Part shown: positions 1 through 64,000 of the stretch, piece after piece
Layout: each line of letters begins with the position of its first letter
Numbering within the stretch: the first letter of the stretch is position 1
From: an uncultured Draconibacterium sp.
GTDB lineage: Bacteria > Bacteroidota > Bacteroidia > Bacteroidales > FEN-979
DNA length: 64,000 nt
Assembly (NCBI GenBank): GCA_964590675.1
Contig: CAZPWZ010000001.1
Span: forward strand, 1,024-65,023
Reading direction: 5' to 3'
Notes under the pieces: model-generated
What the model saw: only the letters and a program-made list of their open reading frames with translations
The model's database searches: none
What the model was told of the DNA's origin: nothing
Position numbers and translations under genes: made by a program

Positions 1-372
1 CAGGAGTACCGCAAAATTGCTGAACAGTTTCCCCGTGAGGTACTGTACCCTGGAAATACGGGTTGTGGCAATGATCTGACCGACGCCGGTATCAACATCC
101 CTTTTTACCGAGTTGGAGACCAGGTAAAATCCAATGAGGGAGAAAAACGGAACGCACATGGCAACCATGCTTCCGATCCATGCTGAGTTATAAAAGCCGC
201 GATAGTTGCCAAGCGACACCATGGTGTAGCCCGCATCCAGGGACGGAACGAATGAATAGATGATGAAGACACAAGCACCTGCTGCAATGAGGAAGTAATA
301 ACTCCGGATCCGCTGCAGGAGATCGGCTTTGGCGATATGAAAGATGCTTGCTCCGGTGTATTCAATGTCCAT
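1..372 (-). CDS. ABC-2-type transporter permease, N-terminal part (CDS runs off the window start)
   Basis: Absent from the ORF track because it is open to position 1. My translation of the minus strand from ATG 372-370 gives MDIEYTGASIFHIAKADLLQRIRSYYFLIAAGACVFIIYSF...SAWIGSMVAMCVPFFSLIGFYLVS, which has hydrophobic helices. The start overlaps the stop of the upstream ABC ATPase by 11 nt. Confidence 0.6.
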   Translation of the reverse strand, partial: MDIEYTGASIFHIAKADLLQRIRSYYFLIAAGACVFIIYSFVPSLDAGYTMVSLGNYRGFYNSAWIGSMVAMCVPFFSLIGFYLVSNSVKRDVDTGVGQIIATTRISRVQYLTGKLFSNFAVLL

Positions 373-1087
373 TGGCACCTCCGTTTTTTGCCGCGGAAAT
401 AACACGCATGTACATGTCTTCAAGCGTCCCTTTTGCGACCGGGAAGGTATGCTCGAGTACCCGGCCCTGGTATACGATGGCAATGTCGCCGGCCACTGTT
501 TCAATGTCGGACACGATGTGGGATGAGAGAATGACGATCCGTTCGCCCGACAGATCGGTCAGGAGGTTCCGGAAGCGGATCCGCTCTTCCGGATCGAGGC
601 CCACAGTAGGCTCATCGAGAATAAGCAGTTTCGGATCGCCGATCAGTACCTGTGCAATGCCGATCCGTTGTTTCATTCCGCCGGAATAGGTCCCGATCGG
701 GCGGTTCCTGACCGCTGTAAGGTTGAGCTCTTCGAGCAGCGCTTCAATCCTTAGTTTAATGCTTTTCCCTGTAAATCCCTTGATGGCAGCGATGTATTCA
801 AGAAATTCAACGGCCGTCAGGTTCGGATACACCCCAAAGTCCTGCGGCAGGTAGCCGAGCACCTTCCGCACGGTGTCGGGATATTTCACAATATCAGTGC
901 CATCGAGGGTGACTTTACCTTCTGTTGGCCTGGAAATGGTTGCCAGGATGCGCATCAGGGTCGATTTGCCGGCACCGTTGGGTCCTATCAGGCCCAGGAT
1001 CCCGTTCTTCAACTCCAGGTTGAAATTTTTCAGCCCGTATTTGTCTCCCCTGTACGTTTTTGTGAGGCCGCTTATCGATATTTCCAT
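362..1087 (-). CDS. ABC transporter ATP-binding protein
   Basis: Walker A GPNGAGKST, ABC signature YSGGMKQR and Walker B LLILDEP are present in the 241-aa ORF. Confidence 0.9.
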   Translation of the reverse strand: MEISISGLTKTYRGDKYGLKNFNLELKNGILGLIGPNGAGKSTLMRILATISRPTEGKVTLDGTDIVKYPDTVRKVLGYLPQDFGVYPNLTAVEFLEYIAAIKGFTGKSIKLRIEALLEELNLTAVRNRPIGTYSGGMKQRIGIAQVLIGDPKLLILDEPTVGLDPEERIRFRNLLTDLSGERIVILSSHIVSDIETVAGDIAIVYQGRVLEHTFPVAKGTLEDMYMRVISAAKNGGANGH

Positions 1088-1285
1088 GTTGTTTTTTATT
1101 ACCGGTATATTGAATCACTGCGGGCTTGTTCCCGGCTGTTAGCCTGGCAAGCGAGCAAAAGTTCAAATTCCGATGGGATATAAAAACCCTTGAGGCTTGC
1201 CGCGAAATTTTTCAGTTTGACGTCGGTGATCATGATCCGTTACAACAACATAATTTAAATTAAGTCTAAATTAGAATTAAATCAA

Positions 1286-1293
1286 TATATTTG
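1286..1293 (+). promoter_or_regulatory. Candidate Bacteroidota-type -7 box (TATATTTG)
   Basis: Matches the TAnnTTTG consensus, about 70 bp upstream of ATG 1367. Confidence 0.3.
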
Positions 1294-1366
1294 CATGGAC
1301 ATTGCGTAAACGACTGTCGTTGTGTTGATTGAAATTTCACAGTCCGAACTTTAAAAACCCAATAAA

Positions 1367-1813
1367 ATGAAAACAGTAAAATTATCGATATTGATGGTGA
1401 TCACCGCGTTATTCCTGACAACCGGCAGTGTTTTTGCGCAGGGCAAAAAAGAGTTCAAAGACGGATCCGTATGGGTGATTAGTTTTATTAAAACAAAAGC
1501 AGGAATGGGCGACGATTACCTGAAAAGTCTTAAATCGACCTGGGTTGCCATTCATGAAGAAGCAGTAAAACAAGGACTGCTGGTCTCATATAAGGTTCTA
1601 TCCGGTAATGCTTCCGGTCCGAATGACTATGATATGATGCTGTTGATGGAATATAAAAACCTTGCCGCTATGGAAGGATCAGATGAAAAATGGGATGCGA
1701 TCAGGACCAAAGTTGTCGGCACCGATGAAGCCATGAAAACCCTGATGCAGAACAGGGTAAGCATGCGTGAACTTTATGGAGAAAGAGTTATGCGTGAAGT
1801 GGTATTCAAATAA
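1367..1813 (+). CDS. Small secreted hypothetical protein
   Basis: N-terminal signal peptide MKTVKLSILMVITALFLTTGSVFAQ. No family recognised. Confidence 0.6.
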   Translation: MKTVKLSILMVITALFLTTGSVFAQGKKEFKDGSVWVISFIKTKAGMGDDYLKSLKSTWVAIHEEAVKQGLLVSYKVLSGNASGPNDYDMMLLMEYKNLAAMEGSDEKWDAIRTKVVGTDEAMKTLMQNRVSMRELYGERVMREVVFK

Positions 1814-1887
1814 TTTCCCGGTTTTTTACTAAAAAAGAGGGTATCCCGTGTGACATTTACCGGGCCAAAAGGATTCTTGTGTTTTGC

Positions 1888-3555
1888 TTATCTGATGCAG
1901 ATCATCTTTATGGATTTCGAAAAATTACCGGCGGTAATCCTGCAGTAATACATTCCGCCCGGCCGTAATGAATTTCCCGGGTTAAAAGGAACGGTATAGG
2001 TGCCGGGTTGCTGGGACTTATCGACCAGGGTTGCGACTTCCCTGCCCGTCATGTCATACACTCTCAATTGAACAGTGCCCTCCTCTCGTAATTTATACCT
2101 GATGGAAGTCCCGGTATAAAAAGGATTCGGATAATTCTGCCCGAGCAGGACAGGTTCCGGGGCCCCTGGTATTTCTTCCACCGGGGTTGCGGAGTGTTTC
2201 ACCGAATAAGAAAAAGCCACTTCGCTATTCATGTGCGAGGCATTTTCCTCACCTGGGAGATAGGTCCGGATATAGTCGACTTTTACAGTTGAATCTGAAA
2301 CAGTTATGGACAGAAAACCCCTGCCCGGAAGGAAACTCCCGTTCACATAGCCGTATTGGGCAGCAGACATGTTTGTGATGTTTCTGTTTGAAGGCTGGGG
2401 TACCTCCTGGTAAACGATCCCGTCTTTATCCTGCTTGCCAAAAAAATGGTCATGCCCGTGAAAGAAGATGGTCACATTGTTCTCCTTCATCAGCTCATGA
2501 ATGGGCTTGCCCCAGCCAGGACGGTTCGCATCGAATCCCCAGGTGGAGTCAGTATTTTTTCCTCCCATTTCAAACAGGTCCGCATACTCTGCTCCTCCGC
2601 GTGCGTCGTTTCCGTTGCCGCCCACCAGGTTATGGCAAAAAACAAACTTGAATTTCGCCTGGCTGCTGGCCAGCGTGTTTTTGAACCAGTTGTACTGAAC
2701 ATCCCCAAGTGTACAGCCCCAGCCTGTTTTCGTTGTTGTATACCAGTACGGATCGAGGACGATGAACAGCGCATCCCCCCATTGCCAGGCATAATAGTTC
2801 TCCCGGAGGCCGACGAAATTTTCACTCTTGGTATTCCCTGAATAAAATGAATCGGGAAACGGATTCGGATAATACAGTTTCCGCGTATTGGCGGCCATCA
2901 CAGGGACACAATTTGCAGTTCCGTCGAGTTTCCAGCCCTGTTCGCCTTCATGATTGCCCATTACCAGGAAAAGCGGAACAGAATGACATACCGCACCAAA
3001 GTAGGGACGATACAGAAGGTGCCTTTTGGTTATTTCGTCTTGCGTTTTAACCTGAAGTTTTTCCGACATGAATGTATCTCCAAGGTCGAACAGGAAGTCG
3101 GGATTTTTTGAACCGACATTTTGAAGGGTTAGCGCATAGGCTGCCGGTATGGAGTTGGTATCAAGATGCGGGTCGGCCGCCACGGCAAACGTGAATGTAC
3201 TTCCTTGGGTACGCTGCGTGCGAAAGGTGTGTTCCGGGCCTGATAAAAAAAGTCCGGGAGTGGCCTGGGCCCGGTATCTTGTCCTGTAGTAATAGACCGT
3301 GTTTGGCTGTAAGCCCGTGAACGTAACTTCAAGTGCTGAATCAACTGATGATGGAAAAGTCGGGGTATTTGAGGTGTAGGACCCGCTTGAGGTGCCATAT
3401 TCCCAGTATACATCCGTTTCCTGATCAAAAAGGATGCTCATGGTAATGGAGGAACTTTCGGGCCGGCCTAAAATTTCCGTAAAAGACTGCGCAGATAATG
3501 AACTACTTAAAAGGATTAAAATGAACATTAATGCTGGTACTGAATTAAATCGCAT
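1888..3555 (-). CDS. Secreted calcineurin-like/purple-acid-phosphatase-like metallophosphoesterase with T9SS C-terminal domain
   Basis: Signal peptide, metallophosphatase motifs (GDTF, GNHE, HGHDH), and a C-terminal LGQNYPNPF...MICIR sorting domain. Confidence 0.75.
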   Translation of the reverse strand: MRFNSVPALMFILILLSSSLSAQSFTEILGRPESSSITMSILFDQETDVYWEYGTSSGSYTSNTPTFPSSVDSALEVTFTGLQPNTVYYYRTRYRAQATPGLFLSGPEHTFRTQRTQGSTFTFAVAADPHLDTNSIPAAYALTLQNVGSKNPDFLFDLGDTFMSEKLQVKTQDEITKRHLLYRPYFGAVCHSVPLFLVMGNHEGEQGWKLDGTANCVPVMAANTRKLYYPNPFPDSFYSGNTKSENFVGLRENYYAWQWGDALFIVLDPYWYTTTKTGWGCTLGDVQYNWFKNTLASSQAKFKFVFCHNLVGGNGNDARGGAEYADLFEMGGKNTDSTWGFDANRPGWGKPIHELMKENNVTIFFHGHDHFFGKQDKDGIVYQEVPQPSNRNITNMSAAQYGYVNGSFLPGRGFLSITVSDSTVKVDYIRTYLPGEENASHMNSEVAFSYSVKHSATPVEEIPGAPEPVLLGQNYPNPFYTGTSIRYKLREEGTVQLRVYDMTGREVATLVDKSQQPGTYTVPFNPGNSLRPGGMYYCRITAGNFSKSIKMICIR

Positions 3556-3653
3556 GGTAGAAAGATTGGCGTGAATTGATTTTCCTGTCCGGGATAATTT
3601 ATGCTGACCAGTTTATTCCTGGTTCTGGAGAAGACGGATCCGATTTCCTTTAT

Positions 3654-5330
3654 TTATTGTTTAATTATTTTAATTGTCTGTCCTGAATTTTCGTTTTTTA
3701 TTCTCAGGAAATACAAACCAGTTGCCAGATACGAAAAATCCTGCTGTTCAATAAGTTTCCCTGACCAGATGGTTTGCCCCAGTTTATTTATCAGTTCAAA
3801 GCGCTCCGTCCCGTCCAGGTTTTTCAACCTGATTTTATTTGTAAACGGGTTTGGATAACTCTGTACCGTGGCCGATTTGATGAACTGATCATCATTGCCA
3901 ACCGGAAAAAGTTCGATGACCGCACCCGGCGTCAAATCTTTTCCGACAAATGCCGGATAATCCGGGGAATATCTGTATACCCTGAATACGGAATTCATTG
4001 TTTCATCGGGCCTCACCGGGTTCACCGGTATCTGGTTCCCCTGCGTCATGGGACCGTTGTCATCAACAGGACAAATGTATTTCCAAACAATCTGCCCGGC
4101 CGGGGTAACTTCTGTAAAATCGCCATGCCCACCTTCGTCGATCAGCGTATTCCCATTTGGCTGCCGCTGTGCCCCTGAAATATTTTCCGAGTAGAGCGAT
4201 TCGGGAGGAGTTGCCGTATAGCTCCAGGTAAAATTGACGGGACCGTAAGCAGAACCTGTTGTCAGTGCATAGTTGCCGGTTGCATCAACGGGGGGTGTAA
4301 TCTCATCTACTGTCGAGTATGGCGGAGTGCGGCCAAGGCCATTATTGTAACAGGTTAAATTCCCGGCACCGGGGCAGCCTGGTTTAACCCATTCAACATC
4401 ATGCTGTTCAAAATACTTCCTGTTATTCAGTGTTCCTGCTCCATAGGTTAAAGGATTTCCCCACCGGTAAAGAAGGTCCCCGCCCTTGCCGAAGGTTCCC
4501 CCGGTATGACCGGCTGCCTGCGAGGTTGTTGTGCTGTGATCGATGATCCAAACCTCACTGTTGCCTCTTACGCTCAGCGCTATCTGATCAAAAGCGGGAT
4601 TGTAATCAATGCTGTTCATGTGATTCCAGAAAAGCGGGAGTATCCTGTGATCGCCATCGGCATCAATTAATTCGGGATGCGCGCTGACCACGCCAAAATT
4701 TGCTTTTGCGGAGCTGTAATCCTGTATCAGGTGATCCCAGACGTGCCATTCCCAAACTACTATTCCTCCAACAGGCGGTGTAGGCTGTATTTCAACTATG
4801 TAATCGGGCAGCATATAACCCTTTTGCTGAATTTCGGGATTCAGTTTTGAAGGATCAAACCCTGCCGCAAGAACTTCAGCATAGGTTTTTTTCTCAACGA
4901 CCAGCATGATGATATTCCCGTTGGGCAGCATTTTAATGTCGTGGTGCTGCATGTATGTTGGGGTTGAAAAATCCAGCTCCCATACCAGGTTGTCCTCCCA
5001 GTCATACTCCTCCACTCTTCCGCCCTCACCGCCACCGGTGCCCAGTTGTCCCGGGGTCATGCATGCCCGGAGCAAATTTCCGTTCTCCAGGAGGTAAACA
5101 GCCTGTCCCGGGGGATAGGTGCTTGCATTCCACTCATGAACCTTCCGGCCTTGATTGTCGATCAGATAGGTCATCGTATTTTGTTTAGGCGCAAACAAGG
5201 TGTAACCTTTAAATGAATTCAGCGTGTCGTTGATAAACAAACCCATTGTGATTGTCTGTGTGATTGTCTGCCCGAAGACAGCGACCAGTGGCAGGAGAAT
5301 CAGGGCAATTATGGATATTCTCTTTTGCAT
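3654..5330 (-). CDS. Arylsulfotransferase (ASST)-like beta-propeller protein with T9SS C-terminal domain
   Basis: Signal peptide. Motifs HHDIKMLPNGN, WHVWDHLIQD, HMNSIDYN and IIDHSTTT are typical of ASST-family proteins. SYPNPFTNKIRL tail. Paralog of 7664..9583. Confidence 0.65.
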   Translation of the reverse strand: MQKRISIIALILLPLVAVFGQTITQTITMGLFINDTLNSFKGYTLFAPKQNTMTYLIDNQGRKVHEWNASTYPPGQAVYLLENGNLLRACMTPGQLGTGGGEGGRVEEYDWEDNLVWELDFSTPTYMQHHDIKMLPNGNIIMLVVEKKTYAEVLAAGFDPSKLNPEIQQKGYMLPDYIVEIQPTPPVGGIVVWEWHVWDHLIQDYSSAKANFGVVSAHPELIDADGDHRILPLFWNHMNSIDYNPAFDQIALSVRGNSEVWIIDHSTTTSQAAGHTGGTFGKGGDLLYRWGNPLTYGAGTLNNRKYFEQHDVEWVKPGCPGAGNLTCYNNGLGRTPPYSTVDEITPPVDATGNYALTTGSAYGPVNFTWSYTATPPESLYSENISGAQRQPNGNTLIDEGGHGDFTEVTPAGQIVWKYICPVDDNGPMTQGNQIPVNPVRPDETMNSVFRVYRYSPDYPAFVGKDLTPGAVIELFPVGNDDQFIKSATVQSYPNPFTNKIRLKNLDGTERFELINKLGQTIWSGKLIEQQDFSYLATGLYFLRIKNENSGQTIKIIKQ

Positions 5331-5355
5331 GGTTTTAGTCGGTTTTAGAATTGAA

Positions 5356-7617
5356 TTACTTTAACAGGATCATTTTCTTTACACTAACCCGGTTATCCAG
5401 CTGAAGTTTGCACAAGTAAACTCCGCAAGGAAAAGATTCAGCGTTCCAGGTTAACTCATGCCATCCACCCGGGAGTTTGTCACCGGATAACGTTGCCACG
5501 CAAACGCCAAATGCATTATATACTTTCAGGGATATTAATCCTTCGCGGGGAATATTAAACCTGATGGTTGTTGCGTTTTTAAACGGGTTGGGATAGTTCT
5601 GTTTTAACTGCATATCGCCCGGAACAGATCCCATGCCGTCATCCAACCCGGTAGAAAATTCTGCATATTTTCTTACAACACGGAAACCCACGTGATACCA
5701 GGGATGGTTCGGATCGAGCGGCCCGCGAAAATAGGAGGGATCGCGGTTGCTTACCCTTGAATGACCATCGTTTACATTGTTTGAGTCTATGCCGTTATAC
5801 CAGTTTCCACCTCGCATCGACCTGTAAGGTTTCCCGTCGGGCATGACTGAACCCGCATCTGGACCCTTCGGGTTGTCAAAGGGACTGACACTGTAATAGT
5901 TAGTGCCATACCAGTCCCAGATGAATTCCCACACATTTCCCTGTATGTCATACAATCCATACCCGTTGGCGCCATCTGAGGTCTGGTATGAAGTCGCACT
6001 GCCGGGCCAGTTAAAATCTGATTTATTTTTCAATGACCCATCGTAGAAACCCACAGGAGTGGTCAAAGGCAAAGAGCCTGTTTCATAAGGATCGCCGGAG
6101 TTCGGCAGGTTTGCCTGGTTGATGTCGACGGTATTCCCGTTCGGGTATTTCAGATAGGGATTCAAATGCCCTCCCCTTCCAGCATATTCCCATTCTGCTT
6201 CAGTTGCGAGGCGGTAACCTCCCTTTGTCAAATCGCCTATCCAGGCGGTGAGGTTAAAACATTCATCCAGCCCGTTCTGACGGCTCAGCCAGTTGCAGAA
6301 AACCAGGGCGCCGCGCCCCCTCCCCCCGACTACCGGATGGTTCGCCCTGAAGTCGGCCATTGAAAACACATTCCCGTCGTACCCGATACTGTAATAGGGT
6401 GCATACTGGCTGGTATAGTACAATGTATTTGTATCTCCGGAGAGGTGGACCTTGTTGTTATTCACCTGTATTGTTCCGTCAAGCAGTGATGCATTCAGAA
6501 AGGCCAGGAAATGGTCGTTGGTAATTTCCGTTTTCGACATATAAATGGAATCGACCTTTACCGGGTGAACAGGTATTTCATCATTGGGGTGACTCGGGTC
6601 ATAATGGCCATGATGATCTCCCATTTCATACTCACCGCCTGGGATGGTGACATCAGTAAAATTCAGGTTTTTATTGTCGGTTCCACCCCTGACCAGCAGG
6701 ACATTTTCTTTGTTGGTTTTTGGATTATATGAAACAATCCCGTAATCGACATTTATAGCCCAGGCTTTTGTATCCGTTTGAAACATGGTGGTCGAGGACC
6801 AGAAATTTCCTGACAAAACACCTGGAAAAAAGACTTTGTTGAATGATGGTTTGAATAAACCTGCATCATTTAATGACTGAATTTCCTTGACATTTGGCAA
6901 CCTCCAGTCTGATTTACCAGCCAGGCTGACAGTATGGCTGTATGCCAGCGCCTCATCCCAGGTCATCAAATCAGGACTTTGATTTTTTTGCCAGGTCAGC
7001 CCGGTAAAGTTGTCGGAAATGGTTCCGTCTCCATTGTCGGTAAAGTGTGAAAGTGTAAATGAAGTGGTTACAATATTTCTCACGGCCCTTACATGAAAAC
7101 GCTTGGTCCCCCCGGCACTGATGGTCTCTGTTTTCGGGTGCGCCCCTATCCCTCCTCCCGCATTCACCACCCACACTTTTGTTGGATCATCTGCCTGCCT
7201 TTCGCTTGTCCACCAGTATTCTGCCTGGGTTAACGTAAAAAACACTGTATTCAGAGCCGGGTTAAGGTGGTTGTAATTATTGATGCTGAACAACTCGATC
7301 CCGGTCGGGAGCCTCCAGTCGCTGTAACCTGCAAGTGTCAGGCTGTTGCAATAACTCCCGGCATTTTCAACGGTCATTTCACCCCCGTCGGTTTTTTGCC
7401 ACATCAGCAGGGTATTGTTGTCGGTGATGGTTCCATCCCCGTTGTCGGTAAATGACTGGGGATTGATGAAGAAATCGCAATCCTCTCCCGGTGTAGAGCT
7501 ATAACTTATCGTCTGTCCTGTTTCTTCGAGTTTGAACGGAATGAGCTTCTGTCCAAATGATGGATGAACCGACGAAGCAGCTAAAAGAATGATAAAGTAT
7601 ATTCTTATATTTTTCAT
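5356..7617 (-). CDS. Secreted DUF1566 (Lcl-like) x2 plus FGE-sulfatase (SUMF1-like) domain protein with T9SS C-terminal domain
   Basis: DWRLPTGIEL and DWRLPNVKEI (DUF1566), RLATEAEWEYAGRGG ... GGNWY ... GFRVVRK (FGE-sulfatase fold), and an NYPNPFKNATTIRF tail. Confidence 0.65.
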   Translation of the reverse strand: MKNIRIYFIILLAASSVHPSFGQKLIPFKLEETGQTISYSSTPGEDCDFFINPQSFTDNGDGTITDNNTLLMWQKTDGGEMTVENAGSYCNSLTLAGYSDWRLPTGIELFSINNYNHLNPALNTVFFTLTQAEYWWTSERQADDPTKVWVVNAGGGIGAHPKTETISAGGTKRFHVRAVRNIVTTSFTLSHFTDNGDGTISDNFTGLTWQKNQSPDLMTWDEALAYSHTVSLAGKSDWRLPNVKEIQSLNDAGLFKPSFNKVFFPGVLSGNFWSSTTMFQTDTKAWAINVDYGIVSYNPKTNKENVLLVRGGTDNKNLNFTDVTIPGGEYEMGDHHGHYDPSHPNDEIPVHPVKVDSIYMSKTEITNDHFLAFLNASLLDGTIQVNNNKVHLSGDTNTLYYTSQYAPYYSIGYDGNVFSMADFRANHPVVGGRGRGALVFCNWLSRQNGLDECFNLTAWIGDLTKGGYRLATEAEWEYAGRGGHLNPYLKYPNGNTVDINQANLPNSGDPYETGSLPLTTPVGFYDGSLKNKSDFNWPGSATSYQTSDGANGYGLYDIQGNVWEFIWDWYGTNYYSVSPFDNPKGPDAGSVMPDGKPYRSMRGGNWYNGIDSNNVNDGHSRVSNRDPSYFRGPLDPNHPWYHVGFRVVRKYAEFSTGLDDGMGSVPGDMQLKQNYPNPFKNATTIRFNIPREGLISLKVYNAFGVCVATLSGDKLPGGWHELTWNAESFPCGVYLCKLQLDNRVSVKKMILLK

Positions 7618-7663
7618 TGCAGTAATTCCCTATTTTTCAGATTTCATCCTTTCCGTTGTCTGG

Positions 7664-9583
7664 TTATTGGCAGTAAATCATTTTTTTACTGAGTTGCTTA
7701 TCATCCGCCTTCAGAATATAAATATACATGCCGCTTTGAACTTGCGATCCCTGGTCATTTTTACCATTCCAGTTCCGGGAATATTTCCCAGTGGAACAAT
7801 GTTGATGTACCAGTGATTTCACCTGTTTTCCTGAAAGATCGTAAATGATAAGGGTTATCAGTGCCGGTTCGGCAATCTCGAATTCAATGGTCGTGCTATA
7901 ATTGAAAGGATTTGGAAAATTCTGGTCCAGGATGTTTCCCTGTCCGGAATTTACACCACTTTCAATCACATCCGTGATAGAACCCGGAGTCCAGTAGTTG
8001 GGAGGCTCGCCTGTCATGGTCGCTCCGGGTGTAAGGTCATGGCCCAACAATCCGGGATCGGCAGATGCATAACGATAGGCTCTGAAAACCCCGTTATATG
8101 TAGGATAATTATCAACTTTTATCTTCTTTATTCCATCCCTGGTCATGGGATTTGTATATTCCCACACTACGGATGTGTCGGAAGGATGGACTTCGAAAAT
8201 ATGCCCGTCATTCATGGCGCATACGAGGGTGTTCCCATTTGGTAACCGCTGGGCGCTGGAGCCGATGGTACTGTAAAATGAAGTATTGTTTTTGCTCGAA
8301 TATTTCCAGACGATCTGTTTCGAAACTTTTTTGTTTTCCTTCATCAGGTTAGGATCGGGAGACCCTTCAATTGTATAGCCGGCATCGGGAGGATTTACAA
8401 ACTGACCGGTGTTGACCCCGGAACCATTCAGATAAGGGTTGATCTCCATGATGTATGACTGCGGGGTAAGTTCAAAAAGGTTCTGGGCATTATTAAATAC
8501 CAGGAAATTTCCTTCACCCGGCAGCCCGGGCTTAATCCACTGGATATCGTGGGAGCCTCCGAGCTGTTTATTCCCGGCCGTTGCTTTTTCCCAGTTATCC
8601 AGCACACTTGGTGGGTCTCCCTGATCATACTTGGCCGGATCACCGAACCTGTATTTAAAATCACCAGCCGCACCGGCTGCCAGTGCGATACTGTTTGCCG
8701 GCTGGTTAGGAATAAATGTATTGCCGTGATCAATGACGTAAAATTCGCCATGTACGGAGTTTATGACAATCAAGTCAAGACTCTCATTATAATCCAGGGA
8801 GTTGCAATGCAGCCAGTCACTTTTTACATGATTACCCCTGATATTCAGGTCGATCCTGCCAGGTGTATTCGCGATGATGCCATAGGTGGGTTTTGACGGA
8901 AACATATCCTGCACCACGTGGTCAAAAAACCACCATTCCCAGATTACAGTCCCCTGCCTGTTCACCTCCACGATGGCATCCATCTGTGAACCCGTATAAT
9001 TATACTGGGGGTCGCATCCTGCGTCGAGACATTGCTGGGCAGTTAAATCTTTGTTTGCAATATAAAGAAATGTCGAGTCGCCAAGTTTAGGGTTGTATAT
9101 CTTGATAAAATCGTGATGCCCGTGGTAATTGCTGCGGGTCTCGGTATACTGCCATACCGTGTTGCCAGTCCAGTCAAGTTCCTTCCAGGTATTCTGGTTG
9201 CTGGGATTACCCCCGACGGCATCAAGGAGCACCCCATCCCCGGTAAACCTGGGGTTCGTTCCAATGTTCCAGGTATGGATCACATGTCCTTCAAAATCTA
9301 TTAAATAGGTGACTCCCCTGGTGCCGAACAGGGTATATCCGGCATAGGTTTTTGAATTATCCCAATACCTTGTTTCCGTTTTGACCATGAAACTCTCCTG
9401 GGCAAATAATGACATTGAATAAATGAGCAAAGCCGATAAAAACAGTATTCTTTTCATTACGGTTGATTTTATGTTATACACTTCCAGGAGTTTTCTCCCT
9501 GATCCGGGGTTAAGATTTTCTATTATCTCAATTTTTAGGATGTTTTTTGTCATCTGGCTTTTTCGGCCGGGAAGCTTTTTCAA
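7664..9583 (-). CDS. Arylsulfotransferase (ASST)-like beta-propeller protein with T9SS C-terminal domain (probable start ATG 9457)
   Basis: The signal peptide MKRILFLSALLIYSMSLFAQ begins at codon 43 of the ORF. Motifs HHDFIKIYN, WWFFDHVVQD, HCNSLDYN and VIDHGNTF are present, plus an NFPNPFNYSTTIEF tail. Confidence 0.65.
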   Translation of the reverse strand: MKKLPGRKSQMTKNILKIEIIENLNPGSGRKLLEVYNIKSTVMKRILFLSALLIYSMSLFAQESFMVKTETRYWDNSKTYAGYTLFGTRGVTYLIDFEGHVIHTWNIGTNPRFTGDGVLLDAVGGNPSNQNTWKELDWTGNTVWQYTETRSNYHGHHDFIKIYNPKLGDSTFLYIANKDLTAQQCLDAGCDPQYNYTGSQMDAIVEVNRQGTVIWEWWFFDHVVQDMFPSKPTYGIIANTPGRIDLNIRGNHVKSDWLHCNSLDYNESLDLIVINSVHGEFYVIDHGNTFIPNQPANSIALAAGAAGDFKYRFGDPAKYDQGDPPSVLDNWEKATAGNKQLGGSHDIQWIKPGLPGEGNFLVFNNAQNLFELTPQSYIMEINPYLNGSGVNTGQFVNPPDAGYTIEGSPDPNLMKENKKVSKQIVWKYSSKNNTSFYSTIGSSAQRLPNGNTLVCAMNDGHIFEVHPSDTSVVWEYTNPMTRDGIKKIKVDNYPTYNGVFRAYRYASADPGLLGHDLTPGATMTGEPPNYWTPGSITDVIESGVNSGQGNILDQNFPNPFNYSTTIEFEIAEPALITLIIYDLSGKQVKSLVHQHCSTGKYSRNWNGKNDQGSQVQSGMYIYILKADDKQLSKKMIYCQ

Positions 9584-9790
9584 GCTCCTGGTATTTCACA
9601 AACTGGTCTTTGGATAAAACCGACCTGATCTTCTCATCCCTTGAGTTTTCATAATTCCCTGTTTTTAGTTAATAGATCTGATTTTCTGTTTAAACTGCAG
9701 GGTAGAAGTGTTGCATGCTCGGTTTGTTTTGTTCTTTTGGATTACCAGGATTTTAAGCAAACATACTTCGAAAATAATGGGTAAATAAAA

Positions 9791-9850
9791 GAAATCAATG
9801 AAACGACGGTTTGACAAATTGGATCAAGGAATTTTATCAGTGAATGAACA
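9791..9850. promoter_or_regulatory. Repeat motifs shared with the LytS/LytTR operon upstream region (candidate LytTR operator)
   Basis: GAAACGACGGTTTGACAAATTGG (9800-9822) and TTTTATCAGTGAATGAA (9832-9848) resemble the tandem units at 11931-11984. Confidence 0.35.
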
Positions 9851-9966
9851 TATCAAGTAAAAAGGTGAATTAACCAGATTGCATATGAAACCTGCATCCG
9901 CGCCGATATGTTTAACGGGTGGCAAGAATTACCTGGTTGATGAAATATGAATTTTTCAGGGATGGA

Positions 9967-10686
9967 TTACGGCATGAAATTCTTATCAATGAATTCCTGG
10001 AAATTACTTTTATACTGCTGGCTCACCGGGATGATAACGCCATCGTCATAGACAATTTCATTCCGTTCGATGACATTGATCTTACGGAGGTTCACGATAT
10101 ACGATTTGTGAACCCGCATGAACATGTTTTCAGGCAGCTGGGCTTCCAGCGATTTCAGGCTGAGCAGCGACATGATGGGTTTTCCATGGGTCAGGTGGAT
10201 CCTTACATACTCGCTCATGCCCTGGATGTACCTGATTTCATTAAAATCAATCCGAACGATCTTATATTCCGATTTAATGAAGAGGAACTCCTTGTTCGAC
10301 TGAACGCTTAAATTTTTACCCCTGCGTGCATAAATCCAGTCTTTTGCTTTATTGACAGCCTTTAGAAATTCGGGGTAGTCAATGGGTTTTAACAGGTAAT
10401 CAATGGCATCGACCCGGAAGCCTTCCAGGGCATATTGATCGTAAGCTGTTGTAAAAATAAGGGCGGGCGGGTATTTTAATCCTTTCACAAGGTCAAGTCC
10501 CGACAGATCCGGCATCTGGATATCAATAAAAAGCAGGTCGGTTTCATTTTCAGAAAGGTATTCAAATGCCCTCACCGGATGAGTGAACTTTGCACTGAGC
10601 TCAAGGAAGGGAGTTTGTTTAACATGCCCTTCGATCACACTGATGGCAAGTGGTTCGTCGTCAATAATCACACAGTTAATTATCAT
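9967..10686 (-). CDS. LytTR-family response regulator (REC + LytTR DNA-binding domain)
   Basis: REC motifs (IIDDEP, DLLFIDIQMPDLSG, IFTTAY, YLLKP) and a C-terminal LytTR-type domain (VRIHLTHGKPIMSLLSLKSLE...FMRVHKSYIVN). Confidence 0.85.
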   Translation of the reverse strand: MIINCVIIDDEPLAISVIEGHVKQTPFLELSAKFTHPVRAFEYLSENETDLLFIDIQMPDLSGLDLVKGLKYPPALIFTTAYDQYALEGFRVDAIDYLLKPIDYPEFLKAVNKAKDWIYARRGKNLSVQSNKEFLFIKSEYKIVRIDFNEIRYIQGMSEYVRIHLTHGKPIMSLLSLKSLEAQLPENMFMRVHKSYIVNLRKINVIERNEIVYDDGVIIPVSQQYKSNFQEFIDKNFMP

Positions 10687-11861
10687 GCCAGCGGGATATT
10701 AAGTTCAACTGTAAATATTTTTTCAGTTTCACGCACTGATAATTTGTACCGGTCATTGAACAGAAGTTCCAGTCTTTGTTTACTGTTCTGTAATCCCAGG
10801 CCTCCCTGGCTTTTTGTTTCCCTCTTGCCGGTGATGCTGTTCAAACAGGTAAAGGATAAGGTGTCGGATGTAACCTCAAAAATGACATGGATAAAGCTTT
10901 TTTGCTGGTAACTGGCGCCGTACTTGAAGGCGTTTTCAATATAGGAGATGAAGAGCATAACGGGAATTTCGACATCGGTGTACTTTTCAGGAATATCGAG
11001 ATTTACGTTGATGTCATTGTCAAAACGGATGATCATCAGGTCGACATAACTTTTTATGAACTCAAATTCCTTACTGAGGGTCACCTTACCATTGCTGTTT
11101 TCATATAACATGTACCGCATAAGTTTCGACAGCTTCATAACTGCCTGTTTGGATTTTTGAGTATCGGTATCGATCAGGGCATAGATGTTATTCAATGTAT
11201 TCATGAAAAAATGGGGACTTACCTGGTTGCGGAGCATGGCCAGTTGAACCTTGGTATTTTCTTTTTCGAGCCTGATCTTGTCTTCCTCATTGCGATGCCA
11301 GTTTTTGGTCAATGACAATCCGGTATCGACTGCGACAATCAGCAATGAAAACATAAGCAGATCGGCATAGGGAGGTACTGGAGATGGTTTTTTCGATGAG
11401 GGCTCTCGCTGCTCCAGCTGCCTTGGAGGTTCATTGCGTTCATCCGGCCGTGGTGGATTTATACCTTCTTCCGCCATTCGCCTTTCGATCCGGTCGGTTG
11501 CCCTGCGCGGCCTTGCCTTTTGCGGTATATCATGGAAGTAATACGCCAGTGTAGAGAGCATGATGATCAAAGCCGCCAGACCAGTATATAATTTATATCT
11601 TTTTTTCAGCATAAGCCTGGGAACCAATACCCAGTGATTGATGATGAATATTGGAATAAGCAACACCCTGTCCTGCCAGATCTTAAAGACATTGGTCCAG
11701 CTTATGCCTCCATCCACTTTTGTAAATAGGACAGGCAGCATGAAAAGCAGCAGAAAGATGAAGCTCATCAGCAGGATGTCGATGTTGTGTATGCCGAAAA
11801 GCTTCCTGTTTTTTGCCATGAACCTGAAATTGTTCCTGATGCCGGGGTAAAACCCAACCAT
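10683..11861 (-). CDS. LytS/YehU-type membrane sensor histidine kinase
   Basis: N-terminal TM helices. His_kinase motif QVSPHFFMNTLNNI and a C-terminal ATPase (GGLGLQN). 4-nt overlap with the response regulator. Confidence 0.8.
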   Translation of the reverse strand: MVGFYPGIRNNFRFMAKNRKLFGIHNIDILLMSFIFLLLFMLPVLFTKVDGGISWTNVFKIWQDRVLLIPIFIINHWVLVPRLMLKKRYKLYTGLAALIIMLSTLAYYFHDIPQKARPRRATDRIERRMAEEGINPPRPDERNEPPRQLEQREPSSKKPSPVPPYADLLMFSLLIVAVDTGLSLTKNWHRNEEDKIRLEKENTKVQLAMLRNQVSPHFFMNTLNNIYALIDTDTQKSKQAVMKLSKLMRYMLYENSNGKVTLSKEFEFIKSYVDLMIIRFDNDINVNLDIPEKYTDVEIPVMLFISYIENAFKYGASYQQKSFIHVIFEVTSDTLSFTCLNSITGKRETKSQGGLGLQNSKQRLELLFNDRYKLSVRETEKIFTVELNIPLA

Positions 11862-11920
11862 GATTTAAAAGGAGATGATAAAAGTATCAAATAAACGTAA
11901 ATTCATGGATCATTTCAAAG

Positions 11921-11984
11921 AGGAATCAACGAAACAGGAGTTTTTATCAGTGAAATGAATGAAACAGGCAGTTTTGTCAGTGAA
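11921..11984. promoter_or_regulatory. Tandem 30-bp direct repeats upstream of the LytS/LytTR operon (candidate autoregulatory LytTR sites)
   Basis: GAAACAGGAGTTTTTATCAGTGAA (11931-11954) and GAAACAGGCAGTTTTGTCAGTGAA (11961-11984), 70-120 bp upstream of start 11861. Confidence 0.4.
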
Positions 11985-12092
11985 CGGTCGAAAAAAAACT
12001 CTCAGTTTTTTAACCGGATGATTGTCATCCAACCATGAGTTGATTTGCAGGATGAAAACTTTATCTGAAACCCATCCTCCCTGTCAAACGGA

Positions 12093-12217
12093 GGAAAGAC
12101 CGATCGTATTGACCATCAAAGGCCAATTTAAAAAGACCATCTCAATTCATTGATTTTATAAGGTTGAAAAGGCCGGACTAAACCGGCAAAGGGTGGTCAA
12201 CTGGTCCGGCCCGTCCA
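12093..12217 (+). repeat. Dispersed intergenic TIR repeat, copy A (diverged)
   Basis: GGAAAGACCGATCGTATTGACCATC ... CCGGCAAAGGGTGGTCAACTGGTCCGGCCCGTCCA. Shares the termini and internal TTGACCA/GGTGGTCA blocks with copies C, D, F and I. Confidence 0.55.
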
Positions 12218-12241
12218 ACCTTGGCTTTGAATTCTGCGCTG

Positions 12242-12249
12242 TAATTTTG
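12242..12249 (+). promoter_or_regulatory. Candidate -7 box (TAATTTTG)
   Basis: TAnnTTTG match 25 bp right of repeat copy A and about 113 bp upstream of ATG 12362. Confidence 0.3.
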
Positions 12250-12316
12250 TCTTTTTTTCTCATCATGACAGTAAATTTCAGGGTTTGTTTGTAAACCTTA
12301 ACTAACTGTCCTACTT

Positions 12317-13204
12317 TTGGTAAGTACTATAGTCTCATTTCAACAATCATTGGACAAAAAAATGAGAAAACTATTAATTTTTTTATTGGGGGTATATTTT
12401 AGTAGCTGGACATTTGGACAATCCAATGATGCTCCACCGCAAACCAAAATAATGACACTTGGTGTTTTTCATTTTGCCTATCCCAATCTGGATGCTGTTA
12501 AAACTGCAGATAAAGATAAAATATCAGTACTTGACGAACCTTATCAGTCTGAAATTATGGCTGTTTGTAAAGCCATATGTTATTATAAACCAACCATCAT
12601 TGCTGTTGAAGCCGGGCCGGAAGAGCAATCTAAAATAGACTCTCTGTACTCATTATACAGGAATAATAAATTCAAATTAGGCAAGGGTGAAATTTTTCAA
12701 CTAGGTTTTAGAATCGGAAAGACCTTGAGTTTACCAAAAATTTATTGTGTAGATGACTGGGGCAGGCATTACGATAATATTGAAGGATTATTTAAAGACA
12801 GTATCCGGTTAGCTAAATTTGAAGATTATTTCGCACACTCACCCGATTCCATTTACAGAACTGCAAGTACCTCAAATAAAGTTTCAAGTATAATTAGTGA
12901 ATTGAAAGAGCTGAATGAACCCAATCAGATTAAAGAGAGGTTATCATTCTATTTACTGAATCTTTTCAAGTATGAAGAGCAACCCGGAGATTTTACAGGG
13001 GTTGACTTTGAGACAGGCAGATGGTTTAATCGCAACCTGAGAATATTTCGAAATATTCAAAGAATACCCCGCAGTGCTGATGACAGAATTTTACTGATCA
13101 TTGGAGGAGAGCACCTAAATCTGTTAAACCTGTTTTTTGATATTTCAAAAGAATTTGAGTTTACTTCACCTTTGCCATTTATAGAAAGAGCAAGAAATAA
13201 TTAA
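12317..13204 (+). CDS. Secreted hypothetical protein (possibly TraB/GumN-like, DUF5694-like); probable start ATG 12362
   Basis: The signal peptide MRKLLIFLLGVYFSSWTFGQ begins at codon 16. MTLGVFHFAYPNLD...IIAVEAGPEEQ recalls DUF5694-type proteins, from memory only. Confidence 0.5.
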   Translation: MVSTIVSFQQSLDKKMRKLLIFLLGVYFSSWTFGQSNDAPPQTKIMTLGVFHFAYPNLDAVKTADKDKISVLDEPYQSEIMAVCKAICYYKPTIIAVEAGPEEQSKIDSLYSLYRNNKFKLGKGEIFQLGFRIGKTLSLPKIYCVDDWGRHYDNIEGLFKDSIRLAKFEDYFAHSPDSIYRTASTSNKVSSIISELKELNEPNQIKERLSFYLLNLFKYEEQPGDFTGVDFETGRWFNRNLRIFRNIQRIPRSADDRILLIIGGEHLNLLNLFFDISKEFEFTSPLPFIERARNN

Positions 13205-13385
13205 AAAACGGGTGCAATCGAGCAGGCTGCCCCGTGGAACGATCGTAGTTCCTGACCCCCCTCCAGATTTTCACCGGCAATTTTCCGCTCTCCGGCGGGA
13301 GGTTTATTGCGTCAATCGAAATCACCTCGACCTCACCTCCATTCCGGTATATCTTTGCTTCATCAACCTCAAAAGAAAAATCAAA

Positions 13386-13778
13386 ATGAAAGCAATCAAC
13401 ACCCTCCAAACCCTGATCTTAACCGGAATGCTTCTTATATCAGTAAACACATTGTTTGCATCAACCGATTCCGATTCAAAGGAACTGAGCAATGAAGCAG
13501 CTTCTGTAAATATCAGCATTTTGGCCACGTTAGCCCCGGCAGTTGCACCATTTGAGGAAATTACAGAATCAACCGTATCATGCCTGACCATTTCAACTTT
13601 CGCTCCTGTCGCCCCGGAAGAGGCAACATTTGAAGATGCACCGGATGCCGGAATGGTATTTGATGGCCTTGCTCCGGTTCTGCCAGCTTTTGCATCTTTT
13701 GAGGATGAAATTACAACCACAATGATCGATATTGCATCCTTGGCCCCGGCTACACCGCTATTCGCCGATTTCGAATAG
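13386..13778 (+). CDS. Small secreted acidic repeat protein
   Basis: Signal peptide MKAINTLQTLILTGMLLISVNTLFAS, then four LAPxxPxFE(D/E)-type repeats. The ORF-track start at 13212 is probably a 5' over-extension. Confidence 0.5.
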   Translation: MKAINTLQTLILTGMLLISVNTLFASTDSDSKELSNEAASVNISILATLAPAVAPFEEITESTVSCLTISTFAPVAPEEATFEDAPDAGMVFDGLAPVLPAFASFEDEITTTMIDIASLAPATPLFADFE

Positions 13779-13809
13779 CCCTCAACATATTTCCCGCATA
13801 CGTTTCTGA

Positions 13810-13836
13810 AACCGCTCCAAAAGGGCGGTTTTTTTT
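13810..13836 (+). terminator. Rho-independent terminator candidate
   Basis: AACCGC tccaaaagg GCGGTT followed by a run of T, directly after the stop at 13778. Confidence 0.6.
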
Positions 13837-13861
13837 GTGCGCGCCTGCAACAGGCAATGTT

Positions 13862-15124
13862 TCATTTATACCTGCCGGCACACACGACATACAGCTTTCC
13901 ATCGCTGCCTGTGGTTAACTTGTAATAGGTGGTCTTATAATACAACCCACTCTTGTCGGGCTTTGTATAGATATAATCTTCCCAGCCGGTTCCATGAGCA
14001 AGCGCCCCGCTGATGATCTCATCCCGGAATGGTTTTCCGGCGGCATCCGTCTTCCCTTTAAAATTAACCCCTACCAGCAGCGAATTGGTTGCATGCGCCA
14101 TCATGGTGACGGCCGTATCATATACGAAGGTGTATAAGGAAGCATTATCCGGATCAATATAGGGTGCCGCTCCCCTGTTTATTTCTTCTATGGTAACAGG
14201 AGCGTTCAGTTCAAATTGTACGGAAGTTAAATTTACAAGGTCAATAACCATTTTTTCTGTGATACTATCTTCTACATGTTCAATGACCTTGTACTTATTG
14301 AGGATTTTTTCATACACGCTGCTCCCGTCCACGGTCTTGTCCTTCTTGAATGCATCGAGGGTGGCCTGTAAATATTCAATCAAGGCGTCGGAGGTGCCTG
14401 AATTGAATGCATAATACAATTGTGATACAGCCAGGGTATATGCGATATCGAAGTCCGCCGGATTATAACCCAGGGAGGCAACTACCAGCGCATGACTTAT
14501 CTCCGTATAGGCAATACAATCAAAAGAATCATCCGCCAGCCCTGAATACAGATCAGCCATGTCATCCACTTCGATGAGCTTCGTTTGCGGAACACCCAGG
14601 TTAAGCAACAGGTTGATACTGCTGTATCCTTTAATCACACCGATCGTGTGGGTGGCCAGTTCAGCGGCATTGCCGATGGCAATGTGGGCTGATTTCAAAG
14701 CAATAATCACGTCCTTCTGAGGTGCGATGGGGCCAACCCATTTAAAAAGACTTTCCCGCTCAGGAATCCGTACAACTGAAAACAACATGGTTTTGGGCTG
14801 GTTCAGTGTCCTTTGATATACTGTTTCCCATTGATCGATTGCCAGAGAAATGCCGGTGGGTCCGATCTGCATTTTTGCTAACATGCCATGAAGGATATCT
14901 GACGATACACCATAAATTTCACCGTCATACTCGTAATTAAATGGCGGATAATTTTCTGTCAAAAAAGAAATTGCTTTCATCTCGCCGGCATAATCCGGTG
15001 CATCATTCTTGTCTTTTTTGCACCCCGGTAAAACCAATATGATCATCACCGCAAGCACAATGAACTGGATGATCCAAACAGGATGATTCCGCCGGTTTAC
15101 CTGCCTGTTATTAATTGTTGCCAT
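13862..15124 (-). CDS. Lipoprotein: solute-binding (SBP_bac_3-like) domain fused to a Cache-like sensor domain
   Basis: Lipobox LVLPGCKKD. The N-terminal half resembles amino-acid-binding SBPs. The C-terminus (GKPFRDEIISGALAHGTGWEDYIYTKP...VVCAGRY) resembles sCache domains. Confidence 0.55.
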   Translation of the reverse strand: MATINNRQVNRRNHPVWIIQFIVLAVMIILVLPGCKKDKNDAPDYAGEMKAISFLTENYPPFNYEYDGEIYGVSSDILHGMLAKMQIGPTGISLAIDQWETVYQRTLNQPKTMLFSVVRIPERESLFKWVGPIAPQKDVIIALKSAHIAIGNAAELATHTIGVIKGYSSINLLLNLGVPQTKLIEVDDMADLYSGLADDSFDCIAYTEISHALVVASLGYNPADFDIAYTLAVSQLYYAFNSGTSDALIEYLQATLDAFKKDKTVDGSSVYEKILNKYKVIEHVEDSITEKMVIDLVNLTSVQFELNAPVTIEEINRGAAPYIDPDNASLYTFVYDTAVTMMAHATNSLLVGVNFKGKTDAAGKPFRDEIISGALAHGTGWEDYIYTKPDKSGLYYKTTYYKLTTGSDGKLYVVCAGRYK

Positions 15125-15185
15125 GTTTCGAATGTCTTATGCAAAAGTAAACTATATTGCATTGCTTATCCTACGGGTTGCCCGG

Positions 15186-15321
15186 ATCCATGTCGGGATA
15201 AAATGCACGCGCTGACCTATCTTCACAATTGCAAACTGACCACCCAAAGACATTGATTGTTAACAGGATGGCATGGTCCACACTATCCGGCAGAGAGTGG
15301 TCAGGTGCACCGGCATATCCA
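15186..15321 (+). repeat. Dispersed intergenic TIR repeat, copy B (left end degenerate)
   Basis: CTGACCACCCAAAGACATTGATTGTTAACAGGATGGCATGGTCCACACTATCCGGCAGAGAGTGGTCAGGTGCACCGGCATATCCA is nearly collinear with copies C-left and D. Confidence 0.6.
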
Positions 15322-15340
15322 GCTTTTTCATTATAGTTTG

Positions 15341-15348
15341 TATATTTG
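15341..15348 (+). promoter_or_regulatory. Candidate -7 box (TATATTTG)
   Basis: TAnnTTTG match 20 bp right of repeat copy B and about 90 bp upstream of ATG 15438. Confidence 0.3.
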
Positions 15349-15437
15349 GTGCGCTAAAAACCAAATGAGTTCAGCACACCGTTGACATTCATTGTGAGTG
15401 ACCTCATGGGTATAAAAATTAACTTTAAACACATACT

Positions 15438-16553
15438 ATGAAAAATTCAATCAAATTATTCGGACTATTATTATTCCTTTTGACAGGAAATTTTGATGCG
15501 TCAGCTTGTACCGGCATTCGGCTGATAGCAAAAGATGGCGGGGTAGTTTATGCGAGAACCATGGAATGGGGAGCATTTGATTTACATTCCCGGGTAGCTT
15601 TAATCCCCGTTGGTTATACGTTTACAGGACTTACGCCTGATGGCAGTAACGGTAAGAAGTTTACGGTTAAACACGGTATAGCAGGGCTTGATATGCTTGG
15701 GAAAGATTATATTGCGGACGGCATGAACGAAAAAGGTTTGGCTGTAGGGTTATTTTATCACCCGGGATATGCAAAATATCCGGAATACAATAAAGCCAAC
15801 GCTGCAAATTGCATTTCGGCCCAGGATGTAACTACTTATATTTTATCTCAGTTTTCCAGCATCAATGAAGTAAAAGCAGGTATGAAGGAAATTACGGTTG
15901 TAGGTGTTGTTGAAAAAGCAATCGGAATTGTTGTTGATGCGCATTGGATGGTTACTGACAATTCAGGGACTTCAATTGTGATAGAATTTACCGGGGGAGA
16001 ATTAAGGATTCATGATGCACCGCTGGGTGTTATAACCAATGCCCCAAACTACGATTGGCATATGACCAATTTGAGCAATTATTTAAATCTTTCCATGTTT
16101 TCATTGGAACCCAGGACCTTGTCCGGAGTTAAGTTTGCTCCAACTGGCGCCGGGTCCGGAATGATCGGGCTTCCCGGCGACAATACACCCCCTTCACGAT
16201 TTGTCAGAGCGGTTACATGGACACAATCTGCAAGGAAAATTGAGAATGCAAAGGAAGGTATTTACGAAGCTTTTCGAATACTTGACAACTTCAATTTACC
16301 CTTAGGGCCTGACGGTGCAGAAGGTTCGGGAGCAGGACAAAATATGGATATCATGAGAAGCTCCACAATATGGACAACAGCATGGAACCTGACCGACATG
16401 ACTTTGAATTTCCACACCCAGCACAATAGAAGAGTAAGGAGTGTCAACATCAAAGAGATTGATTTTTCGAAAATCGGTAATGAAATTGTTCATATTGCAT
16501 TTGATGAGAAGAAAGAACAGGATATTTTAAATATAACACCTGACTTTAAATAG
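15438..16553 (+). CDS. Choloylglycine hydrolase / linear amide C-N hydrolase family (Ntn hydrolase)
   Basis: The signal peptide ends ...FDASA, followed immediately by CTGIRL (N-terminal nucleophile Cys). Size (371 aa) and overall pattern fit the bile-salt-hydrolase/penicillin-V-acylase family. Confidence 0.75.
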   Translation: MKNSIKLFGLLLFLLTGNFDASACTGIRLIAKDGGVVYARTMEWGAFDLHSRVALIPVGYTFTGLTPDGSNGKKFTVKHGIAGLDMLGKDYIADGMNEKGLAVGLFYHPGYAKYPEYNKANAANCISAQDVTTYILSQFSSINEVKAGMKEITVVGVVEKAIGIVVDAHWMVTDNSGTSIVIEFTGGELRIHDAPLGVITNAPNYDWHMTNLSNYLNLSMFSLEPRTLSGVKFAPTGAGSGMIGLPGDNTPPSRFVRAVTWTQSARKIENAKEGIYEAFRILDNFNLPLGPDGAEGSGAGQNMDIMRSSTIWTTAWNLTDMTLNFHTQHNRRVRSVNIKEIDFSKIGNEIVHIAFDEKKEQDILNITPDFK

Positions 16554-16752
16554 CACCTAAACAACGAAATGCCCGCAACCGGCAACTTTTCATACCGCCG
16601 CACCTAGGCACCAATGGTAAAAAACCGGCACAAACATGAGTTTAAAACTAGAAACACTGGTTATTGAGAGGTTTATTGTAAAGAAAGTTAATCAGGAAGA
16701 TTGTGAGATTTAATTAAAAGAATCCAGGAAAAACTGCAACCTTCGATGAAAA

Positions 16753-16778
16753 AAGGGAGAACGTTTCCGCCCTCCCTT
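16753..16778. terminator. Weak hairpin, possible terminator downstream of 16799..17689
   Basis: AAGGGAG-N12-CTCCCTT, 20 bp beyond the stop of the minus-strand NERD gene. Confidence 0.25.
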
Positions 16779-16798
16779 CGCTTGAAAAGAGTCCCTGG

Positions 16799-17689
16799 TT
16801 AAAGGGTGACAGTCATTTGATCGGAATGCCCCGGAAAATCGGTTGCTTTTGCGAGGATGGTCACATCGGTTAGATCCGGTACTTCGATGGTGGCGGTAAA
16901 GTCATAGTTACCCGTAATGGGGTCCAAGGTACACGCACCCTCCTCGATCATCTCGTTGTCGGCGCCGAAGATCTGGACCATCACCGAGGATATTTCAAAG
17001 TCATCGCCTGCCGTGACGATGATCTTGTCGCCCGGGTTGCCGGCATAACCTGAAACATCCACCTGATCGACAAACGGCGGTTTCAGCAATTCGGTAAGCA
17101 CTGAGATCCGGGCCTCATCCAGGGTTTCCCATTTAATGCGCATGGCGACATTCCGCTCATCCTGTTTTTCATAGAATTCTGCAATCTGTTCCCTTTGTGA
17201 ATCCATGATCATCGGCAGCCATTCCTTCTCACACCCCCGGTGCCACATATATTTATACTCCATCCCATCGCAATCAAACACACATTCCGGAAAGCACACA
17301 ACGGAACCCACAAAAATATTGAGTTGCCCCTTTTCCCGCAGGAAACTCTGTATCGCATGCGCATTTTCATCCGCCTGGACGAAAGGGTTTTTAACCGGAT
17401 CCCGGTGATCATCTCCCGTGAGGCGGTAAAATCCATGATCATGATGATCAGCAGAACCATAGCCCATGATCCCACCCTTAACCTCCACCACCATGATTCC
17501 CAGCCTGGAGAAAATCACAAAATCACACTCCCCCGACATCTGCACCCGGTGATAACGGGATGAAATACGCAAGCTGTGCATCACGGTTAATGGCTCATCT
17601 TCCATTTTTGCCGGAAGCAACAGCTGCCTGTCGGCCTCGCGTTCTCCATCATTGGTGATCTGCCAGGGATTATATAGGCGTTTGATCAT
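16799..17689 (-). CDS. NERD (nuclease-related domain) protein with C-terminal Ig-like beta-sandwich
   Basis: GECDFVIFSRLGIMVVEVKGG ... NPFVQADENAHAIQSFL matches the NERD pattern. The last ~90 aa (VSGYAGNPGDKIIVTAGDDFEISSV...TILAKATDFPGHSDQMTVTL) look like an Ig-like domain. Confidence 0.65.
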   Translation of the reverse strand: MIKRLYNPWQITNDGEREADRQLLLPAKMEDEPLTVMHSLRISSRYHRVQMSGECDFVIFSRLGIMVVEVKGGIMGYGSADHHDHGFYRLTGDDHRDPVKNPFVQADENAHAIQSFLREKGQLNIFVGSVVCFPECVFDCDGMEYKYMWHRGCEKEWLPMIMDSQREQIAEFYEKQDERNVAMRIKWETLDEARISVLTELLKPPFVDQVDVSGYAGNPGDKIIVTAGDDFEISSVMVQIFGADNEMIEEGACTLDPITGNYDFTATIEVPDLTDVTILAKATDFPGHSDQMTVTL

Positions 17690-17742
17690 GAAACGAAGGT
17701 AATAAAATATTTCCCAAATTTCTGAACAGCCCGTCTATTCTC

Positions 17743-18504
17743 ATGATTAAAAGATTAACATTGCCGGGTAAAACACTAACAATGGATAAAATGGCTGGGA
17801 TCGTTCTAATTATTTTAGGTTCAATGCTTTTAATTATAGGTATTGTCATTTACAGTTCCTCTTCAGGTGATAAGAATAAGGAAAAACCTATTGGTGAGCC
17901 AGCCAAGGTCATTAAATTGGAGGATAAATCAAATTCCCGGTTGAAGAACGTGCCGGTAAAAACAGTGGATTCTCCGGGAAAAAATGAATATATCCCGGTC
18001 AGGAAAGTTAAACATTCAGTCAAGGAGGGCAACCCCAAAACTGCATCAACACCGGAAGAGAAGGGATATGATTTTGAAAAATACGTTATTCAGAAGTTCA
18101 ACAAAGAGTTTTTCAAGGTAAAGGAATGGGCAGGTGATAAATATGTGAAGGGTATATACGCTGAAACAACAACAAACCCTGACATGGTATTTGAATTTAA
18201 AATGAAAGATGTGACCAGGCGCTTTTCCGTTGAATGTAAATGGCGAAATAAATTGAAGGATAAAGCGGTTGAATTTTCCACACCGGAGCAATTGGAGAGA
18301 TACCGGAAATATGAAAAAGAAAATAACACGCCCGTCTATCTGGTAATGGGAATTGGTGGTAAACCTTCATACCCCGCTCATTTGTATGTTATCCCGCTGA
18401 AAAATATCAGGACATCCGTTCTACATCTGGATGAAATGCATCCCTATGAAAAAATCACCTCAAAAGATTTCTTCTACGACGTTGAAACCGGCATGCTGAG
18501 ATAG
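17743..18504 (+). CDS. Membrane-anchored PD-(D/E)xK (restriction-endonuclease-like) protein
   Basis: Single TM helix (GIVLIILGSMLLIIGIVIY), a low-complexity linker, then GYDFEKYV ... NPDMVFEF ... FSVECKWRN (E, PD and ExK catalytic signature). Alternative starts at 17782 and 17791. Confidence 0.6.
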   Translation: MIKRLTLPGKTLTMDKMAGIVLIILGSMLLIIGIVIYSSSSGDKNKEKPIGEPAKVIKLEDKSNSRLKNVPVKTVDSPGKNEYIPVRKVKHSVKEGNPKTASTPEEKGYDFEKYVIQKFNKEFFKVKEWAGDKYVKGIYAETTTNPDMVFEFKMKDVTRRFSVECKWRNKLKDKAVEFSTPEQLERYRKYEKENNTPVYLVMGIGGKPSYPAHLYVIPLKNIRTSVLHLDEMHPYEKITSKDFFYDVETGMLR

Positions 18505-18505
18505 G

Positions 18506-18746
18506 TGGATAGGCCGATTATTTTTACCATCTCTAGTCGATGCTAATCAAGCACCCCAAAGGCATTGATTGTTTACAGGATGGCTTGGTCACTAATTTCC
18601 GGCAGAGAGTGGTCAGATGTGGAAGAAACGTCTGCATAGACCAGCCCTCGCTGGAACGACTTGACCATCTCATTTTATTGATTGCTAATAGGATATGGTG
18701 GTCAATAAAAATCGGCAGAAGGTAGTCACTGACGCCGGCCTGTCCA
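18506..18746 (+). repeat. Dispersed intergenic TIR repeat, copy C (composite, about two units)
   Basis: Starts TGGATAGGCCGATTATTTTTACCATCTCT and ends GACGCCGGCCTGTCCA (inverted termini). The left half is collinear with copy D and the right half with copy I. Confidence 0.7.
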
Positions 18747-18786
18747 ATATATTGCGTTTTTGTTTTTAGGAAAAAAATGTATAATG

Positions 18787-21513
18787 TCAAGTGCATCCAG
18801 CACCTTCACTCCGACTGCCTCCCGGGCAGAAATACTCAATTTTCTCAGGAGGAATAGTTTCGAAAATAAAAGGAAGTGAGAGCGAATTGTCAATCTGAAA
18901 TCTTCCGATACATTGGTAATTTGGCAAGGTAAGTACATTTTCCCTCGTGAGGTAAGGCGTAAAATAGGGCATGATATAATCAACATCATTAATGCCCGGT
19001 CTGAAAAAAATCGTACTCCCCACATTACCAAGGACGGATTGCTTCATGCTTTCATTCAACTGACCAAGGGTTTGGTTCGCCAAAACAAGACTGAGCCTGT
19101 ATTTTCTGGATTCCGACATGGCATACATTATCGATTGGGAAACAAAATTCTGAAATTCATCAACAAAGAGAACGAAATCTTTACGGTCATTTTCATGGAT
19201 ATTTTCGCGTGAAAAGGCAGCATTAATTATTCTTGATAATATGATTGTCCCTAAAATATTAACTCCGATTTTACCAATTTTACCTTTCGATAGTGATACA
19301 AGCAATATTTTATCATTATCAATAATATCTCTGAAGTCAATATTACTTTTTTTTGCAGCAAAAATAGGTCTGATATATTCGTTAATCAGTAATTGGTTAA
19401 GTTTACTGGTTATATATGGAGTGAAATTTGCAAGTGAAAAATCCCCGGAAAGATTAACAGCTGTTTCCCTCCAAAAATCAACCACCTCTTTGTCTTTGCA
19501 TTTTTGTAACAAACTGTTTCTGAACTCAGCATTCTGAAAAATACTGGTTATATCGCCAATGGTACCCAAATTACCGGGATCATCCATGAGAAGGAGTAAT
19601 GAGTTTTTCATAAACAACTCGAACATAGGTCCCATAGTCTGATTTACATCATATTCCTGTCGGAAAAAATTAAATAAATCATCTATCAGAAAACTCTTTT
19701 CCTGCGGATTTTCTTTATTATATTCGAGGAGGTTAATTCTGACAGTATCTGCTGTATTTCCCGGCTCAAAGCGGATGATATCTTTAATTCTATTCTCAGG
19801 TATGTTCTCTAATATAGTTTTATGAAGATCTCCGTGCGGATCGATAACGCAAACACCCTTACCTGCATAAATCCTGTCCATGATCATTGAATAAAGGACA
19901 GTGGTTTTTCCTGTTCCTGTTTGGCCAAGTAAGTAAAGATGCTTTCTCAGATCTTCCATGCTGATCTTTATCGGAATATCACCCTCGCCGATGTTTTTTA
20001 TGCCGGTTACAATACCTGTTTTGCTCAAATTTTCAGGCATATAGCCATATATAGAATTATATGATCGAATACCAGGCATTGTAGCCGAAAATGGGTAAGG
20101 GAATTTGAAAACATTTACAATATTGCTGAAAGAATACAAGCTGTTCAAGACATAACTTTGCTTGCCTTCATCCGGCTTTTTTAATATATCGTTCTGTACA
20201 ATGGCCACAGCCGTGGTATTGACAAGTGTAGCACTGGCAAAAAAAGCTGAAGAGATGGCCGATATCAGATTTTTACCAATGCTCTTTGATTCCTGAGCTC
20301 CGTATACTTCCAGGAAAAAACATTTTGAAGGTGATTGTAAATAGGAAGACAGGGTTTGATAAGCATTTTCTTTGTCGGTTCCGGTGAAATAATATAAGTT
20401 GATCGTGTTGATCAATTCTTTCAGATGGTCAATTTCAAGTCTTGTTAATTTTACAGGTTTAAGAACGAGTTCAACCATGGTTCTGTTTTTTTGTTGAAAC
20501 AGATTTTCGCAAAAATTATCCAGTTTGATCTCAGGTTTCAATGAGGAGGGAAGTACTACCTTTTTCTCTTCCCTTTTTGTAACATCTGCCGAAAAACCAA
20601 TACTATTTGTAGAAAACTGAGCATTTACTGCAAAGTCGGGAATAAATTGCAAAAAATTACTGGTATTGAAAGGAAACAAAACATTTTTCAGATCCTTTTC
20701 GTCTACTATAGGAGCAAAATAAAAAATTGTTTTCCCATATTCCTTTTTTGGTTGCATAAACAGATCAAACTCATTCTGTATTTCGTGAAACCGAACCATG
20801 GCCTGCCAGTACGATTCGGTTTCGAACTCAAGAACAAGAACAGTGTCAATATATTCATCACCCGGTTTATACAAATACCGTAGTCGTAAGGTGAGGCCCG
20901 ATTCATAATATGTCAATGCATTCAGGAAGTTTAAATGCCAATCGTATGCCAACTGGCATAGGTATTCGGTTTCATGTTTATTGCCAAATGAAGCACAAAC
21001 AACCGAAACCAGCCGGTACGCAAAATATCCCTTAACAGTATTTTCATTTCGTGTTGAAACATAAAAAAAAGGGATTACCGCATGCTGGTCGGTTACACTT
21101 TTTGTTAAGTTTAAAAGCTTTTTTCGTTGAACCGACTGTTGAATGGCTTTTTCAATCTGCAAAAATAGAAGATCACCATCCAGGTCGGATTTGGAATAAT
21201 AATCGTTGGCTCCCAACCGGATACATTCCGAGATTCTTTTATGATCATCCTTTTCGCCAGTCAGAATGATTACCGGAATGAAATCATCAAATTCCCTTAT
21301 TTTTAAAATCCCATCAACACCCTGCATTTTCCCTGCTGAAAATGATAACCCGAGTATAACCGCGTCAATGCTGTTGGAATACTCTTTAAGTTTTTCCAAC
21401 CCATCCTCAATACTTTCTGTGTTGGTAACATTAAAATTATATTGGGTTGCAGATTTTTCAATAGCTGGCTGCCATTTTGAAAATCTTTCGTCAATCATCA
21501 GTATATCACGCAT
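18787..21513 (-). CDS. Pseudo-receiver (REC-like) / large unknown middle region / FtsK-HerA-TraD-type P-loop NTPase
   Basis: The N-terminal CheY-like fold has T and K conserved (IILTGE, GANDYYSKS), but the phospho-acceptor position reads DAVILGLSF (Gly, not Asp). The C-terminal has Walker A GQTGTGKTT, VIDPHGDL, Walker B VLFVDEFQNF and ESRKYRLSLVLANQTLGQL. Confidence 0.6.
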   Translation of the reverse strand: MRDILMIDERFSKWQPAIEKSATQYNFNVTNTESIEDGLEKLKEYSNSIDAVILGLSFSAGKMQGVDGILKIREFDDFIPVIILTGEKDDHKRISECIRLGANDYYSKSDLDGDLLFLQIEKAIQQSVQRKKLLNLTKSVTDQHAVIPFFYVSTRNENTVKGYFAYRLVSVVCASFGNKHETEYLCQLAYDWHLNFLNALTYYESGLTLRLRYLYKPGDEYIDTVLVLEFETESYWQAMVRFHEIQNEFDLFMQPKKEYGKTIFYFAPIVDEKDLKNVLFPFNTSNFLQFIPDFAVNAQFSTNSIGFSADVTKREEKKVVLPSSLKPEIKLDNFCENLFQQKNRTMVELVLKPVKLTRLEIDHLKELINTINLYYFTGTDKENAYQTLSSYLQSPSKCFFLEVYGAQESKSIGKNLISAISSAFFASATLVNTTAVAIVQNDILKKPDEGKQSYVLNSLYSFSNIVNVFKFPYPFSATMPGIRSYNSIYGYMPENLSKTGIVTGIKNIGEGDIPIKISMEDLRKHLYLLGQTGTGKTTVLYSMIMDRIYAGKGVCVIDPHGDLHKTILENIPENRIKDIIRFEPGNTADTVRINLLEYNKENPQEKSFLIDDLFNFFRQEYDVNQTMGPMFELFMKNSLLLLMDDPGNLGTIGDITSIFQNAEFRNSLLQKCKDKEVVDFWRETAVNLSGDFSLANFTPYITSKLNQLLINEYIRPIFAAKKSNIDFRDIIDNDKILLVSLSKGKIGKIGVNILGTIILSRIINAAFSRENIHENDRKDFVLFVDEFQNFVSQSIMYAMSESRKYRLSLVLANQTLGQLNESMKQSVLGNVGSTIFFRPGINDVDYIMPYFTPYLTRENVLTLPNYQCIGRFQIDNSLSLPFIFETIPPEKIEYFCPGGSRSEGAGCT

Positions 21514-21719
21514 ATTTCTTGTATTTTTCGATCAGCGAAGTTTTGAAGTTAAATCTGCTCCCAATTTATATATTTTCCAGTCAACATTTCCAATACTCGG
21601 ATACATTTTGGTGTAATACAACACCTGCCTTGAATCCTTCGCAAATCCTGATTCCACTTGTCAGATTGAACTTATTACTTGATTCAGCATTTTTTCCCAG
21701 TTGCTGATTTTATCGTGTC

Positions 21720-24179
21720 TCCTTTGCAGTCCTTGGACAGAATCCTTTGATAAGACAGGAGAACATGGAGAAATTGTTTTTAGTAGCGTTCTAGCAGTCC
21801 TTGGACGGAATCCTTTGATATGAGTCTTACGCAAATGACACAATTTCTTTGTTTGTGTTTCAGCAGTCCTTGGACGGAATCCTTTGATAAGAAAACTACT
21901 GAACAATTCTAACAACGCTTAAATTACGTTTCAGCAGTCCTTGGACGGAATCTTTTGATAAGAGAAACCTTTAAAACCATACGATATGACAAATTTTCTG
22001 TTTCAGCAGTCCTTGGACGGAATCCTTTGATAAGGTACTTAAAACCTGTTCTTATGAAAACAAAAGTCGTTTCAGCAGTCCTTGGACGGAATCCTTTGAT
22101 AAGCAATCAAAATAAACGAAAGCAATGAAAAAGATTACGTTTCAGCAGTCCTTGGACGGAATCCTTTGATAAGTCCACGATCCCGATGGCAAAATAAAGC
22201 AAAAAGTTTCAGCAGTCCTTGGACGGAATCCTTTGATAAGATTTTTTGCTACGAAGGAAACTCCTGTTTAGAATCAAGTTTCAGCAGTCCTTGGACGGAA
22301 TCCTTTGATAAGCGTAAAGAGCTCCGCCAGGCACAAAGAAATTCGTTTCAGCAGTCCTTGGACGGAATCCTTTGATAAGAAAGAAAATGAAAACACTGAC
22401 AAATTTCCATTTTGTTTCAGCAGTCCTTGGACGGAATCCTTTGATAAGATTTATAGCATACTTTATTTCTAATGTATGTTACTGATTCAGCAGTCCTTGG
22501 ACGGAATCCTTTGATAAGAAAAAAGCTCTTATGAAAAAACTGTTTCAATTTGTTTCAGCAGTCCTTGGACGGAATCCTTTGATAAGTTTTCGCTGGGACG
22601 ACCTGGAAGAAACTGCTTCGTTTCAGCAGTCCTTGGACGGAATCCTTTGATAAGACCCTTTTAAAAATGAAAAAAGTATTCCAGGCGTTTCAGCAGTCCT
22701 TGGACGGAATCCTTTGATAAGGTTAAAAATCTCTTTAAATTTTCATTATGGAGCAAGTTTCAGCAGTCCTTGGACGGAATCCTTTGATAAGATTTACAGA
22801 GAAGTAATGCTGAATCTATCACACTTGGTTTCAGCAGTCCTTGGACGGAATCCTTTGATAAGTTTTGCTCTTTATATTCATATGTTGTTTTATCGCTGTT
22901 TCAGCAGTCCTTGGACGGAATCCTTTGATAAGTTTAATCACTTTTCCCTTGATGAGTTTTTTATTCGTTTCAGCAGTCCTTGGACGGAATCCTTTGATAA
23001 GGAAGTGTTTGCTAGCTATGTGCTAGATTCTGTTCGTTTCAGCAGTCCTTGGACGGAATCCTTTGATAAGATGACAAAACATATCACCTGAAATGGAGTC
23101 GAACGTTTCAGCAGTCCTTGGACGGAATCCTTTGATAAGATGATCGAAGATTGAAACCAAATTGAAACGAATTGTTTCAGCAGTCCTTGGACGGAATCCT
23201 TTGATAAGTTATTGAAAGATTACAGCACAAGTGGTTTCCGTTTCAGCAGTCCTTGGACGGAATCCTTTGATAAGTTATTGAAAGATTACAGCACAAGTGG
23301 TTTCCGTTTCAGCAGTCCTTGGACGGAATCCTTTGATAAGAAAATAAAGAAAGGAAGTAACTATGCAAAAAGTATAGTTTCAGCAGTCCTTGGACGGAAT
23401 CCTTTGATAAGAAATTTGGAGGAGGACACCATGGATTACTACAACGTTTCAGCAGTCCTTGGACGGAATCCTTTGATAAGAAACCAATTAAAAATGCAAT
23501 CGATGGAAACGACCGTTTCAGCAGTCCTTGGACGGAATCCTTTGATAAGCTCTATCGTCGTGCTCATCCGGTATGGTATTCGTTTCAGCAGTCCTTGGAC
23601 GGAATCCTTTGATAAGAAATTATATAATTCAGTTCACACCAAACCAAAACCGTTTCAGCAGTCCTTGGACGGAATCCTTTGATAAGAACTTTGAGCAGAA
23701 AGGCGAGGCAGAATATGCCTAAACTGTTTCAGCAGTCCTTGGACGGAATCCTTTGATAAGTTAGAGAAAAATTTGTATGTAAAAATCCACAATCGTTTCA
23801 GCAGTCCTTGGACGGAATCCTTTGATAAGAAACGAAAGCAATGAAAAAGAAGATTACAATGCGTTTCAGCAGTCCTTGGACGGAATCCTTTGATAAGGAT
23901 CTTATATATATTCACAAATCTAAAAAATGACGTTTCAGCAGTCCTTGGACGGAATCCTTTGATAAGAACAGTTTTCAATCCAAATGGTATTTGGGAAACT
24001 TTTGTTTCAGCAGTCCTTGGACGGAATCCTTTGATAAGTTCAGATTTTCCCAGGAAAAGGCCATCAGGTTATTTTGTTTCAGCAGTCCTTGGACGGAATC
24101 CTTTGATAAGATACTCCAGAAAAAGAATAACAACAGCAAATTTCGTTTCAGCAGTCCTTGGACGGAATCCTTTGATAAG
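21720..24179 (-). CRISPR. CRISPR array, 36 repeats / 35 spacers. Plus-strand repeat GTTTCAGCAGTCCTTGGACGGAATCCTTTGATAAG (35 nt). Spacers 31-39 nt.
   Basis: Repeat starts were located by hand from 21720 to 24145 with a 66-74 nt period. Repeats at 21720, 21788 and 21928 are degenerate (trailer end), so the leader is at 24180+. Transcript-sense repeat is CTTATCAAAGGATTCCGTCCAAGGACTGCTGAAAC, ending in a GAAAC-type 5'-handle. Confidence 0.97.
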
Positions 24180-24639
24180 ACAATGTCTATCTGGTATTTA
24201 TAAAATATCAAAAGCAACATGTTTTATCAAAGTATTCATTTTTAATCACATTATCAAAAGATTATGAAAGTCAAACGATAATATTCGAAAATATGACAAT
24301 TTTTCTGGTTATATCCCTCACTTTTTTTTCATCATGGCTCTATTGTTATGAATAATAGCCTATTACAAATAATTTCGATTTCGCAAATGCATTATAACAT
24401 GTTCTGTTTTAGTGATTTTCGAAATTCATCCGTTTTTCCAATATGTCAAAGAACTCATTTTGTTCCTTTTAGATGAGAACGAATGGTCCCATTTTCGCAA
24501 GAAAACCAATATAATAATTTCTTATATTGGTTTTGCGAAAAGAACTTGTAAGTGTTGTTATGAATAAAACCATGCAATTCTGGTTTAGTCATCTGTATAC
24601 CAGTAAAATAAGCGTTTTATAATAAACTTCGCAAATGAA
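24180..24639 (-). promoter_or_regulatory. CRISPR leader (AT-rich, 460 bp between cas2 stop and first repeat)
   Basis: Adjacent to the intact-repeat end of the array. Contains three TTATCAAA(A)G copies (24206, 24224, 24251), a 20-bp-arm palindrome and TTCGCAAAT motifs. Confidence 0.7.
24492..24541. promoter_or_regulatory. Long imperfect palindrome/hairpin in the leader
   Basis: TTTTCGCAA(GAA)AACCAATATAA - TAATTTC - TTATATTGGTTTTGCGAAAA. The arms are 20 nt with one 3-nt bulge and a 7-nt spacer. No flanking T-run. Confidence 0.6.
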
Positions 24640-24924
24640 TTAAACAACAATCACCTGATCCATTCTGTCATTTACCCTTCCTATCCCCGACCTCTTAGGT
24701 ACACACGATTTGCAAAGATAATAATACAGTACACAATCCTCCGTTTCTTTTATCATATTTTTAAGTCTGATTTGTAATTTCATTAACTGACCTTGTGTTA
24801 CCAAACACTCGAAAACACTGTAATTGATGCGCATGCCAATGGCTTCAAGTGTTTTGGCAACCTTTGACCTGCGTTTGTCATCAGCAATATCATATGCGAT
24901 GACCCAGTACTCCTTGTCTACCAT
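24640..24924 (-). CDS. cas2: CRISPR-associated endoribonuclease Cas2
   Basis: YWVIAYDIADDKRRSKVAKTLEAIGMRINYSVFEC is the classic Cas2 N-terminus. 94 aa. Overlaps the RT-cas1 stop. Confidence 0.9.
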   Translation of the reverse strand: MVDKEYWVIAYDIADDKRRSKVAKTLEAIGMRINYSVFECLVTQGQLMKLQIRLKNMIKETEDCVLYYYLCKSCVPKRSGIGRVNDRMDQVIVV

Positions 24925-27203
24925 TTGTGAATATAGGATTTGTAATGTGGTGTTAAATCCAAAAGATAATCCCTTAAATTCCGGGCCTGGTGGTAAATTA
25001 TCTCGAATAACCTCATTTCAATGCCCCGGAATAATTCAATACCATTCAATCGCTCAATGACTTTGGTAGCCAATATTTTCTTGGTGTAAGCATCTAACAA
25101 CCCATTTTCACATTTTAACCTGGGATTCTTCATTAGCAAAGCAAACACCGGACGGTCAACTGCCTGCTGTCTGAACTCTTCTATAAAATCATAAACCAGC
25201 GAGGGCCGATTGTTTTCGGGCTTGTGAAGATAGCTTAGATTCGGGTTTAACCTCGTTCGAACCAGGGCTTCGGTAATTCGTCCATACAGAATTCCATAAC
25301 CATAATTCAGCATGCAATTGACCAGATCTGTAGCTCCCTGGCGTTCTCTTTTTTCAAAAGAGTTCTTTGTATTGATTATGATTGCCATAGTTTCCCAATA
25401 GTTCGTCGCCGCAAGACCTTCCATCGCAAATGCTTTCATGCGAAAATCATCCAGTTCTTCTTCCTCCAGCGCCAATATTTCATCAGCATATTTTATCATT
25501 GAATCACATGCTTTTACCACGGCCGACTCATAGCCTGTAATCCTGCTCTTGTAGTATTTACCGTAATATTTAATAAGGTTGACCTGGTTTGATATTTTCG
25601 CACGAACAATTTTCCGGATAAGATAAAAGCATTTCCCATTTGAATAACTTTTCAACTGGGCAAGTCCATTGGATTCTTCAAACCATTCGGGTTGATGAAT
25701 GATTGCATAAGGTTTCCCGTCATGACCTAAAAAATTGATTGAAATATGATATTCAGCGCATGCAGCAATTACATTTGACGAAAAAACAACGCCTTCACCC
25801 TGAATAATAATGGACTTCAAATTCAGCAGCGGAATCTCCTGAACTACTACATCTTTGTGTTTGACAACAATCCTCCCCTCCTGTTTACCAATCCAGGTGG
25901 ATGGTGTATTTACAACAAGATCGAAACCGGAGGATTCGAGTTTCTGATATTCCCGTTTCCGCTTTTTAACCCCTTTTACACTGCTGAAGGCTGCAGATGA
26001 TTGTTTAGCTGGTTTTAGCGTAGCTTTTTGGTTACGCCTAATGGATAATTGAGACTCAATGTACTCTCGTTTTTTAAAATTATGTTGTTTACCAAAGAAA
26101 TCAAATTTTGTTAATTCAAGGATGACCTTTTTCATTTGAGTTTCTGTACAATGTTCAATATTGGCTTTATGTCGCAGAACCGACATCAACTCATCATCAA
26201 GCAAGCACAAGGTTTCCTGCGGGACCAACTTTGCATAAAAAGTCGTTATCCCTATCAATACTTCGTGGAGTTTTTGTGTGATTAGCCCCTCTCCGATCTG
26301 TGCTGCTTCGGTCATTTTGGATACAAGTCGTTTATATTTGCGCTCGGAAAGTGATAAACCTGTCCCGGAAAAACTTATCCCGAGAAATTCAAAACCTTTT
26401 TCGACTGGAATAACTTTACTTCCTTCATTAAGATTCAGTTGCAGGTGTGATGTAATAACAGAAATTGCGTGGTTTAATGCCCTGACAGCTTCCGTTTCGC
26501 TCTTGCAAAGTATGATGAAATCATCCGCGTACCTGACATAACCAAACTGATTATCAACCATGGTTTTATCAAGAAGGTAGAGATAAAAGTTCGCAAGCAT
26601 AGGCGATATCACACCTCCCTGAGGAATGCCTTTGGTAGAGTCTTTCCAGGAATAATTTCTATTCACCCTCCCCATCGAAACAAACATCCTGATAATTTCT
26701 ACCATACCGGGACTTTTTAAAAAAGAGAGGAGTTTGCTATAGAGAAGATGATGTGGTATCGTATCGAAGAAATTGTCGATATCGCAAACAGCCAGCCAGG
26801 TTAAGTTCTCTTTTGTTATTAAGTGTTGTACCCGACAGATCGCTTTTACTGCTCCCTTTTTACTTCGATAGGCATAACTGACATTGAGGAAACTCTTTTC
26901 AAAAATGGGTGTTAGCACAAATGAAGCCGCCGTTTGTACAATTTTATCATTGATCGTAAGCAGCCCCAAGGTTCTTTTTTCTTTCTCATTCTTCGGAATT
27001 CTAGCCTCTAAATAGGGCTGCTGAATATATTTGCCGCTTTCAAGCAATGCAGCTAACTGCTCAATCTGTTTTTCGGCATGTTGCTGGTAATTTTCTACGG
27101 TTTGATGATCAATGCCCCCGGCTGTATGCTTCATTTTGACCCTTTGCCAAGCCAGGTTCAATGTTTCTTTACTGCAAAATTTTTGAAAAAGCGGGTCATT
27201 CAT
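24918..27203 (-). CDS. cas1: Reverse transcriptase-Cas1 fusion protein
   Basis: The N-terminal half carries group-II-intron-like RT motifs: DIDNFFDTIPH, GIPQGGVISPMLANFYL and VRYADDFIILC (YADD at 26520-26531). The C-terminal half carries Cas1 motifs: NCMLNYGYGILY and LSYLHKPENNRPSLVYDFIEEFR. Confidence 0.9.
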   Translation of the reverse strand: MNDPLFQKFCSKETLNLAWQRVKMKHTAGGIDHQTVENYQQHAEKQIEQLAALLESGKYIQQPYLEARIPKNEKEKRTLGLLTINDKIVQTAASFVLTPIFEKSFLNVSYAYRSKKGAVKAICRVQHLITKENLTWLAVCDIDNFFDTIPHHLLYSKLLSFLKSPGMVEIIRMFVSMGRVNRNYSWKDSTKGIPQGGVISPMLANFYLYLLDKTMVDNQFGYVRYADDFIILCKSETEAVRALNHAISVITSHLQLNLNEGSKVIPVEKGFEFLGISFSGTGLSLSERKYKRLVSKMTEAAQIGEGLITQKLHEVLIGITTFYAKLVPQETLCLLDDELMSVLRHKANIEHCTETQMKKVILELTKFDFFGKQHNFKKREYIESQLSIRRNQKATLKPAKQSSAAFSSVKGVKKRKREYQKLESSGFDLVVNTPSTWIGKQEGRIVVKHKDVVVQEIPLLNLKSIIIQGEGVVFSSNVIAACAEYHISINFLGHDGKPYAIIHQPEWFEESNGLAQLKSYSNGKCFYLIRKIVRAKISNQVNLIKYYGKYYKSRITGYESAVVKACDSMIKYADEILALEEEELDDFRMKAFAMEGLAATNYWETMAIIINTKNSFEKRERQGATDLVNCMLNYGYGILYGRITEALVRTRLNPNLSYLHKPENNRPSLVYDFIEEFRQQAVDRPVFALLMKNPRLKCENGLLDAYTKKILATKVIERLNGIELFRGIEMRLFEIIYHQARNLRDYLLDLTPHYKSYIHKW

Positions 27204-28186
27204 AATACAATCCGAAACTTTCCATATCCAAAAGTAGCGGTGGAGCCAACATGGATCCGCTCACCGGCCCAAAGCAGCTCCGACCAGGGTTCAATGGCTC
27301 CGGTATAGGTTATCTTACCTGTATAACCGTTAAGCCATTTCGCTTTTTCTTTCGTTTCAGTACCTGCGGAATTTCTTGTTTCCGAAGAGAAATGTTTGTG
27401 TTTTTTCCACACCAGGTGATGATCTTTGATGTTAATCCCCGATTCGATCTCACTTAAGGACTTTTCAATATCAAACCATGGCATTTTACAATAAATGGTC
27501 GCGATAAGTGCCAATCTTTTGAATATGGCTTTTGCAAAACGATCAAATTCAGGGATTGATTCTTCGTAATTTCCATTCGACTCAAGCCTCAGTGGCGTTT
27601 CAAAATGTAGCGTGACCTTGTTGTGGAGGCTTCGTTCCCGGGTGTTGGAAAGTGCATGAACAAAGGGCAACCCTATTGCAGGAAGGATCTCGAAAACCCC
27701 TGACTGATTTGTAAAGGAGAGATCAACCGGGTGAAATTTCTTATGGCCTTTGCCGATTCCTTCTTCACCCATTGCCCTTATTATTCCTGGTATATATGGT
27801 AGAAAGATTTCAGCGCTTTCTCCTATCAGTATCAGTTCGAACCAGAACCGGCTACCCTTGTCGAATTGGGCAGAGTTATCGGGCATGGGGTTAATGATAT
27901 AGGATTTTGGAGGTTTAGTGTACCTTCCATACCCTGGGTGATTCTTTTGAAGTTCATTGGAGAATAATTGAAAAAATGGACATTCGAATCGTACTTTACA
28001 CTGTTCGCATGGGGGCATCGTGTCAAATTTACAAACCTGTTTGCGAAATGCATCGCCCATACAACCTCTGAATGTAGCCCCCTTTGTGAACCTGGGCAGG
28101 ATAATCTCTTCATCGGCTTCGAAAGTAATCAAAAGCCTGATATAAGTAATCGATTCGATGATCTGGTCGATGATTCCGAAGGCCAT
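27200..28186 (-). CDS. cas6: Cas6-family crRNA endoribonuclease (stand-alone, Cys-rich N-terminal region)
   Basis: C-terminal glycine-rich loop HVGSTATFGYGKFRIVL. RAMP-like size (328 aa). ATGA overlap with RT-cas1. Cys cluster CKFDTMPPCEQCKVRFEC. Confidence 0.65.
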   Translation of the reverse strand: MAFGIIDQIIESITYIRLLITFEADEEIILPRFTKGATFRGCMGDAFRKQVCKFDTMPPCEQCKVRFECPFFQLFSNELQKNHPGYGRYTKPPKSYIINPMPDNSAQFDKGSRFWFELILIGESAEIFLPYIPGIIRAMGEEGIGKGHKKFHPVDLSFTNQSGVFEILPAIGLPFVHALSNTRERSLHNKVTLHFETPLRLESNGNYEESIPEFDRFAKAIFKRLALIATIYCKMPWFDIEKSLSEIESGINIKDHHLVWKKHKHFSSETRNSAGTETKEKAKWLNGYTGKITYTGAIEPWSELLWAGERIHVGSTATFGYGKFRIVL

Positions 28187-28265
28187 AAATTTCCGTTCTT
28201 TGCTGCTTAATAATTCTTATATATTTTCCTTGTCAGGTGCATTCATGTTTTAAGTAAGCAGTCAA

Positions 28266-29639
28266 TTAAGGATATAAAACATCATCAACGAAGTTGAATT
28301 TCCCGAATCCCCTCCTTGATTTTGCTCCCAGTCCAAACTCGCTGATCAGTCGTTTGATCAGCGTTAACTTATCCTCCTTACTTATCAACCCATCCACCAG
28401 CACAAGGTTAAATTGAAAAACAACACCCGGTAGTACTTTTAAAAAGGGGATGCTGGCCTTGGGACTTTGGTGGGGCTGGCCTTCCGGAGTAATACTGTCA
28501 ATCCCTAGAAACCTGCCACCCATGTTGTCAGAACGAACAGGAAACGAAGTCAAAAAATTATCTCTGGCCATCTTTTTGGTATCTGAACCAGACCTCTTAT
28601 TCTCTTTTGGAAACTCAAATAATTCATATAATAAATCATTTACTAGAATGCCATCTCCCTTTTCTTTCCTCGGATATGCGAGTAGGTTCATCTCTGACAG
28701 AATCTCAACAATGATTTCTGGCTGTTCCTCAAAAACACTTCGCAAAGCACCTTTCAGCGCTTCTCCTGGCAATACGGGCAACCCGGAGGTTTGATCAAAG
28801 TACATTCCCAATAATAGCTCACCTTTTGCGAAAGGTGTCCTCTCCGGAGAATCCGGAGTTGGGATGCCAAAATCATGCGGAATTCCTGTCCCGGATAAAA
28901 AACCGTCACCCGTTGTCCGCGCCAGGAAACTGAAATGAGTGATTAAATTACTCCTGTGTAATAACTCCTGGTCCAGTTGTAATTCGCCTATTTCCTGCTT
29001 GTATTCCGTCAGATTAAGAAGGCAAATGAGTTTATTCTGATTTTTAAAATAATTGGTATCACAATGGTCGAGTTCATCGAATGTATTCGGATAGTAATAT
29101 GTATAATAATACTGGCCTATATTAATTTTGTTTATCGCTTCGTATGAAGGAGAAACCAATGGTGGCATCTTTTTTTGCCTGATCAACTTGGGTTCTTCGC
29201 ATTCCAGCTGAGTAAAGGCACCGGCGGCTTTTTTCAGAACGGTCAATGCAGTCTCAATGAGTTCCCTTGCCATCCATCCCTCACCCCTGGTTTGCTTATT
29301 TTCGACAAAAAGTCGTAATGACATATTTGACGGGATGTTCCGGTTGCAGGAACAATCTCCTTGCCTACTCTCGCAATCCGGACATCCGTATCGCATCAAC
29401 TCTTCAGCAATAGCAACTTTCAAAACGGCCTTTGACAATTCTATATCCGACTTATACCTTCCATTACCAAAATTCCAAACCACCAGTGGCAATTCATAGT
29501 AATGCAACATGGTGAGGAACCCGGATATTTTATTGTCAAAAGTTTCCGGAATGCCCCATTTATGATCTTTTTCTTTCACAATTTCGCACTCATGCAGAAC
29601 AGCAAAAGCAGTTTTTACGATTTCTTCCGAGAATGGCAT
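28266..29639 (-). CDS. cmr6: Cmr6-like RAMP with an ~200-aa helical N-terminal extension (possible Cmr5/Cas11-Cmr6 fusion)
   Basis: The C-terminal half has GLPVLPGEALKGALRSVF and a terminal G-rich loop GLGAKSRRGFGKF. It sits last in the effector block. No separate small-subunit gene is present. Confidence 0.6.
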   Translation of the reverse strand: MPFSEEIVKTAFAVLHECEIVKEKDHKWGIPETFDNKISGFLTMLHYYELPLVVWNFGNGRYKSDIELSKAVLKVAIAEELMRYGCPDCESRQGDCSCNRNIPSNMSLRLFVENKQTRGEGWMARELIETALTVLKKAAGAFTQLECEEPKLIRQKKMPPLVSPSYEAINKINIGQYYYTYYYPNTFDELDHCDTNYFKNQNKLICLLNLTEYKQEIGELQLDQELLHRSNLITHFSFLARTTGDGFLSGTGIPHDFGIPTPDSPERTPFAKGELLLGMYFDQTSGLPVLPGEALKGALRSVFEEQPEIIVEILSEMNLLAYPRKEKGDGILVNDLLYELFEFPKENKRSGSDTKKMARDNFLTSFPVRSDNMGGRFLGIDSITPEGQPHQSPKASIPFLKVLPGVVFQFNLVLVDGLISKEDKLTLIKRLISEFGLGAKSRRGFGKFNFVDDVLYP

Positions 29640-29645
29640 AATTGA

Positions 29646-30551
29646 TTATTTAAGAATATTAAAATAACATGAACCATATCCCACGGATTTATTCGCACCT
29701 GCCTGGATACATTTACCATTCACTTCAGTTTCGAAGATGGTAATGTGGTCGGCGATTTCTGAATTGTCTTTTTTATACAGTACATCCGGTACACGTAAAT
29801 GCGTGATAAACCTTGTTCCCCGGGGGAGAAACTGTTCAACCCAAAGGTTGTTACTCTCGCCCCAATCAATCTTATTCCGGTGTTTAACCGGCAAGGCATC
29901 ATCGTTTGTCAGTTTTTCAAAATGATGTGGCTGGGTTATTACCAGGGTTTTTACCGTATCAGATTCATCAAAGACCACGTTACTTAACCACTCAGGCAAT
30001 ACTTTCGAGGGACCCTCAGTGAGTTGTGTGACAAATTTACCAAGTGTGGTCATTCGATTTATATTGATGTTTGAACCTGTATAAGCAAATATCGATGGAG
30101 TTTCTGATACATAATGTTCATTCCTGAAACTGATATAAAACTTGTGAAAATCATTCATAACAGTAGCATCAGGCTTGTAAATATCGATATCTTCATAAAG
30201 ACGGTCGAGGATTTCCCAGGATGTTACCAAAACAGTTGTGTTCATTCCTAAGGGGACAGGATGGATGGGTATCGGAATAGCCAGCAAATCAAGTTGCTTC
30301 GGGCCGTACTGCCCGACAGATAGCGCTGCACCGTTAAATCCCTCGGCTCCAAATGCTGCATCGATGAACTTCTGATTAGATGGTTTTTGCTCGAAATGCA
30401 TTTTCAGGGCCCCTTTGAAACTGGTACTTTCCACGCATGGAATGCCCCCCACATCTCGTTGCACTACTTTATCAATGCTGTCGGTCGAAGCGTTGGCCCG
30501 ACCCGGATGAAGATTTTCGATTGCCTTGGCTTGAAGAAAATAAAATTTCAT
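29646..30551 (-). CDS. cmr4: Cmr4 (Cas7-family backbone subunit)
   Basis: ENLHPGRANASTDSIDKVVQRDVGGIPCVESTSFKGALK matches the Cmr4 N-terminal pattern. C-terminal loop GANKSVGYGSCYF. Confidence 0.7.
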   Translation of the reverse strand: MKFYFLQAKAIENLHPGRANASTDSIDKVVQRDVGGIPCVESTSFKGALKMHFEQKPSNQKFIDAAFGAEGFNGAALSVGQYGPKQLDLLAIPIPIHPVPLGMNTTVLVTSWEILDRLYEDIDIYKPDATVMNDFHKFYISFRNEHYVSETPSIFAYTGSNININRMTTLGKFVTQLTEGPSKVLPEWLSNVVFDESDTVKTLVITQPHHFEKLTNDDALPVKHRNKIDWGESNNLWVEQFLPRGTRFITHLRVPDVLYKKDNSEIADHITIFETEVNGKCIQAGANKSVGYGSCYFNILK

Positions 30552-30558
30552 AGTTCAG

Positions 30559-31683
30559 TTATTTTATTCGGGTGAAACAATTATATCCAATCTTCTTAAA
30601 CTCGTCGTTATTGAGGAATGAAGTGTCGTCATCTTTCAGAAAAAGCACGGAACCTCGTTTCAACATGTACTTATTTTCTGACCGCCGGGTACTCCCTGAA
30701 ATTTCACTTTCCTTTGATTCCTTCTGGTTGATTGCGGCATAGTCCGTTGTATTTTTTACCGAAGATCGTATGTGCCTGAAAGGGGTGAATTGGTTTATTG
30801 CAAATAAGCAGCGTTCTTCAAAACCTGCTGAAACCATTGCGTCGCTCAATAGTAAAATTTTGTTCCCTTTGAGAGAACTATCATGTAAACACATTTGAAA
30901 ATCAGGCATCTCATCTGTTTCCTGAAAATGAACCAATACCTCTTTTTGTTCTTTTCCCATCACCGAAAAAATACGACTTTCGTTAACGGGCAATGTAGAT
31001 CCATCCGGAACCATTTCATCCACCTCCATCCAAAACCCGAAGGAGTATTCTTTTGGCATAACAAGAAACTCCTGCTTGTAAAAGGCCTCATCATCGGGGG
31101 TTCCATCCTTACTGTTGCGGTTGCCAGAAATCAAATGCCTTTTGAACACCTCCACGAGCGGGGTGAAAATGCCCGATGAATCGGTAAAGCCATCGGCAAA
31201 TCCCTCTTTGGCATTGAAGCCATCCAGGTAAAAAGCAGGGGTTCCCCCTTCGTTTCCATCCTTTTGTAAAAAAAGATGCGCTTTCCCAACATTCTTTCTT
31301 AAGGCAACGGGGATGAACTTGTTTTTACATGTTTCCACGAACTCGTTGGGGCGGTAAAAGAGTGGGGTCTCTTTATGAAAAAGAAATACCGGTGAAATAT
31401 CACGAATACGGCCGGTGGCACCTACCTGTTCGCTGTTTTCCCCAATCAGGTCAATAGCTTTATTAATCGCTTCATCACTGATCTTCCCACCGGCAGGGTA
31501 TAAAATACCATTGATTTGCAGTAAAAGATAACGCAGGAATCCGCGTACACCCGTTTGTTGTGGAAAATAATTACTATGTAGAAAATAGTTAGAGGTGTTT
31601 CCGAGTGGTCCCGTCTCTTCAAGGCCCTGGCCGAAGAAGAGAGAACCTGTGAATTTTACTTTAACCAGGAAGTATTTACTCAT
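30559..31683 (-). CDS. cmr3: Cmr3 (Cas5-family subunit)
   Basis: Position between cas10 and cmr4, with an 8-nt overlap with cas10. The N-terminal VKFTGSLFFGQG resembles the Cmr3 start. Confidence 0.55.
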   Translation of the reverse strand: MSKYFLVKVKFTGSLFFGQGLEETGPLGNTSNYFLHSNYFPQQTGVRGFLRYLLLQINGILYPAGGKISDEAINKAIDLIGENSEQVGATGRIRDISPVFLFHKETPLFYRPNEFVETCKNKFIPVALRKNVGKAHLFLQKDGNEGGTPAFYLDGFNAKEGFADGFTDSSGIFTPLVEVFKRHLISGNRNSKDGTPDDEAFYKQEFLVMPKEYSFGFWMEVDEMVPDGSTLPVNESRIFSVMGKEQKEVLVHFQETDEMPDFQMCLHDSSLKGNKILLLSDAMVSAGFEERCLFAINQFTPFRHIRSSVKNTTDYAAINQKESKESEISGSTRRSENKYMLKRGSVLFLKDDDTSFLNNDEFKKIGYNCFTRIK

Positions 31684-33238
31684 TTGTTTCGGAATTTAAA
31701 AAGTCAATAAAACGTATTGCAAAATAGACTAACTCAGCCTTTTTATCGGCCTCGGATGGAGCTAAATAGGCTTCTGAGATAACCTCACCCAGTCGTTTCC
31801 AATATCCTGCCTTTTTGAAGTCATGTTCACTGAAGTTTTTCTCGAGAAAATTGGACACCGTGCCACCATAAGCAACGGCATATTTCAGGAAAGGATGATA
31901 TTCAGCACTTTTTCTTCGGAATGAATTGTACTCCTCTTTTTCATTTTCGTTGACAACGCGAAAATCGATAATAAATGGAAAGATTTTGCCCAAATAAAAG
32001 AGATCTGATTTTTCAAAGCCTGTTTCGATTTGTTGACCAGAGTGTTTTTGCAGGGTTATGAAAAGTGAATTCTTTTTTTTGAATTGTCCCGACTTGGCCC
32101 TTTGAAGATTAAGGTAAGAGTTTTCAAAACTTTCCTTCAACGGATACTTGAAGAAATTCACCGAAATCCCAAAGGAAAAGGAGGGATCCACGATCTCATT
32201 GCCAAGTAACTTCGTGATGGATTCTTTATGCTTGGTTTCGAACTCCGTATCCAGTTTTTGGACCAATTCAAGGATGTTTTTCGCGTCTTTTCCATGGGGA
32301 TTGGCAAGCGGAGCAAAGAAGAGCAGGTCATCACCCCCGATGTAAACGGGAAATCCACCATAGGCTTTGATAATCTTCGCCGATGCAATACCGAATTGAT
32401 AAAGTGTTGCTGAGAAATCCATTATTTTATCGGCATCATGTCCGATAGAGGTAACAATTTTGCCCATATTATCGCCATCAGCATGTACCAGCGCAAAATA
32501 TTTGTGGAAGGGCTTGAACTCTTTACCAAAGGTGGTTTTACAGTTATTGGTAAACTGTTCAAGGCGTTCTTTTATCTCTTTAGATTGGGTTCTCTCGTAA
32601 CGATCAACATCACTGAAATGCTTTTTTATAAATGGCATGAAGTTATCGTGGCCGGAAAGAGATACAGCCGAAATTTCAAATAAAGATTCAAGGGTTTTAC
32701 TTTGCGGCCATCCGCTCTTCTTGTACAAGATAGTTTCGTTTACTTTTTCAAGGTATTCAAGAAGAACCTGGTTAATAGGAGGCATCTGGTTGAAGAGCTC
32801 CATGTTGTCTAATTGGGTAAAGAGCTTAAGGATGATGTTTTCTCCTTTTGGTATTTTGGCTTTGTAACCATGAATTTGGATGGCGTTTTGTAAAGTTTTA
32901 AGCACCTCCTCCCTTTTGGATTTTTCGGTATGTTTAAAGATGTTACAATAATCTGCTGCAATCTCGGTGAATACCTCTTTGATTTCATTGTGGATCCGTT
33001 CGATGGTCAGTTTTTCACCACTTTTATTCATTTCAAGGATAATCCTGTCGGGATATAAGCCAACAGGATATATTGCATCCTCTACATGAGGCAGGATGAC
33101 CCATTTTTTCAGACGCAATACCACCAGTTTAAAGATGGAAGAAAAAAGGAAACTGGCACCCCAGAGTTCGCGGGTTCGCCGTGCCTGCTTCAGGGTGGGG
33201 TAAATGGGACCAATGGTCAATCCGATGTATTCGCTCAT
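31676..33238 (-). CDS. cas10: Cas10/Cmr2, short form lacking the HD domain, cyclase palm motifs intact
   Basis: Begins MSEYIGLTIGPIYPTLKQARRTRELWGASFLFS, the motif that normally follows the HD domain. HADGDNMG is present, as is GGDD (codons 301-304, nt 32327-32338, checked as GGG GGT GAT GAC). Confidence 0.8.
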   Translation of the reverse strand: MSEYIGLTIGPIYPTLKQARRTRELWGASFLFSSIFKLVVLRLKKWVILPHVEDAIYPVGLYPDRIILEMNKSGEKLTIERIHNEIKEVFTEIAADYCNIFKHTEKSKREEVLKTLQNAIQIHGYKAKIPKGENIILKLFTQLDNMELFNQMPPINQVLLEYLEKVNETILYKKSGWPQSKTLESLFEISAVSLSGHDNFMPFIKKHFSDVDRYERTQSKEIKERLEQFTNNCKTTFGKEFKPFHKYFALVHADGDNMGKIVTSIGHDADKIMDFSATLYQFGIASAKIIKAYGGFPVYIGGDDLLFFAPLANPHGKDAKNILELVQKLDTEFETKHKESITKLLGNEIVDPSFSFGISVNFFKYPLKESFENSYLNLQRAKSGQFKKKNSLFITLQKHSGQQIETGFEKSDLFYLGKIFPFIIDFRVVNENEKEEYNSFRRKSAEYHPFLKYAVAYGGTVSNFLEKNFSEHDFKKAGYWKRLGEVISEAYLAPSEADKKAELVYFAIRFIDFLNSETNE

Positions 33239-33285
33239 ATTTTACTTCCTTTAAAGATCTTTAGGGAACCTGCTTTGATAATCTT

Positions 33286-34908
33286 TCATTTGCTTTCTTG
33301 TACTGTTAATTGCTGGTATTTATCACAGAGAGGGTGTCCGGCTTCATACTTTTTAGTGTTTGTAAGAATTTCAACAAAGCAATCTTTTAATCCGTGCAGC
33401 GGGATTTCGACTCCAAGTCTGCTGAAACCCTTAAAATTCAAGGCGTTCTTTTTATAAATAAATTCAAACCTTGCATCACGGAGGATTTCATTTACCGAAT
33501 CAACAATTATGAAAATCGTATTAAAAAACACCTTGAATTGTACAGGTGATGGTATGCGCTCGATATCCTTGTTCTCTGGTTTCACAGAAATGGTTATTTC
33601 TTGTTTATTATTAATCCATTTTCTATCCAGCAACCGATATTCATATTTTTCCGCCAGGCCTAACAGTACTCTGAAAAATTGATAAAAAGTTGGATGAGGT
33701 GGATCTGTTTCAAATCGCATTTCACCATTATTTTCTCTTAAATTTCTTTTAAGTAATTTAAAATCTTGCTCGTGGTCAATTTTCAATGCTTCTTTAATAA
33801 ACCTTTTTTCCCAACCGGTAGTATTGCCATATTGTCCGCAGAAATATTGCCAAAGTAATGATTTTTTATATGGCTTATTTTTTCCGCTTTTAAGTAGTTT
33901 CCAGTGATCCGTAATTATTTGTTCTAAAGATGAAAAATAATAATTGGTATCATTAAGTGCCTTTTCTGAAATCTCTTTTTGATGATGAGATGTATCTTTG
34001 AATAAAATATTTGTCGGATGTTCAACAATTATCTTATCCTTAAATTTCCATTCGCCATTTAACTCGTATCCCCAATACTTAGAATTAATAATGTCTCTCA
34101 AGCGTTGGAATTCCTCCTTTGAAGATCCATTTGGAATACTCAACTCCTCTTCTTTCTTACAAAAAGACACGAGATGTGTTGTACACAATGTAGAAATCTC
34201 CAATTCATCAATATTATGGCAGAAAACAATTTTATCCGAATTTTCTTCTTCCTTATCAGAATTAAAATACTTAAATAAAACTTTCTTAATGTCGTTTTCC
34301 GTTGACTCCTTCAGAGTAAAACAGCCAAACCCTTTTGAGCTATTATATCCCAAACCAGTAAGGATGAAAAACTCAGAAAGAGAATCCACAATAAATTTCT
34401 GAAGCCCTTTTGACGAGCAAGAAATAGCACCATGTACCTGCCGGTTTTCATAAAGAACATGAGCACGGTCCTGCATCATCGTCTTTCCGAGATATGAGGC
34501 TGTTTCGTCCACCTTGCATTCAAATGACAAATTGTAGTTAAAAGCGATGTTTTCCAGTTCTTTTTTGTTTCGGAACCAGCCGGCAAACTCACAACCACCT
34601 TCTTTACCCGCCCTGCACTTGCCCGTCTCCCCATCTTCATCCTGGCTCAGTACGCATGCCCCCGCATTCCATACTTTATCCCTGCAAATACCACAGGCTA
34701 CCCTGAACTTATTCCTGAATGCCTTTTCGGCTTCTTCCCCCTTATATCCGGTGTTCCTTTCTGCAAGAAATCTATTTAGCATCGGGGTTATTGCTTTGGA
34801 CTGTAATCCAGACCAGGACTCCAATCCAAGATGATGGATGATCGGGGTATGTTGAATTAAAGTGAAACTATACTTAGACATCTTAAAGCGGTTTTGGTAA
34901 AAATTCAT
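33286..34908 (-). CDS. cmr1: Cmr1-like RAMP protein with Cys cluster and large C-terminal extension
   Basis: Sits upstream of cas10 as in cmr operons. G-rich loop GLGYNSSKGFGCF at about residue 190. Cys-rich insert CGICRDKVWNAGACVLSQDEDGETGKCRAGKEGGCEFAGW. The remaining ~330 aa are unassigned. Confidence 0.45.
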   Translation of the reverse strand: MNFYQNRFKMSKYSFTLIQHTPIIHHLGLESWSGLQSKAITPMLNRFLAERNTGYKGEEAEKAFRNKFRVACGICRDKVWNAGACVLSQDEDGETGKCRAGKEGGCEFAGWFRNKKELENIAFNYNLSFECKVDETASYLGKTMMQDRAHVLYENRQVHGAISCSSKGLQKFIVDSLSEFFILTGLGYNSSKGFGCFTLKESTENDIKKVLFKYFNSDKEEENSDKIVFCHNIDELEISTLCTTHLVSFCKKEEELSIPNGSSKEEFQRLRDIINSKYWGYELNGEWKFKDKIIVEHPTNILFKDTSHHQKEISEKALNDTNYYFSSLEQIITDHWKLLKSGKNKPYKKSLLWQYFCGQYGNTTGWEKRFIKEALKIDHEQDFKLLKRNLRENNGEMRFETDPPHPTFYQFFRVLLGLAEKYEYRLLDRKWINNKQEITISVKPENKDIERIPSPVQFKVFFNTIFIIVDSVNEILRDARFEFIYKKNALNFKGFSRLGVEIPLHGLKDCFVEILTNTKKYEAGHPLCDKYQQLTVQESK

Positions 34909-37358
34909 TTCTCGATAAAAAACTGGAAGGAAAGTATATATAATAGTAACAAAATTGCAGAAAAATAGACAAGATACTTTCCTTTGATTTTAAAATATGT
35001 CTTTTGATTTTTTTTAAGATAGATTGTTTTATCCAAATTATAGAAACCAATGGCCGAAAATCCACTCAGTAACACAATCGTAATGAGCAGTAGGACACTA
35101 TCTTTATAGAATCCAATCCATTGAATAGAATCCAATGCAGGCAATTCTTTAAAAAACCTATTATTCAATAAGTTAAAAAGAAATGTCGGAACAACGATTA
35201 AAGCCGCAAGAATAGAAAGTCGACGTGTGCTTTTATTGATTTGCTCCGTTTTCTTTAAGTTGATGTAGTTGAAAAATTCCCTGATCTCCTTTTTTATTTC
35301 TTTTGCATGCCTTTCAATTCTCAAACTCTTTTGCAACATATCATACAGTTCAATACCTTGTTCCTGTGCTGAAATTTCATGGTGATAAATCCTGTTAATA
35401 TATTGTACATATCCTTTGTATAATTTGTCAACTGTTGTAAATTTCTCAATCAGATTATTTGAATCAAACTCATCACCGAATGTAGCAATATCAGATGAAA
35501 ATCTTAAAATTGAGGCCCGTTGCAACAATGTCAACATAACCATTTTTTCATACAATGTCCTAAAATGAGTAAGTAACACATTCCTTGAAAATGAATTATC
35601 CGCTGTTAGCACCATGAAAGAATAACGAGTAACACCGAACAGGGTACCGTATTTTTGCCATCTTGGATATGTATGTTGTTTCAATAATTTTTCCTGCATT
35701 CTTCTATTCTGACACGTACTATCTCCAGAGTCAATAAAAATGAACTCATGCCATGCGTCACTTCTCAAATATTTTTCATATTCCTGGGGACTTTTGCTGA
35801 TTTCCGCGTGACCGTCATTAATCGCCCAGCACATAGTGAACATCCGGTCATCAATCACGGGTTGAGGGTAAAGGTTCTCCCTAAAGTCAAACAAAAGATT
35901 TTTAATGAATCGGGCCGGTTGCCAGAACTTTGATACTCCAAATTCTGAAAAATCTTCCCTGTATCTTACAGGATCTCCATCAAGACCGGTAATTTTTATT
36001 TCGTCCGCTATTTCATTAAAGTTTTTTGGCTGCTCAACTCCCGATATCTTGTCAATAAACGGAGGAAAAATTCTGCGTCCAAAATGATTGATCTTTTTAA
36101 TATCGCTGAAATGTGAATATTGTGTATTGATCAAATGAAAACTTAAAATACCCGTACCTGTGGAAAAAAAGTCAAGAGATAATTTTTCGATTGATAGCGT
36201 GAACGGTTGATCAATACCTCTGACTTTAATTTCATAGCATAATTGTCTATCATGAGTTTCCGTTCTTTCATAATGTTTGATTCCCCATATTAATTTCGGC
36301 GTATTATAGATCAGGGGATGAATAAATTCATAAAAATAATTTCGTTCATTATACTGCTCAACTGCTTTATCCTTTTTGCCGGAAGAAGATGCCTGAACCC
36401 ATACATCTTCTTTATTTGAACCGCTTTGCTTATCCTTTTTCGAGTCTATATTCTCCCATGTCAATTTGTTGGTAAAGTTCTTTTCTTTTGGATTTTCAGG
36501 TTTTTCCCAACGAAATGGAAACATGAATATATGATAACTCTTTGCTTCCAATGCTTTTATATAATCAATTATTTCAGAATTAATCCACGATGCCTCTTCT
36601 TTAGCACACTTAACTGCATCCAACCCGAAGTAGCCAGGATTTGCTCCCCCCGTATATGCTTTATTTTCCTTAATCTGAGATTGGTACTTTTCACCTAATT
36701 CTGTGCTTTTTTTTCCGTAATATGTAAAACTCTGCTGATGCCTGATAAACAATTCATCAAATGGATAAAGCTTGTCGGTAATCGTTGAAAATCGTGGTGT
36801 AAGTGATTCGACAACTGTTACTTTGCCTATTTTAAAGGAGTGTGATTGTATGGATTCATCTGCCAACCGTTCATCTTCTTTAGTGACACCCTGTGCCTTC
36901 TTATCTTCATACCTGACTTTTTTTATCTCTTCTTCAGTCGCCCCCATGGCTTCGAGTGCAGGTATATAACCCTTGTCATTTGCTGCAGCCAAAAGCTGAT
37001 CCCGGTTAAGCGAAAATCCGAGCAGTTCTGCAACTTGTTCTATAGATGAATGTAAATCTTTTTTATCGTTATGGTGATCTATCTCGCGATAGTGCTTTGG
37101 AAGGGGGCAATCCTGTTTAAGTTCAATGCCAACAAACACATTTTCATCATTAAAAACAGATGCATAACTACTCAATGGGGCATTGTCCCATTGCAAATCA
37201 TTATCCTCAACCTTGCTACCCTTGAGCATCTTCTTGATTTCCTCCATTTCAAGATCATGCCCGCCAAGCAGGAATATCATTTTATTGGAATCCTTATGTT
37301 CTTTCATAATAATATATTTGTCCCTTGGATAGTTGCTATGCTGATTGAATTCTTTCAA
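34905..37358 (-). CDS. corA: DHH-family phosphoesterase (NrN-like) fused to a CRISPR-associated CorA-like membrane protein
   Basis: N-terminus: LLGGHDLEME, REIDHHNDK (DHH at nt 37071-37079) and YTGGANPGYFG. C-terminus (nt about 34908-35225): RRLSILAALIVVPTFLFNLLNNRFFKELP aligns with the CorA TM1-GMN-loop region, but GMN reads LNN. Two further hydrophobic helices follow. The ORF-track start is TTG at 37358; the first ATG is at 37307. Confidence 0.6.
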   Translation of the reverse strand: MKEFNQHSNYPRDKYIIMKEHKDSNKMIFLLGGHDLEMEEIKKMLKGSKVEDNDLQWDNAPLSSYASVFNDENVFVGIELKQDCPLPKHYREIDHHNDKKDLHSSIEQVAELLGFSLNRDQLLAAANDKGYIPALEAMGATEEEIKKVRYEDKKAQGVTKEDERLADESIQSHSFKIGKVTVVESLTPRFSTITDKLYPFDELFIRHQQSFTYYGKKSTELGEKYQSQIKENKAYTGGANPGYFGLDAVKCAKEEASWINSEIIDYIKALEAKSYHIFMFPFRWEKPENPKEKNFTNKLTWENIDSKKDKQSGSNKEDVWVQASSSGKKDKAVEQYNERNYFYEFIHPLIYNTPKLIWGIKHYERTETHDRQLCYEIKVRGIDQPFTLSIEKLSLDFFSTGTGILSFHLINTQYSHFSDIKKINHFGRRIFPPFIDKISGVEQPKNFNEIADEIKITGLDGDPVRYREDFSEFGVSKFWQPARFIKNLLFDFRENLYPQPVIDDRMFTMCWAINDGHAEISKSPQEYEKYLRSDAWHEFIFIDSGDSTCQNRRMQEKLLKQHTYPRWQKYGTLFGVTRYSFMVLTADNSFSRNVLLTHFRTLYEKMVMLTLLQRASILRFSSDIATFGDEFDSNNLIEKFTTVDKLYKGYVQYINRIYHHEISAQEQGIELYDMLQKSLRIERHAKEIKKEIREFFNYINLKKTEQINKSTRRLSILAALIVVPTFLFNLLNNRFFKELPALDSIQWIGFYKDSVLLLITIVLLSGFSAIGFYNLDKTIYLKKNQKTYFKIKGKYLVYFSAILLLLYILSFQFFIEK

Positions 37359-38290
37359 ACATAAGTTAACTTATTATTATCAAGCTTACTTTCTTCATCA
37401 AATGTGTAAGCGATTAGTTTACCCCCTTCAGCCACACTATAATCTAAACAACAAACATTATTTTTGTATACAGAGGGTTCTCCTTTCAGACAATAATGAC
37501 CAAAAAAAACATTTTTATCATTGGGAGAATAATAATCAGTGGCTTCAAATTCAGCACTATTAACAGGTTCTTTGGATAAATCTATAACGGGTTCAGCACT
37601 TCTTGAGTTTTGAGTCCTTTCAAATGGACTTTCCCACCATTTAATTCGAATTTCATTTCTTTCCGTCCCATCTATATCCCTAAAGAATAGTCCGTCTGGC
37701 ATCTTCATTTCTTTCCCTTTCAATGCTTGATTAATCGCTTCATTTAAAGTTGTTCCGACTTTGGCCGATTGAGCAATAAGGAAGTCAGGCAGTCTGTCGT
37801 CTATTAAAGTTCTTCTAAGATATTGAATGTTATTGTTGTCCCAACAGGCGTGAACAGCTCTGAACTTCTTAGTTTCATAAAATAGAGGTAATGTTTTAAA
37901 CCAATCTACATATTTTTCGTATTCTTCTTGTCTGTTCTGAAATTGTTTGAGTGTTTCATAATGTTGAATGATATTTTTAATTAAATGCTTTCTAAGATGT
38001 CCTCCCTCAGTATCTTGCATATGGAAACAAAGTGCATTGTATTCATGATTTCCCATTAAAGCAATTGCATTTTCACTGTCAACCATTGCTTTCACTATTT
38101 CAAGAGTTTTTCTTATCTGAGGACCCTTGTCGATGTAGTCACCAACAAATAAAACTGTTCTTTCCGGATGGGCATAAGTTCCCCCTTTTTTCGCATATCC
38201 TAACTTCAGGAGCAACTCTTCAAGTTTGTTTGCGTATCCGTGTATATCTCCGATAAGGTCTATCATGTTTTGTTGGTCATCTATAAACAC
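37355..38290 (-). CDS. Calcineurin-like metallophosphoesterase (PrpE/ApaH-like), first gene of the cas operon
   Basis: IGDIHGYANKLEELLLKLGY, VLFVGDYIDKGP and LMGNHEYN are motifs I-III of PPP/ApaH-type phosphoesterases. The stop overlaps the corA-like start (TTGA). The ORF-track start is GTG at 38290; ATG 38266 (MIDLIGDIHG) is more likely. Confidence 0.75.
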   Translation of the reverse strand: MFIDDQQNMIDLIGDIHGYANKLEELLLKLGYAKKGGTYAHPERTVLFVGDYIDKGPQIRKTLEIVKAMVDSENAIALMGNHEYNALCFHMQDTEGGHLRKHLIKNIIQHYETLKQFQNRQEEYEKYVDWFKTLPLFYETKKFRAVHACWDNNNIQYLRRTLIDDRLPDFLIAQSAKVGTTLNEAINQALKGKEMKMPDGLFFRDIDGTERNEIRIKWWESPFERTQNSRSAEPVIDLSKEPVNSAEFEATDYYSPNDKNVFFGHYCLKGEPSVYKNNVCCLDYSVAEGGKLIAYTFDEESKLDNNKLTYV

Positions 38291-38670
38291 CTGCCGTATC
38301 GCTTCTTTCCAGAGAAATTAAAAACTTTGCAATTGTCTTAATTGCATCTACGTTCATCACAATTTTCGTTGTGTTTGGCACTCTTATCTGGATAGTCTGT
38401 CCTAACTGACCCCTGTTCTAAACTCTAAGTTGACCCCCAAAAGTTAATTGACCATTTTTAACATTTACCGTGTGTTTAGAATGCCTTAAGCAAAGTTAAA
38501 CTTTATTACATTGTTATTAATGATAATCAAGTGCTAATATAGTTAAAACTGCGCCAGATTGTAAAAATCAGTCCCCTTGACCATGTTTCGTCGATTTTGT
38601 TGAACCACAACCGATTAACATCAATTTACTATTATGGTCAATTTTCTACGGCTAAAAGTATTCGATGTAT

Positions 38671-38798
38671 TGGACAGGCCGATTATTTTGATCATCTCTG
38701 GCCGGTGCTGATCAACCACCCAAAAGGCATTGATCGTTAACAGGATGGCATGGTCAATAATATCCGGCAGAGAGCGGTCAGATGCAGCGATTTATCCA
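38671..38798 (+). repeat. Dispersed intergenic TIR repeat, copy D
   Basis: TGGACAGGCCGATTATTTTGATCATCTCTGGCC...CACCCAAAAGGCATTGATCGTTAACAGGATGGCATGGTCAATAATATCCGGCAGAGAGCGGTCAGATG...TTTATCCA. A further degenerate unit seems to lie at about 38575-38670. Confidence 0.7.
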
Positions 38799-38842
38799 GG
38801 TAGGTCTTATCTGCTTGTATTTTTTTTACATTTACATTACAT

Positions 38843-39919
38843 ATGTTCTGTGCTTGTCATTTAACAGGCAGACAAATGGGAATGCACACAAGAATAAATG
38901 AGAAAATATTGGGTATGAAGGCATTCAAACAACAATTCATATTGCTCATTTTCATTGCAGGAATGGTCATCGTTCCTGCGTTACACGCACAAAATCTTAA
39001 AATATACCAGATTGATGTTGAACAAGCCGACGCTACGCTGATTATTGCCCCCAACGGGAAAACTCTGCTCATCGATTCTGGTAAGAACCCGCATGGAAAC
39101 AAGATCGAAGCGATTTTAAAACAGGAAAATATCAAACAAATTGATGTTTTTGTTTGTACTCATTATGATGAAGATCACCTGGGGGGCATTGACGAGATAG
39201 CAAAGGGTGGGACGTTTAAGATTGTTGAAGTATTTGATCGGGGAGAAAAAGATCAATATATAAAACTTAAAACGCCTTCAAAATCCTTTAACAGTTATGA
39301 ACATCATGTTGGATTTAAAGCCCAGCAGTTAGATCCCGGAGAAAGTATTGATCTTGATAGTATGGTAAAGATAACCTGCGTTGCTTCCAATGAGCGTGTC
39401 ACGAGGAATTCTTCAGTTGGCAATGGCATAGATGAAAATGATAAAAGTATAGCCTTGCTGCTCCAATTTGGCAATTTCGAATATTTTACCGGAGGCGACA
39501 TCGCTTATAGTACCGAGAGAAAGATTGCAGAAAAAGACCTGGTGACGGATGTGGATGTTTGCAAGGCCGATCATCATGGTTCACACCTGAGTTCGGATTG
39601 TGATTTTATGGAGGAGTTAAATCCGACTGTTATCATCATCTCCAATGGTTCACATAACGGGTTTCAACATCCCCGGAAAGTTACTTTGCAGTGTTACAAA
39701 AAACTCTCCGCTCACCCAACAGTATTTCAAACCAACAAATATATTGCAGGAGGAAACAAAGCAGGAAATGTTCCCGACCAATTTATTGCCGATCCCGAAT
39801 CGACCGATGAGGATGGAACGATCCTGGTTGATGTGAATCTGGCTCAAAATTGTTATGAAGTCAAATATCGGACTGTAAAACTGAAGTACTTTATAAAAAA
39901 CCGGATACAGAAGGATTGA
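38843..39919 (+). CDS. Secreted metallo-beta-lactamase-fold hydrolase (ComEC/Rec2-related MBL domain); probable start ATG 38915
   Basis: The signal peptide MKAFKQQFILLIFIAGMVIVPALHAQ begins at codon 25. CTHYDEDHLGG (HxHxDH-like) and KADHHGS motifs are present. Confidence 0.7.
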   Translation: MFCACHLTGRQMGMHTRINEKILGMKAFKQQFILLIFIAGMVIVPALHAQNLKIYQIDVEQADATLIIAPNGKTLLIDSGKNPHGNKIEAILKQENIKQIDVFVCTHYDEDHLGGIDEIAKGGTFKIVEVFDRGEKDQYIKLKTPSKSFNSYEHHVGFKAQQLDPGESIDLDSMVKITCVASNERVTRNSSVGNGIDENDKSIALLLQFGNFEYFTGGDIAYSTERKIAEKDLVTDVDVCKADHHGSHLSSDCDFMEELNPTVIIISNGSHNGFQHPRKVTLQCYKKLSAHPTVFQTNKYIAGGNKAGNVPDQFIADPESTDEDGTILVDVNLAQNCYEVKYRTVKLKYFIKNRIQKD

Positions 39920-39953
39920 AATGCAGTTCCACGGAAAGGATGAAACATCCTGT

Positions 39954-40260
39954 TTACTGTTTGATGAAGGTTACTTTGTTCAGATTAACAGTGTAGCTCT
40001 GTTTGACTGCCCAGGTTGTTCCGCCGTTCAGGGTTTTCAGGATCGTTCCGTGCGGCGGCCATCCTGCCAGGGTTCCGACAGCCAACGCAAGCTGGCTGTT
40101 CCTCCATCGGTACTGACCATGTAGCAGTACTTTGTGCCATAGATAACAATCGTGTTTCCGGAAGCAGTAACGCCAATCCACTCGTGCTTGTTAAAATCGC
40201 CGGAATTGCTGACACCTGGTCGTTACAAAAGTTTTTCCACAGGCGAAGGCATTGAATTCC
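39954..40260 (-). pseudogene. Frameshifted C-terminal remnant of a BNR/Ycf48-like repeat protein
   Basis: Two adjacent minus-strand frames read ...GVTASGNTIVIYGTKYCYMVSTDGGTAS... and ...GTILKTLNGGTTWAVKQSYTVNLNKVTFIKQ*. These are BNR-type SxDxGxTW-like motifs split by a frameshift. No N-terminal part is present. Confidence 0.4.
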
Positions 40261-40427
40261 AGGATTAATTTGTTGCATGCGGCTTATTTACCTGGGAAAT
40301 GTGTGAATGATGTAACTTATTCCCGGATTTGTGTAATGCTTTCCGGGTTGAATGGACTCACCTTTGTGCCGTGTAACTCCATTCACAACTTAATTTCAAA
40401 AAATGATTACCACGGAAGTGAACGGAA

Positions 40428-41141
40428 GTGAGACAGATTTTTATTGGATTGATTCATTTACAGGCAATAGCAATGAAGACCCCGATTACAACCGAACAGT
40501 TTTTCTCAGTTTTTGAAAAGTATAATCATGCGATTTTTCCGGTCCAGATCATACTCTTTCTTTTGTGCATCCTGGCTTTTATCGCAATCGGAACAAAGAT
40601 CAGGCATAAGGATACATTCGTGACCGTTATCCTTGGCGTTCTGTGGTTATGGATGGGCATTGGTTATCACTTTGCATTCCTTTCCGGAATCAGCAATGTT
40701 GCCTACGGATTTGGATTGCTGTTTATCCTGCAGGGCCTGTTTTTATTATGGGAAGGCGCTTTATTGTACAACCTGAAATTTGAATTGAAAAATTCAATTC
40801 AGTCGTACTTCGGATATTTTTTCATCCTTTACGGATTGATAATCTATCCTGTGGCTGGTTACCTCACTGAACCGGATTTATCACGGACTCTCTCTATCGG
40901 ATTACCAGGCCCCACCCTTATCCTGACATTTGGTTTCCTGCTTTTGTGTGATAAAAAGTTTTCAAAGTACCTGTTGATCATTCCATCACTTTGGGCGGCA
41001 ATCGGATTTATTGCAGCAATAAAACTGGGCATTTACCAGGACTCTGTGATGTTAATCGCTGCGATTATTGCGGATGTCATGATCCTGAGAAGTAAAAAAC
41101 CGATTGATGAAAAGGAAGAACTTCTGTCGGAAAGAATATAA
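40428..41141 (+). CDS. Integral membrane protein of unknown function (probable start ATG 40473)
   Basis: Six or so hydrophobic helices. MKTPITTEQFFSVFEKYNHAIFPVQIILF recalls the DUF6064 family, from memory only. Confidence 0.55.
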   Translation: MRQIFIGLIHLQAIAMKTPITTEQFFSVFEKYNHAIFPVQIILFLLCILAFIAIGTKIRHKDTFVTVILGVLWLWMGIGYHFAFLSGISNVAYGFGLLFILQGLFLLWEGALLYNLKFELKNSIQSYFGYFFILYGLIIYPVAGYLTEPDLSRTLSIGLPGPTLILTFGFLLLCDKKFSKYLLIIPSLWAAIGFIAAIKLGIYQDSVMLIAAIIADVMILRSKKPIDEKEELLSERI

Positions 41142-41263
41142 GACACCCCAATCGGGATAGTGTGTGAATGATGCATCTTGTTTTAAAAATTGTAAAATGG
41201 TTTGCTGAATAAAGGATTGCACCTTTATGCAGTATTCATAAAAATAAAGAAAGGAGAATTATT

Positions 41264-41569
41264 ATGCCGGAATTTGGATCACCATTTTCAGGATTAGCGA
41301 ATAAAAAGAAGCTCACGGACGAAGAACTTGTCAGAGCAATTCGTTTTATGGTTGCCGCAGAGTACGAAGCGATACAGTTATATGTGCAGCTTGCCGAGTC
41401 GACCGACAACAAACTTGCCGTTGAAGTGCTCAGGGACATTGCAGACGAAGAACGGGTGCACGCCGGAGAGTTTCTTAGATTGCTCTATGAGCTTTCGCCC
41501 GACGAAAAAAAGTTCTATTCCAAAGGGGAAAAAGAAGTTGAAGCAGAAATTAAGAAAATGAAAGGTTAA
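41264..41569 (+). CDS. Encapsulated-ferritin-like (EncFtn/rubrerythrin-like) small ferritin-fold protein
   Basis: 101 aa. LTDEELVRAIRFMVAAEYEAIQLYVQLAE...LRDIADEERVHAGEFLRLL provides the E, ExxH di-iron ligand pattern of EncFtn-type proteins. Preceded by an unusual strong AAAGGAG Shine-Dalgarno. Confidence 0.65.
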   Translation: MPEFGSPFSGLANKKKLTDEELVRAIRFMVAAEYEAIQLYVQLAESTDNKLAVEVLRDIADEERVHAGEFLRLLYELSPDEKKFYSKGEKEVEAEIKKMKG

Positions 41570-41575
41570 ATTGCC

Positions 41576-41794
41576 ATGAAAAACGCCCGGCCTGTAACGA
41601 CAGCTGATGTAATTGACAACAGGTTGAAAATATCAAATCATCAAGGCACCGTGCCCAAATCAAAACTCGCAACTGGTTCAGTGGTGGGTTTATTCCCGGT
41701 AATACTTGATGGCGGCAGAACTATAATATATATTTCTGATCTGCGTAAGGAAGCAGAGACACGAAAAAAATATGAATTGCGAAAGGTCAACTGA
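41576..41794 (+). CDS. Hypothetical small protein (72 aa)
   Basis: The ORF starts 7 nt after the EncFtn-like stop on the same strand. No recognisable motif. Confidence 0.35.
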   Translation: MKNARPVTTADVIDNRLKISNHQGTVPKSKLATGSVVGLFPVILDGGRTIIYISDLRKEAETRKKYELRKVN

Positions 41795-41952
41795 TCAGGG
41801 ACCGGGTAGCTTTTTGCCATAAATTTGAGAACCAGGGGTTCGGGGATTTGATCGTGGATGAATTCTGGAGAGATTATGTGAAAAGGATGGGGTGAAATAT
41901 TCACACCATTTTTTTTTGGTTTAAAACCAACTTTTTTGTCATAACTTCGTAT

Positions 41953-42354
41953 TTGACAAAAACTATTCCCATGAAAAATTTGAACTTCAGCTTTTTAACA
42001 AACAAATTGTTTCTGTCCGGACTGATTACAGGGATTGTAATCTCTGCTTTTGCTTTCACCCTGATCATGATGCCAAAGTTCACGGCTCAGGACAAAGAGA
42101 AAATCAAAGGTACCATGGCCGAAACCACCTATGTGCCCGCGGTAGGCGAAATAGGCACAATACAGAGTGCCGGCACTCAATGCAATAATGATTACAGTGA
42201 TGTTATTTTTAACAATGACCCCAACCATACTGTGATCCGGTGTCATTCAGCTCCGGCCACACCTGGTATGGAAGTGCGGGTTATAACAGTTAACGGCGGG
42301 CAATTCTGTTCCGGGGGTGGCATTATTGTGTCCGTGATCCCTGTTAGTTATTGA
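41953..42354 (+). CDS. Hypothetical small membrane-anchored/secreted protein (probable start ATG 41971)
   Basis: An N-terminal hydrophobic helix LFLSGLITGIVISAFAFTLIMM follows MKNLNFSFLTNK. Confidence 0.4.
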   Translation: MTKTIPMKNLNFSFLTNKLFLSGLITGIVISAFAFTLIMMPKFTAQDKEKIKGTMAETTYVPAVGEIGTIQSAGTQCNNDYSDVIFNNDPNHTVIRCHSAPATPGMEVRVITVNGGQFCSGGGIIVSVIPVSY

Positions 42355-42518
42355 GTTCCGGAAATCCAGGCATAGTGGTCATCTTCGCTGAGTCTTTCCA
42401 AAGGTAAGGAGACATTGGTTTATGTGTATATGGACAGTAACATGAGATATGTAAAGTAACGTAGACTTGCACCAGAGAATTGGGAAATTGTCGATCATAT
42501 GCATCTTAAAAAGCAATC

Positions 42519-43637
42519 ATGGAAACAAAATATGCAAGTGCAGCCAGAAGTTCATCTGAAAGTCTTTTAAAAAGCAGGATCAGTCTCGATAAAATTTCCT
42601 TTTTGAATGACATTTTTTGCTCGATCTCATTTGCATCGATTATTCTTGATGATAACAGGCAAATCGTATACGCAAACGATACCATGCTGAAATCAGTAAA
42701 AGTGGAAAGTGTGGACTATATTATTGGCAAGCGCTTTGGTGAAGCTATCAGTTGCCGTTATGCTTTCCAGGAGGAAGGAGGATGCGGAACCACTGAACAT
42801 TGCCGGTATTGTGGTACGGTAAATGCGACCTTGCAATCTCAGAAGACAAAATTAAAAACAGTTACGGAAAGCAGGATACGCGAAAAAGTCAACGGGAGTG
42901 AAAAATTCCTCGATATCGAAGTTACCACGGCTCCTTTTGTTCATGAAAATGCGGACTACACCATATTCTCCTTCACTGACATTTCGGATCGAAAACGCAG
43001 GGCGATCATTGAAAGGATGTTTTTTCATGATATTATGAATGCTGCCGTGGGGGTACAGGGTTTTTTTGAGCTGTTTGAATCACTAAACGAAGCGGAGCAG
43101 CGCAGTTTTATACAAATGGGTTCATCGCTCAGCAAACAAATTATTGACGAAATTGTGACCCAGAGATTGATTACACAGGCTGAAAACCATGAGCTGGTTG
43201 TGAATCTTCAACCGATTGATTCCCTGGATTTCATTCATCAGATCGCCAATAATCTTCAATTTCTCGATGTTGCGAAAGGTAAAAAAATTGTGATCAGTGA
43301 AAACTCAGCCGCCGTAAGCGTGGATACCGATCCCATACTTCTGCGTCGCATTTTAAACAATATGGTCAAAAATGCACTTGAGGCAAGCACGGAGGGGCAG
43401 ACTATCACCCTGGCGGCCGGTATCGTTGATCAAAAAGTAAAATTCTCCGTCCAAAACCCAAAATTCATCCCGCGCGACATTGAGATGCAGGTGTTTATGC
43501 GTTCATTTTCCACCAAAGGCGCTCAGCGGGGTATCGGAACCTACAGCATGAAAATTCTTGGTGAACAGTACCTTGGAGGAAAAGTAGATTTTACAACTAC
43601 CGAGCTGGAAGGGACTACATTCTTTATCATCTTATAA
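42519..43637 (+). CDS. Cytoplasmic PAS-domain sensor histidine kinase with a four-Cys cluster
   Basis: PAS-like N-terminus containing CRYAFQEEGGCGTTEHCRYCG (nt 42753-42812). H-box FFHDIMNAA. HATPase_c (NMVKNALEAS ... GIGTYSMK). Confidence 0.8.
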   Translation: METKYASAARSSSESLLKSRISLDKISFLNDIFCSISFASIILDDNRQIVYANDTMLKSVKVESVDYIIGKRFGEAISCRYAFQEEGGCGTTEHCRYCGTVNATLQSQKTKLKTVTESRIREKVNGSEKFLDIEVTTAPFVHENADYTIFSFTDISDRKRRAIIERMFFHDIMNAAVGVQGFFELFESLNEAEQRSFIQMGSSLSKQIIDEIVTQRLITQAENHELVVNLQPIDSLDFIHQIANNLQFLDVAKGKKIVISENSAAVSVDTDPILLRRILNNMVKNALEASTEGQTITLAAGIVDQKVKFSVQNPKFIPRDIEMQVFMRSFSTKGAQRGIGTYSMKILGEQYLGGKVDFTTTELEGTTFFIIL

Positions 43638-43640
43638 ACC

Positions 43641-43668
43641 GGGACGCGGGACACGGGACACGGGACGC
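43641..43668 (+). repeat. Heptad tandem repeat GGGACGC GGGACAC GGGACAC GGGACGC (G3N4 x4, G-quadruplex-capable)
   Basis: Read directly, 4 bp after the stop of 42519..43637 and 30 bp before repeat copy E. Confidence 0.8.
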
Positions 43669-43697
43669 CGTAAGCCGGGCGCAGATTGACCCTTGTC

Positions 43698-43824
43698 TGG
43701 ACAGGCCACTCATCCTGACTACATCGCACCGGTTTAGGCTGACCCATTTAACCAGCTAACATTCAATTTACAAGGGTGGTCATTTTTTACTGGCCCGGGA
43801 TGGTCAAGGCCATCGGCCTGCACA
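43698..43824 (+). repeat. Dispersed intergenic TIR repeat, copy E (subfamily 2)
   Basis: TGGACAGGCCACTCATCCTGACTACATCGCACCGGTTTAGGCTGACCCATTTAACCAGCTAACATTCAATTTACAAGGGTGGTCATTTTTTACTGGCC...GGCCATCGGCCTGCACA. Nearly identical to copy G. Confidence 0.8.
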
Positions 43825-43963
43825 GTAATCCCTTTGGACCAATTCGAAAAATTCATCACTCTGATTGAGGAGCGTAGGGATTTGCAGAACAAATATTATG
43901 ACACCCGAACCGAAGTGGTACTTATTGAGGAATGCAAAAATCCGAAGACTAACCGATAGGATT

Positions 43964-46900
43964 TCATTGCTTAATGATCTTAACAGTTTCAGCCTTGTCG
44001 CCAGAGACAACGCGGATAAAGTATATTCCCACTGGTTTGCCGGATAATGAGAACTCATGCTTGCGATCTCCGCTTAATACAGTGCTCAACACCTTTTCGC
44101 CCCAAATTCCATAGATATCTACTTTGACATGGTCAGCATCATTGGTTAACTCCAGAATAAAAGTGCCGGTTGTTGGATTGGGATAGACTTTGATGGATGA
44201 TTGCTGAATGCTCCTTGGGATTTCATCTTCAGCCATTACAACTGCTGGCATTGAAGGTGTTTGACACCAGGGGCCAGCGGGTGCAATGTAACCCCACAAA
44301 TATCCTCCGGATTGAACAGTTGTCGTCGGCAGGTATATGATGTTCTGTCCAGCAATCATTGTTGCCATGCCACCAGTTTTAACCAGGAAGGTGGTGCCGT
44401 TGCCGGCGACAGTAATGGTTTGGGTGGCATCATAGCAATTGGCCTCTCCATTAGTAACAGTATCATTGGTGAGAATAATACTGGCAGGCACAGCCGGGAT
44501 TATTGTGAAGGATTGTACCGGAGCAAAAGGGCTACCCGCAAAGGAGTTGTCGATTGCCTGAACGCTCCAGTAGTAGGTGCCGGCTGGCAGACTGTCGATA
44601 TGCCATTGATTATTCATGCTGGTGTTTCCATTCTGCATAACTCTGTGATATCCGGTTGACAAACAAGATAAGGGAGAAACTATTTGCAAACTGTCAGATG
44701 AAATACCGACGCGTAGATTGTAGGACAGGCCATCCTGGGCCGTTTGGGCATCAGTAGATTTGGCCCATGATAAATTCATGCTGCCGCCTGACTGCTGCGT
44801 ATTGAGATTTGTGGGGGTAGTTGGACAAGTATTTATTGAAGCTGGTTCGATTCCCAGAAAATTCCGGAGCATTTTTATGACTGATGTCCCGGTTCTGTCT
44901 TCACCTGAAACCAGAATATCACTGTACCCATCAGCATCATAATCACAAAAGAGAATATTTCCGAATGCAAGATCTGAAAGCCCGTCATTCATTGACGCAA
45001 ATGATCCATTTGTATTTTTCAGTACAAACGAAACGTTTCGTTCCTCCATGCTCCAGACCAGGGTAGCATATCCTGTTCCCACGATATCAAGGATCCCATT
45101 GTTATCATAATCAAACCACTTTGCGCTTCCATCCCTGATATAATGCATCCCATCTGAATATGGCAGGAGGACTTCTGTAAAATGCCCTTCATCATTGCGG
45201 TAAATATCGAGGAGTGCCCCTGCGAAATCTTTTCTGCCGCAAACAAGCAGGTCCATATCTCCGTCACGGTCATAATCTCCCCAGTCAATTGACCCACGAC
45301 AGTATCCGTTTGCATCGATAATAAGTGGGGCAAACTGATCATTACCCAGATTCCTGTAAAGTGTTAGTGTCCCCGTTTCACCCCATCCCTGGTAGGAGGT
45401 CGCTCCCATCAGAACAAAATCCTGCAATCCGTCGTTATTATAGTCTCCCCAGGCAGCGCTTGATGAATAGTATCCGGGAAAGCAAGCGTTACAAACTTCG
45501 ACAAAGCCTGTATCTGTTTGTTGGAGCAATTTTGTGTACAAGGCTGAATTTGCATCGTTAAGCTGCCCGGTTATAAGCATGTCGATCATCCCATCATTGT
45601 TGTAATCAGCAGGAAACACACTGGCCGAGATTATGCTGTTTGCAGGCAACATGTTCTCTAAAGTGAAGGCCAGGTTTGTATTCTTATAAATGCTGGTTCC
45701 GTTAATGATATCAAGATCCCCGTCATTATCAATGTCGGTCATGACCACATTCGATCCATTCCCTGAAAGGGTATCAATAATCAGATTGTAATTACCGTTG
45801 TCATATGAGTAAAGATGGTTTCCTGTCAATACGTCCATTTTGCCATCATGATTTACATCCCCAACGGCTATTTTATTCATACGCTCACTGGTCAGAGGGA
45901 ATGAAAAGGCTTCCTTGTAAAGAAAACTTTCAAAAGTCACGCACGCGGCTTTTTCAGAAAAAGAAGAGCCGTCAAAGGCCTTCCATTTCAGGGAATCCAC
46001 TCCTATTGAATCTGTTACAAAACGGAGTAACCCCAGATCGTTTATGGAGATTGACTGTTCGCATTCGACAGCTACCTGGTTCAGATAAAGCACTCCAAAC
46101 AATGGCAGCTGAGTGATCTTTACCGTGTGCAATGAATCTTCTTCCGGATCCAGATAATTCACCAGGAAATTGCCGGCCTGAATAGCCAGGGTATCTTTGA
46201 TTATTGCACTCAATTTGAATGAACTGATTTCAGGAGAGAGGTTATTCCCCTGAATCAGAAAACTATCCCGTAGGGCAAAGGCTGAGGCTTTGTACTCCTG
46301 ATCTATCGCCTGCACATTCCAGAAGTATTTCCCGTTGATCAGATTATGTATTTTCCAGGATGTATTTGTATTAACATTGCCATTTCCTGCAATCTGCCTT
46401 TCTCCGGTCGTCAGATCAGCCATCGGGCATACGATAGTTGTGGAATCTGCCGCCCGCTGTATATAAATATTATAAGAAATTGCCGCCGCAGGGGTATGAT
46501 CATCTGTTGAGGGATCCCAGCTTATACGGATGGAATTAACCGAATCAATTGATGCGAGATTTCCGGGCACAGAGGGCGAAATATTTGTATCCAGGCTGTT
46601 GTTTCTAAACAGGATTAATGGATAATTTGATCCATTTGCATTCACAAGATGGCACAATCCAAAATCAAGATCTCCGTCATTGTCGTAATCCCCACATTTT
46701 ACTTTTCCATTTGAGTTGTAATGATACACAAAGGAACTATCAAGCTGGTATGACAAATTGCCGTTGTTTTTCAGGATCCTGGTATTTGATCCTGAATATA
46801 CGATATCAAGAAAGCCGTCATTATCAAGATCCGCCCATTCGATTGATTCAAACAGTCCTGGATTGCCGCCAAGTTCACCATAGTTGACATAATCGAATGC

Positions 46901-48928
46901 CCCGTTGTTATTCCTGAAAATCCCCCTCGAAATATCATTTCCGCTATTATACCCGGTAACGAGTAGATCAAGGTCTCCGTCAAAATCAAAATCCTGCAAT
47001 GTCCCATTCATAACATCATAAACAGGAGAAAAAGAAAATCCCGGTATGATTGAAAAAAATCCGGAAACATTCTTCATAACCCCACTGGTTGTAAGGATGT
47101 CCTTATCTCCGTCACGATCATAGTCGGCAACTGCCAATGCCGTTCCATTCAGATTCTGTGTAAATGTGAATTTGCCGTTTCGAAATTCATAAACTTTATT
47201 GCCCGACAGAAAATCCAGGTTTCCATCGTTATCAAGGTCATCAAAAACAGGATTATAACCCCATGGAGGCGTTGTGATTTGAAAATCCATTTTATTAAAA
47301 GTTCCATTTTGATTTTCGTAAAATGCATTGCTGGAATAAAAGTCAAGCAGTCCGTCTTTGTTAAAATCAATGAACTTGCAGTGCGATTCGTTTGAGGCAA
47401 GCTGGTTAATCAGCAAAGGTGTGAAATTCCCGTTACCTTCATTTCTTAATAAAACTGTCATGTAATCTCTTATTCCCTGAAACTGAACCATGCCAGAAAC
47501 AAGCAAATCCATATCTCCATCATTTTCAGCATCACCCCAGTCCAGATCGCCCTGTTCAACTATTGCAGCATTGATTTTCATATTTGAGAATGATGCTGGG
47601 AGGAAAATGTTTTTAGAAATTGTATCTGCTAAACCCGCTTTGGTCACGATCAAGCTTACCGTCCTGGTTCCGGCAGAAGAAAACTGATGAATGGGGTTTT
47701 GAACCGAGTCTGTTGATCCATCTCCGAAGTCCCACTGCCATGTTTCCGGGTTTCCCTTACTAAAATCAATAAACCTTATTGTCAATAAACTGTCGGCATT
47801 GTCAATCGTCAAATAATCAGCAGACAAGCCTGAGTGCATCGGCATTATGCCAATCAGGGCAAAATTGCCGGAGTTAAACAAAGGAAGTGTTTCAAGCAGG
47901 TAAAAACCATTGTAGGCTCCAGACCATCCATAATTAAAGTGAAAATAATCACCCGTGTATCCGTCACATACCAAAGCATGGGAACCCCACATCCCATTCC
48001 CTTCATATAGAAGTGGCCTGGCACTGTCGAGTTCTGTTCTTAAAAGGTTTTTCCATTCTTCCATGGTATAAAGTGCAGAATTCACATACCTGATCGATGT
48101 CGGGTTATAATCGAAATAGTGAATCAAACCATACGCTGCATCTGAAAAATATGCTCCCGATCCACTGGAATTATATTGCATTGATCCTGCAACACCGATA
48201 TCGAAAAGCAGCTCACTTAAAGAGGAATTTTGTCCGGTGAGTGCGTTCGGCATCGAATCAAAACGGATCGGATGGCTGAAGTTTTTGGTAATGTATCCAT
48301 ATTTCGAAGAGTAATACTCGCGATACCCGATACCGGATGGAGGGTAAGTATGATATTTCATTACCTGGGCAACAGCGGTTGCCGTGGATCCGGCCCAGGC
48401 GTGGCTGCAAGGCCCGGATGCATCAACCGGGCACAATTCATTGTAGTAACACCCCTGATCCCACGTCGTGGTCAGCATCGGCCCCACACTGTCTCCGGTC
48501 GCCGGGGCAAACCGGTTCGCCAGGATCTCATTCCATTTTGACATGGAAGCATCCGGCTGGATATTCAGCACAAACGCCGTATCAATCTGCCGGGCATAAT
48601 TATCATACCACCCTTTCACTGCTTCATTGGTGATGGAATCGGGAACCGAATGATTAAACCCGAAGCCCAGCACGGGGGTTACCGCGTCGTTGGCTGAAAC
48701 AAGCACAAAGCCGCCTTTATCAAATGAGAATATGTGGAAACACTCCCTGCCATTGTATGTATATGGAATAGTTTTAGTGATCACAGCCTGTTTTTTTGAC
48801 TGTGGTGCGTAGTGACGGTACCAGTTGACCGCCACTTGCCTGGCAAGGTTTTCATCAACTCTACCTGCAAAAAGATTACAAGAAAACAAGGTCAGAGTTC
48901 CAAGCAATAAATAGAGTCGTAATCGCAT
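43964..48928 (-). CDS. 1654-aa secreted multidomain protein: C10 (streptopain-like) peptidase homolog with Cys-to-Ser at the nucleophile, PKD, many FG-GAP/VCBS repeats, Fn3-like domains, T9SS C-terminal domain
   Basis: Signal peptide. TTTWDQGCYYNELCP ... WAGSTATAVAQVMKYH (versus SpeB TGCVATATAQIMKYH) ... GSHALVCDGY ... HFNYGWSG. DFGDGSTDSVQNPIHQF (PKD). Repeated DxDxDGDLD motifs. KVYPNPTTGTFILEL tail. Confidence 0.75.
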   Translation of the reverse strand: MRLRLYLLLGTLTLFSCNLFAGRVDENLARQVAVNWYRHYAPQSKKQAVITKTIPYTYNGRECFHIFSFDKGGFVLVSANDAVTPVLGFGFNHSVPDSITNEAVKGWYDNYARQIDTAFVLNIQPDASMSKWNEILANRFAPATGDSVGPMLTTTWDQGCYYNELCPVDASGPCSHAWAGSTATAVAQVMKYHTYPPSGIGYREYYSSKYGYITKNFSHPIRFDSMPNALTGQNSSLSELLFDIGVAGSMQYNSSGSGAYFSDAAYGLIHYFDYNPTSIRYVNSALYTMEEWKNLLRTELDSARPLLYEGNGMWGSHALVCDGYTGDYFHFNYGWSGAYNGFYLLETLPLFNSGNFALIGIMPMHSGLSADYLTIDNADSLLTIRFIDFSKGNPETWQWDFGDGSTDSVQNPIHQFSSAGTRTVSLIVTKAGLADTISKNIFLPASFSNMKINAAIVEQGDLDWGDAENDGDMDLLVSGMVQFQGIRDYMTVLLRNEGNGNFTPLLINQLASNESHCKFIDFNKDGLLDFYSSNAFYENQNGTFNKMDFQITTPPWGYNPVFDDLDNDGNLDFLSGNKVYEFRNGKFTFTQNLNGTALAVADYDRDGDKDILTTSGVMKNVSGFFSIIPGFSFSPVYDVMNGTLQDFDFDGDLDLLVTGYNSGNDISRGIFRNNNGAFDYVNYGELGGNPGLFESIEWADLDNDGFLDIVYSGSNTRILKNNGNLSYQLDSSFVYHYNSNGKVKCGDYDNDGDLDFGLCHLVNANGSNYPLILFRNNSLDTNISPSVPGNLASIDSVNSIRISWDPSTDDHTPAAAISYNIYIQRAADSTTIVCPMADLTTGERQIAGNGNVNTNTSWKIHNLINGKYFWNVQAIDQEYKASAFALRDSFLIQGNNLSPEISSFKLSAIIKDTLAIQAGNFLVNYLDPEEDSLHTVKITQLPLFGVLYLNQVAVECEQSISINDLGLLRFVTDSIGVDSLKWKAFDGSSFSEKAACVTFESFLYKEAFSFPLTSERMNKIAVGDVNHDGKMDVLTGNHLYSYDNGNYNLIIDTLSGNGSNVVMTDIDNDGDLDIINGTSIYKNTNLAFTLENMLPANSIISASVFPADYNNDGMIDMLITGQLNDANSALYTKLLQQTDTGFVEVCNACFPGYYSSSAAWGDYNNDGLQDFVLMGATSYQGWGETGTLTLYRNLGNDQFAPLIIDANGYCRGSIDWGDYDRDGDMDLLVCGRKDFAGALLDIYRNDEGHFTEVLLPYSDGMHYIRDGSAKWFDYDNNGILDIVGTGYATLVWSMEERNVSFVLKNTNGSFASMNDGLSDLAFGNILFCDYDADGYSDILVSGEDRTGTSVIKMLRNFLGIEPASINTCPTTPTNLNTQQSGGSMNLSWAKSTDAQTAQDGLSYNLRVGISSDSLQIVSPLSCLSTGYHRVMQNGNTSMNNQWHIDSLPAGTYYWSVQAIDNSFAGSPFAPVQSFTIIPAVPASIILTNDTVTNGEANCYDATQTITVAGNGTTFLVKTGGMATMIAGQNIIYLPTTTVQSGGYLWGYIAPAGPWCQTPSMPAVVMAEDEIPRSIQQSSIKVYPNPTTGTFILELTNDADHVKVDIYGIWGEKVLSTVLSGDRKHEFSLSGKPVGIYFIRVVSGDKAETVKIIKQ

Positions 48929-49019
48929 TGTGCTTTGTTTGTTAGGTTGATGATGTAAATGTAGTGACTAACTGGTTATATAAACCAACTGTCGTCAAAT
49001 TATGATGGTCATTTACGCC

Positions 49020-49146
49020 TGGATACGCCAATGATCTTTACGATCTCTGGCCAATGCAAATTGATCACCCCTATCCATTGATTAATAAAAGGTTGAAGTA
49101 GTCCGTTAAAATCGGCGAAGGGTAGTTAATGTGACCGGCTTGTCCA
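49020..49146 (+). repeat. Dispersed intergenic TIR repeat, copy F
   Basis: TGGATACGCCAATGATCTTTACGATCTCTGGCC ... AATCGGCGAAGGGTAGTTAATGTGACCGGCTTGTCCA. Confidence 0.65.
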
Positions 49147-49179
49147 TTGGATCAATTATTCAACCGGATCGTTGAAGGT

Positions 49180-51813
49180 CTATTTTTCAGGCTTATCGGT
49201 GTTAATCTGGAATAGTTTCATCAACAATACAATTAAAGCTGCTTTATTGAAAGGTTTTGGAATATAATCATTGCATCCCGCTTCTATTGCCTTTTCCCGG
49301 TCACCGGAAAGTCCAAAGGCGGTTTGTGCAATGATAACCACATCGTTGTTGAATTGCCGGATTTGCCTGGTAGCCGTATATCCGTCCATTACGGGCATCT
49401 TTATATCCATCAGGATCAAATCGATATCTGGATTATTCCGGCACACTTCAACTGCTTCCAACCCGGTTCTTACATTTAAAAATTCTTTGACAAACATGTT
49501 GATTGTTGCTGTCAGTAACATGGCAGATGTTTCATCATCTTCGGCTATTAATATTTTCAGCTTTCTAATTTGATTTTCTTCCCTATCATCCGAAACAACA
49601 TGCTGTATGATCATTTTTTCTTCCGGCTTAATAACCCAGGGAATGGTAAAATAAAATGTTGAACCTTTCCCAAACTCACTCTCAACCCAGATTTTCCCAC
49701 CCAGCATTTCCACATACGCTTTCGAAATGGATAACCCTAATCCGGCTCCTTCATAATTTCGTGTAAGCAACTCACTGCCTTGCCTGAACCTTTCAAAAAT
49801 GATCTCCATTTGTTCCTGGCCAATACCCTCACCTGTATCTTTCACAAAAAATTCAAGGAATTCCCCTTTTTGTTCATATCCAATTTCAATGGATCCCTCA
49901 CGCGTAAATTTTATCGCATTTTTAACAAGATTGGTTAAAATGGCATACAATTTCTCCCGGTCTGTTTGAATGATTGTTTCTATTGCAGACTTGGAATTTT
50001 TTAAGAAAAGTTGTATTCCTTTGCGCTCAACCTCCGGCTTAAAGAAAGTATAAATGAATTCGATCTGATCTTTAATATTCGTCTCTGAAATAGAAATTTC
50101 CATTTGTCCCGATTCTATTTTCGAGATACTGACGATGTCGTTGATGATGTTCAGCATGCGGGCCCCGCTTTTCTCAATGATGCTGATGTACTTATGCTGT
50201 TCTTCACCGGTAAGTCCGGGCTCTTTAAGCAAGTCGGCAAAACCCAGGATACCGTTCATGGGGGTTCTTATTTCATGACTCATATTGGCAAGAAAAGCTG
50301 ATTTCAGATGGTCACTTTGCTCGGCGTGTTCTTTTGCGATGACCAGTTCTTCGTTTGCTTTCTCACGATCAGTGATGTCCTGCATGACTCCTGTAACTCT
50401 CAATGGGTTGCCATTCACATCCCTGACCAATTCAGCGATTGAGTTTAATGTAATCTTTTCAGTTGAGTTTCGGGGAATTATGTCAAATTTGATATTATAG
50501 GGCTTGTTTTTTTCAACAAGGTCGGTCATTGCCTGGTTGACCCGTTCCCTGTCAGTAACACAAAGCATAACTTCTTCGGCTGTAAAAACGTCAGTTTCCA
50601 AATTGAAACCATAAATTTTTTTCCCTTCATCCGAACCCCAGAAGATATCGTTTTCCAAATCATATTCCCAACCGCCGATATGACCAACCTCCTGGGCCCT
50701 TTTGTACCGTTCCTCGCTTCTGCGCAGTTCGTCTGCCGCCTGTTTACGTATCAGTGCCGTTCCGATAATTGAACAAATACCCTCAAAAAAGGCGATCAGG
50801 TCGCTGGTAAAGGCTCCTTTTTTCTTTTCATTGAGTTGGAGAAGGCCTGCTATTTTTTCATTGGTCCGAATGGGAATGAGTGCCACAGATCCATACCCTG
50901 AGTGAATACATTTATTTCGTGGATTAAGTCTGGGGTCCTCATCCGCAGTGAGTTCCAATAACGGAAATGAGTCATTTGTCCAAAAACTTCCTGCTTTCGT
51001 AAATAGCGGGTTCGACGGATCTGTTTTTCCTGAAATAACCAAACCACAGGTACATTCCAGCAGAGGGTCACCATTTGCATCCCGGCAAATACTGCCGTTT
51101 CTGTCTTGCACCGTGAGCGAGTTTTCAGTCAGAAGAAAATCTTCGGAAAAACCTGACTGTTCGACATAGGGGAAATCATTGCCCTGTTTGAGGCGCATTC
51201 CAACAGCGGAATACCTGGTTACCTGCTGGATGGTTTTGAGAACACCGGCAATCTTGTCGTCCAGGCTGATATTACTCGTGAGGACGCCCAGTATTTCATT
51301 GGAAAGATGGTGAAGACGTTCAACCCTCACCCGTTCGGTCATATCCCGGATATTGCATTGGATTACCTTCAGATGATCTACCAGATAAACATTGCTGACA
51401 AACTCAACATGAATCGTTCTGCCGTCAGCTGTTTCAAGGGGCATATCTTCGTAACGGAGATATTCCTTCTCCTGTAATTCCAGAAAATTATCTTTATTGG
51501 CAACAATATCTTTAAAAAATCCAATTTCCCAGATTGATTTTTCAATGAATTGGTTTTTGGAATATCCTAACAATTCGATCAAAAATGGATTTACATCCAC
51601 AATCATTCCGGTCTCTGCATCGAGTATGAGGATCCCATCTTTCGCTGTTTCAAAAAGACGGCGATAACGGGTTTCAGAAATAGTTAATGCCTCTTCCACC
51701 CGGGTTCGGTTGGTGACATCGGATTTGTATGATGCTTTTAGTGCGTCATACTCCTTCCTGAATTCGTGAAGTTCATTTACGAGTTCTTCCTTTGTTTTCC
51801 CGATGTCTTCCAT
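49180..51813 (-). CDS. Hybrid sensor histidine kinase (PAS-GAF-PAS-HisKA-HATPase_c-REC)
   Basis: H-box SHEIRTPMNGILG. N/G boxes LVKNAIKFT and DTGEGI ... GAGLGLSISK. C-terminal receiver ILIAEDDETS ... DLILMDIKMPVMDG ... IIAQTA ... YIPKP. Confidence 0.9.
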   Translation of the reverse strand: MEDIGKTKEELVNELHEFRKEYDALKASYKSDVTNRTRVEEALTISETRYRRLFETAKDGILILDAETGMIVDVNPFLIELLGYSKNQFIEKSIWEIGFFKDIVANKDNFLELQEKEYLRYEDMPLETADGRTIHVEFVSNVYLVDHLKVIQCNIRDMTERVRVERLHHLSNEILGVLTSNISLDDKIAGVLKTIQQVTRYSAVGMRLKQGNDFPYVEQSGFSEDFLLTENSLTVQDRNGSICRDANGDPLLECTCGLVISGKTDPSNPLFTKAGSFWTNDSFPLLELTADEDPRLNPRNKCIHSGYGSVALIPIRTNEKIAGLLQLNEKKKGAFTSDLIAFFEGICSIIGTALIRKQAADELRRSEERYKRAQEVGHIGGWEYDLENDIFWGSDEGKKIYGFNLETDVFTAEEVMLCVTDRERVNQAMTDLVEKNKPYNIKFDIIPRNSTEKITLNSIAELVRDVNGNPLRVTGVMQDITDREKANEELVIAKEHAEQSDHLKSAFLANMSHEIRTPMNGILGFADLLKEPGLTGEEQHKYISIIEKSGARMLNIINDIVSISKIESGQMEISISETNIKDQIEFIYTFFKPEVERKGIQLFLKNSKSAIETIIQTDREKLYAILTNLVKNAIKFTREGSIEIGYEQKGEFLEFFVKDTGEGIGQEQMEIIFERFRQGSELLTRNYEGAGLGLSISKAYVEMLGGKIWVESEFGKGSTFYFTIPWVIKPEEKMIIQHVVSDDREENQIRKLKILIAEDDETSAMLLTATINMFVKEFLNVRTGLEAVEVCRNNPDIDLILMDIKMPVMDGYTATRQIRQFNNDVVIIAQTAFGLSGDREKAIEAGCNDYIPKPFNKAALIVLLMKLFQINTDKPEK

Positions 51814-51890
51814 AAGTTATTTATTCTCAATCTGTAAAGATACATCAAACAGGGTGCTAATCCTATTAAAAAGCACAATTTGTTTTCCAA

Positions 51891-52013
51891 TGGACAGGCC
51901 ACTCATCCTGACCACATCGCGCCGGTTTAGGCTGACCCATTTAACCAGCTAACATTCAATTTACAAGGATGATCATTTTTTACTGGCCAGGGCTAAGGCC
52001 ATCGGCCTGCACA
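51891..52013 (+). repeat. Dispersed intergenic TIR repeat, copy G (subfamily 2)
   Basis: Collinear with copy E, with four substitutions and one short indel block by eye. Confidence 0.8.
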
Positions 52014-52322
52014 CAGGATCCCTATTGCAGACAGTTTCTTTTTCATTATTCCCGGATGGAAGCCAAAGGTATAGAAATTTCAATAGTTACAGGAATGTAG
52101 AATTTGTAATAGCATCTCAGAGAGGATCAACGCAAATTCCATAAATTTGCCCTATGCCGTTCCCCATACCCAAATACAACATTGAAACCGAAGAGCACGT
52201 GGAAACAACCACAGTAACTCCAGCCGTCAAGTTCGATGACAAACTGAAGAATGAAATTCTAAGCCAGATTCATGAAGAAAAAGCCGTGAAACTGAAAAAC
52301 AAAACTATAATTCTCTAATCTC

Positions 52323-52958
52323 ATGAAAGTAATCGCAATAAACGGAAGTCCGAGAAAAGAAGGAAACACCTACCATGCCCTAAAAATGATCGGTGATGAA
52401 CTTCTTTCAAATGGTATTGAGTTCGAGATTTTGCATGTCGGACATAAACTGATTCATGGATGTATCGCATGTGGTAAATGTGCAGAAACCAGAGATGAAA
52501 AATGCAGCCTTGGAGCAGATGGTCTAAATCAATGGATACAAATAGTTAAAGCTGCTGATGGTATTATCATTGGCTCTCCTGTCCATTATTCAGGTATTGG
52601 CGGCACTATGAAATGTTTTTTAGACAGGTTATTCTATGTTTCAGGATCAAATGGGAACCTCTTACGGCACAAAGTTGGAGCAGCAGTGGTTGCTGTGAGA
52701 AGAACTGGTGGGTCGGCTACCTTAGATCATTTGTACCACTATCTTACCTACGCCGAAATGGTTGTTGCTACCGCCAACTATTGGAATGTCATTCATGGCA
52801 GAAGTGCTGGAGAAGTATCCCAAGATGGTGAAGGTGTGCAGATTATGCATGTTTTGGGCAAGAACATGGCTTGGCTATTGAAAATGAAAGAAGCAACTTC
52901 AGGTACTATTCAACCGCCAATAACTGAAAAGAAGGTTATTACCAATTTTATCAGATAA
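52323..52958 (+). CDS. Flavodoxin-fold NAD(P)H-dependent FMN reductase / iron-sulfur flavoprotein family
   Basis: MKVIAINGSPRKEGNT start, CIACGKC motif, GSPVHYSG. Confidence 0.75.
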   Translation: MKVIAINGSPRKEGNTYHALKMIGDELLSNGIEFEILHVGHKLIHGCIACGKCAETRDEKCSLGADGLNQWIQIVKAADGIIIGSPVHYSGIGGTMKCFLDRLFYVSGSNGNLLRHKVGAAVVAVRRTGGSATLDHLYHYLTYAEMVVATANYWNVIHGRSAGEVSQDGEGVQIMHVLGKNMAWLLKMKEATSGTIQPPITEKKVITNFIR

Positions 52959-53187
52959 TTCAGGATATTAATAGTTCAATATACGATTATATGAAAACCA
53001 AGATGTTGTAAATATCCATAATTCAACATTATACTTCAAAACCTTTATTGAACAAGTTTCTGAGTTGGTATCAGAGAAGTCACAGGTGGACGTATTCTAA
53101 AAGACATCTGGAATAACCGATCTTTTCATTGCAACTACAACCCGATTAACTTCTCATTTGCTCATATATCTGTCGTGGGCTCAGCGT

Positions 53188-53769
53188 CTATTTGTTATCA
53201 TGTTCAACCCAAATCAGGGCTGATGTGATAAATCCCAACTTTTTAGCAATGGCGATGTAGTTCTGCTTTATATCTTCAGGTATTGTAGTCTCACGTGATA
53301 GTATCCACAGATAGCTCAATTTATTGCCGCAAACAAGGGCATACTTGTAATCATTGTCGATGGCAATCACGTTATACCCTCCATAAAACGGACGAAAAAA
53401 TGACACCTTCAGCATGGCAACATCCGATCCTCCAACAAATTTTGCGATTCCAGTGGCTTCCTCCCATTTCATTTTCTCATAATTATATCCCCGGTTAAGG
53501 ACTTTTATGGTGCCATCATCGTTGATGGAATATTGAGCTGTGGTGTTATTTAAATTTCGCTCAAATCTAAAATCGAAGCGGGCAATCTCATACCACCTGC
53601 CCAGATATTTCTCCTTGTTAAATGGCTTTATTGCAACCACTCCCTCTGGAATAGTGGAACATGAACCGAATAGAATACCGAGAATTCCCATAACCGAGTT
53701 TCTTATAAATGTTTTTAAGTTCATATCTTTTCTATTCAATAAGCTCACTATAATACAATTCCGCGTCAA
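53188..53769 (-). CDS. blc: Bacterial lipocalin (Blc-like outer-membrane lipoprotein); probable start ATG 53724
   Basis: Lipobox LFGSCS. Lipocalin signature YLGRWYEIARF. About 178 aa from the internal ATG. Confidence 0.8.
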   Translation of the reverse strand: MTRNCIIVSLLNRKDMNLKTFIRNSVMGILGILFGSCSTIPEGVVAIKPFNKEKYLGRWYEIARFDFRFERNLNNTTAQYSINDDGTIKVLNRGYNYEKMKWEEATGIAKFVGGSDVAMLKVSFFRPFYGGYNVIAIDNDYKYALVCGNKLSYLWILSRETTIPEDIKQNYIAIAKKLGFITSALIWVEHDNK

Positions 53770-53778
53770 TTACCTGAC

Positions 53779-54150
53779 CTAATCAGATTTGGATTTCTGT
53801 AAAAATATACTTACAACCAGCCCCGCCGTCACAACCACATCAACAATAATCCAAACCTGCCTGCCCAGAGGAATTGATGCAAGGGGCTGGAACAGGACCA
53901 TCAATCCAATAAACACAATGACCACCGGAATGTTCTTCCTTTCATATTCGTAATATGCGAGGATGCCAAACCCGACAACGGCGACAAACCTGACCAGCTG
54001 GTAATAGCCAAAAGGCATTTGGAAAAGGCATACTAAGAGCAGGGTAGCAAGGACAATTTTTATCAGGTTTTCGGTGGTGGGTTTCATTTTTACAGTGGGA
54101 TTTAATCCCCGGGGGAAATCATTACCCTGCAAATTAATAAATCTTTCCAC
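53779..54150 (-). CDS. Small integral membrane protein (probable start ATG 54087)
   Basis: Three to four hydrophobic helices from MKPTTENLIKIVLATLLLVCLF. Confidence 0.5.
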   Translation of the reverse strand: MERFINLQGNDFPRGLNPTVKMKPTTENLIKIVLATLLLVCLFQMPFGYYQLVRFVAVVGFGILAYYEYERKNIPVVIVFIGLMVLFQPLASIPLGRQVWIIVDVVVTAGLVVSIFLQKSKSD

Positions 54151-54183
54151 ATAAATAGATTTTCAAAGCAACTTTTCCGTTTT

Positions 54184-54238
54184 TGGACATGCCGGACACT
54201 TTGACCAGTCTTCGCACGAGCACGCTGACCGCCTCTCC
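54184..54238 (+). repeat. Dispersed intergenic TIR repeat, copy H (left half only)
   Basis: TGGACATGCCGGACACTTTGACCAGTCTTCGCACGAGCACGCTGACCGCCTCTCC differs from the left half of copy I at 3 of 55 positions. Confidence 0.7.
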
Positions 54239-54432
54239 TCAAGTAATTCTTTATTTGTTTTTTTCTAAACAAAATGTTTTTATAATTATTTTTACAGGTA
54301 AAAGCATTTACCCAAACCATGTCCGGCGTGCAGTAAATGGCTACCAGCTTATTCTGACATAAATTATCCGACAGAAAAAATGTCAACATTCAACTCGTTG
54401 ACCATTTATTGTCAAACTAAAGACTGAATCAT

Positions 54433-55503
54433 ATGAAAAAATTCATCTTTATTCAAACAGTTTTGATGTTTTATTTGATTTTCCCGGTATTTAGCCAGAG
54501 CGATACCATTGTCCATCCGCTGGACGCGGTCGATACATTAAACCAGGACTTCGGCCTTTTTACAAAGGACGAAATACTGAATCTCACCCTACGGTTCGAT
54601 ATTACACATTATACGAGAAAAAAACCAAAGGATGAATATCTGAAAGCCATATTGACCTATCACATTAGCAAAGAAGACTCAATAAATAAGGAGATACGAC
54701 TTAAGTCACGGGGAGAAATGCGCAACGGGTATTGTGATTTCCCGCCTATCAGGTTGAATTTCAGGAAAACTGAATTCCCGAAGGCCGCCGACCTGAGAAA
54801 GATAGAAAAACTTAAACTGGTTACTCATTGCGAAGAGGGGAATACAGATTATCTGTTTAAAGAATACCTGATCTACAAATTATTTAACGTTCTCACCGAT
54901 TCAAGCTTCCGGGTAAGATTAGTGAGAATCGAATACATCAACACGTATAAAAAAAGCGACCCTGTATATGCATATGGTTTCTTTATTGAACCTGTGGAGA
55001 TTCTTGCTGAACGGATCAACTGCGTTCCGGTAACTTCATTATATTTATCACAGAAAAATATTTTCCCCCGAATCATGGACAGGATGGCGATTTTCAATTA
55101 TATGATAGGAAACACCGACTGGTCAGTTCCCAACCAGCATAATTGCAAAGTATTGTCATCACTTGATTTCAATAATTCTGCACTTGGAATAGCAGTACCA
55201 TATGACTTTGATTATTCGGGCCTGGTGGATGCAGATTATGCCGTTCCTTATGAACCTCTTGGCTTGACATCGGTTCGTGAACGGCGTTATTTAGGGATGT
55301 GCAGGACAGAAGATGTATTTATGAACGCAATTAAGGAATTTTCCGGTAAAAAAGATGCGTTCTATAAGGTGATCAATGATTTTCAATTGCTAAGCGAAAA
55401 AGAGAAATCAACCATGATCAGATACCTGGATAGTTTTTATGCTGATTTTGATGACCGTAACAGTATAGTTAAAACCCTTCTCGATGAATGCAAGAGTTTC
55501 TGA
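54433..55503 (+). CDS. Secreted hypothetical protein
   Basis: Signal peptide MKKFIFIQTVLMFYLIFPVFSQ. No family recognised by eye. Confidence 0.55.
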   Translation: MKKFIFIQTVLMFYLIFPVFSQSDTIVHPLDAVDTLNQDFGLFTKDEILNLTLRFDITHYTRKKPKDEYLKAILTYHISKEDSINKEIRLKSRGEMRNGYCDFPPIRLNFRKTEFPKAADLRKIEKLKLVTHCEEGNTDYLFKEYLIYKLFNVLTDSSFRVRLVRIEYINTYKKSDPVYAYGFFIEPVEILAERINCVPVTSLYLSQKNIFPRIMDRMAIFNYMIGNTDWSVPNQHNCKVLSSLDFNNSALGIAVPYDFDYSGLVDADYAVPYEPLGLTSVRERRYLGMCRTEDVFMNAIKEFSGKKDAFYKVINDFQLLSEKEKSTMIRYLDSFYADFDDRNSIVKTLLDECKSF

Positions 55504-55522
55504 CAAATAAAACCAAAACATT

Positions 55523-56236
55523 ATGACGACGCAAACAATTATCACCCCGGATGCATTCTTAATTGAGTCCCTGGCGCGGTTAGCGATCAATATTGCGGTA
55601 TTATTCATAATTATCAGTCTGATATACGGCAGGTACATGGATAAAAAGGGGAATCCCTTTGCTTTTTTCCTGATGGGAATTATGATTTTTTTGCTGTGTA
55701 TTGTGCTTAAAGACGTGGAAATGAAGTTGGGAATGGTTTTGGGACTTTTTGCCGTTTTCTCCATTATCCGCTATCGGACAAAAAATTTGGCAATACGGGA
55801 TATGGCATACCTGTTCACCGTGATTGGCATCTCAGCAATTAATGCATTGCTGGATTATCCAAGACCTGTGAGAGGGACGATAATCGTTAATTCAATCGTA
55901 ATTTTAACCATCTATTTACTGGAAATCTCTTTCGGAACAAAGGGCAAAGAGAATTCCGGCAAAGTTGAGATGCATAAGAAACCTGAGGAAAAGCAAGAAA
56001 ATGAACCTGGGGATGACCCTCTGATGAGCAAGCATGATCTTTTGTACGATAAGATTGAATTACTCAATCCTGACAAATTGAACGACTTGATTGCGGATAT
56101 TTCCGTCAGAACGGGAATTAAGGTTGAGAAAATCCGGATCCGTAAAATAAATTTAGTGGACGGTAATGCAGAGCTTGATTTGTTTTGCAAGGCGCAACAT
56201 CAGGAACCTGAAACCCGGCTGAGTATGGATCTCTGA
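55523..56236 (+). CDS. DUF4956-like membrane protein
   Basis: Four TM helices with GLFAVFSIIRYRTKNLAIRDMAYLF, a pattern I associate with DUF4956. Acidic soluble C-terminus. Confidence 0.55.
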   Translation: MTTQTIITPDAFLIESLARLAINIAVLFIIISLIYGRYMDKKGNPFAFFLMGIMIFLLCIVLKDVEMKLGMVLGLFAVFSIIRYRTKNLAIRDMAYLFTVIGISAINALLDYPRPVRGTIIVNSIVILTIYLLEISFGTKGKENSGKVEMHKKPEEKQENEPGDDPLMSKHDLLYDKIELLNPDKLNDLIADISVRTGIKVEKIRIRKINLVDGNAELDLFCKAQHQEPETRLSMDL

Positions 56237-56250
56237 TTTTAGCAATATCA

Positions 56251-57369
56251 ATGAATATCAGAAATTGTCGCAGGAATATGAAAAAATCAATACTGTTTCT
56301 GTTAATTTGTCTTTATAATTTCAGTTTACCTGCAGTATCTAAGGACAGGTCGGTTGATAAACCGATCAATGATGGTCCTTACGTTTTTTATATAAATGAT
56401 ACGCTTAAAGCCAGAATGATTGAAAATAATGTATTGAGAGAATACATTATTTCTTCCGGGAATTTCTCAGAGATTAAAAAAGTCATTCATTTATCATGTA
56501 GTTATAACGACCTGCTTGACGTTTATTCACAAAAGGCAGATTATAGTCAAACCTTCAGTGAAGTTGATAGTGTTTTCGCTATCAGTGATGTTCATGGCCA
56601 ATATGTGAGTTTTATTAATTTATTAATTATCAACGGAATAATAGATAAAAACCTCAATTGGAACTTCGGGAAGGGACATCTTGTATTTCTTGGCGACGCT
56701 TTCGACAGAGGGGATATGGTTACAGAATTACTCTGGATTCTTTTCAATTTGGAAAAGCAAGCTGTAAAGGCAGGCGGCATGGTTCACGTACTGTTAGGGA
56801 ACCACGAGAACATGGTGCTCAGCGGCGATCTGAACTACATTAACGAAAAATATAAAAAAACTGAAGAATTAACCGGTACCAAATACACTGACCTGTACTC
56901 TGAAAATTCCGTACTGGGAAAATGGTTACGCCTGCAACCCGTTATGATTTCTATTAACGATATCCTGTTTGTTCATGCCGGTATTTCAATTGATTTGGTA
57001 AAAATGAAACTGACTGTGAAGCAAGTCAACAATTTATATTCAAACAAAATTATAGGGAAAGAAATTGCTCCGGGTTACGAAAATATAAAGGTGACATTGC
57101 TCAGTGGAAAAAATGGGCCTTTGTGGTATAGAGGATACTTCGAGGATTCAACTTTCAGTGAAAGCAGATCAGATTCCATTCTCAGGTTTTATAACAAGAA
57201 ACATATAATAGTCGGACATACCACTTTTAAAACAATTAAAAGTCTGTACGGCAATAAAATCATTGGAATAGATGCCGGAATAGGTTACAAACAGCCTGGC
57301 GAAGTACTTATTTATAAAAACAAAGATTTCTATATAGGCACAGCCAGGGGTGAAAGAATAAAGCTGTGA
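56251..57369 (+). CDS. Secreted calcineurin-like metallophosphoesterase (probable start ATG 56278)
   Basis: Signal peptide MKKSILFLLICLYNFSLPAVS. ISDVHGQY, GDAFDRGD, GNHE. Confidence 0.75.
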   Translation: MNIRNCRRNMKKSILFLLICLYNFSLPAVSKDRSVDKPINDGPYVFYINDTLKARMIENNVLREYIISSGNFSEIKKVIHLSCSYNDLLDVYSQKADYSQTFSEVDSVFAISDVHGQYVSFINLLIINGIIDKNLNWNFGKGHLVFLGDAFDRGDMVTELLWILFNLEKQAVKAGGMVHVLLGNHENMVLSGDLNYINEKYKKTEELTGTKYTDLYSENSVLGKWLRLQPVMISINDILFVHAGISIDLVKMKLTVKQVNNLYSNKIIGKEIAPGYENIKVTLLSGKNGPLWYRGYFEDSTFSESRSDSILRFYNKKHIIVGHTTFKTIKSLYGNKIIGIDAGIGYKQPGEVLIYKNKDFYIGTARGERIKL

Positions 57370-59105
57370 ATAGTGAAACTAAAGGTACTTCCTTTTCCTT
57401 CTTCACTTTCAACCCAAAATTTACCGCCATGTTTTTCGACAAAGTCTTTACAAATCATCAAACCCAGGCCTGAGCTTGCTTCATTATTTGTGCCTTTGCG
57501 GCTGGTGTTCACATCTATTCGGAACAAACTTCTGATCATTGCCTGACTCATTCCTATTCCAGTATCTGAAATGGAAACTTTAACAGACGAGTCGGGCATC
57601 GACTCCGCCATAACAGAGACATGCCCGTTTTCATTCGTGAATTTTATAGCATTGGAAATCAAATTCCGAAGAATGGAATCAAGCATGGTTTTGTCGGCAA
57701 TTACTTGTATACCGGCAGGAATGTCATCGCTGATTCCAATTTTTTTCTTGTTCGCCGTTTCCGCAAGTACTCCGATTGTATCCATTATTTCCTGCCTCAA
57801 TGATAAGCACTCTGGATTGAAACTGATCAGATTCCGCTGCATCAATGACCATTCCAGTAAATTCTCAAGCAGACTGTACAAGTCAAGGGTCGATTTTCTC
57901 ATGCTTCGCACCATCTTTTGAACCTCATTCCGGGTTAGTGTTGGTAATTCTTCATCCAGCAATTGAGTAAAGCCCAGCAATGAAGTAAAAGGACTCCGCA
58001 AATCGTGGGCAATTATGGATAACAACCTGTCTTTTTCAGCATTTGCACTAAAAAGTTGTTCATTTTTGCGTTTGATTTCCTGTTCAGCCAGCTTGCGGTC
58101 AGTGATATCTCTTGTCACACTTATTATGCTGGTATTCCCATTAAGGTTAATGATGCGGGCCGACATCAGCCCTGTGAACGTGCTGCCATCCTTTCTCTGA
58201 AATTCCGCCTCAAAGTTATCGGAAAATCCATTTTCTTTCAGTAGCGTAATGATACGGTCCCGATCTGCGGAATCATGCCAAATATTTGTGCCCAGACTGG
58301 ATTTGCCAATTATTTCTTCTTTTGAGTAGCCCGACATCGCTAAAAAGGTTGAATTGCACTCGTAGATATCACCATCGGAAAGACTCGTGATCGCTACTGC
58401 ATCCGGACTCGTATTGAAGATCGAAATGAATCGTTCACTGGACTCAGACTTTTCTGCATTCAACCTTTGGTTGACCATGACCAGAAAACCGAAAGTCCAT
58501 GCCAGTCCTACGATCAATGCGTCAAAATATGCAAGAAGACTTACCGGGGTGCTCCGGAAAACCTCTTCCATGGGTGAACCTGCAAGAATCAAAAAGGCAC
58601 GAACAGCGAAGATCGCCCCATGAACAAGAAAAATGAAGGCGATGAACCTTGTGGTGACCCTGATAGACTTTATCTGGTTTTGAAATAATACAAAAGAAGC
58701 AAGGAATCCTGTAAAACTGAGCGTAATGCTTATAATGAAAGAACGAATTACAATGTCATCCTTTATAAAGAGGAAAACAAGAAGAAGAATTAAAAAAACG
58801 GAGAAAGAGCCGAGGATCAGCTTTCGGTTTTCCTGTTTTCCGAAAAATCTCATCACCCCAATGTAAACACAGTAGGTTCCGCCTACAATGAAAATGTTCT
58901 GGAATATGATAACAAGCGGGAGTATGAAAGTGAAATCCCTAAGGAAGAGCATTGTAAAACCCAGGATCTCCAGGCCGCACCATAAAAGCCACCATCCGAT
59001 TCCCTGATAGACTTTCACAACCCGGTACAGGTGGTAGAATATGATAAACTGCGTCAGGTGAATGAGTGCGATGATTATGCTAACCGTTTTAAGATCGATT
59101 CCCAT
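57330..59105 (-). CDS. Membrane sensor histidine kinase (multi-TM N-terminus, PAS, HisKA, HATPase_c)
   Basis: About six TM helices, PAS region, H-box AHDLRSPFTSLLG, NLISNAIKFT, DTGIGM, GLGLMICK. Confidence 0.85.
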   Translation of the reverse strand: MGIDLKTVSIIIALIHLTQFIIFYHLYRVVKVYQGIGWWLLWCGLEILGFTMLFLRDFTFILPLVIIFQNIFIVGGTYCVYIGVMRFFGKQENRKLILGSFSVFLILLLVFLFIKDDIVIRSFIISITLSFTGFLASFVLFQNQIKSIRVTTRFIAFIFLVHGAIFAVRAFLILAGSPMEEVFRSTPVSLLAYFDALIVGLAWTFGFLVMVNQRLNAEKSESSERFISIFNTSPDAVAITSLSDGDIYECNSTFLAMSGYSKEEIIGKSSLGTNIWHDSADRDRIITLLKENGFSDNFEAEFQRKDGSTFTGLMSARIINLNGNTSIISVTRDITDRKLAEQEIKRKNEQLFSANAEKDRLLSIIAHDLRSPFTSLLGFTQLLDEELPTLTRNEVQKMVRSMRKSTLDLYSLLENLLEWSLMQRNLISFNPECLSLRQEIMDTIGVLAETANKKKIGISDDIPAGIQVIADKTMLDSILRNLISNAIKFTNENGHVSVMAESMPDSSVKVSISDTGIGMSQAMIRSLFRIDVNTSRKGTNNEASSGLGLMICKDFVEKHGGKFWVESEEGKGSTFSFTIHSFILSPLAVPI

Positions 59106-59185
59106 ATAAAGAGTATACTGCGTTTATTAAGTTATTCCATCATATTGGAAAAATCGGAGCTCGATGAAGCCAATTGTAAATCCTT

Positions 59186-62100
59186 CTAATCCTGGACACA
59201 CCGAATTCCGTCGCCGCAAGTTTTTTCGAACTGGAACTGGTAGAAATCCGCGCTCTGGTAGTTCAAGTTGCGGTAATAGGCATCATACGATCCGGTTTGC
59301 GTGGCGGTCCAGAACTGGCAACTGGTGAAGATGGCGTGAAACGCATTGTCGACCCAGCGGTATCCGTTCGGGAGTGCCGTGAACCCTGACGAATTCGTCG
59401 CGCCGGTATTCGGGGGCGCCCAGTGGGCTAAGCCTGCCTCTTTCATTTGCCCGCCGATCCCGGAGCCCCCGATCGAGCCGCTCAGCGTGGAAAATTCGGG
59501 ATCCTTCGGCACATGCCATCCCGGTGGACAGATCCCCTGGATGTTCCCGGTTGGCGTCGGGCTCCATGAGGTTGTGTTGCTAGCCCCGTTGATGTACTGA
59601 ACGGCCTCACCCCACTGGTACATGCCCCCGTAAACATCGCAGTTGGCGTCGAGGTTGTCGTAACAGTACTTCTCGGCGATCCCGTTGTTCGTTTGTTCGT
59701 TCACACCGGCGATCTTCGTGCCATAGTTGAGATTTTCGGCCATCCAGCACTGGCTGCCGATCATCAGCGCCGAGTACGACTGTCCGTCCCTCGGATCCGT
59801 AAATATACTGCAATCCTTGGTATGGATGGTGATCTCGTTACCGTAGCAGGTGCCGACGGCATTGGTGGCATAGGCCCTGACGAAATAAACCATGTTCATG
59901 GCCAGCCCGGTCATCAAACTGGTATAGGCGCCTGTGCCTGATCCGTTCAGGGTGATGTTGTTCGCGGTGGTCGGGTTCGGGTTGACACTCCAGCATACGC
60001 CGCGTATGGTCACCGACGATCCTCCGTCACCGGTGATGGTGCCGCCGGAGGTGGCCGTGTAGAAAGAGATGTTTGTTGCGGCCGTTGTCGAAAGGATGAT
60101 GATTCCGTTCTGTGTGGTAAAGCTCAGCTCGTTTCCGTACCAGGTGCCGATGGCATTGGTGGCATAGGCCCTCAGGTAATATGTTGCCGAGGGATTAAGA
60201 CCGGTCAGGCTGCTGGTAAAGGATCCTGTGCTGCTTCCATTGGTGGTTTTAAAGTCATTGACGGTCGGGCCCGGAGTCAGGCTCCAGCACACTCCCCTGG
60301 CTGTGATGGTGGAACCTCCGTCGCCGGAGATCGTTCCGCCGGAGGTGGCCGTCTGGGCCATGACGGCAGTTGCCGCGGTGGTGGTGAGGTTTGCCACGCC
60401 GCTTTGGGTGGTTAAAACGAGTTCATTCCCGTACCATGTCCCCGTCCCGTTGGTGGCATAGGCCCTCAGGTAGTAAACAGTCGATGGATTGAGTCCTGTA
60501 AGGCTGCTGGTGAAGGACCCGGTGCCGCTCCCGTTGACGGTCTTGAAATCACTGACCGTGGGCCCGGTTGTGGTGCTCCAGCACACTCCCCTGGCTGTGA
60601 TGGCCGACCCCCCGTCGCTGGTGATGCTCCCGCCCGAAGATGCGGTCTGGGCCATGAGGGAGGTGACGGCGGTAGTCGTTACGGTGGCAACTCCGCTCTG
60701 CGTCGTGAATGAAAGTTCGTTGCCGTAGTATGTGTCCGTTGCGTTCGTTGCATAGGCCCTTACGAAATAAGTGCCCGATGCCGACAGTGCGGTGAGGCTG
60801 CTGCTGAAGGAACCGGTCCCGCTCCCGTTGGTGCTTTTAAAATCATTGATGGTGGGTCCCGGCGAGGTATTCCAGCATACCCCCCTCGCGGTAACGGGCG
60901 CCCCGCCGTCGCTGCTGATATAACCGCCACTCATTGCACTCTGGGCCTGGATGGAAGTCACGCTGTTGGTGGTGATGGTGACCGACCCCGACAGGGTGGT
61001 AAATGTAATCTCGTTGCCATAGGCCGTTCCCTGGGCATTGGTGGCATAAGCCCTTGCGTAATAGCCGGTCGATTGCGTCAGCGTACTGAGGGTGACACTG
61101 AAACTGCCCGGCCCGTTGCCCGAAGATGCCTTGTTGTTGGCCAGTGTGGGGTTTGGAATGGTATTCCAGCATACGCCCCGTTCGGTGACCGGGGAGCCGC
61201 CGTCACTGCAAATGAAACCGCCGGATACTGCCGAAAGTGCGAGGATGGAGGTGGCCGCGTTGGTGATGACCAGGGGCAGCTGCGCGCCACCCCACACCGG
61301 GATCCCGTTGTTCAGGGTCAGTACCTGTCCATTGCTGCCCACCGGCACGATGACCCAGCTTATCCCGTTCCAGTAGAGCATATCTCCCGGGTTGCTGCCA
61401 TCGGGGATGATCACCGGCACCCACCGGGTGCCTTTCCAGCAGTAATAACCGGGGATGACCTGGTTGGGGGGAGTTCCGGCATTGGCCGTGTTGTAAACAA
61501 AGAGTCCGGTGGCGGGTGAAGTAACCGGGCCGGGATCGGTGACCGACAACAGTGCGACACGCGGAGGTAAAAATCCCCTGGCGGATGACGAAACATCCAG
61601 TGCCGCCGATGGATCGGCAATGGGAGAGCCAATCACCACCTGTCCCGCCGGATAAGATATACCCCACGGATTGCTGGTCCAGGGACTCGATACTTTGCTG
61701 TTGAACGCATTCCAGTCGGAGGCGGTAAGGTACCCGCCGGTAAGAGCGGAAGCGGCAGGCAGGGAGCCGGAAAGCGTGTTGTTCGCGAAGGTGATGACAA
61801 GTGGCGAAGCGGCGTCGACTGTAATGATACGACTTCCGAAGGCCATATTCCAGTTCAGCATGTCCGAAGTGGTGATGCTTGCCGAGGGGTGAGCCAGAAA
61901 TACCGGGTCGGTCTCGGTGAAACTGTTCTCGTTGAATTTTTTCCATGCCGTCCCGTCGAACCAATAAAGTGAATTGACGTCGGTGTTGTAAACGATCAGT
62001 CCGTTCGGCGGGGTGATAACCGAATTCATCTGCCCGGTGGTCATCCTCGGTGGCAGAAACCCCCGCGTGACAGACTTTACATCGAGCATGGCCGCCGGAT

Positions 62101-62293
62101 GGGGGTCAGACTGGTCATGGTTGATGCCCACCTGCGCGTGCGTCATTTTTACCAGCGAAAGGCAGAGGAACAGGAGGAGGATATTTCTGATCATGGGGCA
62201 GGATGCAACCTTGAGCTGCTTAAACACAATATCGGGTTTACCAAAAGCTGTATTATCATTCATTCTCTTATTTATGGCATTTTCAGTGTTCAT
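59186..62293 (-). CDS. Large secreted protein with five ~98-aa tandem domains and a C-terminal Fibrobacter-succinogenes-major-paralogous (FISUMP, TIGR02145-like) domain; probable start ATG 62194
   Basis: Signal peptide MIRNILLLFLCLSLVKMTHAQ. Five repeats of the consensus pattern SGG.I.SDGG..(V/I)TARGVCW....P.PT....(T/S).NGSGTGSF.S.LT.L....TY(Y/F).RAYATN..GT.YGNE..FTT. C-terminal DPRDGQSYSALMIGSQCWMAENLNY...CPPGWHVP. Confidence 0.75.
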   Translation of the reverse strand: MNTENAINKRMNDNTAFGKPDIVFKQLKVASCPMIRNILLLFLCLSLVKMTHAQVGINHDQSDPHPAAMLDVKSVTRGFLPPRMTTGQMNSVITPPNGLIVYNTDVNSLYWFDGTAWKKFNENSFTETDPVFLAHPSASITTSDMLNWNMAFGSRIITVDAASPLVITFANNTLSGSLPAASALTGGYLTASDWNAFNSKVSSPWTSNPWGISYPAGQVVIGSPIADPSAALDVSSSARGFLPPRVALLSVTDPGPVTSPATGLFVYNTANAGTPPNQVIPGYYCWKGTRWVPVIIPDGSNPGDMLYWNGISWVIVPVGSNGQVLTLNNGIPVWGGAQLPLVITNAATSILALSAVSGGFICSDGGSPVTERGVCWNTIPNPTLANNKASSGNGPGSFSVTLSTLTQSTGYYARAYATNAQGTAYGNEITFTTLSGSVTITTNSVTSIQAQSAMSGGYISSDGGAPVTARGVCWNTSPGPTINDFKSTNGSGTGSFSSSLTALSASGTYFVRAYATNATDTYYGNELSFTTQSGVATVTTTAVTSLMAQTASSGGSITSDGGSAITARGVCWSTTTGPTVSDFKTVNGSGTGSFTSSLTGLNPSTVYYLRAYATNGTGTWYGNELVLTTQSGVANLTTTAATAVMAQTATSGGTISGDGGSTITARGVCWSLTPGPTVNDFKTTNGSSTGSFTSSLTGLNPSATYYLRAYATNAIGTWYGNELSFTTQNGIIILSTTAATNISFYTATSGGTITGDGGSSVTIRGVCWSVNPNPTTANNITLNGSGTGAYTSLMTGLAMNMVYFVRAYATNAVGTCYGNEITIHTKDCSIFTDPRDGQSYSALMIGSQCWMAENLNYGTKIAGVNEQTNNGIAEKYCYDNLDANCDVYGGMYQWGEAVQYINGASNTTSWSPTPTGNIQGICPPGWHVPKDPEFSTLSGSIGGSGIGGQMKEAGLAHWAPPNTGATNSSGFTALPNGYRWVDNAFHAIFTSCQFWTATQTGSYDAYYRNLNYQSADFYQFQFEKTCGDGIRCVQD

Positions 62294-62410
62294 AATAATC
62301 CAAGAATGGTCTGTCTTCTGTTAAGAGGAGTGCAGGGGTAAATTTACGAGTTTTTAAATACTGACAATCGTAAAATTTCACTCAAAATGAAAAGAGAAAT
62401 GCACACACAC

Positions 62411-62537
62411 TGGACATGCCGGACACTTTGACCAGTCTTCGCCGGAGCACTCTGACCGCCTCTCCTTGTTGATTGTCAAGAAGATATGGTGGTCAGCAAA
62501 AATCGGCAGAGGGTGGTCAAGACCTCCGGCTTTTCCA
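62411..62537 (+). repeat. Dispersed intergenic TIR repeat, copy I
   Basis: TGGACATGCCGGACACTTTGACCAG ... GATATGGTGGTCAGCAAAAATCGGCAGAGGGTGGTCAAGACCTCCGGCTTTTCCA. The termini form imperfect inverted repeats of about 25 bp (TGGAnAnGCCGGA...TTGACCA). Confidence 0.75.
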
Positions 62538-62569
62538 ATAAAATCGATTTAAGGGTGGTAATGCAGTCG

Positions 62570-62899
62570 TCAAACTATCCCCATGAGATCCTCTTTTAGC
62601 TTCGGAATATGATTTTGAATTATTTGCCAAACTTCCTCTTCGTCAGTGCCGAAATAATCATGAGCAATAATGTTCCTAAATGCGTTGATTTTCCTCCAAT
62701 CTATTTGCTCATGTCTCATCCTGAATTCAGGAGATAGTTTATTTACGAGTTCTCCTATGGCAATAAAATTCATTAATGTGGCATCATAAGACTTTGAATC
62801 GTTGACAAAACTCTCGGCAGAATCAAAATCACCTGAGTACACAATGATCTTGTCAATCAGTTCGACCATTTGTTGCACAATCAGATTATCTTTAAACAT
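62570..62899 (-). CDS. hepT: HepT-like HEPN-domain toxin (DUF86)
   Basis: RNIIAHDYF (Rx4HxY HEPN motif). 109 aa. Overlaps the upstream MNT gene by 8 nt. Confidence 0.85.
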   Translation of the reverse strand: MFKDNLIVQQMVELIDKIIVYSGDFDSAESFVNDSKSYDATLMNFIAIGELVNKLSPEFRMRHEQIDWRKINAFRNIIAHDYFGTDEEEVWQIIQNHIPKLKEDLMGIV

Positions 62900-63206
62900 A
62901 AATAGCCTCGTTTAAGATCATAGGTCTGAAAATAGGACGAATTGCTTTTTCTCTGCATATATCGACCTTACGGCTAAATTGCTGTTCAAGAGTAGTCCGA
63001 AGTTCTTGTTTAATTTCAAAAATATCCTGTGTCCCTGGTTCGAGTTCAATGATGATATCCAGATCGCTTGTTTCATTTGCCTCTTCTCTTGCGAATGAAC
63101 CAAATAAACCCAGTTTCAGTAAATGAAATCGTTCCTGAAAAGTCGGTTTGTTTTCAGCCAGATAGGCAAGTATTTCATTTTTTGATATCATCTCTAATAT
63201 TTTCAC
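62892..63206 (-). CDS. mntA: MntA-like minimal nucleotidyltransferase antitoxin
   Basis: GLFGSFAREEANETSDLDIIIEL (GSx10DxD nucleotidyltransferase motif). 104 aa. Confidence 0.85.
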   Translation of the reverse strand: MKILEMISKNEILAYLAENKPTFQERFHLLKLGLFGSFAREEANETSDLDIIIELEPGTQDIFEIKQELRTTLEQQFSRKVDICREKAIRPIFRPMILNEAIYV

Positions 63207-63419
63207 AAAGATAACACATTTTCTCTTTTTCCATCCCGGTTAAGCACAAACTGAACTCACTGTATCTGGTTATAAAGAATCGAACTTGCGATACTAATTT
63301 GACAAAACCAATCAAAATTATTCATCGATGACCAGGTCCGATGGCTAATCCTTTTCGATCTCAAATATTTTCCCTGGTCATTTCTTTTCTTTGGTACACC
63401 CTTTCAAAGTGATCAAAGT

Positions 63420-64000
63420 CTACTTCATAAAATGGCTGAAATGATTTCTGATATCTTCAAAAAGTTCTTCATTGGCATTTTGTGGTGTTATTGAATCTAT
63501 ATACTGTTCAGGTAGTTTGAGACAGGTCAGATAAGATTTGAGCCTGTCAATGTTTGTACTGGTAATAAAATCAGGTTCCATGGTGATTGGTTCATAATCT
63601 TTAAATGCGCATTGGTATATATATCCATCACAAAACTTGTCTAAGGTAAAGCCCGGATAACCAAATGCATAATAGGTGTCCGTGGCTGTCAGTTTGCCAA
63701 ACGGAGTGTCAGCCACATCAAATCCCACCCTTTTATTGGTAAACTGTTTCATTACCTCATCAATTGCACCATTAACGGGTCGAACACAATTAGAGTCAAA
63801 ACCTTGACTTGAAATCCAGCCAGCATGTAAATAAATATTAAATGCCTTTTCTTTAACAGAGTCATAGACGATATTTCCCATTCTTGTATGGTTAAGCCCG
63901 TACAATGTATCTTTCCCAAAATCGTATAATGGCTGGTGATACTTAGTAAACGCATGGTGGCACCCAGAATAAATTAAAGCCTTTTGTTTTTTTGCTACCA
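63420..64000 (-). CDS. Hypothetical protein, C-terminal part (frame stays open to the window end)
   Basis: The ORF-track start at 63905 is a TTG. My translation upstream in the same frame (VAKKQKALIYSGCHHAFTKYHQPLYDFGKDT-LYGLNH...) has no stop up to position 64000. Confidence 0.5.
   Translation of the reverse strand, partial: VAKKQKALIYSGCHHAFTKYHQPLYDFGKDTLYGLNHTRMGNIVYDSVKEKAFNIYLHAGWISSQGFDSNCVRPVNGAIDEVMKQFTNKRVGFDVADTPFGKLTATDTYYAFGYPGFTLDKFCDGYIYQCAFKDYEPITMEPDFITSTNIDRLKSYLTCLKLPEQYIDSITPQNANEELFEDIRNHFSHFMK

Follow-up and report, generated by a model that had tools for sequence, protein, structure and literature searches.

Intergenic 127-bp repeats in an uncultured Bacteroidales bacterium are very probably miniature derivatives of an IS21-family insertion sequence

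Copies of the repeat in the window

The DNA analyzed here, referred to as the window, is a stretch of 64,000 nt from an uncultured Bacteroidales bacterium. Searching it with nhmmer revealed 11 copies of one repeat family of about 127 bp, distributed over nine sites. Full copies are 123–128 nt long and were detected with E values of 1e-22 to 5e-35; the incomplete copies D0 and H gave about 1e-8 and 5e-7. Summed, the copies account for 18% of the intergenic DNA of the window. With the strand of each copy given relative to the family consensus, eight lie on the plus and three on the minus strand:

Copy A: 12092–12217, plus strand, full length (E = 1.2e-25, model positions 2–127), left terminus degenerate (AGGAAAG...)
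Copy B: 15194–15321, plus strand, full length (E = 1e-22), left terminus degenerate
Copy C1: 18506–18619, plus strand, right terminus (last ~14 nt) missing (E = 1.1e-16, model positions 1–112)
Copy C2: 18620–18746, plus strand, complete 127-nt copy, TGGAAGAAACG...CCGGCCTGTCCA, directly adjoining the truncated C1 (E = 6.8e-28, model positions 1–127)
Copy D0: 38560–38658, minus strand, degenerate, model positions 1–24 missing (E = 1.2e-8, model positions 25–127), head-to-head with D at a 12-nt gap
Copy D: 38671–38798, plus strand, full length (E = 7e-25)
Copy E: 43698–43824, minus strand, full length, inverted relative to the consensus (E = 9e-26)
Copy F: 49020–49146, plus strand, full length (E = 3.5e-25)
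Copy G: 51891–52013, minus strand, inverted, with a 4-nt internal deletion (E = 8e-23)
Copy H: 54184–54240, plus strand, solo left half (E = 4.7e-7, model positions 1–57)
Copy I: 62411–62537, plus strand, best-preserved copy (E = 5e-35)

All copies listed in the initial annotation were recovered at its coordinates or within a few bases of them. Copy B had been placed about 8 nt too far to the left, at 15186, and D0 was absent from that list. The double unit described at C indeed consists of two copies, more exactly of a right-truncated and a full one that abut. The similarity also holds under proper statistics, as judged from the nhmmer E values and from a degenerate 30-nt pattern, which matched four times compared with 0.00 matches expected from 100 shuffles.

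All nine sites are intergenic (P ~5e-10) and four or five of them, depending on one small ORF, lie between divergent gene starts. Copy A is flanked by divergent genes for a LytS-type kinase (minus strand) and a DUF5694 protein (plus strand), copy B by divergent genes for a Cache/SBP protein (minus strand) and a choloylglycine hydrolase (plus strand), and copy D by a Metallophos gene at the end of the cas operon (minus strand) and an MBL-fold gene (plus strand). C1 starts 1 nt after the stop codon of a 253-aa ORF, E sits between convergent genes and both genes flanking F are on the minus strand. The copies themselves contain no ORF of functional size and no Pfam or IstA/IstB remnants. In agreement with the initial annotation, we detected no transposase in the window, either by Pfam in 40 of the 44 gene-sized ORFs (all but four of the cas operon), which also yielded no integrase, or by tblastn with IstA and IstB over the whole window.

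Two subfamilies had been proposed before, one of them represented by the nearly identical copies E and G. Their near identity was reproduced (~95%), but both belong to the same family as the other copies and are merely inverted, aligning better as reverse complements. Pairwise scores of E against A, B and F were 85, 64 and 90 in reversed and 56, 34 and 46 in forward orientation, and flipping E, G and D0 raised the number of invariant alignment columns from 3 to 14. Since these three copies align better when reversed, the repeats constitute one family present in both orientations. Copy H corresponds to the left half of I with three mismatches in 56 nt (95% identity), just as annotated. In both pairs, E/G and H/I, the 95% identity extends precisely as far as the element and not into the flanking sequences, which are unrelated. 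Copies C1 and D are 87% identical over 114 nt. Mean pairwise identity of the window copies is about 62%, with core mutations and truncations visible. We infer that most copies are old and decaying and that E/G and H/I reflect more recent duplications.

Architecture of the element

The consensus termini TGGACAGGCCG...CGGCCTGTCCA form an 11/11 inverted repeat, and the two arms as a whole mirror each other. A TG start and a CA end are found in D, E, F, G and I and also in C2 (TGGAAG...TGTCCA); in A and B only the CA end is retained. Each end carries two direct copies of a putative transposase-binding unit, GCCGG-N6-TTGACCA. On the left, the hexamer cores occupy positions 19 and 43, on the right 80 and 104, corresponding to a 24-bp period. 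TGACCA/TGGTCA occurs at a density of 13.8 per kb within the elements as against 0.88 per kb in the remaining sequence. The blocks reported earlier as shared between copies (TTGACCA, GGTGGTCA, CCGGCAGAG) represent transposase-binding units repeated in the way characteristic of IS21-family ends. In copy I the cores at 19, 80 and 104 are exact and the one at 43 has one mismatch; in copy F all four cores are mutated. Most window copies, having at least one mutated core each, are probably no longer mobilizable.

Across 23 copies from many metagenome-assembled genomes (MAGs), conservation amounts to 1.2–1.6 bits per position in termini, hexamer cores and CCGG blocks and to 0.5–0.9 in spacers. A 12-nt center, ATTGATTGTTAA, is conserved at 1.35 bits per position; it resembles the subterminal sequence of a full-length insertion sequence (IS) in contig L037 and is only loosely explained thereby. 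The 127-nt length, the internal junction and the center are common to all copies across many MAGs, which argues for one amplified lineage and against independent in situ decay of full-length IS.

An imperfect palindrome of this size could also, when transcribed, act as a stable hairpin in a small RNA, an attenuator or a terminator. Copy I folds into a 127-nt hairpin with a minimum free energy of -62.5 kcal/mol (z = -6.2), and 78% of the alignment cells at its positions are paired. For the remaining nine copies, however, folding was not superior to that of shuffled sequences (z between +0.6 and -2.3), and RNAalifold on 26 copies returned only three pairs (-1.4 kcal/mol) and no compensatory change. 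Shuffling the partners among the sequences changed the pairing only from 78.1% to 76.9%; it reflects the conserved inverted-repeat columns, and no hairpin is conserved beyond them. Rfam searches were negative both for the entire window at the gathering threshold and for the region of copy I (62350–62600) at E<=1. In the part scanned for terminators, 43001–63000, none of copies E to I is overlapped by a prediction, and the hairpin of copy I lacks a following T-run. Occurrence in both orientations, the sites between divergent gene starts and the 24-bp periodic direct repeats in each arm, for which there is no RNA rationale, likewise speak against an RNA function, which we consider very unlikely.

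Full-length relatives encoding IstA and IstB

Both ends of the repeat were found at full-length IS loci in Bacteroidota MAGs (contigs L051, L007/L028, L045 and L037), where matches to model positions 1–55 and 77–127 lie 2.6–2.7 kb apart in correct orientation; L035 and L048 carry copies identical to the IS of L045. Only two genes are located between the matched ends. The first encodes an IS21 family transposase (IstA; NCBIfam transpos_IS21, 219–247 bits, cut-off 160 bits), the second the IS21-like helper ATPase IstB (NCBIfam IS21_help_AAA, 264 bits, cut-off 200 bits; Pfam IstB_IS21, E = 7e-71). These loci had been chosen by the right-end pattern only, so that the left-end match across istAB (E ~2e-6 to 1e-5) represents independent evidence. 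Over the terminal 50 nt, repeat copies and IS termini show 60–80% identity (z = 5–14 versus shuffles), with 72–80% for copy I against the IS ends in L051 and L007. Even the nearest full-length IS ends are only 60–80% identical to the window copies and not near-identical. The full IS copies also have TG...CA termini and contain 2–5 binding units per end. The istA and istB genes with matching ends lie in other genomes and not in the window.

The terminal inverted repeats (TIRs) of IS21 are made up of direct repeats, L1/L2 and R1/R2, spaced by about 23 bp (PMC10122671). Biochemistry and cryo-EM show that the IstA tetramer needs two complete repeats per end and the terminal CA, which bears the reactive 3'-OH, for synapsis and integration (PMC10122671). 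The window elements likewise have two direct-repeat units per end at a spacing of about 23–24 bp and share the 5'-TG...CA-3' termini common to the IS21 family (IS21, IS5376, IS408 and others), whose members encode the DDE transposase IstA and the AAA+ helper IstB. They differ in being 127 bp long and devoid of istA and istB, so that they cannot move by themselves, and in having exactly 2+2 units where the full-length relatives have 2–5 per end.

Taken together, we regard it as very probable that the repeats are miniature non-autonomous derivatives (transposable elements of the miniature inverted-repeat type, MITEs) of an IS21-family insertion sequence. This upholds the MITE interpretation of the initial annotation: the copies are short, have no coding capacity, occur dispersed and exclusively between genes, possess TG...CA inverted termini and are homologous at both ends to IstA- and IstB-encoding elements. 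Further support comes from the duplications limited to the element itself in E/G and H/I, from the two orientations, from short-read assemblies breaking inside copies and from the distribution over MAGs. From the sequence comparison, an internal deletion would have removed istA and istB from a parent of about 2.6 kb, leaving some 57 nt of one end fused to some 70 nt of the other. Since two repeats per end and the terminal CA are the minimum required by IstA in the published IS21 biochemistry, the resulting 127-bp element looks like a minimal IstA substrate. As the window contains no transposase, mobilization would have to occur in trans, with IstA and the IstB helper ATPase provided by a cognate full-length IS at another location in the cell to place copies at new sites. 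The insertions that persist would be those in intergenic DNA.

The alternative label, REP-like, was not supported. REP/BIME palindromes are spread by RAYT transposases (IS200/IS605-like Y1) and, like the window copies, are intergenic palindromic repeats of high density. They differ in unit size, internal organization and termini: a 127-nt unit with internal 24-bp direct repeats is set against palindromes of 20–40 nt, and the TG...CA ends are those of DDE-transposase elements; both share homology with the termini of IS that encode IstA and IstB. The scan of 40 of the 44 window ORFs turned up no Y1/RAYT gene. An origin by RAYT is thus extremely unlikely. ERIC elements are imperfect palindromes of about 127 bp, intergenic and present in both orientations, and of the same size class; they belong to another phylum and have no sequence relationship to the window family, for which an IS parent family can be named.

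Comparison with known MITEs and distribution

The repeats, which have proliferated in the intergenic DNA of an uncultured Bacteroidales bacterium, are selfish DNA of an ordinary kind with an unusual parent family; as MITEs they form a new family within a known kind. Known bacterial MITEs, such as Correia/NEMIS of Neisseria, RUP of Streptococcus pneumoniae and MITEAba12 as well as BrickBuilt, MITE239 and MITE464 of Porphyromonas gingivalis, are likewise short, non-coding, multi-copy, intergenic and equipped with IS-related TIRs, and like the window family they are presumably mobilized in trans. BrickBuilt, which also has a Bacteroidota host, has been reported to be strictly intergenic (PMC10969869). 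Whereas these MITEs have a single short TIR, the window family has compound ends with two binding units each and no detectable target-site duplication (TSD). Its parent also sets it apart from the MITEs covered in a 2024 review of prokaryotic MITEs, in which IS21 is never mentioned. Our full-text search of the open-access literature, where absence is no proof, found no paper on an IS21-derived MITE.

Beyond the window, further copies are widespread: dozens of Bacteroidales/Bacteroidota MAGs contain the family. Elsewhere it is scarce, with one match in 981 kb of unselected related contigs. No copy was found in 53 kb of close relatives.

Insertion sites and rearrangements

IS21-family elements normally generate TSDs of 4–8 bp. 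None is detectable for the window elements, in line with the initial annotation: the junctions of 23 copies showed no direct-repeat excess for k = 3–8 at boundary shifts of -6 to +6. TSDs are absent for E, G and I, including the young pair E/G, and equally at the full-length IS of L045 and L037, where both junctions are readable. A duplication length of 5 bp is given in PMC10122671. Among relatives with 85–94% identical flanking proteins we found no empty orthologous site, the gene neighborhoods being different.

Such differing neighborhoods recall integron gene cassettes separated by attC sites. Hydrolase and FMN reductase genes flanking the copies behave like movable cassettes in relatives, and the repeats resemble attC in size (cf. 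the 123–126-bp Vibrio cholerae repeats) and imperfect dyad symmetry. Yet they lack RYYYAAC/GTTRRRY core sites, their ends being TGGAC...GTCCA, and occur in both orientations at distances of 2–20 kb between genes on both strands, with no integrase among the ORFs scanned. Homology to IS21-family ends accounts for the sequence fully, and the probability of attC-like sites is practically negligible.

A derivative of IS21 could also have been domesticated, being kept for a host function as a protein-binding or bending site in promoters or as a recombination hotspot for gene blocks. The 12-nt center is as conserved as the transposase-binding cores, the length is fixed over many MAGs, and homology to relatives (L142 and L143) starts exactly at the boundary of copy G at 52013, a synteny breakpoint. 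Flanking genes occur in wholly different neighborhoods in relatives, pairs of adjoining or truncated copies are found repeatedly (C1/C2, D0/D and a further case in L033) and TSDs are absent. Conservation in blocks is however expected from sampling active master copies, the window copies are decaying, and neither their position nor their orientation with respect to genes is uniform. Only one synteny breakpoint, that at G, coincides with a copy; at B the homology boundary with relatives is 57 nt away. We consider domestication quite improbable.

The MITE interpretation can be extended to a naturally minimized IS21 substrate with exactly two IstA sites in each end, whose 12-nt center could bend the DNA sharply to synapse ends only about 30 bp apart, and which would have spread over many Bacteroidales lineages and would also serve as a rearrangement hotspot shuffling gene blocks without target duplications. 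This is suggested by the missing TSDs, the synteny break at G, the pairs C1/C2 and D0/D, and the unrelated contexts of flanking genes in close relatives; we judge it unlikely. If true, the 127-bp family would amount to more than degenerating junk.

Assemblies of short reads from the same population are interrupted within E, G and I, with contig L059 terminating within E and contigs L056 and L057 beginning within G. Copy B is also contained in L001 and L002, short-read contigs that are independent of each other.

Intergenic copies of the repeat family

Automatic repeat detection recovered the repeat family described in the initial annotation as repeats D5, D6, D8 and D11, and the sequences at the coordinates assigned to its copies align. 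A profile HMM built from the copies matched every full copy (E=1e-22 to 6e-32), and there was nothing comparable in the rest of the window. With a second HMM, whose source copies come mostly from other genomes, the eight full-length copies were matched at E=8e-23 to 5e-35 and the right-truncated copy C1 at 1e-16. A degenerate 30-nt pattern of the right arm gave 4 matches, compared with 0.00 expected from 100 dinucleotide shuffles.

Copies E and G, which had been assigned to a second subfamily, turned out to be inverted copies of the same family, as is the degenerate copy D0. E aligns to A, B and F with scores of 85, 64 and 90 when these are reverse-complemented, but only 56, 34 and 46 in forward orientation, and once E, G and D0 are flipped, 14 alignment columns instead of 3 are invariant, the central ATTGA among them. 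The double unit described as copy C does comprise two copies (+), although only the second of them is complete.

Repeat copies added or redefined in the window
18506-18619: C1, last ~14 nt missing
18620-18746: C2, complete 127-nt copy, directly abutting C1
38560-38658: D0, new degenerate copy, inverted like E and G
H: solo left half, positions 1-57 of the HMM

Altogether the window holds 11 copies at 9 sites. All nine sites are intergenic, which has a probability of about 5e-10 if insertions are retained at random, given a pre-insertion intergenic fraction of 9.3%; family copies make up 18% of the intergenic DNA of the window. Within the pairs E/G and H/I the identity of 95% is confined precisely to the element, with unrelated sequence on either side, the pattern expected from copying of the element itself.

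Architecture of the 127-nt element

Each arm of the element contains two direct copies of the unit GCCGG-N6-TTGACCA. The hexamer cores lie at positions 19 and 43 in the left arm and, in the form TGGTCA, at 80 and 104 in the right, with a period of 24 bp, and the element begins with TG and ends with CA. Terminal inverted repeats of the IS21 family have been reported to be built from direct repeats (L1/L2 and R1/R2) with a spacing of about 23 bp, and two complete repeats per end are needed for integration by the transposase IstA (PMC10122671). In the IstA tetramer R1 is bound by the catalytic and R2 by the structural subunits, and the 3'-OH is supplied by the terminal CA (PMC10122671). The architecture of the element matches these published ends, so the miniature element has kept exactly the minimal cis requirements. 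Full-length IS relatives carry 2-5 binding units per end.

Conservation over 23 non-redundant copies from many MAGs is block-wise, with 1.2-1.6 bits per position in the termini, cores and CCGG blocks and 0.5-0.9 bits in the spacers. Positions 51-57, the least conserved stretch, are the probable deletion junction. Since the length of 127 nt and the centre are common to all copies, we consider the family to be one amplified deletion derivative rather than the decayed remains of many separate full IS insertions. Just inside its innermost repeat, a full-length IS (L037) has a subterminal sequence (ATGATTGTTCA...GGGGTGGTCA) similar to the 12-nt centre of the element (ATTGATTGTTAA); the centre may be an inherited subterminal site. 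We also compared copies I and D and the family consensus by eye with the IHF consensus WATCAANNNNTTR, which none of them fits.

Full-length IS21 elements with the same ends

Searching one genome per GTDB species with the 30-nt pattern yielded 53 stretches, all but two from Bacteroidota MAGs. Freshwater and sediment Bacteroidales predominate among the hosts; Prolixibacteraceae, Draconibacterium, Porphyromonadaceae, Cytophagaceae, Chitinophagaceae, Amoebophilaceae and Flavobacteriales were also found. The HMM separates two classes of loci: those of the first carry the complete 127-nt element, frequently as several copies within one 8-kb locus, while in the second a left-end match (model positions 1-55) lies 2.6-2.7 kb from a right-end match (positions 77-127). 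Two genes are located between these separated ends. The first encodes a protein of 514-527 aa with an N-terminal HTH, an rve-type core and a Mu-transposase C-terminal domain, assigned by NCBIfam equivalog models to the IS21 family transposases (219-247 bits, cut-off 160). The second encodes an IstB_IS21 ATPase of 250-300 aa (Pfam E=7e-71), likewise assigned as IS21-like helper ATPase IstB (264 bits, cut-off 200). Because the loci were selected by the right-arm pattern, the left-arm match beyond istAB is an independent confirmation. Three IS copies from one MAG (L035, L045 and L048), 99.7-100% identical, fix the outer boundary at ...GGTTTTTCCA. IS ends, for example TGGATATGCCGGTGAAACTGACCATACCGTGCCGGAGCAAACTGACCACC... 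and ...GGTGGTCACGTTAAACCGGCAGAGGGTGGTCAATATCACCGGCACGTCCA, form a single sequence family with both arms of the 127-nt element, the terminal 50 nt being 60-80% identical (z=5-14 versus shuffles).

Judged by end sequence and architecture the 127-nt family is an IS21-family derivative and itself no IS. As first annotated, the window lacks a transposase: Pfam identified no transposase or integrase in the 40 gene-sized ORFs scanned out of 44, the other four belonging to the cas operon, and tblastn of IstA and IstB against the whole window gave nothing better than E=0.3. Homology to IS21 ends, architecture, copy number, orientation and distribution are direct observations. We infer that IstA and IstB acting in trans moved the copies and that the majority of those in the window have become inactive fossils; their mean pairwise identity is 62% and most carry at least one mutated core.

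Some IS loci deviate from the common layout. In the MAG Loclat_bin-05662, IS ends close to contig edges carry two occurrences of the right-end pattern at a distance of 72 nt (L018 2834-2935, L038 21-122, L053 5578-5679), suggesting IS21-family ends with extra tandem binding units. In L045 units in both orientations surround an internal palindrome near the istA-side end (6616-6737). An unselected metagenome locus (L060 14187-16316) contains a distant IS21-family istA/istB pair with ~25-31% identity to the proteins of the loci L028 and L051; no ends related to the MITE family were detected around it.

RNA structure and other repeat classes

A structured RNA or terminator could also account for palindromic intergenic repeats, and copy I does fold exceptionally (z=-6.2), but it is alone in this, the other copies ranging from +0.6 to -2.3, and RNAalifold found no conserved hairpin. 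When the hairpin of copy I was projected onto 26 copies, 78.1% of cells were paired compared with 76.9% with shuffled partners. Pairing is thus no better than column composition predicts, and the symmetry of the element arises because the inverted-repeat columns are conserved. Clear both-sided changes are present at the termini (AAAAA/TTTTT versus CAGGC/GCCTG) and would be expected if both ends co-evolve with one transposase. Rfam gave no matches for the whole window at gathering thresholds or for copy I at E<=1, and no terminator-like sites overlap copies E to I, the stretch scanned. The promoter scan used the sigma-70 consensus, which is uninformative for Bacteroidota.

REP/BIME elements, part of the original MITE/REP-like description, and integron attC sites both differ from the family in how the unit is built, in end sequence and in orientation, and no cognate enzyme was identified among the 40 ORFs scanned. 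The case for a host-domesticated role of the element is circumstantial.

Insertion sites

No target-site duplication had been seen in the initial annotation, and none was detected by eye, by statistic or with shifted boundaries (k 3 to 8, shifts -6 to +6). Duplications are absent also in young copies and in two full IS copies with both junctions readable. Simple erosion fails to explain this, because a duplication of 5 bp should remain visible as a clear excess when element identities are 60-70%.

No empty site was recovered among the fetched loci, where the same insertions merely recurred as identical duplicates. The metagenome scan with a hybrid kinase returned paralogues of at most 62% identity and without synteny, hence no orthologous locus, and relatives found through the FMN reductase and the hydrolase gave no filled/empty pair, their proteins being 85-94% identical and their neighbourhoods unrelated. 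The lack of an empty site is explained by gene order around the flanking genes, which is unconserved even in relatives with ~90% identical proteins. Nucleotide homology to relatives (L142-L151) ends ~20-60 nt beyond the choloylglycine-hydrolase gene (15438-16553) and no more than ~1 kb past the FMN-reductase gene (52323-52958), and the neighbours of both genes mostly differ. In two of the relatives, L150 and L151, the hydrolase lies within long same-strand runs of small ORFs, resembling cassettes.

Nucleotide homology to the relatives L142 (3103) and L143 (1531) starts at 52013, precisely the outer edge of G, and the sequence upstream is unrelated in the relatives, so a synteny breakpoint coincides with a repeat copy. 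Intact copies also repeatedly adjoin truncated ones (C1/C2, D0/D and L033). Together these observations hint at rearrangement at the copies, and we conjecture that recombination or transposition-associated rearrangement would remove paired duplications. At copy B the homology boundary lies 57 nt from the element.

Distribution and assembly breakage

The family is lineage-restricted and strongly expanded in the window. The 64-kb window carries 11 copies, compared with 1 match in 981 kb of unselected related metagenome contigs, a background sample taken from the hybrid kinase scan. Relatives with an 85-91% identical FMN reductase contain one insertion in ~100 kb (three matches represent the same locus), and those with an 88-94% identical hydrolase have 0 matches in 53 kb.

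Exact-protein look-ups with the genes flanking B, E, G and I returned the same population only, as short Logan contigs (SRR13723394, SRR13723396, SRR13723397). Four of six such contigs (L056-L059) stop inside or at E, G or I (window positions 43758, 51922/51939 and 62413). Multi-copy repeats usually break short-read assemblies in this way, and the breaks suggest near-identical copies elsewhere in the genome. The family thereby fragments short-read assemblies of this population, and recognising it aids the binning and annotation of Bacteroidales MAGs from freshwater and sediment and keeps its palindromes from being taken for regulatory RNAs or terminators.

Relation to known MITEs

The 127-nt family works like a bacterial MITE and has the defining features of one apart from two that depend on comparative data: no target-site duplication was found and, for presence/absence polymorphism, no empty site was recovered. 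If confirmed in complete genomes, the missing duplications would inform how copies insert or later rearrange. IS21 is absent from a 2024 review of prokaryotic MITEs, and a full-text search of the open-access literature found no description of an IS21-derived MITE; the 127-nt family may be among the few recorded MITEs to derive from this two-protein IS family. By keeping exactly the minimum of two repeats per end determined for IstA in vitro, the natural element lets the biochemical result be checked against evolution, and its 127 bp can serve directly as a test substrate. It is a neat natural counterpart to this two-repeat rule, though unsurprising in principle.

Gene context in the window

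The window comes from an uncultured member of the Bacteroidota, most probably of the Bacteroidales. Its genes include T9SS-sorted secreted enzymes, a C10 peptidase, many two-component sensors and a HepT/MNT toxin-antitoxin pair. A CRISPR array adjoins a type III-B-like cas operon, which also holds a Cas2-like gene, Cas6 and RAMP proteins.

CRISPR array and cas operon
21788-24179: CRISPR array, 35 repeats (GTTTCAGCAGTCCTTGGACGGAATCCTTTGATAAG), spacers of 31-39 nt
24640-38290, minus strand: cas operon, type III-B-like
24918-27203: RT-Cas1 fusion in the cas operon
31676-33238: Cas10/Cmr2 in the cas operon
34905-37358: CorA-like membrane protein in the cas operon
37355-38290: Metallophos phosphoesterase in the cas operon

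One or two degenerate repeats lie upstream of the array, and one spacer is tandemly duplicated (23209-23239 = 23275-23305). Comparison of the spacers with the IS, the MITEs and all loci gave only chance matches of 16-17 nt.

The HepT-like RNase and MNT nucleotidyltransferase pair (62570-63206, minus strand) immediately adjoins copy I, and a similar pair is found near the hydrolase gene in the relative L150 (5642-6191). A 1035-aa protein with a Fib_succ_major C-terminal domain (59186-62293, minus strand) contains five tandem repeats of 294 nt (98 aa), and the stretch holding it has 59% G+C compared with ~40% in the rest of the window. Adjoining C1/C2, a 908-aa protein (18787-21513, minus strand) joins an N-terminal response-regulator receiver to a TrwB/HerA/TraG-like coupling-protein ATPase, which is an unusual fusion.

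Follow-up and report, generated by a model that had tools for sequence, protein, structure and literature searches.

In a 64-kb stretch of DNA (the window), a gene immediately past the trailer of a CRISPR array encodes a 908-residue protein that consists of an aspartate-less receiver, a module resembling the N-terminal domain of VirB4 and a VirB4/VirD4-type P-loop ATPase, a soluble version of the motors that drive DNA-transfer machines (Table 1). Adjacency to CRISPR arrays recurs among members of this protein family in unrelated genomes. Because relatives repeatedly sit right after CRISPR arrays, the protein is a candidate for a new helper in CRISPR immunity; its identity is firm, whereas its function is inferred.

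Table 1. Features of the ATPase gene, its product and the surrounding CRISPR locus (window coordinates).
Feature	Position	Strand	Remarks
ATPase gene, complete single ORF	18787..21513	minus	908 aa, ATG start, stop included
Receiver (REC) fold, residues 1-125	21139..21513	minus	Pfam Response_reg, Foldseek, alignment
VirB4/TrwK N-terminal-domain-like module, two alpha/beta sub-domains, residues ~145-450	20164..21081	minus	AlphaFold and Foldseek; no Pfam family
P-loop motor, FtsK-HerA superfamily (VirB4/VirD4/TraD branch), residues ~451-890	18844..20163	minus	Pfam, Foldseek, motifs
Walker A GQTGTGKT, residues 530-537	19903..19926	minus	G530, G533, G535 and K536 invariant
Walker B VLFVDE, residues 781-786, catalytic Glu786	19156..19173	minus	D785 and E786 invariant
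Gap from array trailer to ATG, about 205-206 nt	21514..21718	minus	last degenerate repeat ends near 21719, ATG at 21513
CRISPR array, about 36 repeats (CTTATCAAAGGATTCCGTCCAAGGACTGCTGAAAC on minus strand)	21719..24180	minus	degenerate trailer repeats proximal to ATPase gene
Type III-B cas block	24640..38290	minus	Cas2, RT-Cas1, Cas6, two RAMP proteins, Cmr3, Cas10, 540-aa protein, NrN-CorA fusion, calcineurin-like phosphoesterase
114-nt direct repeat, left copy	18506..18619	plus	99/114 identical to right copy
114-nt direct repeat, right copy	38671..38784	plus	99/114 identical to left copy

Domain architecture of the ATPase

The open reading frame agrees in length, position and strand with that described in the earlier note on this DNA, and all of the protein motifs quoted there are present (DAVILGLSF, IILTGE, YYSKS, GQTGTGKTT, VIDPHGDL, VLFVDEFQNF and ESRKYRLSLVLANQTLGQL). 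A 19-residue hydropathy scan detected no transmembrane segments, its maximum of 1.65 lying inside the ATPase core.

The N terminus had been read as a CheY-like receiver with glycine in place of the acceptor aspartate and with the threonine and lysine positions kept, and this reading holds. Residues 17-109 match Pfam Response_reg (PF00072), the profile of the (βα)5 flavodoxin-like receiver fold, with 36.7 bits where the gathering cutoff is 30.2, and the top-scoring of the structure matches that span only ~130 residues are receiver domains (TM-scores of 0.8-0.87 on the target, r.m.s.d. of 2.3-3.1 Å). The phospho-acceptor position, at the end of β3 in the motif DAVILGLSF, is Gly55 (codon 21349-21351), which is invariant in an alignment of 24 close relatives. 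Also conserved among close relatives are the acidic pair D8/E9 after β1 (DD in the relatives), Thr85 after β4 (IILTGE) and Lys108 after β5 (YYSKS). Most distant relatives (31-40% identity) instead read ..LDLxFP.., with the acceptor aspartate present. Because Gly55 is invariant and most of the distant relatives have aspartate, we describe the domain as an aspartate-less (pseudo-)receiver. A glycine at the acceptor position is predicted to make phosphorylation of the receiver impossible and, to judge from the invariance of G55 and the retention of D8/D9, T85 and K108, the pseudo-receiver is probably a functional and derived trait. Mean identity within the close subfamily is 75% for the receiver, similar to that of the ATPase, and 63-64% for the middle module.

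No resemblance had been recognised for the middle region, which appears VirB4-N-terminal-domain-like by fold. When an AlphaFold model of residues 128-512 (pTM 0.72) was submitted to Foldseek as a separate segment, the 14 best PDB matches were all TrwK or VirB4 (E = 4e-6 to 4e-4, probability 0.99-1.00), and HerA was absent among the matches to this module. For the full-length model, the alignment to TrwK extends across 734-812 columns (E = 1e-9); TM-scores to VirB4 are low (0.2-0.45) and AlphaFold confidence is moderate (pLDDT of 63.5 and 68.8). The models indicate that residues 130-908 probably have a VirB4-like architecture overall, rather than that of HerA or FtsK proper.

The motor domain, which contains a helical insertion at residues ~600-730, scores above the Pfam cutoffs for TrwB_AAD_bind (36.7 bits, cutoff 20.5), DUF87/HerA and T4SS-DNA_transf (31.5 bits, cutoff 20.1) at residues 505-620, and for TraG-D_C (25.5 bits, cutoff 22) at residues 781-844. 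Its best PDB sequence matches are DotL and TrwB, and its scores against NCBIfam TraD equivalogs are far under the cutoffs (52.6 versus 366). The motifs GQTGTGKTT and VLFVDEFQNF occupy residues 530-538 and 781-790. In 36 diverse relatives with 27-70% identity to the window protein, there is no variation in Walker A, Walker B, R803/K804 or Q814/Q818. Thus, the earlier description of the C terminus as HerA/VirB4/TraD-like stands as regards the intact motifs and the VirB4/VirD4-type motor, but the likeness to HerA or FtsK proper gives way to a probable VirB4-like architecture. Profile searches of the 908-residue protein returned no match to CARF or SAVED, and no recognisable effector domain (nuclease, protease or pore) is present in it. 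We rejected an identity with Mad8 of the MADS system, because the PADLOC match (E = 1.3e-12) spans only the P-loop region at residues 514-838 and reflects generic P-loop similarity; no other mad genes were found near the ATPase gene, and the MADS preprint does not give the function of Mad8.

The CRISPR locus in the window

The coordinates place the gene start 206 nt from the last degenerate repeat and in the same direction as the cas genes, as had been noted. No terminator-like site was detected in the gap between array and gene, and a scan of the gap for sigma-70 promoters and terminators was uninformative. The ATPase gene is also as AT-rich as the CRISPR locus, with a GC content of 0.367 compared with 0.390 for both the array and the cas genes, and it lies below both flanks (0.448 and 0.414). 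However, a motif said to be shared with the leader, TTCGCAAAT, is at chance level: the window has three copies (21638, 24380 and 24628), and at least three matches occurred in 22 of 100 shuffles. The Cas10 of the window has GGDD and lacks HD. With this Cas10 and an NrN-CorA fusion, the type III-B locus is reliant on signalling (PMC10600005).

The two 114-nt direct repeats flank exactly the ATPase gene, array and cas block, a segment with a GC content below that of both flanks. Because two more copies lie at 15243 and 18668, the repeat may be a dispersed intergenic element instead of an island boundary. There are no Rfam matches around the ATPase gene and no tRNA genes in the window. A Pfam scan of the 36 largest open reading frames of the window confirmed that conjugation, NurA, Sir2 and DUF4297 genes are lacking. 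A NERD protein is encoded in the window. The convergent neighbour of the ATPase gene, a 253-residue protein (17743-18504), is unrelated to the ~255-residue upstream partner seen in two other loci (L008 and L009).

Distribution of the family and recurrence of CRISPR arrays

The family is patchily distributed in Bacteroidota, Firmicutes and Methanolobus, and a profile search of a word-indexed protein database with the diverse alignment retrieved the same close family only. A scan of a genome collection gave, among the matches listed, mainly ATPase-only relatives from Patescibacteria and two full-length proteins. The nearest large clade among these matches comprises Patescibacteria proteins of ~800-950 residues with 35-43% identity over residues ~450-890; the matches span these residues only, leaving the receiver and VirB4-N-like modules unaligned. 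The Patescibacteria genes sit among SecY-adk-map, ndk, RNase J, dnaX and cysS. The earlier note had asked whether homologs are embedded in conjugative elements, and we found no full-length homolog on PLSDB plasmids (72,556), INPHARED phages or IMG/VR contigs. In the window and 22 other family loci we found no relaxase, VirB3/6/8-like, pilin or integrase genes, and those with gene and Pfam annotation have no companion coupling protein of a type IV secretion system (T4SS). In no locus did we find the adjacent nuclease or NADase partner of HerA-type defence ATPases (HerA-NurA, HerA-Sir2 or HerA-DUF4297).

We scanned the family loci for arrays, counting only within the DNA fetched for each. Genuine arrays are present in 6 of the 22 other loci, whereas of 143 control loci 2 gave weak signals (Fisher p = 7e-5, window excluded). 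The test is biased upwards, as the control loci are mostly from Patescibacteria, a group in which CRISPR is rare. In three loci a co-directional array with degenerate trailer repeats lies upstream of the gene, at about 376 nt (L003), 252 nt (L096, in which a Cas6 gene precedes the array) and 320 nt (L107). Another locus (L006) retains a decayed half-repeat and the 3' end of a Cas6 gene, arrays lie 0.7-8 kb from the gene in L007, L092 and L094, and in L097, which encodes the closest relative, there is an NrN-like fragment 0.7 kb upstream. The repeats of the arrays all differ between loci, and identity to the window protein ranges over 32-71%. Sixteen of the 22 loci have no array in the DNA at hand, which in L001, L009, L088-L091, L093 and L108 includes 8-10 kb upstream. 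An apparent array in L005 was discarded as an ordinary 64-nt tandem repeat. The co-occurrence check therefore extends the CRISPR link of the earlier note, as family members elsewhere also adjoin array trailers with unrelated repeats. No protein-coding neighbour is common to the eight close loci, and a reading of the adjacency as incidental on that ground was overturned by the scan of non-coding repeats. The cas type is visible in the window locus only, and since the Cas6 proteins of the window and of L096 are unrelated in sequence, there is no evidence for co-evolution with one CRISPR type.

Receiver-rich clusters and other neighbourhoods

Seven loci (L009, L090, L091, L093, L104, L106 and L108) share a conserved cluster that encodes a 900-1400-residue protein, a ~220-266-residue protein, a REC-like protein of ~255-415 residues and the ATPase, and most of them have one to three extra REC-like proteins of 590-840 residues. 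The partner proteins have no match in PADLOC or PDB sequences and are soluble, which excludes a membrane T4SS. Another block, comprising an AAA+ ATPase, a DegT-like enzyme and a 58-63-residue protein, is immediately upstream of the gene in L001, L094 and L096, whereas in L093 it lies 6 kb downstream; it adjoins Cas6 and an array in L096 and an array in L094. We considered whether this block could be a type III effector module that has diverged, with large, small and three RAMP-sized proteins, and rejected the idea: the only Cas match in PADLOC was Cas6, and the 524-695-residue family has REC-like motifs. Non-CRISPR defence neighbours include McrBC, WYL and DUF2779 in L001 and a restriction-modification pair in L096.

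The window nowhere encodes a member of the partner families of either cluster. The characterisation of the ATPase as stand-alone is nevertheless only partly right, as relatives that include the close L001 and L096 lie in operon-like clusters with the AAA+ ATPase, the DegT-like enzyme and several receiver proteins. A similarity between a 1654-residue open reading frame of the window and the terminal gene of the L091 cluster is coincidental, as it stems from a secreted C10 peptidase that both share.

Possible roles of the ATPase

The reading that we consider most likely, at somewhat less than an even chance, is that the protein serves CRISPR or defence loci in an accessory capacity, namely as a CRISPR-linked motor that is gated through its receiver by a ligand or partner. 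The enzyme itself is intact and cytoplasmic, with a receiver fold, a VirB4-N-like domain and a P-loop motor that has all catalytic motifs. The analogy to VirB4 and further ATPases of the FtsK-HerA superfamily suggests that the motor would assemble as a ring, and a partner or small molecule, and not a histidine kinase, could then control ring assembly or ATP turnover via the receiver-fold domain. The obvious ligand candidate here would be a type III second messenger from the GGDD-containing, HD-less Cas10. A substrate of the motor and a contribution to immunity are likewise putative. There are precedents in Cam2, a REC-domain protein of type III loci proposed to be a cyclic oligoadenylate sensor (PMC11229360), in REC domains that are kinase-independent nucleotide switches in conflict systems (PMC8195603), and in a VirB4-like ATPase without a membrane anchor in CoCoNuT defence loci (PMC11090510). 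Counter to this explanation, most receivers of the wider family keep the aspartate and several receiver proteins share their clusters; because the wider family has these properties, a signalling network of its own is favoured over dependence on Cas10.

The same observations bear on a rather less likely alternative, in which the protein is an independent conflict or defence module of a separate receiver-rich system, or a solo derivative of one, that came close to arrays through the clustering of genes in defence islands and does not communicate with Cas proteins. Such a module would fit the acceptor aspartate of most wider-family receivers, the cluster conserved in seven loci, the AAA+/DegT-like block beside the ATPase gene or 6 kb from it, and the non-CRISPR defence neighbours (McrBC, WYL and DUF2779, the restriction-modification pair and, in the window, NERD). 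However, clustering in islands is insufficient to explain why, in four independent loci whose repeats are unrelated, the gene is the first past the trailer, co-directional and less than 400 nt away; furthermore, the AAA+/DegT-like block itself adjoins arrays, and the window has no partner family. It is also conceivable, if improbable, that the protein is a T4SS-type ATPase exapted for a cellular role outside defence, such as DNA uptake, segregation or protein remodelling, comparable to the VirD4-like paralogues present in nearly all Patescibacteria. This would be in keeping with the housekeeping surroundings of the nearest large clade among the matches listed, with the solely metabolic neighbours in L005, L092 and part of L094, and with the 5,713 T4CP homologues reported from Patescibacteria, mostly far from virB4 and possibly exapted (PMC12102498). 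Yet the distribution of the family is patchy, its neighbourhoods are highly variable, the GC content of the window gene is below that of the flanks and the array, Cas6, McrBC and restriction-modification neighbours recur, whereas the listed Patescibacteria relatives align with neither the receiver nor the VirB4-N-like module.

An origin as the decaying remains of a conjugative element that had integrated, either an orphan coupling protein or VirB4, would account for the Pfam and NCBIfam matches to TraD, TrwB, TraG and VirD4 families and for the VirB4-like fold. We consider it very improbable given the lack of conjugation genes in the window and 22 other loci and of full-length relatives on plasmids, the strong purifying selection along the full length with catalytic motifs intact, the low TraD equivalog score and the missing membrane anchors. 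Hardly credible at all is an ordinary response regulator output phosphorylated by a nearby histidine kinase: the window does encode several histidine kinases (10683-11861, 42519-43637, 49180-51813 and 57330-59105), but the acceptor aspartate is replaced by glycine in 24 of 24 close relatives and no kinase is conserved as a neighbour in any locus.

Type III CRISPR systems work largely via ancillary effectors, whose catalogued sensor domains continue to grow in number past CARF and SAVED. To our knowledge, a receiver domain as a type III sensor has so far only been proposed, for Cam2. An extended form of the CRISPR-linked motor hypothesis, which we advance as a speculation that is doubtful in its entirety, is that the protein is the founding case of a class of CRISPR-ancillary effectors. 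The pseudo-receiver would sense the type III messenger SAM-AMP or a Cas partner and switch on a VirB4-like ring motor directed at nucleic acid or protein complexes of the invader or host. A larger receiver-rich conflict system with its own phosphorylation-independent signalling would be the source of the recruited family. If this is true, a receiver-gated secretion-type motor ATPase at array trailers would be a new sensor-effector combination and would have a new kind of output, mechanical work instead of nuclease, protease or pore activity, with VirB4/VirD4-type motors domesticated outside secretion systems. The family also points to an uncharacterised multi-gene system, present in bacteria and one archaeon, that comprises two ATPases and four or five proteins with receiver domains.

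Comparison with known systems

VirB4/TrwK is the best structural match to both the middle module and residues ~130-908, and appears to share with the window protein an N-terminal alpha/beta domain followed by a C-terminal FtsK-HerA P-loop motor. It differs in that the window protein has an extra N-terminal receiver and no T4SS partner genes, and identity in the structural alignments is ~10%. Nor does the window protein match the VirB4 sequence families: AAA_10 (E = 0.059, 12.8 bits) falls under its cutoff of 27.5 bits, and the Pfam search of the 908-residue protein gave no match to CagE_TrbE_VirB. By motor sequence, the closest proteins are the type IV coupling proteins (VirD4/TraD/TrwB/DotL), whose Pfam profiles score above cutoffs, and the Patescibacteria T4CP homologues (PMC12102498) share the 35-43% identity given above for the matches listed. 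Unlike coupling proteins, the window protein has a soluble receiver in place of N-terminal membrane helices and no linkage to a relaxase or T4SS; within the reach of the sequence matches, neither group has the receiver and VirB4-N-like modules.

Among CRISPR-associated and defence systems, HerA-NurA pairs that co-evolve with type III CRISPR (PMC6546367) likewise place an FtsK-HerA-superfamily ATPase beside type III CRISPR-cas cassettes. The window protein belongs to another clade of the superfamily and lacks NurA or another nuclease partner and the HAS-barrel; the PADLOC model 'HerA, Type III coevolved' matches it weakly, over the Walker A region alone (E = 1.3e-6). An EccE3-like and VirB4-like ATPase occurs in CoCoNuT loci of the extended type III-A (PMC11090510). 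It too is an anchorless, secretion-type FtsK-HerA motor recruited for defence, with a predicted hexameric form, but its N-terminal module is different, it has no receiver and its context is of the McrBC type and not CRISPR; the likeness is one of description. Cam2 (CRISPR-associated membrane protein 2, PMC11229360) resembles the window protein, again by description of the REC domains, in having a receiver-fold domain in a type III CRISPR context with no partner kinase and a proposed role in sensing a nucleotide second messenger. The receiver of Cam2 is joined to a transmembrane effector, whereas that of the window protein is joined to a soluble motor ATPase.

The gene and its receiver domain

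The 908-aa open reading frame is present at exactly the coordinates assigned to it in the earlier note, with all the protein motifs quoted there, and begins with the proposed receiver domain (Pfam REC, residues 17-109, 36.7 bits against a cutoff of 30.2). The phospho-acceptor position is occupied by glycine (Gly55), which does not vary across 24 aligned close relatives sharing 59-74% identity with the window protein, and the threonine and lysine positions (Thr85, Lys108) are kept, as the note had also read them; the acidic pair is likewise retained. This conserved receiver is unable to accept phosphate.

Among 1.84 billion cluster representatives searched, we found about 45 remoter full-length relatives (31-40% identity), from which we drew a diverse alignment of 36 sequences. 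The receivers in this alignment mostly read ..DAVILDLxFP.., with the aspartate present, and about one-third of the sequences have no receiver at all. Because most of the remoter receivers keep the aspartate, its loss is a derived trait of the window protein's subfamily. The aspartate-less domain is not in decay: its mean identity within the subfamily is 75%, which matches the conservation of the ATPase (73-84%) and exceeds that of the middle module (63-64%).

A predicted VirB4-like architecture

Pfam recognises residues 505-845 as a TraD/TrwB/HerA-type P-loop ATPase, as had been proposed, and NCBIfam and PADLOC agree at superfamily level only. The middle region had been said to match nothing recognised, which is contradicted by a structure search that the earlier note itself suggested. 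When residues 128-512 were modelled with AlphaFold (pTM 0.72, pLDDT 68.8), the 14 best Foldseek matches in the PDB were all TrwK (the VirB4 of plasmid R388)/VirB4, with E 4e-6 to 4e-4 and probability 0.99-1.00. The full-length model is weaker (pLDDT 63.5) and aligns to TrwK over 734-812 columns (E 1e-9). From the TrwK alignments of both models, residues ~130-908 are predicted to be built as a two-domain VirB4.

The nearest sequences to the motor are the coupling proteins DotL and TrwB. Walker A (G530..K536), Walker B (D785 and E786), R803/K804 and Q814/Q818 are invariant in the 36 diverse relatives. The VirB4/VirD4-type motor is intact and is accompanied by a predicted VirB4-like N-domain. The window protein is cytoplasmic, with no membrane segments in a sequence scan, and contains no nuclease, protease or pore domain.

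The adjoining type III-B locus

A complete type III-B locus lies upstream of the gene on the same strand (Table). The start codon lies ~206 nt past the last repeat, on the strand of the cas genes, and the gene is AT-rich like the CRISPR locus (GC 0.367, against 0.390 for the array and cas genes and 0.448 and 0.414 for the flanks), both as previously observed. The TTCGCAAAT motif held to be common to the leader and the region upstream of the gene does not exceed chance, with three matches, a number reached in 22 of 100 shuffles.

The locus encodes Cas6, two RAMP proteins and Cmr3, also on the strand of the ATPase gene. Its Cas10, with GGDD and without HD, together with the NrN-CorA fusion, marks it as a maker of a second messenger. 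The RT-Cas1 and Cas2 adaptation module implies possible spacer capture from RNA. The locus fits the SAM-AMP/CorA class of type III systems (PMC10600005), and the set of NrN-CorA fusion, phosphoesterase and 540-aa protein resembles a modified SAM-AMP/CorA type III-B layout in which there may be a second degrading enzyme. Within the array, two successive repeat-spacer units are 100% identical, a duplicated spacer.

Table. Coordinates of features in the window and in loci fetched around relatives (L-handles); percentages are identity to the window protein unless stated
Locus	Feature	Position (strand)	Remarks
Window	Receiver-VirB4-like ATPase	18787-21513 (-)	908 aa
Window	NERD-domain protein	16799-17689 (-)
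Window	Protein without family match	17743-18504 (+)	253 aa, beside NERD-domain protein
Window	114-nt direct repeat, best two copies	18506-18619, 38671-38784	99/114 identical (87%)
Window	114-nt direct repeat, shorter copies	15239-15347 (also given as 15243), 18677-18719 (also given as 18668)
Window	CRISPR array	~21719-24180	minus-strand repeats end ...CTGAAAC; two degenerate copies nearest ATPase gene
Window	Duplicated repeat-spacer unit	23174-23305
Window	Cas2	24640-24924 (-)	94 aa, after RT-Cas1
Window	RT-Cas1 fusion	24918-27203 (-)	761 aa
Window	Protein without Pfam match	33286-34908 (-)	540 aa, between NrN-CorA fusion and Cas10
Window	NrN-CorA fusion	34905-37358 (-)	817 aa; NrN residues 18-251, E 4e-50 to PDB 9lq9; CorA-like part C-terminal, residues 654-727
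Window	Calcineurin-like phosphoesterase	37355-38290 (-)	311 aa, directly upstream of NrN-CorA, 4-nt overlap
Window	Fib_succ_major gene	59186-62293 (-)	1035 aa
Window	294-nt tandem repeat	60159-60919	2.6 copies
L003	Array	ends ~376 nt upstream	71%
L096	Array	ends ~252 nt upstream	70%
L107	Array	ends ~320 nt upstream	34%; protein without receiver
L006	Cas6 3' end and one decayed half-repeat		70%; 91% to L096
L007	Array	0.7 kb off, convergent	63%
L092	Array	5.5 kb off	32%
L094	Array	8 kb off	37%
L097	NrN-like fragment	3126-3353	75 aa, 0.7 kb upstream
L097	Split ATPase frame	4075-6616	73 + 651 aa
L101/L102	Split ATPase gene	L101 7611-10304	235 + 661 aa
L007, L101, L100	~100-130-aa neighbour	12717-13109 (-), 10357-10746 (-), 60-356 (+)	no Pfam match
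L009, L090, L091, L093, L108	Receiver-rich cluster	4273-18268, 2745-16743, 4252-16584, 1363-16653, 343-14532
L096, L094, L001, L093	AAA+/DegT-ended block of uncharacterised proteins	8-9749, 25-7992, 1250-9934, 18900-22691
L031, L035, L038, L042, L050	Patescibacteria ATPase locus	about 2400-11400
L017, L023, L026	Patescibacteria ATPase locus

Recurrent placement after CRISPR trailers

Comparison of encoded proteins revealed no common neighbour around eight close relatives, and no full-length relatives were found on plasmids, phages or viral contigs. The view that CRISPR adjacency is incidental, based on these two results, was overturned by a scan for non-coding repeats that covered the same relative loci and newly fetched metagenomic loci. 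At L003, L096 and L107 a co-directional array ends shortly upstream of the gene, with a degenerate trailer repeat facing it; L096 also has a Cas6 gene ahead of the array (PADLOC E 2e-21). All the loci with array remains or arrays in the Table are independent, since the repeat sequences all differ. Arrays occur at 6 of 22 family loci (window excluded) versus 2 of 143 control loci fetched in the same way around ATPase-only relatives, weak signals (Fisher p = 7e-5), a contrast that is overstated because the control loci are mostly from Patescibacteria. With CRISPR arrays generally occurring at a density of roughly one or two per few megabases, such proximity would still be expected by chance in well under 1% of cases. 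Family genes are recurrently placed after CRISPR trailers.

L097, the closest relative (75-78% identical), has an NrN-like fragment ahead of its ATPase gene. The split frames of L097 and L101/L102 could be pseudogenes or assembly errors. A small protein adjoins the ATPase gene in L007, L101 and L100 (39-53% identity), lying in L007 between the gene and the convergent array.

Other contexts of the family

A previously undescribed conserved cluster, rich in receivers, surrounds the gene in L009, L090, L091, L093, L104, L106 and L108 and partially in L008, a Methanolobus MAG; the other hosts are Bacteroidota and uncultured organisms. Besides the REC-VirB4-like ATPase, its members are a large protein of 900-1400 aa, one of ~220-266 aa and a REC-like one of ~255-415 aa, to which most clusters add one to three REC-like proteins of 590-840 aa. 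The clusters of L009, L090, L091, L093 and L108 hold four or five receiver-like proteins. Nearly all cluster proteins are soluble and matched nothing in Pfam, PADLOC or the PDB. Upstream of the L091 cluster are genes for a ParA-like protein and a CHAT protease.

A second block abuts the upstream side of the gene in L001, L094 and L096; in L093 it is found 6 kb downstream. It ends with an AAA+ ATPase (581-598 aa), a DegT/DnrJ/EryC1-like protein (314-381 aa) and an ORF of 58-63 aa. In L096 the Cas6 gene and a 7-repeat array directly follow this block, and L094 has an array ahead of it, so that it is possibly a further module linked to CRISPR. Partner families of neither context occur anywhere in the 64-kb window.

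Among the matches listed, the motor's nearest large clade consists of 800-950-aa Patescibacteria proteins (35-43% identity over residues ~450-890). Their neighbourhoods are conserved and housekeeping, with SecY-adk-map upstream and ndk/RNase J downstream, or with cysS and dnaX in these respective positions. They appear to be the VirD4-like homologues that, according to PMC12102498, for the most part lack linkage to virB4 and may have been exapted.

Possible function

FtsK-HerA ATPases, including VirB4, work as rings (Iyer et al. 2004, as cited in PMC8195603), and the window protein may do the same. Its receiver-fold domain would gate ring assembly or ATP turnover, responding to a ligand or partner rather than a kinase. 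Messenger sensing is the specific hypothesis that appeals most for this receiver, because the locus makes a messenger and because REC domains have been proposed as the messenger sensor of Cam2 (PMC11229360) and as kinase-independent nucleotide switches in conflict systems (PMC8195603). The main rival is a separate receiver-rich conflict system that co-localises with CRISPR merely through defence islands, an explanation that fits the many array-free family loci and the Asp-containing receivers of relatives but leaves unexplained why, in four independent loci, the gene sits precisely next to the trailer and runs in the direction of the array.

By their defining features, the window protein belongs to none of VirB4, the VirD4/TraD/TrwB coupling proteins, HerA-NurA and MADS. 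It is predicted to be built like VirB4 and probably works like it. In function and context its nearest described counterparts are the EccE3/VirB4-like ATPase without membrane anchor from extended CoCoNuT loci (PMC11090510), the HerA-NurA pairs that co-evolve with type III loci (PMC6546367) and Cam2. Term searches of the main text of the 2018 and 2024 type III accessory-gene surveys returned no mention of a receiver-fused or VirB4-like ATPase.

The observation in the earlier note is confirmed. Its interpretation is partly supported and sharpened: the trailer-adjacent, aspartate-less REC-ATPase stands, and the unmatched middle region and shared motif fall away. We are highly confident of the protein's identity; the functional reading is tentative, with slightly less than an even chance of being correct. 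On that reading the gene encodes an ATPase accessory to defence/CRISPR loci, new both in its architecture and in its pairing of sensor and motor.

Other features of the window

The best two copies of a 114-nt direct repeat bracket exactly the ATPase gene, array and cas block. The four copies (65-114 nt) are intergenic, non-coding and without Rfam match, with no tRNA nearby, and may mark the edge of an island or an attachment site, or else belong to an intergenic element that is dispersed. A Pfam scan of the window's 36 largest ORFs agreed with the earlier note in detecting no conjugation, NurA, Sir2 or DUF4297 gene, and detected no relaxase or integrase. The NERD-domain protein, with weak PADLOC similarity to DRT 'RTasNERD-Hel' and PglW, and its 253-aa neighbour are encoded immediately beyond the left repeat copy; both are candidates for additional defence genes. 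The Fib_succ_major gene, which contains the tandem repeat, has a high GC content (0.54-0.60), unlike the rest of the window.

What the first reader, a model, noticed from the sequence alone, without database searches (positions are those of the whole stretch)
24640..38290. Ten-gene type III-B (Cmr) CRISPR-Cas operon: HD-less but GGDD-intact Cas10 coupled to a membrane effector, with no CARF/SAVED nuclease in sight
Seen: ten minus-strand genes with 4-11 nt overlaps or gaps of at most 79 bp. The order is metallophosphoesterase, DHH/CorA-like, Cmr1-like, Cas10, Cmr3, Cmr4, Cmr(5)6, Cas6, RT-Cas1, Cas2, followed directly by leader and array. Cas10 is only 520 aa. It opens with the IGPIYPTLKQARRTRELWGASFLFS motif that normally follows the HD domain, so there is no HD nuclease. 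Both HADGDNMG and GGDD palm signatures are retained. I found no Csx1/Csm6/Can/SAVED-like gene anywhere in the window. Established knowledge: in CorA-associated type III-B systems (the Bacteroides fragilis paradigm) Cas10 makes a nucleotide signal (SAM-AMP) that activates a CorA-family membrane effector, and DHH (NrN) enzymes or SAM lyases degrade it. Inference: this locus is a signalling-only type III system whose output is membrane perturbation. The combination of DHH-CorA fusion, extra metallophosphoesterase, RT-Cas1 and a fused small subunit is not one I know to be described.
Basis: partly seen in the sequence, partly recalled or inferred. Interest (0 to 1): 0.7.

Follow-up and report, generated by a model that had tools for sequence, protein, structure and literature searches.

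The report
Known-type CorA type III-B CRISPR locus
This is an intact bacterial CRISPR immune locus of a kind described in 2023 (type III-B, with a membrane "CorA" effector thought to be switched on by the signal SAM-AMP), so it is a new example and not a new system, and the neighbouring phosphoesterase gene does not belong to it.

Summary
Ten co-oriented minus-strand ORFs (24640-38290) sit next to a leader and a 36-repeat CRISPR array. Profile searches give Cas2, RT-Cas1, Cas6, Cmr6, Cmr4, Cmr3, HD-less Cas10, Cmr1 and an NrN(DHH)-CorA fusion.

The Cas10 keeps DGD and GGDD. It also keeps both acidic acceptor-site residues (D64 and E147, equal to B. fragilis D70 and E151) that mark SAM-AMP synthases. 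Both were invariant in 52/52 Cas10s from NrN-CorA loci. No CARF/SAVED gene was found in the window.

The novelty claim does not hold. HD-less Cas10, nrn-corA fusion and RT-Cas1 in such loci are all in Chi et al. 2023. NrN-CorA fusions are common (396 hits in species-representative genomes), and 16 of 80 fetched loci also carry RT.

The metallophosphoesterase is a bystander. It was absent from 80/80 related CorA loci, and 51 loci carrying its close homologues had no cas genes.

No separate cmr5 exists. The orphan 160-aa N-terminus of the 457-aa Cmr6 is probably a very divergent fused Cas11, but the support is weak. Clear Cmr5-Cmr6 fusions occur in 4 related loci.

Lineage quirks are a CorA lacking the GMN motif with a third TM helix, and a Cmr1 insertion.

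Verdict: new member of a known kind. Side note: the spacers are enriched for translation-start regions.

The parts
21720..24179 (-). CRISPR array: 36 repeats of 35 nt (crRNA strand CTTATCAAAGGATTCCGTCCAAGGACTGCTGAAAC) and 35 spacers of 31-39 nt. The two repeats farthest from the leader are degenerate.
   Evidence: The repeat 3' end ...CTGAAAC lies on the cas-gene strand, as in the arrays of related loci.
24180..24639 (-). AT-rich leader between cas2 and the first repeat. It contains three exact TTGCGAAA motifs (one in the opposite orientation).
   Evidence: The leader is conserved in the sister locus L137.
24640..24924 (-). cas2 (94 aa)
   Evidence: Pfam CRISPR_Cas2 2e-22; TIGR01573 above cut-off.
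24918..27203 (-). RT-Cas1 fusion (761 aa). Group-II-intron-like RT with YADD, then Cas1. No N-terminal Cas6 domain.
   Evidence: RVT_1 5e-29, Cas_Cas1 4e-60, PADLOC Cas1_IIIb 1e-154.
27200..28186 (-). cas6 (328 aa)
   Evidence: Pfam CRISPR_Cas6 3e-14; PADLOC Cas6 6e-63.
28266..29148 (-). Cmr6 (Cas7-family RAMP) portion of the 457-aa protein, about aa 165-457.
   Evidence: TIGR01898 1.7e-19, above cut-off. PDB 9lq5_I (Cmr6 of the solved B. fragilis-type complex) aligns query 165-448 to chain 4-311. AF2 pLDDT is mostly 80-95 here.
29160..29639 (-). N-terminal about 160 aa of the same protein: an orphan helical domain with a CxxC-x6-CxC insert. Probably a very divergent Cmr5/Cas11 fused to Cmr6.
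   Evidence: No relatives among 1.84 billion representative proteins. hhalign against the Cmr5 domains of four related Cmr5-Cmr6 fusions gives E=4e-4 over 121 collinear columns (reversed control 0.42). Against 33 standalone Cmr5 it gives E=0.012. It is the top hmmsearch hit of 317 window ORFs, at E=0.034. The position between Cmr4 and Cmr6 fits, and no other cmr5 exists in the window. The AF2 model is helical but low-confidence (pLDDT about 40).
29646..30551 (-). cmr4 (301 aa), the backbone Cas7. D27 aligns by eye with the catalytic Asp of P. furiosus Cmr4.
   Evidence: TIGR02580 96.7 bits, above the 87-bit cut-off; sequence read.
30559..31683 (-). cmr3 (374 aa, Cas5 family)
   Evidence: Pfam Cas_Cmr3 1e-9, above cut-off; PADLOC Cmr3 6e-20.
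31676..33238 (-). cas10/cmr2 (520 aa). HD-less. Carries DGD 254-256, GGDD 301-304, and the acidic acceptor-site residues D64 and E147.
   Evidence: TIGR02577 114.6 bits. PDB 9lq5_B, 3e-35, aligns from chain residue 2. Residues invariant in 52/52 Cas10s of NrN-CorA loci. Meaning of D70/E151 from PMC10600005.
33286..34908 (-). cmr1 (540 aa). It has a Cys-rich insert and an insertion of about 95 aa (aa 228-325) relative to the sister locus.
   Evidence: PADLOC Cmr1 1e-40; PDB 9lq5_A 'Cmr1' 6e-18; alignment.
34905..37280 (-). nrn-corA fusion (791 aa from M27). An NrN/DHH phosphodiesterase domain with an intact DHH motif, then the CRISPR-associated CorA soluble domain and three predicted TM helices. 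The GMN motif is replaced by NLLNNRFF.
   Evidence: PADLOC DHH_CorA 3e-74 and CorA 1e-109. PDB NrN 9lq9, 4e-50. Start site from P0001. TM helices and GMN.
37355..38266 (-). Adjacent metallophosphoesterase (303 aa; PNKP-phosphatase/PrpE/ApaH-like). Listed because the finding included it; judged NOT to be part of the system.
   Evidence: for the family. Absent from 0/80 CorA loci. 0/51 loci of its homologues have cas genes. More than 7,500 homologues at about 70-75% identity.

Best explanation
This is a complete, apparently functional type III-B (Cmr) CRISPR-Cas locus of the 'CorA-1' class in a Bacteroidota genome.

Proposed mechanism:
1. RT-Cas1/Cas2 add spacers next to the leader, potentially from RNA.
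2. Cas6 cuts the minus-strand array transcript.
3. crRNA assembles with Cmr1, Cas10, Cmr3, Cmr4 and a Cmr(5)-6 fusion.
4. Binding of a complementary foreign transcript activates the HD-less Cas10 palm domains. Cas10 joins AMP from ATP to S-adenosylmethionine to make SAM-AMP.
5. SAM-AMP binds the cytoplasmic domain of the CorA-like membrane protein and triggers membrane damage, giving growth arrest or abortive infection.
6. The NrN (DHH) phosphodiesterase domain fused to the N-terminus of CorA hydrolyses SAM-AMP to reset the system.
7. Cmr4 probably also cleaves the bound RNA.

What is shown here: the gene identities, the motif conservation and the locus architecture. What is inferred from the B. 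fragilis paradigm: the SAM-AMP chemistry, CorA activation and NrN turnover. The upstream metallophosphoesterase is only a neighbouring gene.
For: - All Cas and effector assignments come from three profile libraries.
- Cas10, Cmr1, Cmr6 and NrN each match chains of solved entries 9lq5-9lqc. I take these to be the B. fragilis system because the Cas10 numbering D70 and D328/D329 matches Chi et al. exactly.
- Cas10 starts directly with the Cmr2_N motif, so it has no HD.
- GGDD and DGD are intact. D64 and E147 correspond to B. fragilis D70 and E151. Those two acidic residues are 'absolutely conserved' in CorA-1 Cas10s, and their mutation abolishes SAM-AMP synthesis (PMC10600005). Both are invariant in 52/52 Cas10s next to NrN-CorA fusions.
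- The DHH motif is invariant in the fusion family.
- Gene order nrn-corA, cmr1, cas10, cmr3, cmr4, (cmr5) cmr6 recurs in dozens of the 80 related loci.
- The array is long and homogeneous, with the degenerate repeats at the leader-distal end.
- No CARF/SAVED or other known cOA effector is present in the window.
Against: - There is no biochemical evidence for this locus.
- The CorA domain belongs to a small subclade (P0001-P0006) that lacks the GMN pore motif kept by most relatives and has a third TM helix. The membrane mechanism could therefore differ.
- No standalone Cmr5 exists, and the putative fused Cas11 domain has only weak statistical support.
- No protospacer was found for any spacer, so activity against real targets is unproven.
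- The sister locus L137 shows only one repeat. This may be assembly collapse.
Confidence: 0.85

Rival explanations
1. The Cas10 makes cyclic oligoadenylate (for example cA6 or cA4), not SAM-AMP, and the CorA effector senses that signal. This has been proposed for the Actinomyces CorA/Csm6-2 clade.
For: Hoikkala et al. 2024 (PMC11229360) argue that some CorA clades may respond to cA6. The GGDD cyclase chemistry is generic. This CorA subclade has a diverged TM region.
Against: Both SAM-site acidic residues (D64, E147) are present. The effector is fused to NrN, the SAM-AMP phosphodiesterase (PDB NrN 4e-50). No Csm6-2, CARF or ring nuclease is present. The locus is III-B of Bacteroidota, like the characterised CorA-1 cluster.
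Confidence: 0.07
2. The metallophosphoesterase is a lineage-specific tenth component, for example a second signal-degrading or by-product-hydrolysing enzyme recruited to this operon.
For: It is on the same strand, only 74 nt upstream of nrn-corA, with no terminator-like site between them. The adjacency, plus about 370 nt of upstream DNA at 87% identity, is kept in the sister locus L002/L137. It belongs to a nucleotide-phosphoesterase family (PrpE/ApaH/PNKP-like).
Against: It is absent from 80/80 other NrN-CorA loci, 62 of which have more than 1.2 kb of upstream sequence. None of 51 loci carrying its 56-75%-identical homologues has any cas or CorA gene. The family is huge and highly conserved across Bacteroidota (more than 7,500 hits), which fits a housekeeping gene. 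The one shared case is a close relative (about 80-95% protein identity), so inherited adjacency is enough to explain it.
Confidence: 0.06
3. The first 160 residues of the 457-aa protein are not a Cas11/Cmr5 small subunit but an unrelated, lineage-specific domain, and the complex lacks a small subunit or uses one encoded elsewhere.
For: There are no homologues in 1.84 billion representative proteins. There are no Pfam, PADLOC or PDB hits. Support from hmmsearch is only E=0.034 and from hhalign 0.012 to 4e-4. The AF2 model has pLDDT of about 40. The GLL motif of Cmr5 is not conserved.
Against: The domain occupies exactly the slot where 33 related loci have a 116-181 aa cmr5 and four have clear Cmr5-Cmr6 fusions (E 1e-20 to 1e-27). 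The weak alignments are collinear over about 120 columns, and reversed-sequence controls align only about 20 columns. It is predicted helical and is of Cas11 size. It is the best Cmr5-HMM hit of 317 ORFs in the window.
Confidence: 0.25

Closest known systems
Bacteroides fragilis type III-B Cmr / CorA / NrN SAM-AMP system (Chi et al. 2023, PMC10600005; PDB 9lq5-9lqc)
   Same: HD-less Cas10 with GGDD and the D70/E151-equivalent acidic residues. Cmr1, 3, 4 and 6. CRISPR-associated CorA and an NrN DHH phosphodiesterase. Bacteroidota host. Direct sequence matches to the solved Cas10, Cmr1, Cmr6 and NrN chains.
   Different: Here NrN and CorA are one polypeptide. cmr5 is not a separate gene. Cas10 is 520 aa against 600 aa. 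Cmr1 carries extra inserts. The adaptation module is RT-Cas1. The CorA TM region lacks GMN and has a third predicted helix.
Aliarcobacter butzleri-type CorA-1 loci with fused nrn-corA (Chi et al. 2023, Fig. 1b text)
   Same: The same NrN-CorA fusion architecture. It is widespread: 365 database proteins and 396 hits in species-representative genomes.
   Different: The closest genome-collection relatives are at most 44% identical. The window protein falls in a small subclade (at least 45% identity, P0001-P0006) with a distinct C-terminus.
RT-Cas1-associated type III-B systems (for example Marinomonas mediterranea) and the Bacteroidota RT-Cas1 plus CorA modules discussed with type VI-B1 (PMC11662929)
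   Same: An RT-Cas1 fusion plus Cas2 next to a type III-B effector module. 16 of 80 related NrN-CorA loci also carry RT.
   Different: There is no Cas6 domain fused to RT-Cas1 here; cas6 is a separate gene. RNA-derived acquisition is not tested.
Actinomyces CorA / Csm6-2 clade (Hoikkala et al. 2024, PMC11229360)
   Same: A CRISPR-associated CorA-family membrane effector.
   Different: That clade lacks SAM-AMP-degrading enzymes and is predicted to sense cA6. This locus has NrN and the SAM-type Cas10 residues.

Membership tests
Type III-B (Cmr) CRISPR-Cas | Cas10/Cmr2 large subunit with two palm domains | tested here: met
   TIGR02577 114.6 bits (cut-off 79.4); Pfam Cmr2_N plus Cas10-Cmr2_palm2; PDB 9lq5_B 3e-35.
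Type III-B (Cmr) CRISPR-Cas | Cmr1, Cmr3, Cmr4 and Cmr6 RAMP subunits | tested here: met
   Cmr4 TIGR02580 96.7 bits (cut-off 87). Cmr6 TIGR01898 70.8 bits (cut-off 51.1). Cmr3 Pfam 38.5 bits (cut-off 21), though TIGR01888 is below its cut-off. Cmr1 PADLOC 1e-40 and PDB 9lq5_A 6e-18.
Type III-B (Cmr) CRISPR-Cas | Cmr5 (Cas11) small subunit | tested here: inconclusive
   No separate gene exists, and no significant Cmr5-HMM hit was found among 317 window ORFs (best E=0.034, the N-terminus of the Cmr6 protein). hhalign gives 4e-4 to 0.012, collinear. AF2 confidence is low.
Type III-B (Cmr) CRISPR-Cas | Adjacent CRISPR array with Cas6-type repeat ending in an 8-nt handle-like ...GAAAC on the cas strand | tested here: met
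   36 repeats; crRNA-strand repeat ends GCTGAAAC; related loci end CTGAAAC or TTGAGAC.
CorA-1 SAM-AMP signalling systems | CRISPR-associated CorA: large soluble N-domain plus C-terminal TM helices | tested here: met
   PADLOC CorA 1e-109 over aa 271-765; three hydrophobic segments at the C-terminus. The GMN motif is not conserved in this subclade.
CorA-1 SAM-AMP signalling systems | Linked SAM-AMP-degrading enzyme (NrN, DEDD or SAM-AMP lyase) | tested here: met
   N-terminal domain matches PDB NrN 9lq9 at 4e-50 and PADLOC DHH_CorA at 3e-74. The DHH motif is invariant in the alignment.
CorA-1 SAM-AMP signalling systems | Cas10 acceptor-site acidic residues equivalent to B. fragilis D70 and E151, plus GGDD | tested here: met
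   D64, E147 and G301-G302-D303-D304. D64 and E147 are invariant in 52/52 Cas10s of NrN-CorA loci. D64=D70 follows from the direct alignment to 9lq5_B. E147=E151 is inferred from its invariance and spacing.
CorA-1 SAM-AMP signalling systems | Cas10 lacks the HD nuclease domain | tested here: met
   The protein starts at Cmr2_N profile position 1 and at residue 2 of the HD-less B. fragilis Cas10.
CorA-1 SAM-AMP signalling systems | Cas10 actually synthesises SAM-AMP; CorA binds it; NrN cleaves it | not testable with these tools
   This needs biochemistry. It is inferred only from residue conservation and the B. fragilis experiments.
cOA-signalling type III systems with CARF/SAVED effectors | A CARF- or SAVED-domain effector or a ring nuclease in or next to the locus | tested here: not met
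   No such family appeared among the 10 operon proteins (Pfam, NCBIfam, PADLOC) or among 30 other window proteins (Pfam; PADLOC on 10 proteins). ORFs under 100 aa and a few proteins with no hit at all cannot be excluded.
RT-Cas1 adaptation modules | Single polypeptide with an RT domain (YADD) N-terminal to Cas1, followed by cas2 | tested here: met
   RVT_1 at 69-277, Cas_Cas1 at 429-693, group-II RT/maturase 2e-73; the YADD motif is visible in the sequence.

The most novel reading that the evidence does not exclude
This lineage may be a structurally remodelled CorA-1 system. It would have a single Cys-knuckle-bearing Cas11 domain tethered to Cmr6, where canonical Cmr complexes have several free Cmr5 copies. 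Its NrN-CorA would have lost the GMN pore motif and gained a third TM helix.

In addition, the RT-Cas1 array is enriched for spacers antisense to translation-start regions. 21/34 unique spacers span an open ATG on the target-sense strand, against 7/34 on the other strand. That could reflect capture of mRNA 5' ends, for example RT run-off cDNA ends, and not only selection.
Probability: 0.2. Interest if true: 0.6.

Novelty: new member of a known kind. Interest (0 to 1): 0.25.

Why it matters
The locus adds one more intact example, from an uncultured Bacteroidota genome, to the SAM-AMP/CorA branch of type III CRISPR signalling. It does not change the picture of that branch.

Its practical value has three parts. 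First, it shows that the SAM-site signature (D70/E151 equivalents) holds across 52 Cas10s linked to NrN-CorA fusions. Second, it documents lineage variants (Cmr5-Cmr6 fusion, GMN-less three-helix CorA) that could inform structural work on how the effector and the minor filament function. Third, it removes a false lead, the metallophosphoesterase.

The spacer pattern around start codons would bear on how RT-Cas1 modules choose RNA-derived spacers, if it generalises.

Tried and rejected
1. Metallophosphoesterase as a system component. Rejected after tblastn of 80 NrN-CorA loci (0 hits), three context look-ups and 47 metagenomic loci of its homologues (no cas genes). None of its neighbours is conserved across 20 loci. 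GC content did not discriminate.

2. Sequence search for relatives of the 160-aa N-domain. Nothing was found in 1.84 billion representatives, and there was no PDB hit.

3. AF2 model of the 457-aa protein. The N-domain pLDDT was about 40, so no fold search was run.

4. The very strong hhalign score (E=5e-21) is discounted, because the query profile contained the four clear fusions.

5. Protospacer hunts all came back empty: the whole array against the phage collection and four exact spacer cores against IMG/VR. No self-targets were found in the window.

6. The sister-locus array was meant as a replicate for the spacer bias, but only one repeat is assembled.

7. Sigma-70 promoter and terminator scans gave no more matches than chance and do not suit Bacteroidota promoters.

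8. Rfam found no family in the window.

Full report
**1. Observation**

The ten minus-strand ORFs are present exactly as listed. Junctions are overlaps of 4-8 nt or gaps of 6-79 nt.

A CRISPR array of 36 repeats of 35 nt lies at 21720-24179. Its two degenerate copies are at the low-coordinate end. A 460-nt AT-rich leader (24180-24639) separates it from cas2. On the cas-gene strand the repeat ends ...GCTGAAAC, like the arrays of related loci. The array is therefore transcribed on the minus strand from the leader.

Database gene calls move two starts. nrn-corA begins at M27 (791 aa, P0001). The phosphoesterase gene begins at M9 (303 aa, P0121). That leaves a 74-nt gap between them.

**2. Gene identities**

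Pfam, NCBIfam and PADLOC agree. In order the genes are:
- Cas2.
- RT-Cas1 (PADLOC Cas1_IIIb 1e-154).
- Cas6 (6e-63).
- Cmr6 (TIGR01898 above cut-off, but only for the C-terminal part of the 457-aa protein).
- Cmr4 (TIGR02580 above cut-off).
- Cmr3.
- Cas10/Cmr2 (TIGR02577 above cut-off).
- Cmr1 (1e-40).
- A fusion of the CorA-associated DHH domain (3e-74) with the CRISPR-associated CorA (1e-109).
- A calcineurin-like metallophosphoesterase.

Four proteins match chains of solved entries 9lq5-9lqc: Cas10 (3e-35), Cmr1 (6e-18), Cmr6 (4e-12) and NrN (4e-50). The Cas10 chain numbering (D70, D328/D329) coincides with that used for B. fragilis by Chi et al., so I take these entries to be the B. fragilis system.

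**3. Cas10**

The protein starts at profile position 1 of Cmr2_N and at residue 2 of the HD-less B. fragilis Cas10. There is no HD domain.

I aligned 52 Cas10s taken from NrN-CorA loci. The invariant positions include D254-G255-D256, G302 and D304, D64 and E147; G301 and D303 are conserved in 51 of 52.

Chi et al. report that D70 and E151 are absolutely conserved in CorA-1 Cas10s, line the SAM acceptor site, and are needed for SAM-AMP synthesis (PMC10600005). D64 equals D70 by direct alignment. E147 equals E151 by invariance and spacing. This is the strongest in silico argument that the signal is SAM-AMP and not cOA.

**4. Effector**

The NrN-CorA fusion is common. There are 365 database homologues, most of them full-length, and 396 hits in species-representative genomes, mainly Bacteroidota, Ignavibacteriota and Campylobacterota. 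The DHH motif is invariant.

The window protein and five relatives (at least 45% identity) form a subclade. In it the GMN/GIN motif after the first TM helix is replaced by NLLNNRFF, and a third hydrophobic helix is appended. This is a lineage-specific difference of unknown consequence.

**5. Small subunit**

There is no separate cmr5. PDB Cmr6 aligns from residue 165 of the 457-aa protein, leaving a 160-aa N-terminal domain.

That domain has no relatives in 1.84 billion representative proteins other than its own cluster. It has no PDB hit. Its AF2 model is helical but of low confidence.

In 44 related loci with both cmr4 and cmr6:
- Most have an ORF of roughly 116-181 aa between them, and I took 33 of these as standalone Cmr5.
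- Four (L014, L022, L082, L083) have a single long ORF whose N-terminus hits the Cmr5 HMM at 1e-20 to 1e-27.

Cmr5-Cmr6 fusion is therefore a recurrent variant in Bacteroidales.

The window domain aligns collinearly with those fused Cmr5 domains (hhalign E=4e-4, 121 columns; reversed control 0.42). It also aligns with standalone Cmr5 (E=0.012), and it is the top Cmr5-HMM hit in the window (E=0.034). I read it as a very divergent Cas11 with a CxxC-x6-CxC insert, at about 75% confidence.

From general knowledge, Cmr complexes contain several Cmr5 copies but one Cmr6. A fusion would then supply only one Cas11 per complex. That is an inference worth a structural test.

**6. Metallophosphoesterase**

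It is PNKP-phosphatase/PrpE/ApaH-like. More than 7,500 homologues reach E<=1e-10, and the best hits are 70-76% identical across several Bacteroidota orders.

None of 80 related NrN-CorA loci encodes a homologue, and 62 of them have more than 1.2 kb of upstream sequence. None of 51 loci carrying close homologues (343 kb in total) encodes any Cas or CorA protein.

Only the sister locus L002/L137 (about 80-95% identical proteins) shares the adjacency, together with 370 nt of upstream DNA. Common descent explains that. I conclude it is a neighbouring gene. A residual 6% is left for lineage-specific co-option.

**7. Other effectors**

Thirty other window proteins were scanned with Pfam, and ten also with PADLOC. 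No CARF, SAVED, Csx1/Csm6, Can or NucC family appeared. Por_Secre_tail domains mark the host as Bacteroidota.

**8. Comparison with the literature**

Chi et al. 2023 already describe the HD-less Cas10, nrn-corA fusions (A. butzleri) and RT-Cas1 in CorA-1 loci. PMC11662929 links RT-Cas1 and CorA modules in Bacteroidota. Sixteen of the 80 related loci fetched here combine an NrN-CorA fusion with RT.

Its novelty claim, and its inclusion of the phosphoesterase, are not.

I found no paper that mentions Cmr5-Cmr6 fusions in CorA systems. That search covers open-access text only.

**9. Verdict**

This is a new member of a known kind. The mechanism in the best explanation rests on the B. fragilis paradigm plus conserved residues. 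The biochemistry is untested.

**10. Side observation: spacers**

On the target-sense strand, 26 of 34 unique spacers contain ATG, against 10 of 34 on the other strand. Twenty-one of 34 have an ATG that stays open to the spacer end. The comparison values are 7/34 on the opposite strand, 7.3 +/- 2.4 in shuffles (0 of 5000 shuffles reach 21), and 35% for random internal sense 34-mers from this genome's genes (binomial p=0.0013).

Many of these spacers read like Bacteroidota translation starts: an A-rich leader followed by ATGAAAAA. Two spacers cover the same start region and differ by one codon, and one spacer is duplicated.

The same bias appears in L083 (11 against 2, of 25) and in L022 (6 against 1, of 10), but not in the other arrays.

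There is a partial precedent. Enrichment of type III-A spacers near gene starts was reported in S. thermophilus (PMC8860593).

No protospacers were found, so this remains an unexplained lead.

Noticed in passing
window 21755-24144 (spacers): Spacers are enriched for translation-start-like sequence on the target-sense strand. 21/34 unique spacers have an open ATG, against 7/34 on the opposite strand, 7.3 +/- 2.4 in shuffles, and 35% for random internal sense 34-mers (p=0.0013). Many read A-rich leader plus ATGAAAAA. A similar bias is seen in the arrays of L083 and L022, but not in other related loci.
   Followed up: partly
window 22104-22138 and 23830-23862; 23209-23239 and 23275-23305: Spacers 6 and 31 cover the same gene-start region and differ by a 3-nt (one codon) indel. 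Spacers 22 and 23 are identical duplicates.
   Followed up: no
window 24379-24540 (leader): Three exact copies of TTGCGAAA (one in the opposite orientation), plus a near-copy at about 24625, lie within the 460-nt leader. The whole 64-kb window has 8 copies against 4.2 expected. The motifs are conserved in the sister locus L137. They may be a regulator or integration-host-factor-type site.
   Followed up: partly
window 18787-21513 (-), and L051 4727-6973: A 908-aa protein lies just beyond the array. It has a receiver-like N-domain plus a HerA/TraG-type ATPase (PADLOC mad8 1e-12; weak hit to 'HerA, type III coevolved'). It has a 34%-identical homologue directly upstream of the NrN-CorA gene in locus L051. 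This is 1 of 80 loci, so it could be chance or a rare accessory.
   Followed up: partly
window 16799-17689 (-), 17743-18504 (+), 38843-39919 (+): A NERD-domain nuclease, a 253-aa protein with no family hit, and an MBL-fold protein (PADLOC LmuA/PDC-M48B-like, 8e-15) flank the CRISPR locus. This suggests a defence-island setting.
   Followed up: no
window 34905-35100 (C-terminus of NrN-CorA): The subclade P0001-P0006 of NrN-CorA lacks the GMN/GIN motif (it has NLLNNRFF) and has an extra third predicted TM helix compared with about 26 other aligned fusions.
   Followed up: partly
window 33934-34227 (Cmr1 aa 228-325) and Cmr1 aa about 80-120: Cmr1 carries an in-frame insertion of about 95 aa that is absent from the 72%-identical sister protein. 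It also has a Cys-rich insert that is shared with the sister but absent from a more distant relative (L003).
   Followed up: no
L137 14253-14288: The sister locus (Logan SRR28229726) has the same leader and an identical repeat, but only one repeat copy is assembled, followed by unrelated ORFs. This is either assembly collapse or an array-less relative.
   Followed up: no
L086-L136 (loci of phosphoesterase homologues): The 303-aa metallophosphoesterase is conserved at 56-75% identity, yet none of its neighbours on either side is conserved across 20 loci. Some contexts contain defence genes (McrBC, AbiEi/AbiEii, WYL, an RT).
   Followed up: partly
window 60159-60919 and 11924-11984: There are tandem repeats unrelated to the finding: a 294-nt period x2.6 inside the 1035-aa ORF at 59186-62293, and a 30-nt period x2.
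   Followed up: no
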